A stretch of 64,000 nt of DNA from Takakia lepidozioides (lineage: Eukaryota; Plantae; Bryophyta): the NCBI GenBank assembly GCA_030704615.1, contig CM060732.1, positions 40,486,001 through 40,550,000 of the forward strand, written 5' to 3'. The position numbers and the translations under genes were made by a program. Positions 1 through 64,000 of the stretch are shown piece by piece. Below the pieces are notes generated by a model, which saw only the letters and a program-made list of their open reading frames with translations, was not told the origin of the DNA and did not search any database. Numbering within the stretch: position 1 is the first letter of the stretch; each line of letters opens with the position of its first letter.

Positions 1-2797
1 CACCACAACATGGAGAGCTGTAGAGCCCTGAATAGGTGGCTGAATACATGCAGTCATTCTGTATATTCATTAGTACGTATGACTCGAGGTTAAATCATCA
101 TAGATTGCGTATGGATGAGTTATCTCATTTCCGATTTAAATCGATTATCATGATGTTTAGCCTTGGTGGCAGATACAACTGATGTCCTTTATCCATGTAG
201 TACTCCCAGCTTCTTGGCAATGCCGGAGTTCATGTTCATCCAGGTGTAGGATGCTAGTGAAGTCAATGACTGAATTTAACTTTAATGCTCAGAATGGTGA
301 TATCTGGGGATTTAATATTTGAAGAAGTTGGATGTCAATTTGCTGTTCAGTTGGGCTAGAGAAGTATGATTTTCGAGTTCATGTACATACACTTCCTCTC
401 TTGCTGGGCATTAAACCTTCCTTTCTTCTCTTTGTGGGTGGTTTTATATTTATTCCTTGGCCCCTTTGGCCTGGACACAAATATTGGTCATCCGCAATCA
501 TCTCCTGGTGTAGGTAATTTTAGCCTCTGTGATGTATTCTACTGCTGTCATAACCAATGTTAGCAGGCAATATCGATCACTCCGAAGCAGGTGGATGGTT
601 CTTGGTATGAAATAAAGCATTTAGCAGGTGTAGTCATGCTTCCCCAAGATGATTGTTGTCCAAAACTTCAGTTGTAAGTTTGCACTGAAGTTTTTTTCTG
701 ACCCTTTGTATTTGATGGTGGTCTGCAAGGTATTTGTATATTCCTCTTGGGGGAGCGAAGTGGAGGTTGGTCAATGTGTGGTTAATCTTCACATTTGTGG
801 CACTTTGGCATGATATTGAGTGGTAAGCTATGATCTTAAGCACTTTGTTGGGTGGGGGAGGGAGAGTGTGTGTGTCCGAAAACCCCATTGACGATGAAGT
901 GCCTCATGCAAATAAGCTGCTAAGCACTCATGGCCCTCAAGGCCACTGCCAACAACAGACAATCCCTTCAAGTATTTCCTGCTGATCTCATACCATCCAC
1001 AACCAAAGAAAAATGATGTCCTGTCTCCACTTCTTGGACTAATCGCAGCCTCTTTAGTGGTTGTGCCAACAGGGGTGTCTAGCAATTCAGCTTTGTATGC
1101 TTCTCATTTGTGACCATAATGTACATCCAGACCTCATTTTTGTGCAGGAAGCTTTTATCATGGGCGTGGGTGACATGTGTGCTTTGGGCTCCTGAGTTAC
1201 TGGCCAAGTCATTGATGAGCTCCCCTAGGGTTGGTTATTCAATCAAGTCTCCCATCTAGTTTATTTAGTTTTCTGTCTTTAATAGTCACACATTGCCAGT
1301 ACGACAGTGTCGGTACAGGAAGTCTATCTATATTTAACCTGGATTCACTATTTCTTCTACAAGATGTCCAGACCACCCAAGGAAGGGAAACCACTGGTGG
1401 ATGGGCTAAAAACACTCCGTGGCTTGTGTATGCCAGATGAGCAGTTTCAAGAAATCTCAAGCTTTCAGGGAATGCTGCGCAGTGGCGGGTTCACTGAACA
1501 TCACTGGCCTTATGGTGGGTGATTTGACACCATACATTCTTCGCATTGTGCAGTCGAATTGTTTTGTTATCAAGTTCACTCCTCTTCACTGCTTGATGAA
1601 TCCCAGCTGCTAGTTTAGTCAACTTCCCTAGACCCATCCAGTGTCTTTGTTGTAGCAGAAGGGCACCAAGAACATGTACTTGCTCCTTTCAGTTCATCTT
1701 CTTTAGGCCAGTTTGCTCCAGCCTAGCTGCCTAATACATCTTCATGCAAAGCGTGTAAGTGTTTTCAGTTTTAGTGGCAATGCAAAACAACTGAAAGCAA
1801 CTGTTTGTTTTCAGTTGACAGTGTCACAAAGTTTTTCCCTCCTTCAGTCTGTGAAGAAGTAAGGTGCTCACTTGGAATTGGCTGCATTTGCTGCAGATGG
1901 CAAACCTAGTGGGTTTTGTGGTGGGTCCGGCAGGCATACGCTTGCTAGCTTCCAGATTGATCTCCATCCAAAGTACTTTCACCCCACTCATCACTCCTTT
2001 ATGTGAAAAGTGGAGCATGCTGATTGTAGATCTCTGCGTCACTCCTCATGCCACATTTCCCCTTGCTCATGTAGGTGTAAGTTGAACTGCTCCACACACG
2101 AAATAGAAATGCATGGCACAGTCATGTCAGAGGTGGCATATGCTGTGAGCAAAAGGGGAGTCATGACAATGGCATTGTGGCTTTTCAGTGATTTCTGACA
2201 CTAATATCCGTTTCGTGGCAGGTATTCCCCTTCTATTGGACATTTTGTTAACTTTCTACGTTGGAACAAAGGTACATGCTCTTCTGCAAAGATGTAGGCA
2301 GAGACCCGTGTCCTTTCTCAAAGCTGAATTCTTAAAATTCTGCAACTGAAACTCAACCCCTCAAATTAGTTTCAATGTTTCTTGCCATGCCTACCAAGAC
2401 TTTGTTTCAATCCAAATGCTGCCTGTATGCCTGTCCTGGTACTAACAGCTATGACATTGCATTGCAGATTATGCTCGCCATACGCGAGCGTGCAGCTCAG
2501 CATGAGGATAGCAAGAAGCAATATATTGATAAGACACAAATTGACTGAAAATGGCACGGAGCAAGACTGATCTTGTTTCTCTAGGCGTACTTAGGTCCTT
2601 TTCAGAAGCAAAATTAAAGGAACAGCTTCATCGCATGGTCATTTCTATTATGGCAATTGCCTGAGTCCATGTTTGTGAGGATGGCGCCCACTGACTTGAT
2701 CCACTGTTGATTGAATGCCATCATGCTGCCCACACTCTACTCAGCAATGGAATAGTGGACGGGGTTGACATTTCAACAAAGCGTAAGTGTAGCCAAC

Positions 2798-4638
2798 TCA
2801 CTGAGGAAATATAGATGCAATATAGTGACCAAGACAACTGGAAGTTTTACTGAGATAGCCACAGCTTGTTTGAAGACACGGGAGTCCCTTCTGGTCTTCT
2901 AGACTGTTCTCCAAAACATACCAAGGAGGCAGCCTCGAGCTGACTAGTATTGGTACTGAGTCTATACTATCAGCCTTAAGTGTATGGTTATGCCCAGCCA
3001 GCTTGCCACTGGTGATAGAGCATATAGTCTGGAAGACATCGCCCATGACCGGCAGGTTAACCTTCTTCCCAAACCAAGCCTCTTCTAGCCATGGTGGTTG
3101 GCACCATCTCTGTCCTCGAGAGGTGCCGACCACAGAGCCTCTCTTAACTGGTAGAATTTTTCTGGGCCGTCCGCTTCATATATCATCCTCTCTTTGAGCT
3201 TGTGCTCCACATGCTGCATCAATGTTGAAAGCACTGCAGAAAGGCAACATCTCTGTGATAGGAGCGGGTGGGAATTGAAAGCCTCTGAAGCTAGGCAGCC
3301 ATGTTTCAGCATATTAGTTGTTGCTATTACCTTCAGGGGCACATCTTCAATCGGATCATATCTATCACTATGAATGCCACATCAACCTGGAGAGGTGCAA
3401 GAAGTAGTTCGAGGGTCACAGTTAGCGGGTATTGAACAGATATATGGCATCTTCCTTGTTTTAGCACATGGGAAGAAGATGATGCTTACAGTCGAACGTG
3501 ACTAGACAACTCCTGCATTTCCACTGAATTACAGTGCTGCTCTTAAGGTCTCCCTCACGCATCAACATCAAGTTGTCGTGGTGGAAGCTACGAACACCAT
3601 GGCGGTATCCGGCTGTCAATTTGCGGTATCCTCGTGCAAAGTCGTCGACCCGATGCTCCACACTGTGGGTGAAGGTGGCCAGCAGTAGAAGTCAATGGTG
3701 TGCTTGTTGCGTGCTAACCTGTTTTTCTGTGAGCAGAGAATTGTATGTACGTGTGTGTGCATTGAACCTGTTGATCTAAGTATGTGTAATCATGAAGCTG
3801 GCGCTTTCTCTTTGTGGGAGAATTGGTGACGAAGCTTCCACAGCAATAGAATTTTGGGCTTTCAAGGAACTTGTGATATCCGGGATATCTGATCTTATTA
3901 AGCTTTTGCATCATGCATATAGATCCAGTGACTTTACTACTCGCTGAATGTAAGACTTTTGAGCTAGTGCTCAATATATGCGTTAGATGGGGCAGAAGTC
4001 AGGTTCAAAGTTGCGTCTATGCATCACTCTATCCACATGTATGAACGTCTTACTTGGCGAAATCAAAACAACCGATGGGAGAGAAGACATCCTCAGTCTG
4101 CACACCGCCTGCGTTCTCAAAGTGCTTCGTAAGTACTTCCACGATGTCCTTCTGTGGAACGGAGCATCGTTTCTTCGTGGCTTCGATCTATATGCACAAT
4201 ACGATCACAATCCAATCCCGCTCCATCCGTAACTCCCTCCCAATTCCGCAGCTACTTCAGAAGGTTTGCAGCATTCAGCATCTTCGAAAACTGTGGATTT
4301 TAGATTTCTTCCTTTTTCTAGAGACATTCAACCTAGAGCGCAGCTTGAGTTAGAGCAAATCTTACGTGCATTGCAAAAGCTGATGCGGACTTGAAGACAC
4401 TACCACATTCACACGTAGTGTAATCCTTGTGCTTCTCGTCAAAATGCTGTCTCATCTTCTCGCGGTTGGTGAATGAGTCCTTGCACGAACGGCACCTGAT
4501 ATGGTGCACTTCGTAGAAATGCTGCATGCAGCTCTGCTCATCAGTGAGCTGGAAGGTGGTATCTTTGCACTCCTTGCACTTCACGCTGTAGCACTCTTTC
4601 ACCTTGTCTAATTCCATGGTGCTGGATGATTCTAACAC
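2798..4638 (-). pseudogene. Degenerate multi-C2H2 zinc-finger gene
   Basis: ORF 4333-4638 carries CKEC..H...H, CRSC..F..REKMRQHFDEKH and CECGSVFKSASAFAMH followed by a GTAAG donor. Further broken fingers lie downstream on the same strand (WKCRSCLVTFDCKHHLL at ~3470-3530; CLQTSCGYLSKTSSCLGH at ~2825-2880). The intervening frames contain stops. The extent is uncertain. Confidence 0.55.
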
Positions 4639-5550
4639 CGCTCGAACTCTCCAGGAACTCTATGCACGAATCCCTTTCCCACCTCCTCGCCTTAAGTAGC
4701 AAAGCCATAATTTGTAAAATGCACTCATCAAACGGCCTCGACTCTCCCCCCCACACTCTCCCACTTCGTAGTCTGAGAGATCAGACAACCAGAGTGTCAT
4801 AACAGTCAAAGATACCAGGAGATGCTGAACCAATTCGGGCCCCCAAAAACCGAGAAACGGCCGAAAACGGTCACACGGTTGAGGAATCCGAGAGACAAAA
4901 GCACATACCCGCTTGCCTCGTCATCTCTTGTGTGCATCGAAAGTCTTCCAGGTTGCAAGACTCCCTACAAGTTTCCATAGCTGCTCATCAGCGTGCAGAG
5001 TGATCCAGAGTGATGGGTATATCTTCTCTAATGCGTATCGGTCCTTCCACTTGGAGGCATTGTAGTATGTACAGGCCTGTGCATTACAGATCCGTCGTCC
5101 TACTACTGCCAACATTACAAAGAGCCCTAGTGCTTATACTGAATTGAATAGAACATGCAAGTGCAACTAGAAATGCAATGAAATGAAAGGGTACTTTATA
5201 ACGTCCGCGGAAGCTCAAAGATCTTATGAGGGGCCACAAACAGCCCAAAAGCAACTAACCAAAAGCTCAATGGATTGCCTAAGACTGAACAAGTAGGCTG
5301 CGAGAGATTGGTTTCCTGGAATACACAGTTGAATCTCCCACGTATCTCATAACATGAAAGATTCATTACTTACCCAGTGCAACCCACTGCTCAGTCTCTA
5401 AGTTATCTGCAGTCTCTGCTTGAAACCCATTGGTGAAACTGAGGTGTGCAACAAAATAATTTGGACCGTTTCTCATCCTTGCGCACGGTCCATGCTAATC
5501 TTATGGATCCAATTTTATAATATGTTTCCCAAGAAAAAAAGACTGTTGGA

Positions 5551-5745
5551 TACCTTGGCAACTTCGACACAAATTTTAATATTTCAAAGATTGTTGAAAT
5601 TTTAGGAAATTGATTTTGTGAAATTAAGGAACTTTGTGAATGATAATAAAGCATATTTAGGAATATTCCATATGTTGAAATGAAATTCTCAAAATAAAAT
5701 AAATATTTGACATATGATTGTTGATCTTGCCAAGGTACTACGGTA
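5551..5745. mobile_element. MITE family A copy, left TIR truncated
   Basis: Nearly colinear with 47211-47412. Ends in TTGCCAAGGTACTACGG+TA and begins TACCTTGGCAA. Confidence 0.8.
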
Positions 5746-6085
5746 TACGTTCTCAGTATATGAATCACAGAATTCTGCGTTCCGGTCATCCCCCTTTGCT
5801 ATGCAAAGTGAGTCTACGTTCTTCGTGGTATCCATCACGGCTTGCCGTGCATTAGAGCCCTATGGCGGCCTTGTGCCCCTAAGGGTTTTAATTTTCTTCC
5901 TTCAAATAATCTTTTTAGGGCAGGACCCTGTCCCCGTTCTAAAAAAATAAGAAGAGATTGTTGTTGCGTTCGATACTTATCCGTGCTGCCTAACTTACGT
6001 GTAAACGATATGGGATAACTCCAACATTGTCACCAAAAACCCACCTATACAACCCAAAACTCAAGGGGTTTTTATTAGTTAACCC

Positions 6086-6929
6086 TTAACTTCGCCCCAT
6101 GGAGGTTATTTTTTCCTCCATCTGTTTTTTGAATAAAGTTTTTCCAGGGCCACTTTCCCCTGTTCCTAAAAAAAAAACAAAAAAAAACTTCCTAACGCGA
6201 CCTGTTACAGGTCGATGTGTCTGGAGGACCATCCTAACTTTTGCAGATGAATTTTTTTCATCCATTCCTTCTAGCATTTATTGCGCATGAGGTGGCCTAC
6301 CTGCTCCAAATGGCATGTAGAGGACCTCTAGTTCTAAAGGGAGGGGTCAGAAAACAATGGGTGGAGGAGATTTGACTAGACACGTGGGGCCCCCTCATTG
6401 GGCCACCCAAGTCTTGCAATGTGAATTTTGATTTTCTCCGTTAGATCATATTGAAAATTTGCCTATTGCTTCAAGCTGTTGTAACACGGCCTCTCACCAG
6501 AGGGATTTTCTTTATTTTGGTTTTGGGGACGACATGTTTTGGAGGGAAGCTTCAAGTTTGTATGTGTTTGGTAGGGATGGACATGTCAACCCGCACCAAA
6601 ACACATACCAAGCAACATATGCAAGAAAATGTTGGTTTGATGTGAAAGTTTGTAATGTACATTATGAAAATTTGGGGTAGCCCTTTTGGAAAATTCTCAA
6701 AGCCCCTCAACAAGCTTGGTCATAGCAAATAAAGGTTTCTTTCAAAGGAGAAATTATAAAAAACTTTCCCAGAAAAACAATATAATCTCTCAAACCCAAT
6801 GGTGTAGATTCCTGAAATTTGGGTAGATGGTGTAGAGGCCAAGTAGGTATGTATATGTACATGCGGTTCATTTTTGTGGATGAATGCTGGTAGGTGGGTA
6901 GCCTCTGATTAGTTCCAAGGGGTAGTTAA
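6086..6929. mobile_element. Non-autonomous interspersed repeat (family B), possible TIR element
   Basis: 6420-6925 aligns by eye with 51622-52440. Imperfect terminal inversion: TTAACTTCGCCCCATGGA versus reverse complement TTAACTACCCCTTGGA. Confidence 0.6.
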
Positions 6930-7643
6930 GTGACTCTTCCAATGCTATGGAACCGGCTGGTATTGAAAATTAATTTCTTCTCAATACCAAGACCCGGCTG
7001 GTATTAGAAAGCTGGTATTAGAAAGTAATACCCGCCCACCGCGTCTATTGGACCTCCTTCAGATATGTATGTGTGGGGTGTCAAAATACCGCAAAACCAT
7101 GAGCAAATTGCTTATGACATTTTCTTGCAATAAATAACAGCAAAGCCGTGGCCACAGTATGAACCAATTCATGAGGTGCCCAAGGAGTGTCAGAGAGTTG
7201 ATCTGCAAAGAATTATCAGCAACCATGAGATTATCCAAGGTGTTGGTTACCACAAGCAAGAAATAGGCGTGTCGATATTTAAGGAAGACTCCCACAAAAC
7301 AGTCAATGCTGTAGGAAAGGTTGACTTCCCTGATTTACACACTATAGTCGGAGACTAGAGGAATATGAACAGAGGATTTGAGAGAGGTGATGCCTTAATG
7401 AAGAATTTGTGGCCTCCATAGCCCCACATTCAAGAGCTCCATGACGCATTTGATCGAAGAGTTTGAAGGGCCTGTCGATACCGGCCTCAAAAGTTAAACT
7501 GCAACCTACTGTGACACTGAGTGAAAATTGTTCGTTGTCTGCCTCATGGAGCTGCACGTTACTCAAGTTGGGCCAAACACGGGACTCTCTGAGGCAGATA
7601 TGAAGAAAATGTACTGGAAAAAATGCCTCTTCAATGCGGGAGC

Positions 7644-10600
7644 CTAAACAACACCAGGAACATGCGCAGCCCTGTCCAAAATTTTCTGGAGGGCCCTATT
7701 TGCTTGCTCTAAGGTCTCAACAGCATGGGTTTCCTCAAATGAAACACGCTGCACGTTGAACTGCAGCCATCCAAACCCCACAAGCTCAGTTTGGACACCC
7801 TTCGAAGTTTATTGCAACAACAGGAAAGACTGAATGGGAGACACTAGGAGACCCCAGTGAGAGACTAGATTTATGCTGGCAACATTTAGGAGACACCCCC
7901 TAAAACAACCAACCCTTTAACCACATACAAATGTGTAAATACCTGAGCACCCTGGCGCACACGAATGTCGACACCCTTACTGTCTATGGAGATAAGGGCA
8001 GCATCATCAACCTCTACCTCTGTTGACAACAGCTCTCTGATCGGCCTCGAAAACCGAGTGTTCAGCTCCTACAGGTATCAACCATGAAGAGAAAGCTGGC
8101 TATCAGCAGATGGTTCAACAAGGTAATGGTATAGACAGGGGCATAGAGCATCATATCCCCTAAAGTGACAGACTTTCATTCCCGGAGAAGCTGTTCAAAT
8201 TCAGGCACTCACGTATTCCTCTCAACATTCCCTTCCTGATCGGTGACAATATCAGTCAACATCAGTCATCCTTGACAGAGAAGTTGTTCAACATGATGCA
8301 CCACACATCCCTATTTCAATTAGCTTGGCCTGGCTGAATCTACCACCACCCAATACTATGGCTCTGCGATGGATTAGTGACTTGACAACTGGATGTGTGA
8401 GGCTTTATCAGAGCCCAACAACCAGGGAGAGCAGACAAGGAGGGGGAGAAAAGAGACCTGCAAAGTTTGCTCGGCGCCATTGGCAGCTATGATATCAGGG
8501 TGCGATCTCTCATACTCTTTCACGTCCACCCATGCCACAGTTCCAAAACCCCCTACAAAGTAGATGTCGCTGCTTTACCCACGGAAGAAACCATATATAG
8601 ATCAGCGTCATTTGCCTACTCTAAAAAATACCCATCCTGAAGTCGAAGTAATGGTCAACGTGTTTGTCACTTTGCATTTCAAAAGATTTATCGAATTAGT
8701 GTCATAATGAAATTCGATTGAACTCTTTGTCTCAAGATCAGTGTATCTCCCATGTCAAAGCAGATATTGGTTAGTGGCAGTTATTGGGGGAGGGTTGTAT
8801 TAAGTTAAAAATCTTAAGATCATACTGATTAATGAGCATTCATATCACTCACACAAAACAAAATCTAATGAGTACCAAGAAAAACACTAGGGCCAGAGAG
8901 GGAGACCTAATGTTCTCCATGCGATAAAAAGTGAAGTTGCCCCATTGATGGGATGCTGCCTGCTGATGCTTTGCAATGTAGTGCTTGTGTGCACGCTCCT
9001 GCAAACAGACGGACAACATCAATTCAAAAATTTCAGTTGGTGTGTTGCAAGCCCACCTACATAGCTCTAATTCATGGCAAAGAGATAGATCACCAAGTTG
9101 ACCCATCCTGTGAACCAGAGCTAGATCATAATATCAAACTCTTCAGATACAGCAGAAAATCCAAAAATGAAATTATCTGGTTACAAAGATTTTGGCATAT
9201 GACTGCAGGGATAAACATCAGAAGAGCAAAGGAGATTTGAAATCACTTGCTGCTCAGCAGGAAGAGGATAAACATCCCCAAAAATTGTGACCCTGGCATT
9301 TGCTAGCCCACTCCATCCTGGTATCTGTAATCACCCAAAATCACACAGAATGTTTTCCTGGTATAATTGTGCGGCCACATAGTCAATGAGTCAACAAACC
9401 ATGGATGTGCTTACAAAGAACCCACTACGCACACAGGGCTAGCAACACCAGCATTACTTAAATGCTATGTGGAAGAGATCAGTGATACATTCACTAGTAC
9501 GTGTGTCCACGGACACAGGCCTGAATGAAGTAAGGTAGAGATATATGTCATATTCAAAGCACTTCAGCAAAATGCATCTAGAGGGAGCAAACCCTTGGAT
9601 GCCCAATAGCATACAAACTTAGGTGGACTAGACACTTGTAGAAGAGGGATGACTGAGCCTACCTGAACAACCAGAGTGCACCGTGGATCCGCCAGCAGAT
9701 TTCTTGTGTGGATTGCTAATGGTGATAACGAAAAAAGAGGATCTACACACATGCCAAAGAGCCCAGCAGTTTTCAATGTGATGTGTGCAAACTTCATCAT
9801 ATAACAGTACTAACAAGCTGAAATCAATACTCTAGGTGTTCTCAGAATAATGCCAGATTTCTTGTTTATTTGGAAAGTGTCGGACTCTCAAGACATTAAA
9901 ACATAGAAATTGCTCCACTCTGATTACTACTAGAGTTCTTGTTTATTAGAAAAGAGTCGGACTCTCAAGACATCAGCACATAGAAATTGCTCCACAATCA
10001 GAAAATGATTCCTCCACGGAGGCCCCAACAAGGAGCCCTCATGAGACACCTAGTCCCTATGTAAATATTAAACGTGTGAGATTTGTGTAGTAACCACCAG
10101 CTACATCTCATGTTGTACAGCTCCATCTACAATCACGCTTCAGGGTGGCAAATAGCATGTAAACTATTTTCACAGATTATCCTGGAGGTGGAAAAGGGAG
10201 CACATGCAAGACAAATACAGGTCATGTGACTTAACTGACAGACATATCCCATAATCCACTTACACTAACTTTTCCTGGAGATTAAAGTGCCTTGCAACAC
10301 CTAATCCTAAACTAAAGGAATAACTGTGTCAAAGCCTCTGGTAACAATAAATCCCTCTCTACCAACATTCAAGAAGTGTAACCTTACGTCCTGAATTGTC
10401 AGTGGCAAAGTCTACCAGTGAACCAAACGGGTATCCTCGACGGCGATGATGCATGCGAGACATAATGGTGCAGAGATGCGCATATCGGGCCTACATTTGC
10501 ATTCAATATTCCACAACCCATGTAAGACAAAGCTTGTCCTAGGTGGCACATAGCAGGGAATAGATTTTGACCTAAAAAACCAGCTTGAAATCCAGCCATT

Positions 10601-12082
10601 ACCATTCAAGAACAGGTTGGCATTGGAAGCGACCCCTGACAAAGGTCCCATTGCCCATGGTCCTACAACCCCACTACCCCTCAAAAACCTTTGTCCCTCT
10701 CTCTCCTTCCAGTCCACTACATTTCCTTTCCACTTGCGTTCTTGAAGTAAACACCTGCTCAATCAGGTTGCGTACAGCAATGGCTGGATCAGGAAGCCCA
10801 TGGGATGATGTGGCACTTTGAACACCCCCAGATATTGGTGTGCGGAAGAGTCCAGCACGATTGGAATTTGCTCCACTTGCTGCTATTGCTCCACTTGCAG
10901 TCACACCTCCCTTGCTCATACTTGCCAAATTGCTTTCATAAGGCCTTGCAACCTTTGTCTGCACTCCCAACAGCCAAATATTAGAGCTCATCTCCACCAC
11001 TCCCTCTTCTCTCTCATGCACTGGATCAACCTGAACTGGGCACGGGGTCTATGGCCACAAGGCAAAAAACTTCTTATGAATGCATCCTCTCACGCACTGC
11101 CTGTCTTAGTTCCGGTCACTACATGTAGCTGACTGTGCGATGACAGGCAATTAATCACATCCGTACTCTCAAGAGATCTAAATTCTGTATTTGCCACTTT
11201 CTCTTTACCATGTGAACCACAGCCACAGTCAGACCCATGTCAGATAGAGCCTGTATTCACAGTGTTGAATCCCAGCCCTTAAAACACCCATTTCTGTCCT
11301 CGAGCAAGTGGCATACTTTGGCCACTTTGGGATTTGCTTCAAAACTCGAAGACTGTATTTAATATCCAATCAGTACATTCCTCTGCACAGAGAATTGACT
11401 ATCACTTTCCATCACTGTCTCCTCCCTGCCCTAAACTCTCTAAACTTGTCCAGGTCATGAACTTCAATACAATGAGGATTGGAACAACCTGCCCTGAAGT
11501 TTGGGGAGAAAAGACCACCCCATTCTTCTCACTACTAGTCTTGGGAGGTGCCACACCGTCGTCAGCTCCTGACCCAGCTCCTTCTTCCTTCAATGCTGCC
11601 CTTGGGAATTGAATGGTGCCTTTTGAGTTATCCCATCCATGTCTGCTCTTCAACACATCTCTCACACTGCAAGTATGATTGTTACGTCAGTCTGTTTGAT
11701 CGTAACATGACAGAACCGTAATACAGACAAACCTACAACCACTGGTGATGAAAATTGAAAGCCCTGTTTCATGTACGAATTCTAGGAAATTCATTTGGAA
11801 ATTACCAAACCATCGTGAAGGGATGAACTCACACCTAAACCCCCATTCCAGTGAAAACTGAGACCCTACTTTGTCGTAGCGTATCTCGTTTATCTGCAAG
11901 CGAAAACAGGACAAAATGCATTCGGCCCACCTGCAAAAGCTGATCGTCTTCAAATCCTCGAGCCTATGACACGAAAACCCCCGAACAAAAGAGTGCACTG
12001 CTGGGGTGAACAGAGGCTGTCCGTTGGGTGTTGCAATGGAGAGAGTGCCCAGGGTGGAGCTCCAATTCACGTCCATTTGCAT
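7644..12082 (-). CDS. Pyridoxamine 5'-phosphate oxidase-like / HugZ-like FMN- or heme-binding split-barrel protein, probably plastid-targeted (At1g51560/At3g21140-type), 10 exons
   Basis: Exons 12082-11931, 11666-11489, 11030-10755, 10490-10388, 9742-9663, 9324-9247, 8998-8907, 8569-8458, 8068-7943 and 7760-7644, all GT-AG and in frame. Motifs: RAGLFRTPISGGVQSAT, ARYAHLCTIMSRMHHRRRGYPFGSLVDFA, SPLAIHTRNLLADPRCTLVVQIPGWSGLANARVTIFGD, DIYFVGGFGTVAWVDVKEY, IDSKGVDIRVRQGAQFNVQR. Exons 1-2 (transit-peptide region) are less certain. Confidence 0.9.
9859..9995. repeat. Intronic direct duplication of a ~60 bp unit
   Basis: TTCTTGTTTATT..GAAAG.GTCGGACTCTCAAGACAT.A..ACATAGAAATTGCTCCAC at 9859-9918 and 9936-9995. 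Confidence 0.85.
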
Positions 12083-13501
12083 TATCCACGGCCGTGCCCT
12101 GTTTGTCTCTCACATCCAAACAGTATCTGGATCCTATTCTTGCAAACTACAACGATCAACCAAATCACCCATCAAAGCGAGCAGGGTACTCTATCCAAAC
12201 AGGTCTTCAATTCTTGGACCCAATATTCTACAAACAATCCAATGCTGAAGTCAATGGCCTAACGGCGCACGAAGGCTAAAACCCTTGTTAAACACTTGAG
12301 AGGGAAGGCAGAGGCGACGCCGTCAAACAGGCATTACAGAATTCAACGCTGACCTAGGAATCTTTCTAGAATGTCCTAATACCGTACGATTAGGGTTAAG
12401 GTCTATACGTTCTCCTTGAAATGCTTCTGTACTCGAACACAGAAGTTCAGATTCCACAATTTCCAGAAGTACCAATCTCTGGATGACGACGAACTTCTGG
12501 GCCACCGACCCATTTCACGTCAACGTCGTCGCATTCAAAGGTGTTTCAATCTCGATTTCCCAGTACCCACACCCCAAGAGGCGGCAGATGTTGTACAGGC
12601 GGCTTTTGAATCTTTCGTGACAAAAACTTCTCATCTCAAGGGCACCAGCTGGCCGCCTCATATGCAAGACAGCCATTGCAGATTCTGGGAGTGTAACATA
12701 AAGGAGCACACAATGCTCGTGCAGGGTGAATGGAGCACACGCAATGCACACGAATTCCAAGAATACGCACCGTGCATGCAGTCTTGTAATCAACTTTTTC
12801 ACCACATGAAATTTGACGTCTGGTTGAACTTGTCGTAGTACAACTTTAGTATACTGCATCTCGTGAACATTCTAGTACATTCTAGTCATGAGTGACAGAG
12901 CGGAACTAATCTAGACTAGATTCCTTGGTCACCTTGCTTGCTAATTGCAATGTGAGGTTTTCTGCAGATCTGAACAGAATGAGTGACCATAATTGCAGAG
13001 CAGGTTTTGCTGCCAACATGAAGTTTATAAGGTTTACGCAGCTCAATGAAGTTCCATGTGAGCAAAAGATTGCAGGCGTGAGCAGAATTCGTATAACGCG
13101 GTCGACGAAGCCATAGGTTGCATGGATGCAATCCACCCTCCTCGCACAGCTTGCTTGTGGTCGTTTAGACTGGAAGCTTCATTCCAATTGGTGGTTCTTA
13201 AGAGTTGCACGAGTCCATAGATTTGTAAAAATCTCTGACCGCAAGTCATTCATGAGACATTGAGCAGTAGTTGTCGGCTCAAAGTGCAAGTGAGCTAGTA
13301 ACACCAGAGCGGATTTACAGACTATAACATGCTCGGCACAGTTCAGTTACGGTTCTCAATTTATGTACATCTAGACCAGATTACACAAAGGGTAACATCC
13401 CTGGGGACACAGGGAGGGGCAGCAGCAATTAGCAAGGAGCAACTCCCTGTAAGTTAGTAAGCAGATAGATGCTCCTGTTCACAACAACAACATTTTGCAC
13501 C

Positions 13502-15878
13502 ATGGTGCCACGAACAAGTCTAGCAATACGAGCAAAGATTACGACCGTAATGTCTGCAGGAGTAATTCTCCTCTTGTATTCACTTGGCAGAATCGGCAAG
13601 GTGGCAATCGGCACTCCAATTCAAACTGAACATAGAGATGACAATCGAACGCCTGAAGAAAATTGGCCACACAATGCTACTGATAGCATTTTACAGCAGG
13701 CGAATTTGGGAACAATGTGGCCAATGAGGTTGACAGCCAGTACAGTGATTGTTGTCAGCAAGGACGGAACTGGAAACTACACCACAGTCCAGGAGGCCAT
13801 AGATTCCGTGCCGGATGACAATCCTGCTGAAGTAACCATTCAAGTTAATAGACTATGTTAAGGTCATGACTTGGGGAGAATGTCCCTACATCACACACAC
13901 ACACAATCCCCCGGTCTACCAGTTCCAGACTTTCAATATATGTGAATGCGCACTATTAGTATTCTGTATAGTGTCGCACAAATGGGATGATTGAGGGATA
14001 CTGCTGGTGCAGCTATTTGGAAAGCCAAGTCTTGGTTGTCTATAGGACTGTCATGAAGCCGGCCAACATGAGCTATTTTGAAATTTTCAATAGCAACTAA
14101 AGGAGAATTTCTGGCTGATATAAATTCCATGCACCCAGAGAGTGAAGTTCTTCGCTTGAATCTGTTTGCAGGGAAAAGTAACTGTTGCAAGCAACAAGCC
14201 CCACATAACAATCCAGGGAGCTGGGAGAATGGTGACAACAATTTCGAGCAGTTCAGCCGGTAGCACCTTCGCCTCTGCATCCGTGGCTGTTGATGCTGCT
14301 AACTTCACTGCACACGATATGACTTTCAAGGTGAAAGTGTAAGCATTGTACTAGATTCTACCCCTGCTATATCTGAGTGGTAATTCCTGACCTTTATGGT
14401 TTTAGGTTGTGTGGTAAGCAACCGTAAACGACTGATGTCTTTGACCCCGAGCTCTCGTGAATAGGTAGGGTAGAAAGAAGTCAGTCAAATAAATTGTAAG
14501 GGCCCGAATGGTTCCATGTAGATGACAAAGCTGGACAGCCTGTTACAGTGTTCAAGCTTCTAATCCGTTTGCACCGGTCGACGTATTACGTTCAATGACA
14601 TTCAGGACGCAGTGCACACAGTCGCCAATTTGCTTATGAAGATCTTGAAAATATATAGAATTCTTCAATCTTCCAACATTTGCACCTAGTGTTCTGAGTC
14701 CTAGAGAGATGGACAGAATTCAGCCCCAAAGCCACCACCCGGCGCAGAGGGAGAGCAGGCAGTTGCTCTCAGGATTTCTGGGGATATGGCTGCTTTCTAT
14801 AGCTGTGGGTTCCTTGGGGAGTAAGATATCCTGTACGATTTTTCGGGCCGTCACTACTTTAAAGACTGCTACATCGAGGGGGAAATTGACCTCGTCTTTG
14901 GAAATGGACAGTCTTTGTATGAGGTAAGAAATCACAGTTGCTCAAGCTTATCGAACCAACTCGTCTTTCATATATGTGGGCAGCACCTAACCCGATTTCA
15001 ATTCTAAGAACTTCTTTCTGTACACTTCATCTCATGCTGATTACAGAGAAACTTGCTAGGGATTTCGCATTCAAGCTGCCTCAGTCTGTCGATAAAAAGG
15101 CTCCAAAGTTGCATTTGGAACAGGCTGCAACTTCCTCCGGAAAGGTGCATTTGAAGAGATAGGCGATCTGTGAGAGAGACCGATTTTTAAAGGGAAGACC
15201 TTTACAATACATACATCCCACCAATCAGCGTACGATATATGGTCAAAAGCAAACCTTTCCGCATATTGTTGTCGGATCGGGTGGGCCATTTGAACCATGA
15301 AATTGTCAAAGTGCTCAGTAAGGCATGCTAGAGGCGCAGCTTGTAGAGAACATGATCTGCATGTGATCGTGTGAGTTTTCCCAACTTGTTCATGAAATTA
15401 CTGCCAAGGATTCGATGATAAACTCAACTGCTACGACAAGTGGAAGCGTAACAGCTGATGGGCGAACAAACAACACCGAGACCACTGGCTACTCCTTCGT
15501 GGACTGCTCCATAGTGGGGACGTGCTCAATTCTACTAGGAAGGGCATGTCGCCCTTACACACACTCGGTTTATACTTCCTCGTGATCAGCAAAAGTTTCT
15601 TCTCTCGAGTCTACATTGATGCGAGTTAGCGCACAGGACCAGAAAGGATAAACGCTTTAATTCCCTGGAGTATTAGTCACACAGCATTACAATGGCAATA
15701 TTCACAGTATGCTTAGAACTTATGATGGGTTCGACTTTACAGGACTGTGTTCTATGGAGAATACAACAACACAGGACCAGGTGCAAACATGACAGGAAGG
15801 GTCAACTATGCTAAGGCACTCACACAAGCCCAGTCCAAAAGCTTCATCGATGGCTCTGACTGGCTCAAGGAAACATAG
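13502..15878 (+). pseudogene. Pectin methylesterase (CE8, no PRO domain) pseudogene
   Basis: Exon 1 VVSKDGTGNYTTVQEAIDSVP ends in a stop before its donor. Exon 2 is 14172-14330. In exon 3 (14717-14923) the Gln codon of QDTL is TAA (14822-14824). Exon 4 (from 15409) has GRAW>GRAC and a premature stop. Exon 5 (15743-15878) reads TVFYGEYNNTGPGA...FIDGSDWL with an internal deletion. Confidence 0.9.
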
Positions 15879-18599
15879 ACCCTGCACAGATTCCATTGTA
15901 GTTCAACAAATTGATATCCCATATCAAGCTGTCGTTCAAATGCTAGAGAATCGAACATGTTCAAAGCACTGAAAACATGTCACCTTCCCTCAGTTCTTGT
16001 TACCAAACCAGGATACAGCAAACTTAAATAGAGAGATGGAGACGATTATGCGTGGTGGACGCTCGATTACATACTCACGTATACGTCTGAAGCACGTATG
16101 TTTAGAAAGCACAACAATAGAAAGATAACAAGGCAGCGTACCCAGTTCCAGATCAGAGACTCGTAGACTGATGGGTTGTTTGGCCATATATGTCATCTAA
16201 TAATTCTCAAACCGAGCAGTGGACTGTACGATTATTACTGAGATGCAAACCAATCCCTTGGTAAGAAGTAAAGCGTATCTTCATGAATAGCTTCCTATTA
16301 TGACAATGATATGATATGTGAGAGATTACATTTCACATCTCCCAGCAGTAAGCCACAATTCGGGCAAGCTGTGTGGCTGTGCAAATCGGATTTTTACATA
16401 GCCCTGCACGGTCTCGGGTTTCATGCGAAGACACTCGACCGAAAAATCGCCGCCCAACTTCCCCATCAGTGACTGCTCCAAAAAGGTCTTCTCTACCTCA
16501 AAAAGCGCATTCGACATCCGTACTTGAGAGTGTGTCACAGCATGTCCTAGAGGGTCTGGAGACTATATAAAATCTTACTCTCTGAGGGTGGATTTCGGCC
16601 ATCGGGAGGCCATTGTAGGGTTGTCTAACCGACTTTTCCTTCATAGCAAATTCCAATCAAGACCTGGAACACTTCTCCTCCACTGTACTTTACGTGCTGA
16701 ACTGATCATTGTTTGAGAAAAGTTGACAATGGTGATGAGTTCGTCAGTATTCTACAAGGAAGATAACCCATTCTTCTCTGCCCCTTCCTTTGGGCAACAG
16801 GATCTGGCTTATAAAGAGTCCAACCTCCTCTTGATCTCCTTCAGGGTGGAGGGATGAAAATTTCTGTTGTGGTGTAGGTTTTTGGAATCAATGCTCGAAG
16901 TTAGACAGGAGTCCACAGACGATCATCCACGAAGGGCGTGGCAGCATTGGGCATCCATAACCCTGTGTTTCCATCCATGAAAACAACAGTCCTCCACACC
17001 TCCTCGCTAATAAACTTGCAGCCGAAAGCGACAGTCGGTGGCCCTGATTAGCCTCCATGACACAGACGTCAGACGCACACATGAGAGAGACAAGGATGTC
17101 AGACCACACATGAGAAAGACCCAGACAAATCTGCACTCCTGCTTTAGCAAAGCTCCAAAAGTGCTCACGCCGTGGTCTGCACGTCTGCACTCTCCTCTCT
17201 CTCTCTCTCTCAAGTGGGTGGGCAGAATTTGCTCTTACTCTCTTCATGTGCTCAGACGGCGACCACAGGCCAGAAAGGTCCAAAGGAGGTGCGGTGGGCG
17301 GCCATCCTGCAGCAGCTGCATGCTCCCCCCCTGACACGCCACAATCTCCTCCCTTTTTTCTGTCCCACAACACTTTGTTTTCAACAAGCAAAGTTCCTTT
17401 GAAACATTGTATCAAGAGATCACATTCAAACTCCCCCCCATCTTTTGTAGTCTATAAAGCTTGCAGTGTTTCACCAATGAGGGTCTTTGCACACACTGAG
17501 AGAGAGTCACTTGTCTCTTTCTATGAATGTGTAGATCTTCACTGAAAATCTTATAATGTGAAGGCCTGACAAGTTCTATCTAAAACTCTTAAAGAACCCA
17601 AATCAACATGCGCTGATGGGAACTGAAGGCACTTGACCACATAACCCAAACTTGGGCCTGACACCCACTCTGCCCACTGAAAATTCCTTATGTGCCATCC
17701 AAATGGGAAAACTGACACTATGCAGTGGGGCCCCCTGGCACATTCTGTGACTGGTAAGCTTTTCAGAATTTTTTACCCAGTGAAAATTCAAAGATTATAA
17801 TGTGCTATTGTGAAAATTTATTTTCTTGTCGCTGAAGCATTTGTTTTTTTTTCTTGGAAGACTGTTTTTTTTTTCGGGATGAAGGGGAATGAAACCCTAG
17901 TTTATAGAGATGTATTTTTACGTTAGGAATTGATTACCTATACTTTTCACGACCGTAGAGACTCCGAGTCTGAATTAGATCACTATGATGAAGATGAAGA
18001 CGAGCAATGTGGGCAAGGGTCACATGAAGAACTTTTCAAGCTTGATGGAATGTTACTGACTTATGTCTCGTTAGTATCTAACTTGAGAGTTGTCCTATAA
18101 AAATATACTAGGGTAGTATGTGCCATTGGCCCAAGTGTCCCAAGTGTCATCTAAGTCCAAGCGCAATCCCTTATGTATCCGGAGACCCTACACTTTGGGA
18201 GATCTAGGGTAGCCTCTGCCATTGGCCCATATGTATCCCGTCTCCGCGAAGCCCTGCCTAGTTGGGGAGTGTAGGTTCTCGGGAAGGGTGGTGGAAGGAG
18301 TGAGAGTGGTGTTTCATCTCTGCCTGTTTGTTAATCATTCTCTCTCACTATTTCGAGCAAATTTACACACTCAACTCACGCATTGCCAAGAATTGTCGCT
18401 GAGGAGACCTATCTGAATACGTCGGGAGAGGGATTTTGTCATGGCAGGTATCTCTGTAGTAGTCTAGTGAGCGTCATCTTGAAAACTATGATACATGGAA
18501 TGGAATCCATTAGCTTGTCGTATTCACATCCAGAGGCGGAAACTCTTGGAGAAGCCTTAGAGATACCTGTTGTTTGGAAAGTTAGTCAAGTTCAGAAAC

Positions 18600-21500
18600 G
18601 TGTGTGAATGGAGGGTGAGGGGTCTAGGTCCGATGCTGGAGCGAGCACGAATGTTGTGGCGGATACAATACAAAAGGACAATGCCGATGGTATAGAAGGC
18701 GCACGAACAAAAGTTTCACATGATACAATAAAGAAGAAGCGTGTCGAGGGTCAGAAAGACGCACATCAGATATTCGGAAGAGATACTTGGCGTAATTAGA
18801 TGTGCAATCTTCTCAATGACGAGATGGACGTCATCGCTGCAGGCCGGATTGAGGCCTCTTTTCTTGAGGAAGTTATTCTCGCTCAACCTTGGGGAGGAAC
18901 ATGTCGGTGTAATTGTTACAGCTGTCTCTGGGTCAGCTTAGGATATGTTAATGACAATTACGAAATGACGGCTTACACATACAAAACTTCGAGACGACTG
19001 CAAACTATCAGAGTTGCTCACTCAGTTTTATGAAGAGAACGAGTCAGACACGGAGGATGACCACCTCAAAGGAGTTAAAAAATCGCAATATAAATGTTTG
19101 AAACGAGTTCGAAGGGGAGATGAGAACTCCAGGGGGAAGAAATAGATGCCTCTCTTAAATTCGGAGTCAATTCAAGCAGTAAGCTTTGTGAGCTCTTGTA
19201 CTCGAAACTGTTGTCAACACTTCAGCTGGGAAAAAACTAGGACTAACCGGAGTAAGTTCTTGGCATCTTCTTTTGATGCAAAGAGAGAGTTAGGGTTTGA
19301 CACCCCCCGACGACTACACCGACTTCCAAATTGTGGTCGTCATGCCTACCTTACAATGGAATGAGTTGAGGTATGTGAGAAGGCGTGGTGGATAATCCAT
19401 GGAATCGGAAAGTCAACGTACTTTGGATACAAGAGGAAGAGTAAGAATGGATTATGTAGTCCATGCATGGGAACAGATGAATGAAGAAACCCCAAGCAAA
19501 AACCCTGCAGACCAAGGCAAATTTGTTATCCCTGATTTCAAGAAACAATGACATTTTGCCTCATAAAATGAGAAGTATCGGAGAAGGAAGGCAAGATGTT
19601 TTGAAGTTGCTACCGGTGGAGACGAATTAGAAGGAGCTAAACAGACAGTCCAATGAGGTACAATACTGCCTTCCAACCCATTCCGGATCTGCCTCTATAA
19701 GTATTTCTATATTTAAGGGAGGGGATGTCACAGGAAACCTCCCGTCATCATTCTGCTACGCGTGCTAATACTCGATATGAAATTGTGAGCATATAAACCG
19801 ACAGTCCATTTATTTTCAATTTCCAAGAGAAGCTAGTCCATCTCTTTACGAACAAATTTTCATTTTCTCTCATAATATTTGTGCATCTATCAAAATTCAT
19901 ATCTCTTGGTTTTAGATATTGGATGTTCGATTTCAATATCAATGTCGATGGGTTATATCTTTTTTATTTTGTACATATAGGTCGCGGGAGGTCTCCCGTC
20001 CTAAATACGATACCAACTCTATACAATTTTTACAATTGGATCAAGCGAACAAACGAATGGGCTTGTCGGCATTGTCGAAGTCTGGAATAAGCCATTTTCG
20101 ATTGATTTTTTTTTGGAAATGTTGAGGTTTTGGAAACATGGTGGAAAATTTGTGAAATGCTCAGATTGTGAGATGTTTCAAGATCTTATCCAGAAGTCAG
20201 TCAGGAGCAGAGAAAGTATTAAAAGAAAATTGAAAGACATCTGATGTATCAAGAGTCATGCCGGAGGCTTTTATCATAATTGGCGGAATGAATCAACGAT
20301 GATGGGCGAGGAGTTTCTGTGTATTATACACGATAAGATGGATCACTCGAAGACTGCCTTACCCCGGCTCCTCGTAACAAACAAGATGGTATCTGGTCTG
20401 GGTCAGCTACTTATGTCCCTAACATGTATGGTGAGTCATGGCCATGGTGACGGTGCTTATGCTCAGTTTACGATCGAGTTCTGGCCAAATGATCCTAACT
20501 TGACAATCAGCTCCTTGGCTTGTTGTCTTCGCGCTCTTGAGAAGCCCACATGTCAAGAGTCAATATAATTTTTTTATCATCCAATGCATCTAATGAGGGG
20601 AAAGTCTCGATGTGACAAAGCACTGAAGCCTAGGGGATCCCAAGGCCCTATTTGTGCCAAGCCATTACCCCGTTGCCTATACTTGCACAACTCTGTAAGA
20701 AAGAACAAAAATCGTTGGATGCTAGCTTTTTTATCACTCTTGACGGCGGGAGGTTTTTTTGAAGCGATCCAGCTTGGATTCTTGATGGTTGGTCACACCC
20801 ACGAAGACATTGATGCATATTTTAGTTAACTGTCGAAGAAGTTGAAACAGACGAACACATATATCATTGCAGATCTCATGCGCCTCTTTATGGAGTCTCA
20901 ACAGCTCTTGTTTATCGCTCAATTCATAGAGGAGGTCGCAGACTTCAAGAAATTTGTGGATGGATATATTGTTGATGGGAGCGATGCGCTAATCGGGATG
21001 ACTGATATGCACATCTTCAAGTTCTATGTAGATTGTGACGGTTGGCCTGTAATGAAGTATAAGAAATCCGCCAACCAACACTGATTGACTTCCGCAGCAA
21101 GGGGCTGTCAAAATGTGGAAGGTTGGTGAGGACGGGAGGTCTCCCCTGCTACCCAAGGGGGTGCCAGGACTTGTTCCACTACAGCCTATTTGGGGAATAA
21201 AGCCCGATGCCAGGGAGAAAAATGTCAAGATTGTAAATGGCCTTTCGAAGTACCGCGAATTCTGGAGACTAGGGATGGATCTCGGCAAGAACTACGAAAA
21301 TACCATGAAGAACTATGATGAGTATTGGAAGGATGTTCTACTTGAACTTAATAAGCCATTGTATGTGCCAAAGGACAAGCTAGAGGAGGGGTTTTTGCCT
21401 TCGACTCGTTAGAAAGATAACCATGACAGAGATGAGATTAGGGTTGAATATCAGAGTGAGGAAGAGTTAGAGGAGGAAGATCGCAACCAGTTGGATCCAT

Positions 21501-22590
21501 ATTGTGGGCCAAAGAGTCAGAGACCTAATAAAGTCCGCTGAACCCATTCAAATATATTGAAATTGGAAACTTCGTACTTGTTCGACCATCAGACATGAAG
21601 ACATATCCAGTTTGGATAGGTGTGGCAATCTCAGATGTTGTTCGTAACTGTTCAGATGAGAGATATCGACAAGTCCTTCTGGAATGGTGGAGACCTAAAG
21701 GTGGTGCAGCGGAGGACGTGAACATGTATAGAAACTATTGGGACAAAGCTTGGGAGTTCAATGAATACGATCCACCAAAGTGGATATAATAAGGATTCAC
21801 AAATGTTTCATTTTTTGAAGATGATGAGGATTTTGTCGGGTCCAAAAACTTTATATCTTCCCTAGCGGAATGTTGTTCACTATTCCGATTTCAACGGTGG
21901 TGCCTTATGACACCGACATTCTAAATTTTATTTTCGCAATTGTGCTATTGATTTCAGTTGTAGCACGGGAGGGTCCACTGCTATGTCTCAACGTCTGTTC
22001 AACATTTACTTACTGGATTCTTATTTGGTATTCGGAGGGTGACAAATAACTATTGTTTTACCGGACAGTTTTAATTTCTGAATGACCAGTTCATGTGAAT
22101 GTTTCTAGATCTTTTTTTTTTAATAAAATTTGACGGCTCGACACTTTTCGTATGGAGCACGAGATATCCCCCCGGTTTGGGGGGGTTCTGAGAGCACCAG
22201 CAATAAGCTGACATTGTACTTGAAATTGTATTTGACATTGTATCTGACTTTGTATTTGACAATTCAGTGCATTTTGTTTGTTACTTCATGTCCTCAATGT
22301 GACAAAGATTTTTCTATCCCTTAAGTTTCAATAATTCAAAAATATTATTTCAATGTTTCTACCAATAATTTTGAGTCACGATCCATTGTGGTTTTAAAGC
22401 TCTTATTTTGTTTCTTATATGATTATTGACATGCATTTGTTAGGTTTTCACGGGAAAGCTCCTCTCATCTTCTCTCCCCTAAACCATCATGTAGTAATCG
22501 AATGATTCGTTTCGCGTAAGTTGCGAGAAACTACCTATCAAGTGCACGGGAGATCTCCTCTCCGTGAATGTACCCACGAGCGATCACCTC
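18600..22590 (+). mobile_element. Decayed DDE DNA transposon (DUF7869/Sola-like transposase)
   Basis: IIHDKMDHSKTALPRL, GHGDGAYA, WPNDPN, PLPRCLYL.NSVRKNKNRW and GFLMVGHTHEDIDAYFS, with stops and frameshifts. A palindromic ACGGGAG.TCTCC motif recurs (19984, 21131, 21963, 22449, 22545). The superfamily label is tentative and the ends are approximate. Confidence 0.75.
22209..22264. repeat. 12-bp tandem repeat (TGACATTGTA-type), about 4-5 copies
   Basis: tgacattgtact tgaaattgtatt tgacattgtatc tgactttgtatt tgacaatt. Confidence 0.8.
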
Positions 22591-22989
22591 AAACTCAAGA
22601 TAGGTGTCTTTCTATTGTCATTTATGTTGCAAAGGACTGTAAGCTTTAATGCATTGTTAATACTGAATATAGTATTATTTTTATATTTATTAATTATTTA
22701 AAATTATTTAGATTTCATCCTCTTGTCCACATTCACTTAAAATTGAGTTGTTAGTTCATAAATAAGTAGCTGATTTAATACAGCATCAATATTGGTTTTG
22801 TACTCTTGCATATAAGCAAACTTCATCTTTATATAAACATATTGTCACTTCTATCTCATCAAAATTCTCAAGTACAGATCAAAATCATATTCCAAATGAG
22901 GATTAACTAACATATAAATTATTTAGGACCCTTCTGGCTATGATAGTGAGGTGATGAGCAAAAGAAAGAAAAGATGACGTGTTCTAAAT

Positions 22990-23639
22990 GAAGCACAAAT
23001 TATGGTGTGTCTTCCCTAAGGGACTATTATTTTCCACTAGAAGGTGGACACTTTGAAAACTGGTCGGTCATCTAGAATTCGGTATGGATCAAATCTCGTC
23101 CTGCCAAGATTGCAGCTTTCCTATGGCAAATAGTTAACAAGGTGCTAAAAGTGCGGGAATGGCTTCAGTTCCAGGCAGCCCTCCTTTGCAACTGTTGTAC
23201 AGCCAATATCATGGAGTCATTGGAGCACTGCCTTCTCCATTGTCATGGCCCTGCCAAGGTCTGGCCTCTGGTCAAGGTATTTTATGCCCACTGGGACAAC
23301 AAAAGCCGTCTATCTCTACATCTTCTCCTTAACTATGATCAGAGATCCAAGACAAGAGCTGTCAACAGCCCGGTTTTTGAGACCCTAAGAAGCTCGACCC
23401 TGTGGCACTCATGGAAAGCCCGTTGCAAGAGATCATTATCAGGGGGAACAACTACCATCTCCTGCCTTCTATCTAATGTGTTCCATGATCTCGGGGTGGA
23501 GTCAAGAAAGGCTTGGTTAAAAACATGTGCAGATATTGGGCGAAATCGGGGAGCACAGCAGCCATCCATGCTAGGTTTCAGAACCCTATATCACTCAGGT
23601 TATGCAGAGGCAAGGCACAAACTCCCAACCATAGCTTAA
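22990..23639 (+). mobile_element. L1-type LINE 3' fragment (zf-RVT/CCHC region)
   Basis: PAKIAAFLWQIVNKVLKVREWL..LCNCC...ESLEHCLLHC...VW...TLWHSWKARCKR. Confidence 0.8.
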
Positions 23640-23687
23640 CTTATCTCAGTGAGACTTGGGTGACCCTTCTAAACTAATGTGATTTAG

Positions 23688-24640
23688 TTTTATTTTATTT
23701 TAAAGGGGAGGTAGCCCTGTGAGAGCTTTATTGAGAATTATTATGGGGAAAAGAATTAAAACCCCAGTTACACCATAAGGCGCACACACCGATTTCGGTG
23801 AAGAGAGAACGTGACCTCTCCCAGAGAGAGACTGATCCAGAATCCAATCCTAACTAGCAACCAACGTAACTAATGGGTTTCCAGGAGATGAGTAAAGGCT
23901 GACTGCGGAAATACAAGAAGAAAGAGTTTACAAAGCATGGAGGCCATCAGGACCTTTGACGAGAGGTGATAGGGATGTTCATGAGGACTTGTAGTGACTT
24001 CATTGCGAAAGCCATATAGCTCCCATTTGGCTTCCCACTTATCTTTTAGGCTTTGGAAGTTAGAGAGAGCTCTGTAGCCTTTCCTGGTGGAGTAGGTAAA
24101 GAAGGGCTCAGGCGTTAAATTTCCAGGACCATTCCATTGGGTCAAGTTCCATCTCTGCCAGTGGATGTCCCAATATCCAGACAAAGGTGTGTCCTGAAAG
24201 CCATTGTTCCAAAGGAGATAAGAGGTCGGGCTGGGGATTAAAAGGCCTGCCTGGGATAGTCCATCCACAGATCCTAACTGGGGTTAGGGAAGTGGCCGGG
24301 ATATGGAGGGGAGAAGTTGAAGTGAGAGCGAGGGTCAAGGAGATGGGGTCAATGTCAAAAGCAAAGGCCTCCAGATGAGATGAAGTGGAATTTGTAACAA
24401 GAGAATTGAGAGACGAGTATGGAGGATTACAAGAGCCCAAAGTGGAAGAGAGGGGTGGTGGACCAGTAGGGCTTGTAACTAGGAAGCTGGCAAGGACTGA
24501 ATGATTTCTTGGTAGCCTTTTGCCAATCGTGTTGAACCCAGAGCTGGAGGCAGGAGCTCCGGTGGCAGCGTGATTCCAGATGTTGTGGATTTGACTGACT
24601 CCCAGACGGTCCCAAGTGGACCACCGTTAAAATTAACATT
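23688..24640 (-). mobile_element. LINE 3' fragment with (TAAAA)n tail, tail-to-tail with the preceding LINE
   Basis: Minus-strand A-rich tail at 23688-23702. The 3' end is shared with 51940-52050. Degenerate ORF pieces such as FFTYSTRKGYRAL...KWEAKW. Confidence 0.65.
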
Positions 24641-25873
24641 GACTAGTTAACTAGCATTAAAGCTTTAAATAAGCCCTAAAAGCCGGGCCAGTTGCTGGCC
24701 GGTTGGTGTTTCCTTGGAATTTTTCTTAAGAAAACAATCTCATAATTATTTACATACATTTGTTGCTAGTATGTATATTTGGGGTCATCCATCGATCCCA
24801 TGGTGTTGCTGTTGGGTTGCTGTTGGGTAACATTTCTTGTAAGTTGAGGGCTCAAAATGAAGGCCACATGTTATTGGTAGTTTTGTCAATCATACATACC
24901 GATGTTAAACACATCCTCGCATATCTAGATGAGACTTGAGATTTTTTCATTAATGTTATGGGTATAATATTGCAATCTTTCAAAGAAAAATTAAAGACCG
25001 ACCTTTTGCCTCAACTTTTTATGTTGTTTTGATTATTTTGTTCGTATAAAGTTTTGCCAACCATACCAGCATAACAGTATAGTCCTTTGTATGTTAGATG
25101 TCACCCTGAACACAATCTCACTATCCAACATACTTGACCCACAAAACTGATGTCCAATTCAACATTATTGTAATCTCTCTGTTAATATTCCTTGCCAAAA
25201 TTGCTGCAGGCTCGAGGTTAAAGGATTGACCCCTACTAAGACCCACATGCCAATGCTGCTTAATACCATTTACTGATTCACTCATTTTTGCATTCATGGG
25301 ACAAGTGACTGTAAATGATTAGACCCAAGTTTTGTGTAAAGTAAAAACCACACATTCAACCGTCCTATTTACAGTGTGTTGGATTATGTTTTGTCTGCAG
25401 ATAGATCAGAAGACGGTGGGTGACTGCAAGATTCTGGGTAAGTACAGAGCGTGGCAAACTGAGATGGGTTTTGTTTTGTGATGAGATATGAGAGAAGAGA
25501 CAGATGAAGATTGGTGTGGGAGATTCGCAAAGATTGTGAAGAGTACAAACTTATGAGAGCCTTTTTGATCAGTAGCTGCACTTGTGTGGCATCATGCAGA
25601 GGCTAATTCCACAATCATGTCTTTAATGCTGTTAGCGGCAGCAAAGGTTGAGATGTGGATAAAACGGGGCTGAGTTTTTGTTCTCAACATCCTAGCGTGG
25701 GACAGCAGTGTCTGCAGAGCACATGCCTCTTCCCCACCACCTCGCTATACTTTGTGTCAGTGTCCTGGGCTTACCACATTGGGGTCTTTGTGTTCTCCCC
25801 GGACCCCAACTCATGTTGTGATCTTGTGCATTTAAAGTGGTGAACTTAAGCCTGGAGATATGGATACTTGCAG

Positions 25874-26963
25874 TGTGCTGTGTAAGTAGCACTTCCCGAC
25901 TGTAGCACCAGAAGAGTTTTTGGTGGATGCAGGTCTGAGAGCCTCATTGATGATTGCTGGAGGTGTGACCCTGATTTGGGGAACAACATTCTGTGCTTGG
26001 CAGACTGTGCTTCTGGGTTTGGGAGGAGTGCTAACAGTGGGCAGATTTACGTGGTCAGCGATAGCTGCGACGATGATGTAGTCGAGTCTGAAGAAGGGGC
26101 GCTGCCTTATGTGGGTCATACAGCACCAACCTCTTTGACGTTGTTGTACTCACGGAAAACATGTTAATGAAGTCCGGAGAAGAGCTGACGATGAACGGTT
26201 CTAAGAGGGTAGATGGACGAGGTGCAAATGCGCACTTTGCCTGTGCACCCCTCACAGAGCAGGCTGCGTCCATCGTTGTTAACCACGGAGCTGACATTCG
26301 TGATTGCAAGTCTATTGGGCCTGCACTCGTCCGAAGGTCGCCCTCGCAATTTGGTGCCGGGGAAGTGACTGACGAAGGCGATACTGAAGCTTCTACTGCT
26401 GTCACCGTCAGGAAGAACAACTGCACTTACCATAATGAGGTGCGTAGTAATGCTCCTTGTCTATTTTCTTGGGGGCCGAGTTTTCTTGATTGTTGTTTCT
26501 TCCTCCAGTTTTCCTGTTGGTCATCTCGTCGTTATAACTAGTTAGTTTCTGTATCCGCTTTTGTTGCATACAAGCACTCTGCAGCATAGAGCATGTCCAT
26601 CATCTGTTTGTCAGCGGTTTCGCAATGGTTAATGATCGTCACACAGTACGTGGGCTTTTCCAAGATGTTTGCGCCGCGCTTTTGATTGCTTGCCAAAGTT
26701 ACCTGGAACATCAACAATGTCGTGCTCTCCATTGTTTTCTTTCTTCTTGTGAGGGATCTCTCTACTTTCGAAGCCTAGAAGCCGATGGTCTATGTGTGCT
26801 TGCTGGCCATTGCAGGTGACCAAGCGTGTAGCAGACGACGAATGTAGCAACATTGGAGGCTGGAGAAGTGGCATCTGGAGAAGCCAAGGTGACATTTTTT
26901 TCAGTGCCCGCTTTCGTCATTCCCTTAGGAGCCCAGTCTAACAGTGCTAAATTCTATACCCAA
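25874..26963 (+). pseudogene. Pectate lyase (PL1) pseudogene, paralogue of 39563-41374
   Basis: [49 protein letters not shown] and VTKRV...GGWRSGIWRSQGDIF. There is a frameshift near 26110, the WVDH segment is deleted and the RMPRCR exon is absent. Splice sites are retained at 25873, 26440 and 26815. Confidence 0.9.
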
Positions 26964-27170
26964 GTGGGTGAATACCGGAACTTTCACTTCGCCTAGAGAG
27001 GCTGGAAGATTTCTCTGAGAACCGAGACTGTTGCTTCGGGCTCCGTCTTTGAGTTTTCACAACTCCCTCGATATGTCAAGTTGCATGAGATGGTTGACTC
27101 AAAGCAGCTTCTTCTCGTCGCATGGACTTCAGAGGTGCTCAACAGCTGTCTTTTTAATGCTGCAGGAAGT

Positions 27171-28392
27171 ATGATCCTGGTGGTGAAGGTCCTCGCGCTG
27201 CTGGCATGTGTTCTGAAAGTTGAAGGCCAGGACTGGTCCGGGACTGGGCACGCAACGTACTACGGTGGAGCCGACGCCTCCGGCACAAATGGTTCGCTCA
27301 GAAAAAAACATCTTGATGTTTGTCCTGCAAATATGCCATGTTTTTTAATCTCTAAGCTTGTCTTTGAAGCTCAGACTACCGCGGAGTTAGTTTCGTACGT
27401 TCGTTCTGCCTCGGGTCCTAGTGGTGGAAGGACCGTCTGCTCTCCAATAGTGGTCACATCAAACTTTTACGGAAACGGTTGACTGACGTTGTTTCTGTTT
27501 GTGTGAACAGATGGTGCATGTGGCTACTCAAACGTGTTCAGTCTTGGCTATGGTACTAACACGGCAGCACTCAGCACCCCACTTTTCAACACTGGCATTA
27601 CTTGCGGTGCTTGCTTTGCGCTGCAGTGTGTGGACTCGCCCGCATGCTACCCGGGTAACCCCACGCTGATAGTCACAGCTACGAATCTTTGTCCCCCAGG
27701 TAGCAACGGTGGCTGGTGTGATCCCCCAAAATACCACTTCGATCTTGCTGAACCTGCATTCGCACGGATTGCTCAAATTCGAGCAGGCTGGTTTCCCTTG
27801 CAGTATCGGAGGTATATGACTACTAGTACTGTTCTCTGTTTCTTTTTTGGTTCATATTTGTTCAATCCAACGTAACTCTTCAATGCTCAATTGCAGTCAT
27901 ACTGTGACTTCCTAAAGCATTCACAGCTGAATAAAACGGAAGAAAGGAAGAAAAACAGAATTTCACCAGCTGGTTGGTGAAGTGATCTGGTGATGGAATC
28001 GTTAGTCACCTCAACCATTTCCTTTCGTGCAAGGTCCCCAAACAGTTGCCATCAGTCCAATCTAACCTCTTTGCCCTTCTTCTTGCAGGGTGAACTGTGT
28101 GAAAACAGGGGGCATCAAATTTACCATGAATGGTCACCAGTTTTTTAATCTGGTGCTGATATGGAATGTTGGAGGCGCTGGTGATGTGATGGCAGTGTCC
28201 ATCAAGGGCTCCAACACAGGCTGGCAGCCCATGCAGAGAAACTGGGGTCAGAATTGGCAAGATGGGGGCAACATGAATGGCCAAAGTCTCTCATTCATGG
28301 TGAAAACCTCAGATGGCAACACTGTCATTGCCAATGACATTGCACCTGCTGATTGGCAGTTTGGGCAAACTTTTGTTGGATCTAACTTCTGA
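27171..28392 (+). CDS. EXPA: Alpha-expansin, 3 exons, 241 aa
   Basis: Exons 27171-27291, 27511-27811 and 28089-28392. Signal peptide, [82 protein letters not shown]. Confidence 0.96.
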
Positions 28393-29454
28393 TTGTGTAT
28401 AGAAGTCTCGTTTTGTTGGTTGTTCAAAAATTGAGTGGGCAACCAGCTGATCATATGTACATTGGATAGGATGCTGTTCATTTAGGCATCATCATCCTCT
28501 GAAGGGAAAAAATGTGGAAGCTGATGGAGGAGAGCTAGTTTTGCAACTGAGGCCTTGGCTTGAGTCAGCCCGTTGCATAAAGTATAGACTTGAGTAATTC
28601 TAACCGGCAGCTGAGTTGTCCCAGCATTTAGGGACCATCGATCTTAGCCTATGTAAGAGCCATAATGGGAGGAACAATTCTCTAAGAGGACCTCTCTAAG
28701 TATGTGTATGATGTGGCAGCTGTTAAAGGGCCACTCAATGTGTTTCTCGTATACAAAGCATTTGTGGAACTACAGCTTGGACTTGCAAGATGTCCATGAT
28801 GTTATATTCTCCTTCCTTTCTTTTGGGTTGCTTGTGGAGGGCCCCTCCCTCTTTCTTGTTTCTTTCTTTCTCTTGTTCCATAAGCTCTTTGAGCTTTCTG
28901 CTGGATGTAGTAAAATACAATCTCATTTCATTTCATTTGTTGCTGTCAGAACAATATGAAAATGTATTATTGGAGGACCACTTTCTTGCAAAGATTCTGG
29001 TCTCTCTTCGGCTTGTCACTGGCTCCCCCTACTCAAGAGTGCAATGAGACAGACCACATCTGCAATCTCAGTCTAATAACAACCTCTCACATGCGATGAG
29101 CAATTTTCACCCTTTTTTCCCAGTTAAAGGGCTTACAATATACGAATCAGTAAAAGGGACTCCTAGCTGTGGAAGTGCTGTTTGAGACAGTTCCAAATGC
29201 TAGAAGTTGGATTGACATAGGCCAGAGTCCTACGTAAAGCTTCATCTCTCATGTTGATGCAAACTTCAAATACTTGAATTGCAGAGACATCAGGGTAACT
29301 ATGTGAGGGGAGGATTTCCTGAAAACTTCCAACCACCAACCAAACAATGTCCCAGTAGTGTAAAGCGCATCCACTATGATACCCACGATAAAGTCTCACT
29401 CTGCGCCCTCCAACGTCCGGGGAGAACCGGCAGCCAGTTACATGCTAGCCGACT

Positions 29455-29551
29455 GAATTCCAGAATTTCCGAATGAAATATGAAACCTCAGGAAATGGAT
29501 CCGAATTCCAGAATTTCCGAATGAAATATGAAACCTCAGGAAATGGATCCG
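29455..29551. repeat. 48-bp tandem duplication
   Basis: GAATTCCAGAATTTCCGAATGAAATATGAAACCTCAGGAAATGGATCC x2. Confidence 0.9.
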
Positions 29552-32203
29552 AGGGAAAAAATGGCCGAAGTGGAAATCAACCGGGTGCCCTACTTTTAGG
29601 AAGGATATTTGCCTTTCCATTTCATTACAGACAGGAAATCTGCCTTAGTTGGCAAGGCCTGGACGGATTCCGGCCCTTCTTATATTACAAAAAATGGAAA
29701 TGGCCGTCTAAGTCCACCACATGGCAGAAATCCAACGTGCCAGGCCGGGTTACATCCAAGGAAGGGCGTTTAGGTGAAAAAATATTGAACTCAAAGAGGG
29801 CGGGCCCGCGGGCAAACCCTACTAAGTCTGGACGTTGCTCTCGCAGCCCCACGCCTGCTTGCACTCGCTGCCTGCTATCACAGCTCACCTGTCCATGCGG
29901 GTTCAATTCTTGGCCTCCATGTGGTTTGAAGGCATTGACAGGTCCAACTTCTATAAGGATACAATGTTCTTCACTTGTTTGAATTGCTTAAAACTGGTTG
30001 TGATTATTTATTATTATTATTATTTACTTATTGTTGTGCATTTGACTTGTGTTGTCAACCGGTTGATATTTATAAGGGCCGGATTTATAGCTGAACACAA
30101 AATAAATCATTAGGAATATTACCGGTTGTAAAGAAATTATCTCGGAAATAGACCGGGTATAGTTACCACTAAGGGGCAGCAACCGAGTGCCCAACCCACT
30201 TAGCCGATTGCTGCTGGGAATGAGCGGCTACTGCCTGGTTCAACTGAAATTATTTCCCGGACGCTGGCGCCCTCCATGTCTCAGGAAAGTGCGCGGAAAC
30301 TGCGTCCTTGCCAATGGAAAATCGTAGATCCGTACAGAAATGTTGTGGGAAGTTCCACAACCGCAAAAACTGGATTGTCCTCATATCATAGACTTGATGA
30401 TCGCTGTTGTCCTTCATCTTCTGGAATGGTTGAAGCAAAAGACCACCAACTGACCTTGCGGAGTAGCTCCTGTGTCAACTGGTCCGTAGGCCCATGGTCT
30501 ATGAAGTACCTACTCAAATATCATGCCCTTTCATCACCTTCCGCACTTACAAACCATTGTACCCACTGATTTTCTTGGACTGGGTACTTGCCTTTTAAGT
30601 CACACTCATTTAGTCGGTGCGGAATGGGGACCGAAAATTTAGAGCAAGTCATCTTCCATAGAGTGGGGCTTGAGTCAATCTTTCCCGCTCACACACAAAC
30701 GAAGGACTACCAAAATTCCAACGGCAGCGAAAGACTGGCGCAAGTCCTCCTTAGATGTTGTGGTAACCATTATAAGGTTGGATTCTGACAAGCTCCATCC
30801 GAACTGACGACACTAAGAAGTATGTACTTGGCTTCGAGCTCAGGCATATGAGCCCGACGACAAAAATTACGACCGCCAATACGGACTCATGCAATTGTGG
30901 ACTGACAAAAAGCCTGGCCCTCTGGAGATGCATTTGAACCTGGAAACTCCATAAGACAGGGGAAAAGATTGGTGCCCAAACAATCCTTGTGGTTCACAAT
31001 GAACTCTGATTTCGCAAGGTTTGATGTCCTTTTATGGGCGTTTAAGACGTTTCATTGACTGATGGAAACGCGAGCACTTATGGGACATGTGGTGACACAA
31101 AATGAGGAACCTACTCGTGTATATTGTTAAAGCTTACATGTTCATTCATTCTACTACTCTATCAACTGGGGGAGGAGTTAGCTGGGTGAAGCAGGCAGCG
31201 AAAGGAGCGGCAAACTCAGAGAATATTTCGTCGGGTTCTCCGGTCTATGCTATGAATCCAAGAGCATGCAAGATAATACTAAGTACACCATAGCGCTGTG
31301 TTTGTTTGTTGATTGCTTTCAACTCTTCAAAAAGTACATTGGGGCTCACCACACGGAAAGTGACTGCTCGCCCCTGCTGACCGTGCTCCCTTCTCAGGGA
31401 TTGAGGGCATTTGCCTGTGCTGCATTGGCCGTGGGCAACAATCCCTGCACAGGCAGTGCGTTGAGAACTGCCCCTTGGGTAATAAGCAACCTTTCATCCT
31501 CTGCTAAGAATCAAACTATGTACATACAAAATTGACCTCCGTAGCAGAGGGTTGTCATGTAATAACACTCGTCCACAATAATCATGCAGCAGTTCTGCAA
31601 TTGTGAAGACGGGGCCGAGTTCTCTGACAAAAGTACCCCCGAGATGTGATACAAGCGGAAAGGGATTAAGGGAACTACCTACTGTGCTGCCTATTATGCA
31701 GCACTCTACTATTATGACATGCCACTGACGACAATTATACATCTGACAACAAACCCTCCCTTTGATCACGGGACCCACCCCAGTAGATCGGGTAAATAGA
31801 TTATATGCGCGCTATGTGTAATTTCAAAGCTCAATTATTCCTCAACAATTGCTCCCCACCAGTCCAGAGTTGTGAGACAACGACCAAGGGAGGTGATCGA
31901 TAGGGATGCTCAAAGTTGCCAACGTAAATACTACACTTCGAAGTTCGGGGCATGCGGTGGCCTCGTGCCCACGTAGGTAGCAGCGCATCACGATTACTCA
32001 AGAATCATTCCCATCACCCACATCGGGCTTCTACAATTATTTCATTGCTCTCCCACATCTCCAGCGAGAATAGTTGGGGAGAACTTTGAACTTTTACCGT
32101 CACCAACTTGGCAGTTGAAACACATGCAGGGGCGTCAGAACCGGGCCACGGAAGCTTGGGAAGGTGGGCTCGGAAGAGCTCGGTCTTGAGATGTGGAGTA
32201 GAA

Positions 32204-32211
32204 ATATATAA
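32204..32211 (+). promoter_or_regulatory. Candidate TATA box for the PME at 32591
   Basis: ATATATAAAG about 385 nt upstream of the ATG. Position-based inference only. Confidence 0.35.
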
Positions 32212-32590
32212 AGCAGACTCTTCAACGACGTCCTACCTAGCACAAGATCCACACGTGTCATTCTGCAATCGTCCTTGGTTATAGCTGCCACTAGAGCGAG
32301 TTGCCAGACTACTAGAGTGTCGTTAGTGCATAGCACAGGGAACAGTGGAGTTCTTGTTAGTGTGTGGGAAAGAGGAGGAAGAGATGGTCGTATGTCTGTG
32401 TGTGTAGTGGGTTTAGAAGAGATAGGGAATCAGTCAGGGAGCCCAAAGAAGAAAATTGTTTGTGGGCTGAGGGCTTCAAGAGAGTGATCAAGAAGGGTGG
32501 CAGTAGATGAAGGAATAAGATCGAACTTGTTCACGGCGGCGGAGATTATGCAGATCTTGATCCTGGCTCTCTAGTTTTCACGGAGATGTA

Positions 32591-34773
32591 ATGGGTCCTC
32601 CACGACGGCGTAACGCTTGGATTCTTTTGGGATTGCTCCTTTTCGCAAATTCTTGCTCTGCCCGAGACGTACCGGCACAGGGTCTTCCTTTTGCCTTCAC
32701 AAAGCCTCTACATTCTACTTATGTTGAGAACAACTTGCAACATAGTCAGCGCTATCCTACTACAGATGAATTCAAGGGGAAAAGTGGGACGGAGAGCATG
32801 TCGGCAGTTCCAGGTCACGCTCATCACCAGGCGGGAGATCGTTGGGCGGCGGACAGAAAGTTCGGTGGGAATTATATTACTGTCTCCAAGACGGGGAACG
32901 CCAATTTCAACTCAATTCAGGCAGCTGTGGACTCCATTCCCTTTAATGGATACAACTGGGTTGAGATTAACATTGCAGCGGGAGTTTATCAGTGAGTGCT
33001 CTCTCTCTCTCTCGCTCTTGGCCCCCCCCCCCAAGTGCCTGTGCTTGTTATTCGTTTTAGTCCTATATGCTCTTTGGGCTTCTGGTAGATGTTATAAGTT
33101 GCTGTCTTTCCTTTCCCATTAGCTCTCTGAGCTCTTTCTTTCGATTCCTGTCCTTTCATTTGTCGCTGTCCCGTGGAATCCTCTTCTTCTTCTCCTCCTT
33201 CCTTTCTTTCCATCGGCAGTGATTGCTCTGCGTTTGTGATATAATTGGTGCGGTAAAGGGTGACAAGCTTTGCATTGGAACTGATTGGGAATCTTGTCTG
33301 GGCCCGGGGACCTGCAGTGAGAAAGTGACGATTCCATACAACAAGCCATTTGTCTCTCTTCAGGGGGCCGGTTACACAGCAACCATGATCACATGGGACG
33401 AGACGGCCAGTCAGGGAGGAACTGCAAACAGTGCTACAATCACCGTGTGGGCGCCCAATTTTATTGCAAGAGGCATTGGCTTTCAGGTAGACAAAGAAAG
33501 AAAGAAGGAATGTACTGTACAATTCGGTATGCAGAATATTTGGTCTTCAAGCATTTCGTGTATTGCCTTCAGATGTCAGAGTGCATGTAGTAAACCTTGC
33601 ATCTGTGAGGGCAAAGCGTGCTGATTTGGTTTGCGCACAACCGGGAGAGATTGACCAATTTGTTCCAAAACTGCAGAACTCAGCGCCACCAGCTCAACCG
33701 GGGGCAGTAAATGGACAGGCAGTGGCAGTACTGCTAGCAGCGGACAGGGCTGCCTTCTATGGGTGTGGCTTCTATGGAGGTCAGGACACATTGTTTGATT
33801 ATGCAGGGCGTCACTACTTCAAAAATTGCTACCTTGAAGGAACTATCGACTTCATTTTTGGTGATGCGCAGTCAGTGTTCCAAGTAAGCCAGTATCTCTG
33901 TCTGAAATAAAGCTTGAGCAAGATTTTCGAAAGTAGGGTTGCAGCCAACCATTTTGACTAGCAGCTCTCAAATGGGGGGTCTTCCGTAGTGATCTGCGTG
34001 GAGCTTTTCTTGAGGAAAAATGATTCGTAAGTGGTTGGTTTGAAGGCATCCGTAATCTCCACAGTCCTACCTTAATCTGACCTAGTTTCGGGACTCCAGT
34101 AGTTTGAAAAGCTAATCCAGATGGGCTGTCTGTTGCGCAGAACTGCGAGTTGCATGCCATTGCGCAGGAGTCCTACATTTCAGGATCTCTAACGGCACAG
34201 AAGCGGTCAAGCCCGAATGAGAACACAGGGTTTGTGTTTATCAACTGTGTGATCAGTGGCACCGGTCAAGTGTACCTGGGGCGCGCCTGGGGGCCGTATT
34301 CGCGAACAATCTACATGTATACTTACATGAACGACATCATCATTCCTGCCGGTTGGCAAGATTGGGGTAGCTCACAAAGAGAAGGGTACCCAGTCTTTAC
34401 TCCAGCCATCTTGCTTACAATGGACATCAGAAGTAGAGATATACAAGTCCATCTTGGAAAACCCTCTAGTGCATGGCGAGTTTTTGTTGACTGTCAGATT
34501 GTTACACAACTCCACTGGATGATGTGCAAATGCTCTCTCAAAATGCTCTCTCAAATCTGATGCTTATGCGCACTTTACTTCCGTGGAAATTGCTCCATCT
34601 AAAAGATGTGTTTACGATGCAGGACTGTAGACTATGGACAATACAAATGTACAGGGCCAGGATCGAATCAGGCTCAGCGTGTGCCATGGTCCCACGAACT
34701 AAGCGACGCAGAGGCTCAACAGTATTTGCAGCTTAGCTGGATCGACGGACAATCTTGGCTTCAACAAACTTGA
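32591..34773 (+). CDS. Pectin methylesterase (CE8, group 1, no PRO/PMEI domain), 5 exons, 390 aa
   Basis: Exons 32591-32991, 33318-33486, 33677-33883, 34141-34385 and 34623-34773 sum to 1173 nt in frame. Signal peptide plus [50 protein letters not shown]. Confidence 0.95.
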
Positions 34774-37700
34774 TTGACAACTTCCCCTTCAGAAATTTGC
34801 GAGCTTGATCCGCTTATCCTATGCTTTTGCATAATTCTTCTACCTCATGCATGGTTATGTAGAAACGCCATTGTATATTCCTGAGAATGCCCAAAACGTT
34901 CTCAGGGTGTAACGCAAGCATTCGATCCCTTTTGTTCGCAAGAGCAGAATTAGGGTTGCTGTACGATAGAAAAGGCCGAGCAGTGATTTTCTGCCGCCTC
35001 TCAAGCATTTGACCAATTTGTATCCAGATAGATTCTGGAAGAAAAAAAACCTCTGCAATAAAGAGAAATTCAACACCTTCATTCCCTCCACTGACCTAGC
35101 CTCGCCATGGTCTCTATGGCAGCCTTCTTTTATTTGGGTCTAGCTGCAAGATTCATCGCATATACTTCTTTTCCTACTTGTTTCAAGCCTAATCGCTTTG
35201 TCTATGAATAAGGTTTTCGTTCTCATCTCAAATCATTCCAACTCTATTGTTCAGATGTACTTAGATGTTGTGAATTCGTCCCACAAAACCAACACTCTTT
35301 CGCCTGCCACCGTCATGGCAGTCTAACTCGGCAATTTCGGATCTACAAGTCCTCTTCTCCATAGATGGGTCCATGTGATTTGCATCATACTTATGTCCTT
35401 CAGATTTCGAAAGTGAGGATGACGGAAGGTAATCAGATCTGTAGAAAGCATCATCGCAACACACGCGGTTTGCGCGCAAGCACAAAGCTTCCAACCACCC
35501 ATCCTTCAGAGCACCTCAGGTGTGCAGAGCATTGAATGCAGGGTGTGGAATCATTCCCAAACCTCCACGACAGCAATCGTGAGCAACCAACGGGCAGACA
35601 GCACCGTGATCGTGAGGCAGCCGCGCGGGAAGACCAAGTCTGCCCGCCAAATTCGAAAGCAAGCCGTTATGACTGCACCAACGTGAGGCACCATCAACCA
35701 CCTTCACTGCCTCGCCTTACTTACTATTATTACCACCCAAACCCCTGGATGACGCCCACCATCCACCTCACACCCCCGACATTCATCCGTCTCTCCAAGC
35801 CAATAAGTGGGGGCCGTTAGGCGCCGGGAAGCGGGCGCCGCTTTAAGATGGATCGTGCGGCGCACGGTTTAACACAGCGGCTGACTCGCCGCGCGCCGCG
35901 CGCGGCGTTCAAGCGACAGGCAGTGAATAGCCGCGAGGGACTCGGGAGGGTCGCCGCTCTTTATAGTTGTGGGAACCACGAGCCCATCCAAACGATATGG
36001 GATAATTGAATAGGCCGGGCGCGCATTACGTGGGTGTATTTGTGTCGTTGTACATGTGTCGTAGTGCTCCTAATCATTGCCTTAATGCTGCTGTTATTTG
36101 TGCCCGGAGGAGTGAATCGTCCACGTGGGGCGCTTGGATTCGATCCATAAATGGTCACTGTTGCTTTTACACTCTTCTCGCATTTCAATGGATGCTTTTC
36201 CGCTTACCTTATGGCTATATACATATAGACTTCTAATATTATCAGTTGTTTCAGCCGAATTCATAAACAAGAAATACGCACAACTTGGTATCATTATACC
36301 ATTACTATTGTTGCCAGCATTTTTTTAATTATTAATCATATTTCATTAAATAATATTAAATTAAAAAATAAAATTAAGCCCACGGAATATTACGTTCCTC
36401 TTAACTACCTGATTCATTACTTAACGGAGGGTGACACCGTGTTACTAACGGGCAAGGTAATGAGGGAGGATGAATGTGGGTGGATGGTTGGAAAATGTAG
36501 AGCGGCGGACAAGGTGCACAAAAACCGTTGGTGGTCTGAGGCGAGGGACAATGTCGGGACAAGGTCGGGACATAGTCGGGACAGAGGGACGGAGGGACAG
36601 AGGGGGCTTGGTAGGCCATGTGGGTGCGTGAGTGGGCGTGGCGTCAGAGAATGGAGGAGCTGGTGGGTGGGACACCAGGCTCTGCCGTCCATGTGCGCGA
36701 CACGCTTGCCTCGGCTGGGGGCTGACAAGGATTCCACCATCGCCATGTTACTGTTCTGACTGATGAATGAGCCATGGTTCTGGGCCCGCAAGTCTTATCG
36801 ACAGAGCTCCAAAAAGGGCAGAATCTGAGGGCTGGCTGTCTGGCTGGGGTCGATGATGTTCTGTGGTTTTTTTCTCAGAGTAAGCCTATCCAATGCCTCT
36901 GGAAATGAGCTTTTAGAAAAGGCTCAAAAGAGTCTGCGGAATGGTGTTTTGGAGGGGTTAGATGACTATGTAGTTTGGTATGTGTGAGTGAGAAATTCGG
37001 AGAACAGTCTATGTCAAGTTCACTATTCAGAAATTGACTGAGAGCGACATACTCAAATCCGCATAGCTTTATAAAAAGGGCCCAAGTGGACTGGTAGGAA
37101 GGCTTACAAGGAGTCTGCGGTATGACCTGTCCAGGTTGTTCCTCTGCTGGGGGCTGCAGATGCACAGGCCCAAGCTTTAACCGCGGTTTCAGTCATTCCC
37201 TCAGAAACAGTCCAGTGAGAAGACTGGTTCTGTGGTTGGGGCAGATCATGCCCTGCAAGTTGTCTCAAGGTGGGTGTTATTACGTTTAAAGCCAGGGTAT
37301 CAAATGCAAATGCTAACTTGCGGCCCCGCTTCCTTAGGGCTAAAAACGCCCAGAAATATGATGGTTATGTGCGGTTGTCAGTGGTGCTTTGACTAAAGAA
37401 TTCATGCCTGTGAGCCCCACAGACTGAGCAAGTTCAAAATCGTAAGCAGATCTGGCTATTATAGTACTGTAGCGCGAGGATAATTTGACAGTGTGGCAGA
37501 ATACCCGGAATTTGACCTGACTTGTTACTGCTGGCAGCCTGTTGAAGACCCAAGCATCACCTAACATTTGAGTATTATTACTCATGGCATGGTACGCAGT
37601 GCTTTTGTCGCCATTATCCAAAATGTGAAGACTGGAGCCAGCCAAACTCAAACCGAAAAACATAAAGAGGATTTATGGCCAGGGTACCTTTGTGTGTTTC

Positions 37701-38414
37701 CTCTGCCGATGTCGCACTGCGCAGAGGGATTAGGTACTACCAACTCAACATCGGGAGGCGCTGATCTCCCAATTGCAACCCTGAATCTCACATAAACTGA
37801 CTAATTCTTTCCAGAAATAGAGTACTCACTTACTCAACTCGCATCCCAGAATGTGTTCGAAGAATACAGATCATGGATGCCGTCAGCTCTCGGGATCTGC
37901 AGCGGGGAGCAGCACGTTCAATCCCTGAGCATGCTCTCAATCATCCCTGGCACCATTCACAGCCACCAAACCCTCGTCGACAATCTTCTCGCACGCCCTA
38001 AATGCTCCAACGCATACCCTCATCTTCTCTCATAATGTTTTGCGATGCCGTCGGTGCCCCATCTCCGTCCGTGCCGACGGGATACACGACTCAGCTCCAG
38101 TTACAGTTCTCATCCACTATCCCTCTTCTCAACTCATGGATGAATTATTTCATCCTTATTTAGACAAATAAGGAAAATAAATAAATAGTCTTCTTTCGCT
38201 ACAGAGCTCATAAATAATGTCTTAAATATAGTAGCGGGCGCCCAGGCGGGCCGTGGTCATCAGGCTGCGGTCACCGCGCAGTGGACGGAAACTGTCAGGC
38301 GGCTTGTCCGGCGGTGACAGGGTCCTCCCATCCGCTTCAACAGATGAATAGATCATGTTTAAATTTCATCCATTGTAAATGTGGATGAATGAAATTAAAA
38401 ATAGACATATAATG

Positions 38415-38881
38415 TACCGTAGTGGGATAGCCGGTTAGGCAGAAAATAATTCGAAAATAAAGTGCCTAATCAAAATAAACTATTTTTGAAAAGAGTGCCT
38501 AATTTAAAAAACTTATCTTCAAAGAGTGCCTAATTTGCTCAAACATTCTCTAATAAAAGTGCCTAATATGGTATAAAAACTTGAATTTAAATTAGAAAAA
38601 AATGAAATAGAAAACAAATTTCCACTTTAGAATGATATTCATTTAAAACGTCATCCATGCAACTCAATTTTCAATTTTCATCAGTGGCAGCAGCTGTTTT
38701 AAAAAGAAAACAAAAAACAAATTCAATATTATTTAATTTTTAGTTTTGTGTTTTAATTTTGTGATCATTATTTTTAATTGCCTAATCTGAAAAAATTACA
38801 CATCCAAGTGGCTAACTGCCAAATGGCCCCAAAAATAATTATTAGGCAGGGAAGTGCCTAACCGGCTATCCCACTACGGTA
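38415..38881. mobile_element. MITE with perfect TIRs and TA ends (Tc1/mariner-type, family C)
   Basis: TACCGTAGTGGGATAGCCGGTTAGGCA (38415-38441) and its exact reverse complement (38855-38881). Internal AA(A/G)AGTGCCTAAT repeats x4. Confidence 0.9.
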
Positions 38882-39314
38882 GCCGGTATAGCCAGAATAT
38901 TACAATAATGCATAAATAGTTATTGCGCATTAGTTATTTATGTTGCAATAGTCAACCGTCATCAACGCCGAGGCATGTTTCATCCTTTTCGGACGAATAT
39001 CGTCAGGTTAAAGGCGAAGAAGACAGATGTCGTTCATTCGGGGGTGGTTTCATCCGCGGAAATAATGGAGAGAAGATGGGAGCACGTGAGCATTAACAAG
39101 TGATTAACGGAAATTAAGCGGGGATTAATGACGAGCGGTTTGCGGTTCGAATCCGAGTGGTTGGAATCTGGCGGTGAAGATGAGAGGCAAAGAAAGGAGG
39201 GCAGCAGCCATGATGGTGGCTGTCAGAGAGACAGTGGGAGCAGTGGGGGAGAGGAAGACGGGGCTTCAAGCTTGAAGCTTGAAGCTGCAAGCTTGTTGCA
39301 GCTTGCCTGCAGGA

Positions 39315-39325
39315 TTATAAGAGCC
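39315..39325 (+). promoter_or_regulatory. Candidate TATA box of the pectate lyase gene
   Basis: TTATAAGAGCC about 245 nt upstream of the ATG, preceded by clustered AAGCT repeats. A similar TTATGAGAGCC lies upstream of the PL pseudogene at 25551. Confidence 0.45.
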
Positions 39326-39562
39326 TGAGCTGGAGCAGTACATTGCAGCTCCGGAGTTCAAGCAAGCGGGTTGAGAGCTTCAGTTGGAGTGTATGTAGTG
39401 AGTCTGGTAGCAAGCTCGCAGTTGTGCATCGTTTCTCTGCAGTGGCCAGTCTGGTGGAGTCCGACATTGTGTTGTAGTTGTTGATATACATGTCCTTTCA
39501 CATTTAGTAGCTGGAAGCTGCCTGTGTCCAGGTTTCTGCAGAGGTTCTGGGGTCTTGGAGTC

Positions 39563-41374
39563 ATGGCGAGTTCATGCAGCCTTCGATTCGTTGTAGTCTT
39601 CTTGCTCATGGCTCTGTGTTTCGGGAGACAATGCCGAGCCTCCAGGCCACTACAAGAGTCCCAGTATCTGCAGGATGATGCACAGGTGGCTTTCCAAGGA
39701 AATGCGTCTTCTTCTGGAGATATGCAGCGTATGGCTGACGTGAATCATGACGGGTATGATTTGCAAGCCCAATTGTGGGTGTTCTCTGTGTACATATGCT
39801 AATGTGTCTTGAGTCCCAGTGTACTTGTTTTGCTGCTTTGGCGTCTCTTTACTCCTGAAGATTCGAGTTCATGTTGTGCATTTGGGATTAACTTGATTCT
39901 TGTACGGATATCTGCAGTGTGCTGGAGAGGAGTTCCAACTACACTAGAAGAGTGTTGGCTGGATGCGGCTCAGGGAATCCCATTGACGATTGCTGGAGAT
40001 GTGACCCTAACTGGGAGCAGAACCGTCAGGGCCTGGCAGATTGTGCTGTTGGATTTGGGAAGAATGCCATTGGCGGGAAGAATGGGCGGATTTACGTGGT
40101 CACTGATTCCAGCGACGAGGATGCGGTCACACCTAAACCAGGCACGCTGCGATATGGGGTCATTCAGGATGAACCTCTTTGGATTATCTTCGCGGGAAAC
40201 ATGGAAATAAAGCTCAAAGAGGAGCTGATCATGAACAGTTATAAGACCCTTGACGGGCGAGGTGCAAATGTGCACATTGCTTTTGGAGCATGCCTCGTCA
40301 TTCAGGCTGTGAGCAATATCATCGTCCACGGACTTCACATTCACGATTGCAAGTCCACTGGTCCTGCAGTCATCAGAAGTTCGCCCTCACATTTTGGTGA
40401 CCGTGGGAAAACTGACGGAGATGGTATCACAATCTTTGGAGCCCATGACATCTGGGTGGACCATTCCTACTTCTCCAACTGTGTCGACGGCCTAGTCGAC
40501 GTGACTATGGGTTCTACTGCTGTCACCGTCTCCAACAGCTATTTCACGAATCATGATAAGGTGCGTCTCAACTGTCGGTTGTGTCTTGTTGTGTTTCGCT
40601 GATTGTCCACACGTCTCTCCACAGTTTCACTTCTGATATCAGCACCAGTGTACAGCGCCACGCACTCACGCTGCTTTGAAGATATCCCCTTTTGTGCTTT
40701 GCTTTGTTTTTTGGGATCTAGCAAGTTTTGGATCTCAGCTTACAGTCGTCATCGATCTTTCAGGTGATGCTTCTGGGCGCGCACCCTGGTGATACCTTCG
40801 ACAAGGGGATGTTTGTCACCGTCGCCTTGAACCATTTTGGACCAAACCTCATACAGCGCATGCCGAGGTGCCGTTATGGATACTTCCATGTTGTGAACAA
40901 TGATTATGAAAACTGGGAAATGTACGCTATCGGAGGGAGCGAGAACCCCACGATCAACAGCGAAGGGAATCGGTTTTTGGCTTCTAACGATGGCGCTTTG
41001 AAAGAGGTGAACTTCCTGACGCTCGCTAGCGTTTGTGTTTACCGCCTTTCTCTCCTTTCGAAATGGCTGTTTTGCATATTCGGAAGATTTGCCTAAGGAT
41101 TCTCTCTTTCACCATTCTGACTGGCCTTCGTTGATCATTCCAGGTGACCAAGCGTGTCCCAGACGGTGGTAGCCAGATTGGAGGTTGGCAAAGTTGGAAC
41201 TGGAGAAGTTCAGGAGACTTATTTTTGAATGGTGCTTTCTTCACCCCCTCTGGAGCCCAGTCTGCCAATGCCAACTTCTATGCCAAGGCGACCAGCTTCT
41301 CTGCGCGCCCATCCTCCATGGTGGGAACCATGACTTCGGATTCAGGACCCATTGCGTGTAACGGCTACTGCTGA
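39563..41374 (+). CDS. Pectate lyase (PL1, plant PLL family), 4 exons, 435 aa
   Basis: Exons 39563-39753, 39918-40560, 40764-41006 and 41144-41374 sum to 1308 nt. Signal peptide, [80 protein letters not shown]. Confidence 0.96.
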
Positions 41375-42902
41375 GCAGACGCTGGTATCTTTCCTCATCA
41401 GTTGTCCACAATTTTGTGGCATTTCTTGGTGGGCAAATGCCCACTTCTCAACTGTCTTAGTGTTCAAATAATTCGTGCATTGCTGAATACTCATTGTATT
41501 CTTGGTTCCGCATTATTGTTTGTGGGAGTTGGTGTTGTGATTGACGGCTTAACATCGACAATAGTCTCAGGCTACCGTCTAGTGTAGAATACCTCGTCTC
41601 AGTGCCCAGAACCTGAGGCTACGCTCCCAAGTGGCCCGGATCACGGTGCTTCTCTGTATCATGACATTAAGGATTTGTGATGGATTTTAAACGCTGCGTT
41701 GTGAAAGTTAGCCCAGCCAGGCAAAGCAGGCAAGAGGCCACTGTATATTTAGGTTCCAAATAAATTCCAAAGCCCACTGGAATTTGCTGGTTACCTGGTC
41801 TTTTTCTGCAATGGAAAGATTGCGCTGTAGTAAAAGTTGTTGTGCACCTCACTCTCAAAGAGTCTGGGGACTTGAATGATAAAGGGAATCTATGGAACGT
41901 GTATCAACAGTGCATCATGCAGCAAACCTGTGTCATCCCGGAGAATCAATCTGTAAGCGGTGTACCTTGGTTGCCTTTGAAACTCTTAACTCATGGGTAG
42001 GTTACTGGCACAAATCATCTTCCCCATAGAAGATGTAGACTGTAGACAGCTCCCAACAGATTCAAGGTTTTTAGCTTACATCGAATCTGTCGAAGACGTT
42101 CAAGATGAACACGTAAGTCATGTATTCGGGAAGGAGGGGAGGATGCATGGAAGTTTGTTGAGATGGAAGAAGGCTGAGGCTGTTGTGGCTATGCAACTCG
42201 GTACCTAAGGGAGAGGAGTGTGATGAAGAAGGCCTGCGACTAATGGAAAGACTTGCAGGGATACTATTGCAACCGAGCTGTGGCCTGAGCGATGGGATAA
42301 AATTTCCAGTGACCTGTCTCTCACGGAGACAGTACCCGATTTCAACACGCTAGACGTGGAGAGAATGTAGGCTGTCCATCTTACCCAATAGAATTGGGAA
42401 TGATGATATTCTAACAAGTTTCTGGACAGGATCCACGTTGGGTTGTGTCTGTAAGGCCCTCATAGTGGACCCTTTACAATAGGAGACCACATACACCAAC
42501 AATTCATAGAGATCACTATTTGAAGGATCGGTGCAAGCTCCTCATACATCATAGCTAGATCCCAGAAGAAGAATTGCATGGGTTTCAGATAATCTCTGGG
42601 AACATCTCGCGAGAGGAAATAACTTAAGGCGGTCTCATTTTTCTGCCGAAGGAAATTCTGCACATGTGGAAAGCTCGAAGCAATTGTCCTTCAAGAAACA
42701 CAAACTAAGTGTATAAGTTTCTGAAAGACTGCATTCGACACAGCTCACACTGCAAAACAACGACTTGATGCAAACTTGTACTTCACAAGCACTTCACTCC
42801 CGTTCTTACGACCACCATTTGGAGTTTTCATGAAGCCCGAGTCATAATGGGCAAGACTGCAGCGAGAATCCTCAGACCAGATATGGCAGGATTGCACTCC
42901 AA

Positions 42903-44894
42903 CTGCCGCTCACTCGCTGTACTTACTCCTCCGTCAGCGAGGGCCACCCGTCGATGAATGCCGTTGGATTCAGGATGAATGTTGAACGGGAACGCATGCA
43001 TCAGTATTCATCTATGCACCAAGAGCATACATGGATGAAGGAAGGGCGGTCACATGGAATGGTCACTACTGTTGATGGATGAAGGCGCAGGACAGGCTGC
43101 AGGCAGTCAGAAAACTACACCTGGCGGTCAAGCCCGCTACCGGTGTAGTCAGGTAGAGGAGACTGACGTTAGCGGACGTTGAACGTCCGGGTTTCCTGGG
43201 CGGTTACGGCCGTTAGTGCTTCCGCATGTCGCGGAAGAGCGATTCAAGGAATTGTGGATTTGCTGTTGTCATCGCAGCGCTTGTGAGGATCTCGATGTGA
43301 ATTGGATCTTTGTTGGATGCAACGATCTACCGATCCACCGCCTCATGAATAGAAAGATTGAATGTGTGTGTGAGAGAGAGAGAGAGATGGCGGTGTAGAT
43401 GGATTTCAACCCCTGCAATGCATGTCAGGTAGAAGCCTCTTGTAATGTTGTTTGTGGGATCTGTCTAGGACTATTTCGACGGTTGTGTGCAACCTGTGTA
43501 GTTGAGCATGGAGATGGCGGAGTGTCCCACAGCTAAATGGTGGTAGGCGACAGACACGAAATTTGCTGTTAAAAATTGATGTTTCTGCCCCTTGTTAGGG
43601 AGAAGAGCTTCATTGGGTTCTGGCACTTGTGATTTGAGGTTATTATGTGAAAGGCAGGACAACTCAGATCCTTTGTCCAAACACTGAACAAGAACATTGG
43701 AGGAACTCTCTGTATCTATGGGGACCAGCTTTGAACTCTTAAGGGTGCTGAATGGCTTCCGATTTGGTGGCTTACCCGCAGTAGAACCTTTTTGCTCAGT
43801 GCATGTATGGGAGCAGCCTCTTCAAAGGACAGAAGTACTAACTACATGAAGCTCACAGGGAAAACCCACAGAAAGTGGTTGGACCCAAGTGTTCCCATCA
43901 ATATGTACACGGTAGTTTTAGGTAATTCCACACCAGGAAATTGAGCTTTCTGCAATCACAGATGGTCCATGGGGGGTGAGTGAGCAGCTTGTGCCCTTGG
44001 TCGCCAAACTCTAAAAGGTTCTTAACACTAACACCTGATAGAGGAAGTTGCACTCATAACTTCCTCTGACTAGGCCCTCCTTCAAATGAGCTGCTTAGGT
44101 TAGAGAAAGCTGCACCCTTGGACCAATGAGGCTGCTTCTTAATCATACCCGTGACAGTACTTCACAAGAAAGTGAAGGGGCTGAACTCCCTTTCAGCTCT
44201 CCTTCTCTAGCTTCTGTGTATGCTACATATATTTCCAAAGGGGCATACTTATTACCTCTGCGCACAACAATTACAACATTTCTCTGATGTAGCAATAACC
44301 TGTCTTCTTACCTCCCTTGAAAGCATTTGGGAAAGGGAATGTTCAAGCTGTCATAAATTGAGCTCTCACAAGCATAGATTATGCAAACTCTGACAAGGGG
44401 ATTGGGTGATTTCTTCTGGAGGAGGATTTTGATGAGTGATCGACTCGGTACGCCTCCTCTCTTCAAATTAAAACCAAGCCTGAATGTAAAGAAGGCGATT
44501 CATGGAGAAGTCAGATCCTCACAGATGTATACTGCTGTCTTTGTAATCTGTCAATCATTCTGGAACAATGATATCGTCTGGACATGTATGATATACATAC
44601 ATGTTCCCAAGGGAGAAACAATGACTACACCGCCTCTAGGCTTTTCTTTCCTGCCATCTAATGCAAGGTGCATTGTTTAAGTTCTGTAGAAAGGCTTTAG
44701 GCTACAGAATGAAAACATAACCCCAGAGATGATTTTCCCCTGAGCCCCTCCTTTTGCAGCTCAACAAATAATCCCTGAGATTATACCTGGCAACCTATCT
44801 TATTCGCGGCCATGCTCATTGCATTGAGTTGTGATTTTTGTGCTGATTTGTCTGCAAAAAGATTGGTTTTCGAATGAACTTTAGCCTACCTCAA
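42903..44894 (-). pseudogene. Internally deleted duplicate of the PME gene at 54402-57464 plus its 3' flank
   Basis: Colinear homology by eye with 53424-56040 (e.g. GTCAGATCCTCAC, CCGCCTCTAGGCTTTTCTTTCCTGCCATCTAATGCAAGG, AGCCTACCTCAA). Most of exons 4 and 5 and all of exon 3 are missing. Truncated next to a LINE. Confidence 0.9.
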
Positions 44895-44933
44895 TCGAAG
44901 TACTAAAACCTCTCATTCTCTCTCTCTCTCCTC

Positions 44934-45989
44934 TGGGGCTCACTAAATTTTTCCACTGCAGAGGGGTCAACTCTGAGGTTAAGAAAACCATGCTTTGTCG
45001 CGTTATTAGACCTGCCTTGGAGTACGGATCTGCTATATGGGTTGATAACTCCAACCAGGCTAAGTCTCTAGAATCCATTCAAGTGGGGGTGCTTAAGGAG
45101 TGTATGTCAGCATGCTCCAAAACAGCCAATGTGGCTGTTCGAGGTGAGTTTGGCATTCCGTCCTTAAGCTCCCGACGAGATGAATTCAAGGTCAGATGGT
45201 GGGGTCAGCTGCAACATATGCCCAACACCAGATATCCTAAATTAATCGACTCTATATCTTGGAAACAGGACCGCCCTGTCAAACAGGCTAAGTCCTGGCA
45301 GAAGAGAGTAGAAGAGATCCTCAAGGACCTGGACCTCGCAAGTCTTGACCCTGCTGGATAAATCTGACTTAGAGGCTGTAGTGTCCTCAGCCATGTCTGT
45401 TGCCATGAGATTGTCTGATGAAAATGAAGTTAGGCAGAAAACTTCCCTGAAGTTGTTTCCAGTCTGTGACATGGGGGAAGACATCTTGGATGACCTCAAG
45501 GGTCTACCCACTCTCGGCACTAGACTGAAATTTAAACTCAGGGCAGGAAGCCTACCTTTGAACAGCAAACAGAAGCATAGAGGAAAGGGAGAGTGCAATT
45601 GCCCGTTGTGTGGGCAATCTGAAGACAGTATTCATTTTCTGATACACTGTCCGGGGTTCTCTCACCAAAGAGACGCTCTCTTCAAATCTATTAAGGGAAT
45701 TGTGCCTGTACCCCTGTTTACCAACTTTGAAAGTCTCGAGGCTGAGCCAAAAACCCAGGCCCTCCTGAGGCCTAGTTTTTGGGCAAATCACACACAGCAG
45801 ATTGATGCTTGTGTGAAGGGATTTCTAGAGGATATCTGGAAAACCCGGATTAATTCTTTATATGGAGGTAAGTCTTACTACCAACGTCAGCCCCTGACAG
45901 AGGTAGGTTCTGTCCCTTTTGTTCCCGCTCAAACTGGGCGCGGGGTCAATGGCCACAAGGCTACGGCAAACAACGTCTTATGAGTACAA
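44934..45989 (+). mobile_element. 5'-truncated LINE (RTE-X/RTE-like RT thumb plus CCHC knuckle)
   Basis: RPALEYGSAIW, LESIQ..VLKE, NVAVRGEFG, R.LKFKLRAG, CPLCGQSEDSIHFLIHCP, with one frameshift near 45350. Flanked by the 11-bp direct repeat TCTCTCTCCTC (44923-44933 and 45990-46000), a likely TSD. Clade assignment is tentative. Confidence 0.85.
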
Positions 45990-47029
45990 TCTCTCTCCTC
46001 GTGGACGAATTTCCCAGGCAGCCTTACCTCCACTGCCTTGTTCGCTTACATGGAGCACTTTGAATTCCAGGCAGCGTGGTGTGGCGGCCTGATTAGGACC
46101 CTTACACCACCACGCTCCAACATTGAGTATTATCCTGTTTTTGTAATATATCCATTAAGCAACAAATTAGGACTGAATGTCTAGTCTGGTGGTAAGAGTA
46201 TCTCTGGTTGATGCATATATTGGTGGTTGGATTATGACTATCGCCTTGGCGGTAGTCTAGCTTGTTTCTGCGACTATCTTCATCTATCTCAAGGAGGTGG
46301 TGAGCCCGACCACCACCTCACAATCCAGCTTGAGGCTATACAGAATTCAAAAATTCAACCTCGTTCTAACCTGGAGGCTATACAATAGTCAGAGGCGATT
46401 CGCAAGCAGGCAAGTGTGGGAGACAAAACTCGGAAATATCAGAGCTCGTCATGATGAAGGGCGATTAGAGGATACATACATAGGTAAAAACCTAGCTAGT
46501 GTAGTTTTGGTGGGCTTTCAATAGCACAATATCCACCCATGGCCGGCTGGGGCTATGGAATCTTGATTCACGCAAAGCCTTGTTGCCTTTACGACTTTAC
46601 CTAAGACAAATCTATCAGCATTCCAGATCCACTGAGCTGCTGATCAAGAGCCAATATTGAGAGCTCCACGGATGGCAATTGTGCAGGTACTCAACAGATG
46701 ATCTAATATGGGCAGCTGACGAGATCACGAGACTGCAGCTGATCTCGCGAAGGGAGTTGCAACGTTGCTCATACTGTGATTACTCTCATCACGTCAAGGC
46801 TTCTAGTAGCAGCTGCCGGCATGAGGAGGACTGCAGAATGCGAACTAGCAAGGCCTATGGCCTTTGAATACGATCTTACTGATGGATGAGTTGCCCCATC
46901 TGGAGGTCTTGAGCTAAAGCCTACTTCCTGATAAATGTGACTTATGGCCTAAGATTTTTTTGTTTTTTAAGAAAACAGGGGATGGAGGCATTGAAAAGGA
47001 ACGGGAAAAAATAACCCGTAAATATTTTT

Positions 47030-48898
47030 AGATACACTTTTGGTAAGAAAATCTTTAGCCATTTCTTCATTGGTACAATTCTAATTTTAACTCTCCACTA
47101 AGTATTTTTTCTCTTATGTAATGGAATTGTATCTCAATATGTTTTGATTTTAGAATGATACTTTGGATTTGCTGTTAATGCGATGGTGCTTTGATTATTG
47201 CACTTAATAATACCGTAGTGCCTTGGCAATTTCGACACAAATTATAATATTTCAAAGATTGTTGAAAATTTTGAAATTAATTTTGTGAAATTAAATAACT
47301 TCGTGAATGATAATACAGCATCTTTGGGAATATTTTATATGTTGAAATGAAATTCTCAAAATAAAATAAATATTCGACAGATGATTGTTGAACTTGCCAA
47401 GGTACTACAGTAGTAGATGTTTGAGGTGCATGTCCCAAATGTGCCATTAACTCCTAAGCCAAATGGCTTCTTTTGCCGCTAAAGTAGAGGCAATATACTC
47501 AACTTCTTTTTTTCTTTTTTCTTTTTAACTCAGCTTCGGTTGTACATAAAGCTGTAGAGGTTTGCCTTTTACTAGCCCAACTTATGGCTCCCCTGCAACT
47601 ATAAAAACATATACAGATGTAGATCTTCTTTCATCCGGGTCTCCTCCCCAATCGGCGTTAGTACAGCTAGAGATCATTAAATCTTTTTTATTTATATCTT
47701 TGATATATTTGATATCCGTTTTAGTAGTATCTTTTAAATAAAAATATATTCTTTTAACTGCTGACCAATGTAGTGTTCCTAGATTTTATTTTATTTTATT
47801 TTATATTGTTTCCTAAAAAGGATACCTGGGAACAACAGCCCACAATTAGATTATTCAAGTGTTGAGAAAGTAACAGCATAGGCTATATCCGACAGTGTAC
47901 TGATAGGACTTTCTTCATTAGAAGAGTACTTATAGGTTTACTGTGTCTCATATTGGCATCTCATAAGAATATCAGTTATATATTTTGATTGACTCAAGTA
48001 AATTGTTGTCGATTCTCTTTCACTATTTACCTCTATTCCAAGTCCATAACTTAATTCAGTCTTCTATGTGATTTGAAATTTAGCTTCTAACTTTCCTTTT
48101 ACTTCAATGATAAATAAATCCTCTACATATAAGAGCTATAATTGGATAACTGTCCCCATCTCTCTTAATATAGACATTACTATCTTCTGTACATTTCTGG
48201 AAATCAATTTCTATTAAATATTAATCTATTTTCATATACCATCTCGAGACGCCTCTTTTAAGCCATAGATATACTTATGCAAATTACATAATAGATGTTC
48301 GTTTCCCTTTGTTAAAAAATTCTTCTAGTTGCTGCATACATAATTCTTCATCAAGATCACAATATAGAAAAGCAGTTTTTACGTTCATTTGTATTATTTC
48401 CGAATTATAATGAGCTGCGAATGCTAGTAGCATCCGAAGTAAAGTCATTTTAACTACGGGAGAGAAAGTATCTTCAAAATCCACTCCAAAAATTTGTGTA
48501 TAACCTTTGGCCACTAGACGCACTTTATAGTGGTCTATAGATCCATCTGATTTAGTTTTAATTCGAAATAACCATTTGCATTCGATTGCATGTCTTTCTT
48601 AAAGTACTTTTTGTACGAATCCATGTTTTATTGGTCATTAAAGAGTGATATTCGTCTTGAATTGCATCCATCCATTTGCCAGCATCGGCTTATCATAGCT
48701 CCTGCAAACATTTTGAGGAGTATCCACACTAGGGATAGCTGCCAAAACCTGTAGATAGTTGAGAGATTGTTGTAACTTCTAAGATGGCTTCCGGACTGTA
48801 GTTCATCATCGAACTCCAGATTGTGTGCTGGTTGGACGACCGGAATCTATTCTTTCGTAGCATTAAAATTGTCATCTTCATCAATAGAGGGATCAACT
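47030..48898 (-). mobile_element. Degenerate Ty1/copia RT-RNaseH fragment
   Basis: RLVAKGYTQIFGVDFEDTFSPVVK, QMNVKTAFL, GAISWASKRQTSTALCTTEAE, NQSTIALTANPKYH. Interrupted by a MITE and a short A-tailed fragment. Confidence 0.9.
47211..47412. mobile_element. MITE family A (TA ends) nested in copia RNaseH
   Basis: TACCGTAGTGCCTTGGCAA ... TTGCCAAGGTACTACAGTA. A second copy lies at 5551-5745. Confidence 0.9.
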
Positions 48899-49027
48899 AA
48901 CTTCACGGAGTAGCTCGTCCGTCTTGAGCTCTGCCTTCATATTGTACACTTGTTGCATACAGACCAAACCTTTCAACTCTTCCCCAAACCTGTCACAGGT
49001 TCAATTCTCTAACCGGAATGTTATAAC

Positions 49028-50054
49028 CAGTGTTGAGTATATGAATTACCTGATATATTACCCTGATATACCCGCCGGGTATATCAGGGTATATTGATAT
49101 ATGTATACCCTGGTGTGGCAAATTTAAGTAACTCGGATGTATACCCTTATATGAGGGTAGATTTTTATGATATACCCTTATCCTTATATTTACCCTGCAT
49201 CAAGACCCTCAATATACTTTCCTGAAGGGTATATGTTAAAATGAAGGGTATATCTAATCAGGGTATATAAGGGCCTTTATGTGCCTTCATAGCCTTTATG
49301 TGCTAGGTCTTTTCTCTTTTTGTTGTGTTGTTAGGGAGCCTTGAGCTATAAGAGTCCAATCACAGCTAAAACAAATGTTACATATATATCATTCTTTAAA
49401 TGTCATATAATCCAAACATATAAAAAGGAAACCTGACAACCCACAATTTAGGTCCTTGAGGGGTTTTTATTTATTTATTTATTTATTTAAGGAAATCTAG
49501 GAGGGACAGCCCACAATTCAGGCCCTTGAGGAGGGGGAAAGATTAACCCCCTTTCATTTATGGGCCATGAGACCTACCGTACGATCAACGCCCATACATA
49601 CTGTCACACAACAATCCCACACACGCAGGGCAGCAGGTTCGAACCCCGAACCACCTAAGTGACACACATTGTGCACTTACCAGCTGAGCTACCAGCCTAT
49701 GCGCTTTTTTTATAATCTCAACAAAATATTATGCAATATCTTATCAATTTTCTCTTTTACCATAGATAGTTTTTTTTTGTGTTTTGTACATATTGAAGAA
49801 CATCATATATTCTTTAAACCATTAAATTATATATTAATGGAAATAACTATCCATACCCGGAAACTATTCATACCCTCAGGGTATATTTTGGCATGTTCAT
49901 CCATACCTGGTGAAAAGTTAATTTACCCATACCCGGAGAGTAAATAAGTTTTTGAGATTTCAATTTATCCATACCCGGAGGGTAAATGATTTGACAAAAA
50001 TAATTTACTCATACCCTAAGGGTATATTGAATTCAATATACCCGCACAACACTG
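49028..50054. mobile_element. Non-autonomous hAT element
   Basis: Termini CAGTGTTG/CAACACTG. Perfect 8-bp TSD GTTATAAC at 49020-49027 and 50055-50062. Many subterminal ATACCC/GGGTAT motifs. Confidence 0.92.
49421..49704 (-). mobile_element. tRNA-derived SINE nested in the hAT element
   Basis: Pol III A box TAGCTCAGCTGG (49691-49680), B box GGTTCGAACC (49636-49645), (TAAA)n tail at ~49464-49490 and a duplicated 3' segment CCTCAAGG.CCT.AATTGTGGG. Confidence 0.85.
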
Positions 50055-50334
50055 GTTATAACCTCATAGTTATCTAGGAAATTTTGACATACTGATTTAG
50101 TACCATCACTAGGACACGTAGGAGCTATTTTTATTATGTTTCTTTATCCTAGATCAGACAATAAATTTTGTCATCTCTTTAAAAATAAATAAATAAAAAT
50201 TGGGGAAAAAATAAAGGTGTATCCGGCACGATTAACTGAAATGAAGTTTGAGATCGAGTCATTCCTCAAGTTCAAACACCTGTCACCCCTCCTATTGTCC
50301 TACCACTTGTTGTTAGTCCTAGTCCACTGACCAG

Positions 50335-51030
50335 AGTTGATCTCTCTATTGATGAAGATGACGACTTTAATGATGAAGATGAAAGAATAGATTCGAGTCC
50401 TCCAACCAGCCCACAATCTGGAGTTCGACGATCAACTAGTGTCCGGAAGCCATCTTACAAGTTACAACAATCTCTCAGTTATGTATAGGTTTTGGCGGCC
50501 ACATCCATAGTGACGATATTCCTCAAACGTTTGCAGGGGCCATGACAAGCCAAGATGTTGACAAATGGATAGATGCAATTCAAGATGAATATAACTCTTT
50601 AATACAAAATTAGCTGAAGGAAGACAATGACATGCAATCAGATGCAAATGATTATTTTGAATTATAACTAAATCAAATGGATCTATAGACCGCTATAAAG
50701 TGCGTCTAGTGGCGGAAGGTTATACACAAATTTCCGGAGTGGATTTTGAAGATACTTTCTCTCCCATAGTTAATTTGAGTTCGCTTCGGATGCTAATAGC
50801 ATTCGCAGCTCATTGTGATTTGGAATAATACAAATGGACATAAAAACCGCTTTTCTACATGGTGATCTTGATGAAGAATTATATGTGCAGCAACAAAGGA
50901 TTTATTATGGAAAAGAACATCTAGTATGTATTTTGCATAAGTCTATCTATGGTTTAAAACAGGTGTCTAGAGCATGGTATACAAACATCGAAAACAGATC
51001 CATATTTAATAGAAACAGATTTCCAGAATT
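50335..51030 (+). mobile_element. Ty1/copia RT fragment, inverted copy of 48190-48898
   Basis: YKVRLVAEGYTQISGVDFEDTFSP, QMDIKTAFLHGDLDEELY, KSIYGLKQVSRAWY. Begins at the same AGTTGATC.CTCTATTGATGAAGATGAC as the left copy. Confidence 0.9.
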
Positions 51031-51621
51031 GCATAAAGGGTAACTGTACCTATCATTGCCCATTTAAGACTTTGAGAAGCCATAACTTGTTCATATGATC
51101 ATATTCTGGTGCAAAATTTGGACCTAGGGGAGGTTAGCAAGTTAGCTTCAAAACCCAATTTACGAACTTTACAAAACCCAATACACTGCATTGAAGTGTT
51201 TGGCACAACGAGCCTATATAATCTTCATAAAACCAAGTATCATTGCCCCTATCATTGCACACCATTGCACCTATCATTGCGCATTTGTGGAATTAGTGTA
51301 AATTAATACAGCTTAATACAGAATCTACAGTAGAGCCACATACTGGAAATGGTCTACTTAGTTACTCGCCCAACACTACACAAGGCAAAACCTAGGGACA
51401 ACCTAATTGCCGACACCATATCAACTACAAAATTTATGAAACAAGAATTTCCTCTCAGACCTCTTTACCAGAGGACATCTTACAATACGTTTCATTGTAA
51501 AACTTTGAGAGTAGCTAAAGGTTGCATCATAGCTAATTTCAGATGCCAATGCATCAGTCTCATACTTGGTCAAGTACAAAGACTTCTGAATGTATTCCCA
51601 CTCGGACTCAGGCATCACCTG

Positions 51622-52440
51622 TTTGAATTTCGGTTTTCTCCGCTCAATCCTATTGAAAATTTGCCTATTGCTTCTGGGTATTGTTAGGTAACCTCTCACC
51701 AGAAGGATTTGAGTAATTATGGTTTTTGAGATAACATGTTTATATGTGCTTATTAGGGATGGACATGTCAACGCTCACCAAAACACATACAAAGCAACAT
51801 ATGCAGTAAAATGTTGGTTTGATGTGAAAGTTGGCATGAACTTTGCGTTTGCACTGCACATTATGAAAATTTGGGGTAGCCCTTCTGAAAAATTCAAAAG
51901 CCCCTCAACAAGCCTCGTCAAAGCAAATAAAGGTGTTTTTTTTCTTTTTCTTTTTCTTTTTGAGAACAGGGATAGGGGCCTGATGAATTTTATTAACAAT
52001 TATTTGGGGAAAAAAATTAAAACCCCGATTACACCATAAGGCACACACCGTGGGTGGTCGGTGTACTAAGAACCATACTTCCTCTAGAAGAGGACCTTGC
52101 ATACGATACCAAACTAAGGGAACACGTCCCAAGCAACAAGACCATTTTAATACCTAATTGAGGTACTGCCAACACGTTTTTCTTTATAAGACAAACCAGC
52201 AGGAAGGGGGCTAAAAAGACTCCCGACAGATTAAGACCATTGACATTTTTAAAAGCAGTAAACCTCTATCTGGCCTTTTTTCAAACCCAAAAAACAATAT
52301 AATCTCTCAAACTCAACGGTGAAAATTCCTAAAATTTGGGGAGATGGTCACTGTAGGCCAAGTAGGTATGTATGTGTACGATCAATTTTTGTGGATGAAT
52401 GCTGGTAGGTGGGTAGCCTCCCATTAGTTCCAAAGGGTAA
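51622..52440. mobile_element. Family B repeat copy interrupted by a minus-strand LINE 3' tail (~51934-52285)
   Basis: Homology with 6420-6925 resumes after a poly-T-led insertion whose end matches 23700-23790. Confidence 0.7.
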
Positions 52441-54401
52441 TAATTTTTGAGAGTGAAGAAATTCAAGTTAACACGAAGAGTTACATTGCACAATGTATAA
52501 AGACCTTTGTGACAAAAATACGTACACACAGTTTTTATCTAAGTTTGTTTCCACGCCTCGTCCTAGTATCTTGTCTCTTCTGTCCATCACTGCGGCCAGC
52601 TGTGTGTAGAGCCGTCAGCTATGATCGTTTTGTAGTCGTCTCTACTGCCCACACCCTGACGTGGATCCTTGATCATCTTCTGTTTGATTCGCCAAGCGAC
52701 TTGCTCCTGGAGGAGTATGGCATCCATCGCAGCATCCGTGACTCACAGAATCGGATAGTTCCTCAACAACCCAAGATTGAAGCAACAAGAGCCGATCCCA
52801 CCCGGACCAAGAGGATGATGTGGGAAATGGGGTCAGGACTTGACACGCTTATGGTTGAATACTTCTACAGACGCTGTCTTGATCGGGTACTTCAGAGTGA
52901 GAGTAGCCAGCCATGCCCACATTGCAGGCCAACACTCATATTTGCAAGACTAGGCGGAGGTGGCGCAGGAAGACAATCCGCGCAATCTAAGCATGGTGTT
53001 GAAGGCACACCGCTACCCCAAGCTGCGTGGAGAGCCGTGGACTTGGTGAAGTCCCACTCTCGCGTCGTCCTGGAGCTGGAGACGCAGTTGGCAGTGTGCG
53101 TTTGGCCCCATGCCGCTACGTAGAAGTGTGAAACGAAAGGGAAACAAACAGTTCATGTCTGGCGCTATTCACTGCAAAGCATGCACAAGCGCTACCGGCA
53201 TCCTGATTCACCAATGTCCATCACCAACTACAAGAGATAATTTAGACCCTGATCGGATGCAGCACCTGCATCAACCTTGATATATTCTAGCGAACAATGC
53301 GTCACAACACTTTCAATGTTCAATAGATTTGGACATCTATGGTATAATTCTATAACGATTTGAATCTACACATGATGATTGCCATCTCATGTTCCTCTCA
53401 TGTTTAGGCAAAGAAAGAGAAACTGCTGCTCACTCGCTGTACTCCACCGTCCGCAAGGGAAGCACCCACAGCGCTGCGGCCACCCGTCGATGAATGCCGT
53501 TGGACTCTCCGTTAGTGCTTCCGCATGTCGCGGAAGAGCCGATCGAAGGAGTTGTGGATTTGCTGTTGTCATGGCAGCGCTTGTGAAGATCTCGATGTGA
53601 ATTGGATCTTTGGATGCAACGATCTACCGATCCACTGAAGATGTGAGGTCTTGCACCGCCTCATGAACGAGAGGCAGATTGAATGAGAGAGAGAGAGAGA
53701 GAGAATGTACTCATAAGACGTTCTTTGCCTTAGCCTTGTGGCCATTGACCCCGCGCCCAGTTTGAGCGGAAGAGAGAGAGAGAGAGAGTGAGAGAGAGAT
53801 TTACTCTGGATGAGAAGTGAAATTTGCATGCAAAGAGAAGAAAGTGATGCATGTGTATTGTAAGGTTGCTGTCACGCTTGGATGTTCGCTTTCGGCTTAT
53901 TTTTACTGAAAGACATGATTACCGAGGTCATCAACCCCTGCAATGCATGTGAGGTAGAAGCCTCTTGTAATGTTGTTTGTCTTCCAATGGAATCTGTCTC
54001 TAGAGGACTATTTTGGCGCTTGTATGCAACCTGTTTAGTTGAGCAAGGCCCGGTGATGGCGGATGTCCCACAGCTAATTAGTGTGCCAATGGTGGTAGGT
54101 GACAGACAAAAGGTTTGCTGTGAAATATTGATGTTTCAGCCCCTTCTTGGGGAGAAGAGCTTCATTGGGTTCTGGCACTTGTGATTTGAGGTTATTATGT
54201 AAGGCAGGACAACTCAGATCCTTTGTCCAAACACTGAACAAGAACATTGGAGGAACTTTTTGTATGTATCGGGATGTTTAAGTCTTAAAGGGTGCTGAAT
54301 GGCTTCTGAGTGGCAATGAAAGACACCAACCTGGTGGCTTACACGCAGTGGAACCTTTTTGCTCAGTGCATGTATGGGAGCAGCCTCTTTGACAGCAAGT
54401 A

Positions 54402-57400
54402 CTAATTACCTGAAGCACAGGGAAAACCCACAGAGAGTGAAGTTTGTCGGACCCAAGTGCTGCCATCAATGAAGTCGAGTTGTAGAAATTGTTGAACCTC
54501 CTTGTCACTGAGTTCGTAGGACCACAACACACGCTCCAATCCATTAGCCCCTGGTCCTGTGCAATTGTATTGGGCATAGAAGGAAGTCCTGAAACACATT
54601 CAACACACATCCAGTGCAAAACCATTCACTCACCAGCATTTCAATGGTCTAGTGAATGCAACTTGTACTTTTATGTAATTCCACACCAGGAAATTGAGGT
54701 TTCATCAGCAGCTTGTGCCCTTGGTCACCGCCTAGAAGGTTCTCAACACTAGCACCTACTAGAGGAAGTTGCATTCATAACTTCCTATGACATCATACCA
54801 GGGTACTTTACTAGTAAAGGGATGAATTCCCTTTTGGCTCTCTTTCTCTAGAGTCTGTGTATGCTATATATCTTTCTTACCTCCCTTGAGAGCATATGGG
54901 AAAGGGAATGTTCAACCTGTCATAAATTGAGCTCTCACAGGCATAGATTAAGCAAAACTCTGACAAGGGGATTGGGGGATTTCTCCTGGAGGAGGATTTT
55001 GATGAGTGATCAACTCTGCAAGTACACAATCCTCTCAAAATTAAAACCAAGCCTGAAGGTAAAGAAGGCAATTCATGGAGAAGTCAGATCCTCACGCATG
55101 TACACTGCTGTCTTCGAAATCTGTCCATCCTTCTGGAACAATGATATCGTCCATATATGTTCTTATGAATACAACCCGAGAATATGAGCCCCATGCACGC
55201 CCCAGCCACACCATACCGGTACCTGTGACATTGCAATCCACGAAAACAAATCCAGAATTCTCCTGAGGATCTCCTCTTGCTTGTGCAGTAATTGACCCTG
55301 TTGTTCGTGCTATGACATGAATTTCACATCCCTGTAAGCAACAATCCAATAAGAGAAAATCAAGCGGATTTTCCCATTTTCTCTCTTTTCGAGCCGGATG
55401 GTACTAGGGTTACCAAATAGATTGTAGACATGCATCAAAAATCTAGTCTGAATTGTTACTGAAATTAGGCTTAGGATTGCAGATGAGATGATGTACTTCA
55501 TACACAGACTGTCCGTTGCCAAAAATGAAGTCAATAGAACCCGCAATGAAGCAGTGTTTGAAGTAGTGGCGGCCTGAATAATCAAACAAAGTGTCCTGGG
55601 CACCATAGAATCCGCACTCATAGAAGGCTGCCATATCACCAGATACCAACAATGCCACTGCTTGCTTCCCAGCGGCCCCTGGTTCTGCTGCTGGAGCGGC
55701 ATTCTGGGCAAAAAAAATAGCCTACTGTAACTTCAAATCCGTATGTTTCCTTTCCATTAATATGCAATCCTTAAGCCTTTAGAACTGACCTGACGCTGAT
55801 TCACATACATGTTTTAAAGGGAGAAACTGACAACCCCGCCTCTAGGCTTTTCTTTCCTGCCATCTAATGCAAGGTGCATTGTTCAAGTTCTGTAGAACCG
55901 TTTGAGGCTACGGAATGACTGTAACATAACATCAGAAATGATTTTCTCCTGAGCCATAAAATTCATCCTCTTTTTGCACCTCAACAAATAATCCCTCTGC
56001 ATAAAGGTGTGGTTTTGGAGTGAACTTCAGCCTACCTCAAAGCCCACATTTGATGCAGTGAAGTGGTCAGCATAGATGGAAACAGTGGCACTGCCCTGGG
56101 TTCCACCACTGTCTGCAGCGGTGTCACTGCCAGTTATGATTGTGTTGGACAGACCCGCTCCTTGAAATAAGATGAAAGGCTTGTTGATAGGAATTGTCAC
56201 TTTTTCCCTGCAATTTGTCATCCACAACAGTGCAGTCTGGGGCAAAAAATCCAATTGCTTTGTCAAAATGATTGTACACATGACGAAATGCATACAACAC
56301 TTTGCCAATTTCAGCAGTTACCTAGTGAACCACCCTACTGTTTTCTTGTACTTTGAGGCTGGTTTTTCATGTTGACCCAGATAGCAGAGAACAAAAAGAG
56401 CTTTTCCTCATGTACATTTAAATCCTAAACAACGAAACCACAAGGATATACAACCCAGGAAAATGACAATCCTACAAAGACTCCACCAAATGAGACCCTG
56501 ATCCAAGCCAACCTTCTTGTTCCGAGTTTTGGGAAATGAAGGCAAGATAAAGAGAGCATTCCCGTATTCGTCACTGTAATGCATAACCAGCTTGACACAA
56601 ATTGGACTAATACAGCAAGGATAAACATTCAATCCAGTTTTTTAAAACAGTGGTTGAAGCATAAGTGAACTTCCCTCTCTACACGCAACTAGTGGCTTTC
56701 TCCATCACTAGTGGGCACTGGACGCGATAGAGGAAGAATGCATGCAATTTCTGGCCCCAGGTGGACATGCCAATTGAAAAAGTCGCCCGGCATTATTGGT
56801 TTCAAACCTCGGAGGCTCAGGCTGGAAGTAGGAGACTCCAAGACACCAATCTCAGAACAAAGTGCAGAAGCTCTTTGAATCCAAACCGGCATTGGCTGAT
56901 GGCTACAGTGACCCACTAAAATACGCTGTGCTCATCCTTGAAATTGACTATACTGTTGTCAGGCATCTGAAGGGAGCCTCGAAAGAAACAAACAGATTGA
57001 CCGAGATTGTGCAGGAATCAATCTGAACGCTGTACTGTTTCTGCTCAACCGAAATATCAAAACCTTTCATATCCTCTCTCTCCCCCCTCTTGCTTGCAAT
57101 TCTACTTGTGTCCCTCGGGACCATTGAGCCTCCGCTGACGTAATCACATTCTATCTTTATTTCTTGCTCTCATTCTCTTTGTGGCAGTCACTCACCTGTA
57201 AAATCCAGCATTGATTTGGACGATGAAAGGCTCCTGGTTGTTCTCGGGCACGGAATCAACAGCCGCCTGCACCGATGCAAAGTTTCCTCGACCATTTTTG
57301 TCCACTACAGTCACCTTCTGTGCTAACGAGATGGATGCAGAAACTCTCTGGTCCGTTACTGCGGACTCAGACTCTTGAAAAGAACGGGAGGTGGCGATAG

Positions 57401-57464
57401 AGGGATTCGTTAGCAGAAACACGCCCAAAAAAATTATATAGGCTTTCATTTCATCACCACCCAT
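54402..57464 (-). CDS. Pectin methylesterase (CE8, no PRO domain), 5 exons, ~356 aa
   Basis: Exons 57464-57196, 56207-56036, 55703-55497, 55331-55096 and 54588-54402 sum to 1071 nt in frame. [52 protein letters not shown]. The start could alternatively be at 57449. Confidence 0.94.
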
Positions 57465-59299
57465 CCTTTCTCTCGCTTCGATTCTCACTCATTTACGGCA
57501 TGCTGCAAGCTTGATCATCTCCATGCTGAAACCTCTCAATTCCATGGCCCTCATACACACACACGGGACACACAAAACTCTTCGCTTCCTCTCTCTCTCT
57601 CTCTCTCCTTCGGTTGCAAACAGACGGAAAGCTGGATGGATGGATGGATGGATGGATGAATAGTACATCCAACCAGATTCCTAAACGATTCTTCACATAC
57701 ATTGTATTTATATTCAAACTGAATTAATATAAAAAACAAGCCATTGACGATCGGACGGATGAGATGCACACAGGGACGATGGATGAGGATGGACGAGGAC
57801 GCAGATACGGCGGTCAGTGAAAAGATCGCCCTTCCCGTCGCCGTCACTGTCGTCAGGTCGGCGTGTCTTCCGTCGAGGGATGGCCGGATGTTGCACTTCT
57901 CCGTCGACGGCGCCGTCGCCTTGGCAGGTGGGTTGAATCAACGTTCCGTTTAACTCATAAGCAAAAGATGAAGAAGATGGACGAATATTTCCGTGAGCAG
58001 TTCTCGTCCGCCCCTAATTCGACGGACGGAAAATGAGCAGTTTTATTTTAGTTTTATTTCTACAACAGTCTAATTAACAGTTGTAACTAATTTTTCTCTC
58101 CGTTGATAATGGAGAGATTTCATCCACGAAAACCAACTTCCGTCTCTAGTTTTTTGTACGTAGTTGCTGGCAAGAATTTATACCTCGTACATATGTAGGT
58201 ATGTATTTTCGTGTATTTTAATATACCGTATGTTAGTGTATTGTACATGTTTAGGGTAGTATATTCTTTAACGTAGACGCTGAGAGAGGAGATGGCAGAG
58301 AGGAGCAGAGAGTTGCAGGAATGAGTGATGGGCCCGACCGAGGTGGAGGTACAATCTTGGAGTTTGGTGGGGTGGAATCATGCATCTGACACAAGTTGGG
58401 TCATCAGCTCCACAGAAAAGTTGCAGGAGTTTTCATAGAATTCACACATCTGCAGCCTGCTTGTGCTTGAGTGTCGGGAGACCTGGCGGGAGATTCTGAC
58501 ACAATACATATTTGCTCGAAAAAGTGATGCGCTCAAGTGAAGATAAGAACGTGGACCACCATGGAAAAGTTGGGACACATCACGAACTTGATGATAGACT
58601 TCACTAAATACTAATAAGACTCGAAATTCTCAGGTGGCTAGACTTTCTTAGTTGCTCCCTTTTCTTTCGCAATTTGATCGGAAGGCGCGCTGCTCTCGCC
58701 TCACAGTTAAATCAAAACTACAGCATTCAGCGATCTTCCATCAGTGGATTAGGAGCACTGCTATGGCCGACTAGTACAGATGCCCGTGAGAAATATATAT
58801 TCTGGGTGATCGTCGGAGGTTCAGGAGTATCAATGTACGTAAACTTGTTGAAAGTGAAAGAAAGGAACCTTTTTGGAGTCAGGCATGGCAGCAAGTTGGC
58901 TAACGTCCCTCTATGCCATATATACGAACCATAGCTACATGCGGTTGGAGTGCACTTTAAGACCCAGTAATCAACTAATCCTGCAGTGGTCGGTCTTTGT
59001 AGGTGGGGGCAGTAGCATGCAGGACCGAGTTTACATGCGAAGCTGGAAGAATTAAGGGATCACACGCAGAGGATAAATACCAGCTGCTACAGACTCGCTC
59101 TCACTCAACTGATATAATAAATCAGTGTTACCGTCCAGCTCTCACTCATGTACACCTGAAGTACCCTTACATGAACATAAAAAAACAACGTCCAACCCCA
59201 TCGCTTCCATGGAGGTCTTTTCATAGACCCAGGTAGGAAATCCACTCCGCGCCACATGACTAGGCACCATTCAGTTGGTTAGAATGGCGCTCAGCTTGG

Positions 59300-59900
59300 A
59301 TCCATACTAGTATACTAACTACACCAGCTCTAATAAGAGAGAAGGAAGTGGGCCATCAAGGCGACCCAAGTTCCCACAAAAGCTCATCACTCAGCTCATT
59401 CCTAAAGCAAACCTGCATAGGATAGCCCCAAAGAGCTTTGAGAGATCTAAACACTTTCCCGCCCGGTTGCAACTTGAAGTAGGTAGTTATTGTCGGAGCC
59501 GTACGAACATGGATCTCCGATTCTCCAGCCGTGGTGTGAATTCGTCAGTTTGCTTGAGAGCTGGCGATAACAAAAAGTCTGGTGCAAGCCATGCTCTGTC
59601 TCTGACAGGATCCAAGCCCGCCGCCACGAGTATGTCATGGAGCATCGCTTGGTGCGACCAAGGAAAGTGACACGTTTTGTGGGGGGTAGATGTGCACGCG
59701 TCCAAGTCTAAGAAACTGCAAGCTGGCTGCACTTAGTTTTGGTACAAGACGTGGAGAGCGCTGTTCTGTACCTCATCACTCCTTAACTTAGCAAACCGCA
59801 TTAGTTTATTGTAGCAAGAACACAGGGCCTGCCCCGATCTAATCCAGGTACCCAAGCCAATACAATTCCCAAGGCACGCCGCACTACATGGAGTCTGTCT
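59300..59900 (-). mobile_element. Possible highly decayed non-LTR element fragment (zinc knuckle / REL-endonuclease-like)
   Basis: C...H..C..PWSHQAMLHDILVAAG...APDFLL resembles the C-termini of REL-type LINEs. Very degenerate. Confidence 0.25.
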
Positions 59901-60877
59901 CCACGCACAAAACTAGAAAAATGTGCTCGGAGCCCAAATGGCAAATACGTATATGTAGAGCGGAAATGCGTGACAGAGATCATGCGAGAGATTGTTCATG
60001 AGGAGGATTAGATCAGCGCTTACCTAATTAAGTATCTTTTGGACTGTTGAAAGTTGACTTTGAAGATCGCATTAGTCGACACTCATTCACATAAGTAGCA
60101 AGTTATGACGGCATTTTGCGGCCACCCTGTACGGGCCAGCCACATTGATTTGACCCAGGAACTTTTGCAACAAATTTTAGCATTAAATGAAGAATAGGTC
60201 GACAGACTGGCAAGTCGCAACTGCACATCCCAAAAGGAATGGCACGCAGACACTGTGTGAGGTCGGCCTCGGCTTTCCATAAGTAGTAGAATCAACGGTC
60301 CCCGGCGGCTGTTCAACGTTTCCTTTAGTCTTCCACTTGCACCGTTCCAACACATCAGGAGAAGTATTTATTCGCAGACATTTCGAGAGAGAATGACTGT
60401 CTGTGCTTGCAGAAGGAGAAAGATCTTTGATACATATACACATCCTTGGAAACGCTTTGTTGAGCGAGCTATAAGCTGCTATATCGGAACAATAGGAGAC
60501 CATGGGCATTCTGCAGGGTAACTCATGTTGACAGTTATCGTCTAGGCTACTTTCACAGCTTGGAACACTGCCTGCTGACATTGTTACAGTGCAAGATTCT
60601 TCCTCGTTTAACATGTGTGTACACACTGTTCTTTCGATTCTGACGTTCGATGGCCCCTTGTACTCTAATAGATTGCTCCCAAGTGCTCATCGTGCGTCTT
60701 GAAAACACTAGACAATATATACGATAATAACTAGATGCACATGCGGTACACATAAATCTGTTCATATATTCATAATTTTGTACACAAAAACATGCTTTTG
60801 AACAAAAATCCTATAGCTTGAACCGTTTTCGCAGACTGATTCGAGTCACTACGGAGAACGACGAATGAATCTGAATT

Positions 60878-61002
60878 TATACTCTATATTTGACTATCAG
60901 ATTCGCAGGTCCGCTCTTTCCCTTCCTGCGGTCTAATTGGTATACTCTATCTCGACTATCAGATTCGCAGGTCCGATCTTTCCCTTCCTGCGGTCTAATT
61001 GA
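60878..61002. repeat. ~62-bp tandem duplication downstream of the last PME
   Basis: TATACTCTAT..T.GACTATCAGATTCGCAGGTCCG.TCTTTCCCTTCCTGCGGTCTAATTG x2. Confidence 0.9.
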
Positions 61003-61278
61003 TATAGTTCTCTATTGCTGTATGCTAAGCTTTCCACTCTCGGTCTATCCCTCACTCTCCGCCTGAATGGTAAGCTCTTTCGCCATCCTTATTTTTGTCC
61101 TTCTTTTCGGCCCTTCCCTAAATTATAGCCTATTATTGAATGAGGCCCACAAGGATGCCTGGTTGAATCATGAACGATGAAGGCGTAAAAATGCAGGTCT
61201 GCGAACAACGCTGAGATACAAGGACACTCGTAGCACTTGTGAGTCTGGATGACACCCATAGACATTTGCTTGTTCAAA

Positions 61279-63278
61279 CTAAACCTCACTAACCCAATCT
61301 TGTCCATTGATAAAGCCTAGAGAGAGGAAGGGCGCTGCCTCAGCGTCTGTGAGTTGATGAGCCCATCGCACCCTCCCATATTCAGTTGCTCCAGGCCCGA
61401 AGCATTGGTACTCTCCATAGTATGTGGTGCTGCAAGTTCACGAGCAAACTGTTAGACTCTAGAGTAGAGTAGCAAGATAACGCACCCTGCAAATTTTCAT
61501 TGCGTAAGCCGAGGACACCCACACAGGAGACATTGCATTGGGCAGAACACTCTTTTTGTTTCTAGACTTCTCGCCACTGATTGTGACATACCTGTCCCTG
61601 GCGGGTATACCCCAGTCGAACCAGCCTTCGGGAACAATAATGTTAGCCATCCACGTGTAGAGAAACACTACTCGGGAGTAAGGTCCCCATGCGCGCCCTA
61701 AAAAGACATTCCCAGACCCCGTTACAGTGCAGCCGACGAAAGAAAACCCACTGTCTTCGGTCGGCAGAAGCCTTTTCTGAGCCGTCAGCGATCCACCTGA
61801 CGTGGGAATCACTCTTAACTCGCAACTCTGCAATACAGTTGAACAAGGAAAGTGTTTTAGTGCGGCATCTTTAAGTACAACCTTGAGGACCATGCATGCT
61901 TCAGGGTATGCAGTCACACAATCTGAGCATGCCGAGAATGAAGACTTCCAAGCAGGCAATCCTAAATGCACAACACGGTCTGTAAGGTATCCAGGTTTCT
62001 CAGATTCCAAGTACAATGAGACCTGAGAATTACCGACTTGGTGTAGGGACGACTACGATGTTTATCACAAGTGGTTACAACTTAGAAATTCAACTTCCAT
62101 CCCGACACAATGTAGCTAGCCTCTCTTGTCCCTCTTAATCTTCCTACAGGTCTCGCCCCATTTTGTACCTTATACATAGAGAGTCCATTGCCGAAGATGA
62201 AATCAATTGAACCTTCAATAAGGCATTCTTTGAAGTAGTGGCGGCCCCTATCATCGTAGAGAGTGTCTTGGGCCCCGTAGAACCCACATCCATAAAAGGC
62301 TGCACAGTCACCTGTGATTCGCACTGCTACAGCCTGCTGTTGGTAAGCCCCAGCTGCTGGAGACGGCGCTGTATTCTGTACACAATCACATTGTAGCAGA
62401 TGGCATTGGCGCTGTTAGCTCTGGAAAACAACTGAGCCAACTTGCCAGAAGTGACAACGATATACAAATACGGAAACGGTCAAACATCTCCCAAAAGCAG
62501 TCTATAGAGAAGTCTATCTTGCAAAATCAATGCTTACCCTGAAGCTAATATTCCTGGCAGTGAAGAACGGGGCGCTTATGCCAACAGTCGAACTTGTGTA
62601 GGTAGTTCCAGTACCCACTGCACTCTCCCCATAAGTAATTGAGGTGACATCGCGACCAGCTCCTTGCAATGTGATGAAAAACTTCGACTTGGGGATAATA
62701 ATTTTCTCCCTGCAGACAGTGTCACTCAAGTTCAATCGCTGCTGTAGACAGCATTGACGCAGAGGAAATTACACTCCCCAAAAGATCCGTGTACTATCGA
62801 TAAGAGATCGGCTAGGACTCAACTACGTCACCTGAAACACATTAGGCCCTCTCCCTCTTGAACACGCAACCACAAAAATGAAAGATGCTTCCCGCTAGAT
62901 GAGGAGGTCTTACACGTAGGTGCCCGCATGCACTTGGATAGTAACTCGCTGTTTGTTGTGCAATGGCACTGCGTTCAGAGCATCCGTCACGGTCCTGTAG
63001 TCCCCAGCACCGCCTTGGTCCACTACGATTACTCTTGCAGCACCATCAAGTTTACTACGTTTTAAAGCGGGAGATTTCTGATCAGGCTTCTCCGGAGAGC
63101 TCACGAGGGCAGCATGCTTGGCACCGACTTTAGCTACCCAGCTCTTAAAATCGGATTGTGAGCTGGAGACCTCGCCCTTACCATCTGACTCTTTTGACTC
63201 GACGAAGTGCGACGACAGAAATACAAGGCAAAGTCCAATGAGAACAGCAAGCATATGAGAGTTCCACATACTCCCCAT
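61279..63278 (-). CDS. Pectin methylesterase (CE8, no PRO domain; F..WV..VG N-terminal motif as in the PME53/PME68-type clade), 5 exons, 376 aa
   Basis: Exons 63278-62914, 62709-62538, 62375-62169, 61827-61592 and 61429-61279 sum to 1131 nt. Signal peptide, [66 protein letters not shown]. Confidence 0.95.
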
Positions 63279-64000
63279 TTGCTTCGCTGCAGGGAACTTT
63301 TTGGAACGCTATTTGATTGTACGGGGTTCTCTGCCTCTCTCTCTCCCCTCTTCCCCGTTTCACTCCCTAATCTCTCAAGCTGACTTATTCACAGGCTCAT
63401 CTCCCAATGTCAACACTCCCAAGTCTACAACTCGCATACAGACAACCCACTCACTCACCCTCCCAAACTGTTTCCACCTCCAGAACTCCCACCCTCTTCC
63501 TCCAGGAATAGCTTGTGATAGCTTGGGAGAGCGGGCAGTGATTATAAAGGACAGCAGCGCCTGCGGGGGGTACCTCGCTCTATCCGACAGCCCTCTATGG
63601 CACAACCGCTGGCATGACTGCGTTTGCGCCACCTTTTTAATATCTCTTCATCAATTATTAGTTAGCAGATCACACTTACAATCTGCTGTTCTTTTCCGCC
63701 GACTCAGAGATCCTGGCAGGGTTTAAGATGTGGGTTTAGCATGGATTTAGGCTGGGTATAAGAATATTGTTCACATTATGCGTGCCATCTTGACCAGGAC
63801 CTCCTTGCAAGCAAACCTTCCTGAGCTCCACCTCCGTGCTGACTATTGCATTTCCGTGCACCTTCCCCATGAGCAGCTGTTTTTTGTTTGATAGTGGGTG
63901 GAACCCACAACAAGTACCTACAGTATCAGTCTGCAGATTACGCAGCCACACTTTATTACACAGTATCACTGCAGCGTATCTCACTAAAAGCTACTCTCAC

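Follow-up and report, generated by a model that had tools for sequence, protein, structure and literature searches.

A neighbourhood of pectin methylesterase, pectate lyase and alpha-expansin genes with dead copies in the moss Takakia lepidozioides

Do plant genes from three non-homologous families of wall-modifying enzymes that lie together within 50 kb form a module that is used as one, or are they neighbours through the way in which the region was built? The question is raised by the window analysed here, that is, the whole stretch of 64,000 nucleotides of Takakia lepidozioides DNA, in which the part between 13.5 and 63.3 kb has five intact, canonically spliced genes for putatively secreted wall enzymes, these being one alpha-expansin (EXPA), three pectin methylesterases (PME-B, PME-C and PME-D) and one PL1 pectate lyase (PL), as well as three dead copies, namely PME-A, a pectate lyase relic and a fragmentary duplicate of the PME-C locus. 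A first-pass annotation had listed eight wall-gene units (five CE8 PMEs, two PL1 and one EXPA), five of them intact and three pseudogenes, and had suggested that they may be an operon-like functional module. All eight were recovered in place, with five complete spliced models and three dead copies, and their families were assigned with Pfam (Pectinesterase PF01095, Pectate_lyase_4 PF00544, and DPBB_1 with Expansin_C), the fifth PME being recognisable at the DNA level only. The interpretation stands for the contiguous set of non-homologous wall genes without a recognisable unrelated gene, but not for the operon-like module, and we lean towards a neighbourhood that is real but, it appears, restricted to its lineage, composed of ordinary genes for secreted wall-modifying proteins and built by local duplication and decay.

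In a gene-model check, each of the five intact genes was found to have GT..AG introns, no internal stops and a length divisible by three. EXPA, PME-B and PL lie on the plus strand, with PME-C and PME-D on the minus strand, and the predicted protein of each gene has a hydrophobic N-terminus, which reads by eye as a signal peptide and suggests secretion.

The three intact PMEs are short (356-390 aa) and each possesses five exons with identical intron phases. PME-B (plus strand, CDS 32591-34773, 390 aa) has CDS exons at 32591-32991, 33318-33486, 33677-33883, 34141-34385 and 34623-34773 and is covered by a spliced contig from RNA run X1; its transcript starts at or before 32243, giving a feature of 32243..34773. 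PME-C (minus strand, 57464-54402, 356 aa) is a complete ORF with exons at 57464-57196, 56207-56036, 55703-55497, 55331-55096 and 54588-54402. PME-D (minus strand, 63278-61279, 376 aa) is likewise a complete ORF with exons at 63278-62914, 62709-62538, 62375-62169, 61827-61592 and 61429-61279, and its start codon is 722 bases from the window end, past which further members of the neighbourhood may lie.

The parallel beta-helix domain PF01095 was matched on exons of PME-A, -B, -C and -D, and matches in the PDB for the PMEs of the window were 5c1c, 1gq8 and 1xg2. The catalytic residues, which we take from the carrot enzyme 1gq8 to be two Gln, two Asp and one Arg, lie in the motifs QAVA, QDT, DFIFG and LGRAW; PME-B, -C and -D have all four, while PME-A fails. 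Exon 3 of PME-B, when aligned with the solved PMEs 5c1c and 1gq8, retains QAVA, QDTL and DFIFG (with 5c1c the last as D.IFG). A PMEI-like pro-region was matched neither in exon 1 of PME-A (by Pfam) nor in exon 1 of PME-B, -C and -D (by reading). The genes are thus predicted to be CE8 PMEs, putatively of the group without a PMEI pro-domain, the catalytic motifs being intact in PME-B, -C and -D. In a tree of exon 3, PME-B groups with its own orthologues (support 100/96) and apart from PME-A, -C and -D, so the PMEs are old paralogues and not the product of a recent burst.

Two further PMEs are dead. PME-A (plus strand, 13469..~15870) consists of five exon relics, identified by tblastn with the exons of its paralogues. 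An in-frame stop in exon 3 takes the place of the Gln of the catalytic QDT motif. Elsewhere in the motifs, DFIFG is changed to DLVFG and LGRAW to LGRAC, and exon 4 is degenerate and contains a stop. The fifth PME (minus strand, 42901..44894) is a fragmentary duplicate of the PME-C locus, detected as collinear blastn pieces that match 53421-56040 with 72-97% identity, the larger pieces with 80-93%, and in a repeat search as the direct repeats D3, D4, D7 and D8. It retains the 3′ flank, intron 4 and pieces of exon 5, exon 4 (the end), intron 2 and exon 2 (the edge); exon 3 and most of exon 4 are deleted, and at the protein level nothing of it was found even at E<20. A transposon within intron 4 of PME-C had also been considered; this was wrong, the repeat in question being this duplicate (42.9-44.9 kb).

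The intact pectate lyase-like gene PL (plus strand, 39563-41374, 435 aa) has four exons at 39563-39753, 39918-40560, 40764-41006 and 41144-41374, the junction between the first two being a prediction. Exons 2 and 3 were matched by PF00544. The protein shows homology to Jun a 1 (1pxz, E-value 6e-63) and is 74-79% identical to PLs of mosses, P. patens 'pectate lyase 5' among them. Its DGDGI and DGLVD motifs, with the Ca2+-binding Asp, align with Jun a 1, and RMPRCR in exon 3 supplies the catalytic Arg of the R.P..R motif, from which PL is predicted to be a plant PL1 pectate lyase-like enzyme with both Ca2+-binding and catalytic motifs.

A dead PL1 relic lies directly upstream of the expansin gene (plus strand, ~25870-26966). 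With tblastn it shows 41-57% identity to exons 2 and 4 of the intact PL, with one frameshift and several stops, and no homologue of exon 3 was detectable with the exons of the intact gene. It scores about equally against other moss PLs and the PL of the window. Duplication of a PME-PL pair as a unit (PME-A with the relic, PME-B with PL) was considered and is unsupported, because PME-A, which has a long branch, is not paired with PME-B in the exon-3 tree and because the relic is no nearer to the PL of the window than to other moss PLs.

The alpha-expansin gene (plus strand, CDS 27171-28392, 241 aa, 3′ end of the mRNA at ~28682) is a complete ORF of three exons (27171-27291, 27511-27811 and 28089-28392) with GT..AG introns and a contig in X1. 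Both expansin domains were matched (DPBB_1, 3.7e-18; Expansin_C, 7.6e-29), GACGY and HFDL are readable, and identity to the EXPAs of seed plants is ~70%.

Of the remaining ORFs in the window, the 150 longest (at least 74 aa) gave no convincing Pfam match other than to transposons, the strong matches being to DUF7869, RVT_2 and zf-RVT and three more being marginal (E-values 0.004-0.009). This agrees with the earlier observation that no intact unrelated gene is recognisable between the members. Transposon remains at 19797..24626, between PME-A and the PL relic, include DUF7869 transposase pieces (20.2-21.1 kb) and a zf-RVT ORF (~23.1-23.6 kb). A second block (44885..50825), between the PME-C fragment and PME-C, contains Copia RVT_2 pieces at 48.3-48.6 kb and, by repeat search, inverted arms at 48398-48597 and 50626-50825. 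The ORFs at 44.9-46.0 kb, for which Pfam gave no match, look by eye like those of retroelements.

The favoured explanation is that repeated local duplication and decay, within a transposon-rich stretch devoid of other genes, would have produced the present neighbourhood. It is supported by the duplication of the PME-C locus at 42.9-44.9 kb and by the dead copies of PME-A and PL. In the wall, the three PMEs are expected to remove the esters from homogalacturonan, the PL1 enzyme to cut the chain so exposed by Ca2+-dependent beta-elimination, and the alpha-expansin to loosen the network of cellulose and matrix non-hydrolytically. The genes would be transcribed singly, selective coupling between the three families would be lacking, and their adjacency need not be necessary for regulation.

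Linkage in relatives was assessed at 105 loci, 30 from protein look-ups and 75 from a metagenome scan with exon 3 of PME-B. All 30 of the former have only one of the three families within flanks of up to ~10 kb. These include PME-B-like genes (73-80% identity), a tandem pair of PME-D-like genes, the closest EXPA genes (74-77%) and PL loci from P. patens (Physcomitrium; two), Sphagnum compactum (one) and several moss-like metagenome contigs. The closest scan loci with useful flanks (L032-L035, 79-81% identity) have neither PL nor EXPA, and a second family was found at just two of the 75 scan loci, L070 and L088, where PME and PL genes are adjoining but apparently intronless and microbial-looking. 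Searched exon by exon, proteins gave no match above 83% identity, and one metagenome contig of 2.2 kb reached 90% in the locus scan. No plant-like locus among the 105 has two of the three families, in a comparison of flanks of at most 10 kb, with orthology taken from single exons and most contigs coming from mosses in metagenomes. The PME-PL-EXPA linkage was thus absent as far as these loci reach, an outcome that the first-pass annotation had held to count against a module.

The main alternative is a selected, co-regulated cluster, in which a domain at the chromatin level would activate PME, PL and expansin jointly in a single cell type or stage. The settings may be tip-growing protonema or rhizoids, cell separation, dehiscence, or the release of spores or gametes. 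We regard this as possible but rather doubtful. In its favour, all five intact genes in the 50 kb come from complementary wall-loosening families, with nothing else recognisable between them, and the exact trio has a low probability of arising by chance. With family sizes borrowed from Physcomitrium and not from this genome (PME 14-35, PLL 7; PMC4108027), and an EXPA family of 27-35 by our own assumption, the probability of PME, PL and EXPA falling within five to eight consecutive genes anywhere in a random genome is 1.5e-4 to 2.4e-3. However, the genes were defined as functionally related after they had been seen, and under a broad post hoc null (any three of 15 wall families among 150-400 genes) the value becomes 2-71%. 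The exact trio is therefore improbable under random placement but unremarkable under a broad definition of wall genes. The absence of the linkage from every relative's locus examined and the fact that three of the eight units were allowed to die also stand against a selected cluster.

Expression also bears on this alternative. Two small RNA runs of the species, X1 and X2, are available as contigs with the tissue not given, and one 6-kb stretch of the window, covering EXPA and PME-B, was compared with them. In X1 the two genes are present as separate spliced mRNA contigs, with joints from 27809/11 to 28087/89 for EXPA and from 32991 to 33318 for PME-B, and in X2 both are absent. Being on together in one run and off together in the other is what co-regulation predicts, though in two samples only. 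No k-mers were shared above background by the promoters of the five intact genes; this test is weak, since co-expressed physical clusters in Arabidopsis also have little similarity of promoter motifs (PMC5389543). A candidate consensus for a root-hair cis-element is not enriched in the window (0 and 2 occurrences, with ~1 expected).

A precedent for co-regulation exists in the 17 co-expressed physical clusters of Arabidopsis stamen and pollen, whose members have little homology to one another and promoters of little similarity; pectin-modifying enzymes are present in three of the clusters (#8, #10 and #17) (Reimegard et al., 2017; PMC5389543). Like the present neighbourhood, these are small runs of monocistronic genes for secreted wall and pectin proteins with little promoter similarity, and chromatin-level regulation has been proposed for them. 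They differ in having been defined by measured co-expression and chromatin experiments, compared with two genes in two runs here. A composition of PME, PL1 and alpha-expansin with three pseudogenes in a moss was not found described in the literature searched.

A strict operon-like arrangement, with transcripts common to neighbours, for instance if transcription from the pectate lyase promoter continued into the expansin gene, is considered highly improbable. The X1 contig of EXPA (1726 nt) extends ~830 nt upstream of 27510, which would place the start of the mRNA inside the dead PL relic near 26.46 kb, unless it is further spliced, and this is the one observation pointing to read-through. The upstream PL is dead, however, and a Logan contig is not proof of a single molecule. 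EXPA and PME-B are on different contigs and the gap of ~3.5 kb between them is not covered by any gene-derived contig, and PME-C and PME-D are on the opposite strand. No transcript across several genes, as in a true operon, was seen. Transcription is monocistronic for EXPA and PME-B, and probably so for PL, PME-C and PME-D. On these grounds, together with the promoters and the relatives, the operon-like module proposed earlier was not upheld. An assembly artefact, in which a false join or collapse would have united unlinked wall genes, is scarcely tenable, as nothing beyond the repeat-rich nature of the region speaks for it, while the independent RNA contigs differ from each of the two genes compared by one base and are joined at the splice sites that had been predicted. 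The local duplicates, too, show the divergence (72-97%) and collinearity that genuine duplications of some age should have.

Functional gene clusters have so far been documented mainly for specialised metabolism and for the stamen genes of Arabidopsis. With three families in 50 kb, the neighbourhood resembles the 'operon-like' clusters of plant specialised metabolism in that three or more genes without homology to one another, and with complementary biochemical functions, lie side by side. It differs in that there is no intracellular pathway with shared intermediates, the products acting on an extracellular polymer, and in that co-regulation and selection against cluster breakage are hypothetical here. 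All three families are also in joint use in a tip-growing cell of Arabidopsis, where RHS12 (PME) and RHS14 (PL) are root-hair-specific genes at separate loci and the EXPA7 promoter has been used to drive root-hair expression (PMC4948871). Unlike the genes of the window these are dispersed and co-regulated in trans, so clustering is not needed for joint use. Microbial pectin-utilisation loci also have adjoining PME and pectate lyase genes, an arrangement seen in the apparently intronless contigs L070 and L088, but these are of the intronless prokaryote type and often in true operons; the window genes are spliced, of plant type and closest to homologues from mosses and seed plants. Tandem PME arrays are a further parallel, with PME-C and PME-D in tandem on one strand and a tandem PME-D-like pair in a contig of another organism (L030), although such an array accounts for the homologous part only and not for the PL and EXPA members.

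A selected, chromatin-regulated 'wall-disassembly cassette', through which one cell type would activate an expansin along with one enzyme for de-esterification and one for cleavage of the backbone, is a tentative idea that we consider unlikely. If true, it would be the first functional cluster of non-homologous genes outside metabolism, and devoted to wall remodelling, to be described in a bryophyte, and co-regulation would extend the functional-cluster idea to wall remodelling in an early-diverging land plant. Targeted deletion is possible in mosses, and a single 50-kb deletion would then be a handle on pectin disassembly. If the genes are not co-regulated, the neighbourhood would be a plain case of large wall-enzyme families evolving by birth and death where transposons abound, and a warning of how easily neighbours can be grouped by function after the fact. 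Separately from the wall genes, the sole Rfam match was a U6 snRNA.

The region from 13502 to 63278 is confirmed as a real neighbourhood of non-homologous wall-loosening genes, holding five intact genes and three decayed copies. The window is eukaryotic plant DNA with introns (G+C 36-49%), and its best protein matches are moss pectate lyases (74-79% identity), including 'pectate lyase 5' of Physcomitrium patens and Sphagnum proteins, which is consistent with a moss origin. ORF listing and Pfam analysis identified three unrelated families, namely CE8 pectinesterase (PME, PF01095), PL1 pectate lyase (PF00544) and alpha-expansin (DPBB_1 and Expansin_C). Exon borders were set by reading frames, paralogue alignment, GT..AG sites and RNA joints where present, the models being verified exon by exon, while orthology calls rest on single exons rather than joined proteins. 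The complete genes are the expansin EXPA (27171-28392, + strand, three exons, 241 aa), PME-B (32591-34773, +, five exons, 390 aa), the pectate lyase PL (39563-41374, +, four exons, 435 aa), PME-C (57464-54402, -, five exons, 356 aa) and PME-D (63278-61279, -, five exons, 376 aa). The three intact PMEs have common intron positions and phases and, by motif reading and alignment to solved PMEs, retain QAVA, QDT, DFIFG and LGRAW. PL aligns with Jun a 1 (E-value 6e-63) with its Asp motifs retained, and RMPRCR is readable in its exon 3. All five intact proteins have a hydrophobic N-terminus, read by eye as a putative signal peptide. The first-pass annotation of three unrelated secreted wall-enzyme families is thus borne out by Pfam and five complete gene models, secretion being the by-eye reading.

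A tblastn search with the window's own exon peptides returned four PME units, two PL units and one expansin. Two of these are dead: in PME-A (13469 to approximately 15870) a stop interrupts the catalytic QDT, other motifs are damaged and exon 4 contains another stop, and the PL relic (approximately 25870-26966) carries a frameshift and stops, with no exon-3 homologue detectable by tblastn. A fifth PME had also been proposed, and no trace of it was found at the protein level; it does exist at the DNA level, where, by repeat finding and blastn, 42.9-44.9 kb duplicates the PME-C locus (53.4-56.0 kb) in collinear order at 72-97% identity and has lost exon 3 and most of exon 4. With PME-A, the PL relic and this PME-C fragment identified, the original count of eight units is right.

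Of the remaining ORFs in the whole window, the 150 longest (at least 74 aa, a survey which genes with short exons could escape) matched only transposon families convincingly in Pfam, in agreement with the earlier view that no intact unrelated gene lies between the units. These were DUF7869 transposase pieces (20.2-21.1 kb), zf-RVT (approximately 23.1-23.6 kb) and Copia RVT_2 (approximately 48.3 kb). Three further matches were marginal, with E-values of 0.004-0.009, and at least two fell on a C2H2-like ORF at 4336-4659, outside the cluster. The Copia reverse-transcriptase remains at 48398-50825 are flanked by inverted arms of 200 nt and 119 nt with 88-89% complementarity and look like a retroelement partly duplicated in inverted orientation. 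To the left, an ORF at 9567-9809 (-) shows weak similarity to heme-binding split-barrel proteins, Arabidopsis AT3G03890 and poplar HOZ1 (PDB 6m09, E-value 0.005), and probably belongs, as an exon, to an unrelated gene that marks the left border. This exon, together with a U6 spliceosomal snRNA gene at 5455-5540 (-) (Rfam RF00026, 47.2 bits, E-value 1e-08), suggests that the cluster does not extend left of 13 kb. The right window edge is 722 bases beyond PME-D.

Transcription was assessed with assembled contigs of two runs of the same species, X1 and X2. In X1, a 1726-nt contig carries EXPA (splice 27809/11 to 28087/89, end at 28682) and a 1920-nt contig carries PME-B (start 32243, splice 32991 to 33318), so both genes are real, spliced and separately assembled. 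Only 896 nt of the EXPA contig lie downstream of 27510, meaning that approximately 830 nt must be upstream; unless spliced further, its mRNA would start near 26.46 kb, inside the PL relic, with a 5′ leader of approximately 700 nt. The sole additional transcript in the 6 kb compared is a repeat between EXPA and PME-B (29407-30267). Present in X1 and X2 contigs alike, mostly with 95-99% identity and small indels, this repeat is a transcribed multi-copy element and not a unique gene.

The best-supported reading, held with modest confidence, is that the locus would be restricted to its lineage and built by local duplication, decay and rearrangement within a transposon-rich stretch, its members being ordinary, individually transcribed wall enzymes. 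Linkage was compared in the flanks, at most 10 kb per side, of the closest reachable homologues, and no plant-like locus with two of the families was found; a lack of linkage in relatives was one of the outcomes named at first as counting against the cluster. Only the PL family is present at the P. patens loci (L015, L016), in Sphagnum compactum (L008, beside a FAB1-like kinase gene and an unknown gene) and on moss-like metagenome contigs (L002, L007, L009, L017/18). Likewise, of the three families only PME is present at the loci of genes resembling PME-B (73-80% identity; L020, L023-25) and PME-D (L030), and only expansin at those of the closest expansin (L026-29), with a chlorophyll a/b-binding gene adjoining in L028. 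As EXPA ends 4.2 kb before PME-B and PL starts 4.8 kb after it, conserved spacing would show within such flanks. Scanning metagenomes with exon 3 of PME-B gave 75 further loci; the nearest with useful flanks (L032-L035, 79-81% identity) have a solitary PME and no PL or expansin. PME and pectate lyase occur together, a few kb apart, in only two of the 75 (L070:6510-15702, with two PMEs, and L088:5358-10177), as contiguous exon matches of 31-60% identity, and these are most likely microbial pectin-utilisation loci caught by the PME pattern.

Chance adjacency was modelled with family sizes borrowed from Physcomitrium (PMC4108027), namely 14 PME genes (35 when counted by domain search) and 7 PLL genes, and with an assumed 27-35 EXPA genes. 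Under random gene order, the probability that some stretch of 5-8 genes in the genome contains PME, PL and EXPA is 1.5e-4 to 2.4e-3, so the exact trio is unlikely. For the looser question of any three out of 15 families of wall-modifying genes, with 150-400 genes in all, it is 2-71%. The grouping was defined post hoc, approximately 5000 windows were read, and the true value lies between these figures.

A co-regulated functional cluster is a doubtful alternative. EXPA and PME-B are both on in X1 and both off in X2, where the 6-kb stretch compared holds only the 29.4-30.3 kb repeat; with two genes and two samples of unspecified tissue, this argues weakly for co-regulation. No 7-10-mers common to the five upstream regions exceeded the background of other window segments. 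Arabidopsis co-expressed stamen clusters likewise lack common motifs (PMC5389543), so a chromatin mechanism would be compatible with the missing k-mers. These physical clusters with pectin-modifying enzymes are the nearest described kind, and the moss locus is possibly a further case, theirs being co-expressed. In Arabidopsis root hairs, RHS12 (PME) and RHS14 (PL) are co-regulated from dispersed loci and the EXPA7 promoter is root-hair-active (PMC4948871); joint use of such genes therefore does not need clustering. A root-hair element consensus is not enriched; it has two matches, within chance for the window, one at 26719-26735 (-), approximately 450 bases upstream of the EXPA start codon. 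The operon-like module first proposed, if taken in the strict sense, does not agree with the separate spliced contigs of EXPA and PME-B.

Returning to local duplication and decay, an exon-3 tree groups PME-B with its orthologues at 100/96 support, separates it from PME-A, -C and -D, and gives PME-C and PME-D closer relatives elsewhere (short alignment, rest of tree weak). By this grouping, the PMEs are old paralogues that did not arise in a recent burst. The fragment of the PME-C locus is a local duplicate of younger age. Duplication of a PME-PL pair as a unit could not be demonstrated from the tree or the PL relic comparison. In another organism, two PME-C/D-type PMEs lie on one strand 7 kb apart with a TFIIA-gamma gene between them (L030:3767-13246), so the tandem PME pair may be older than this species.
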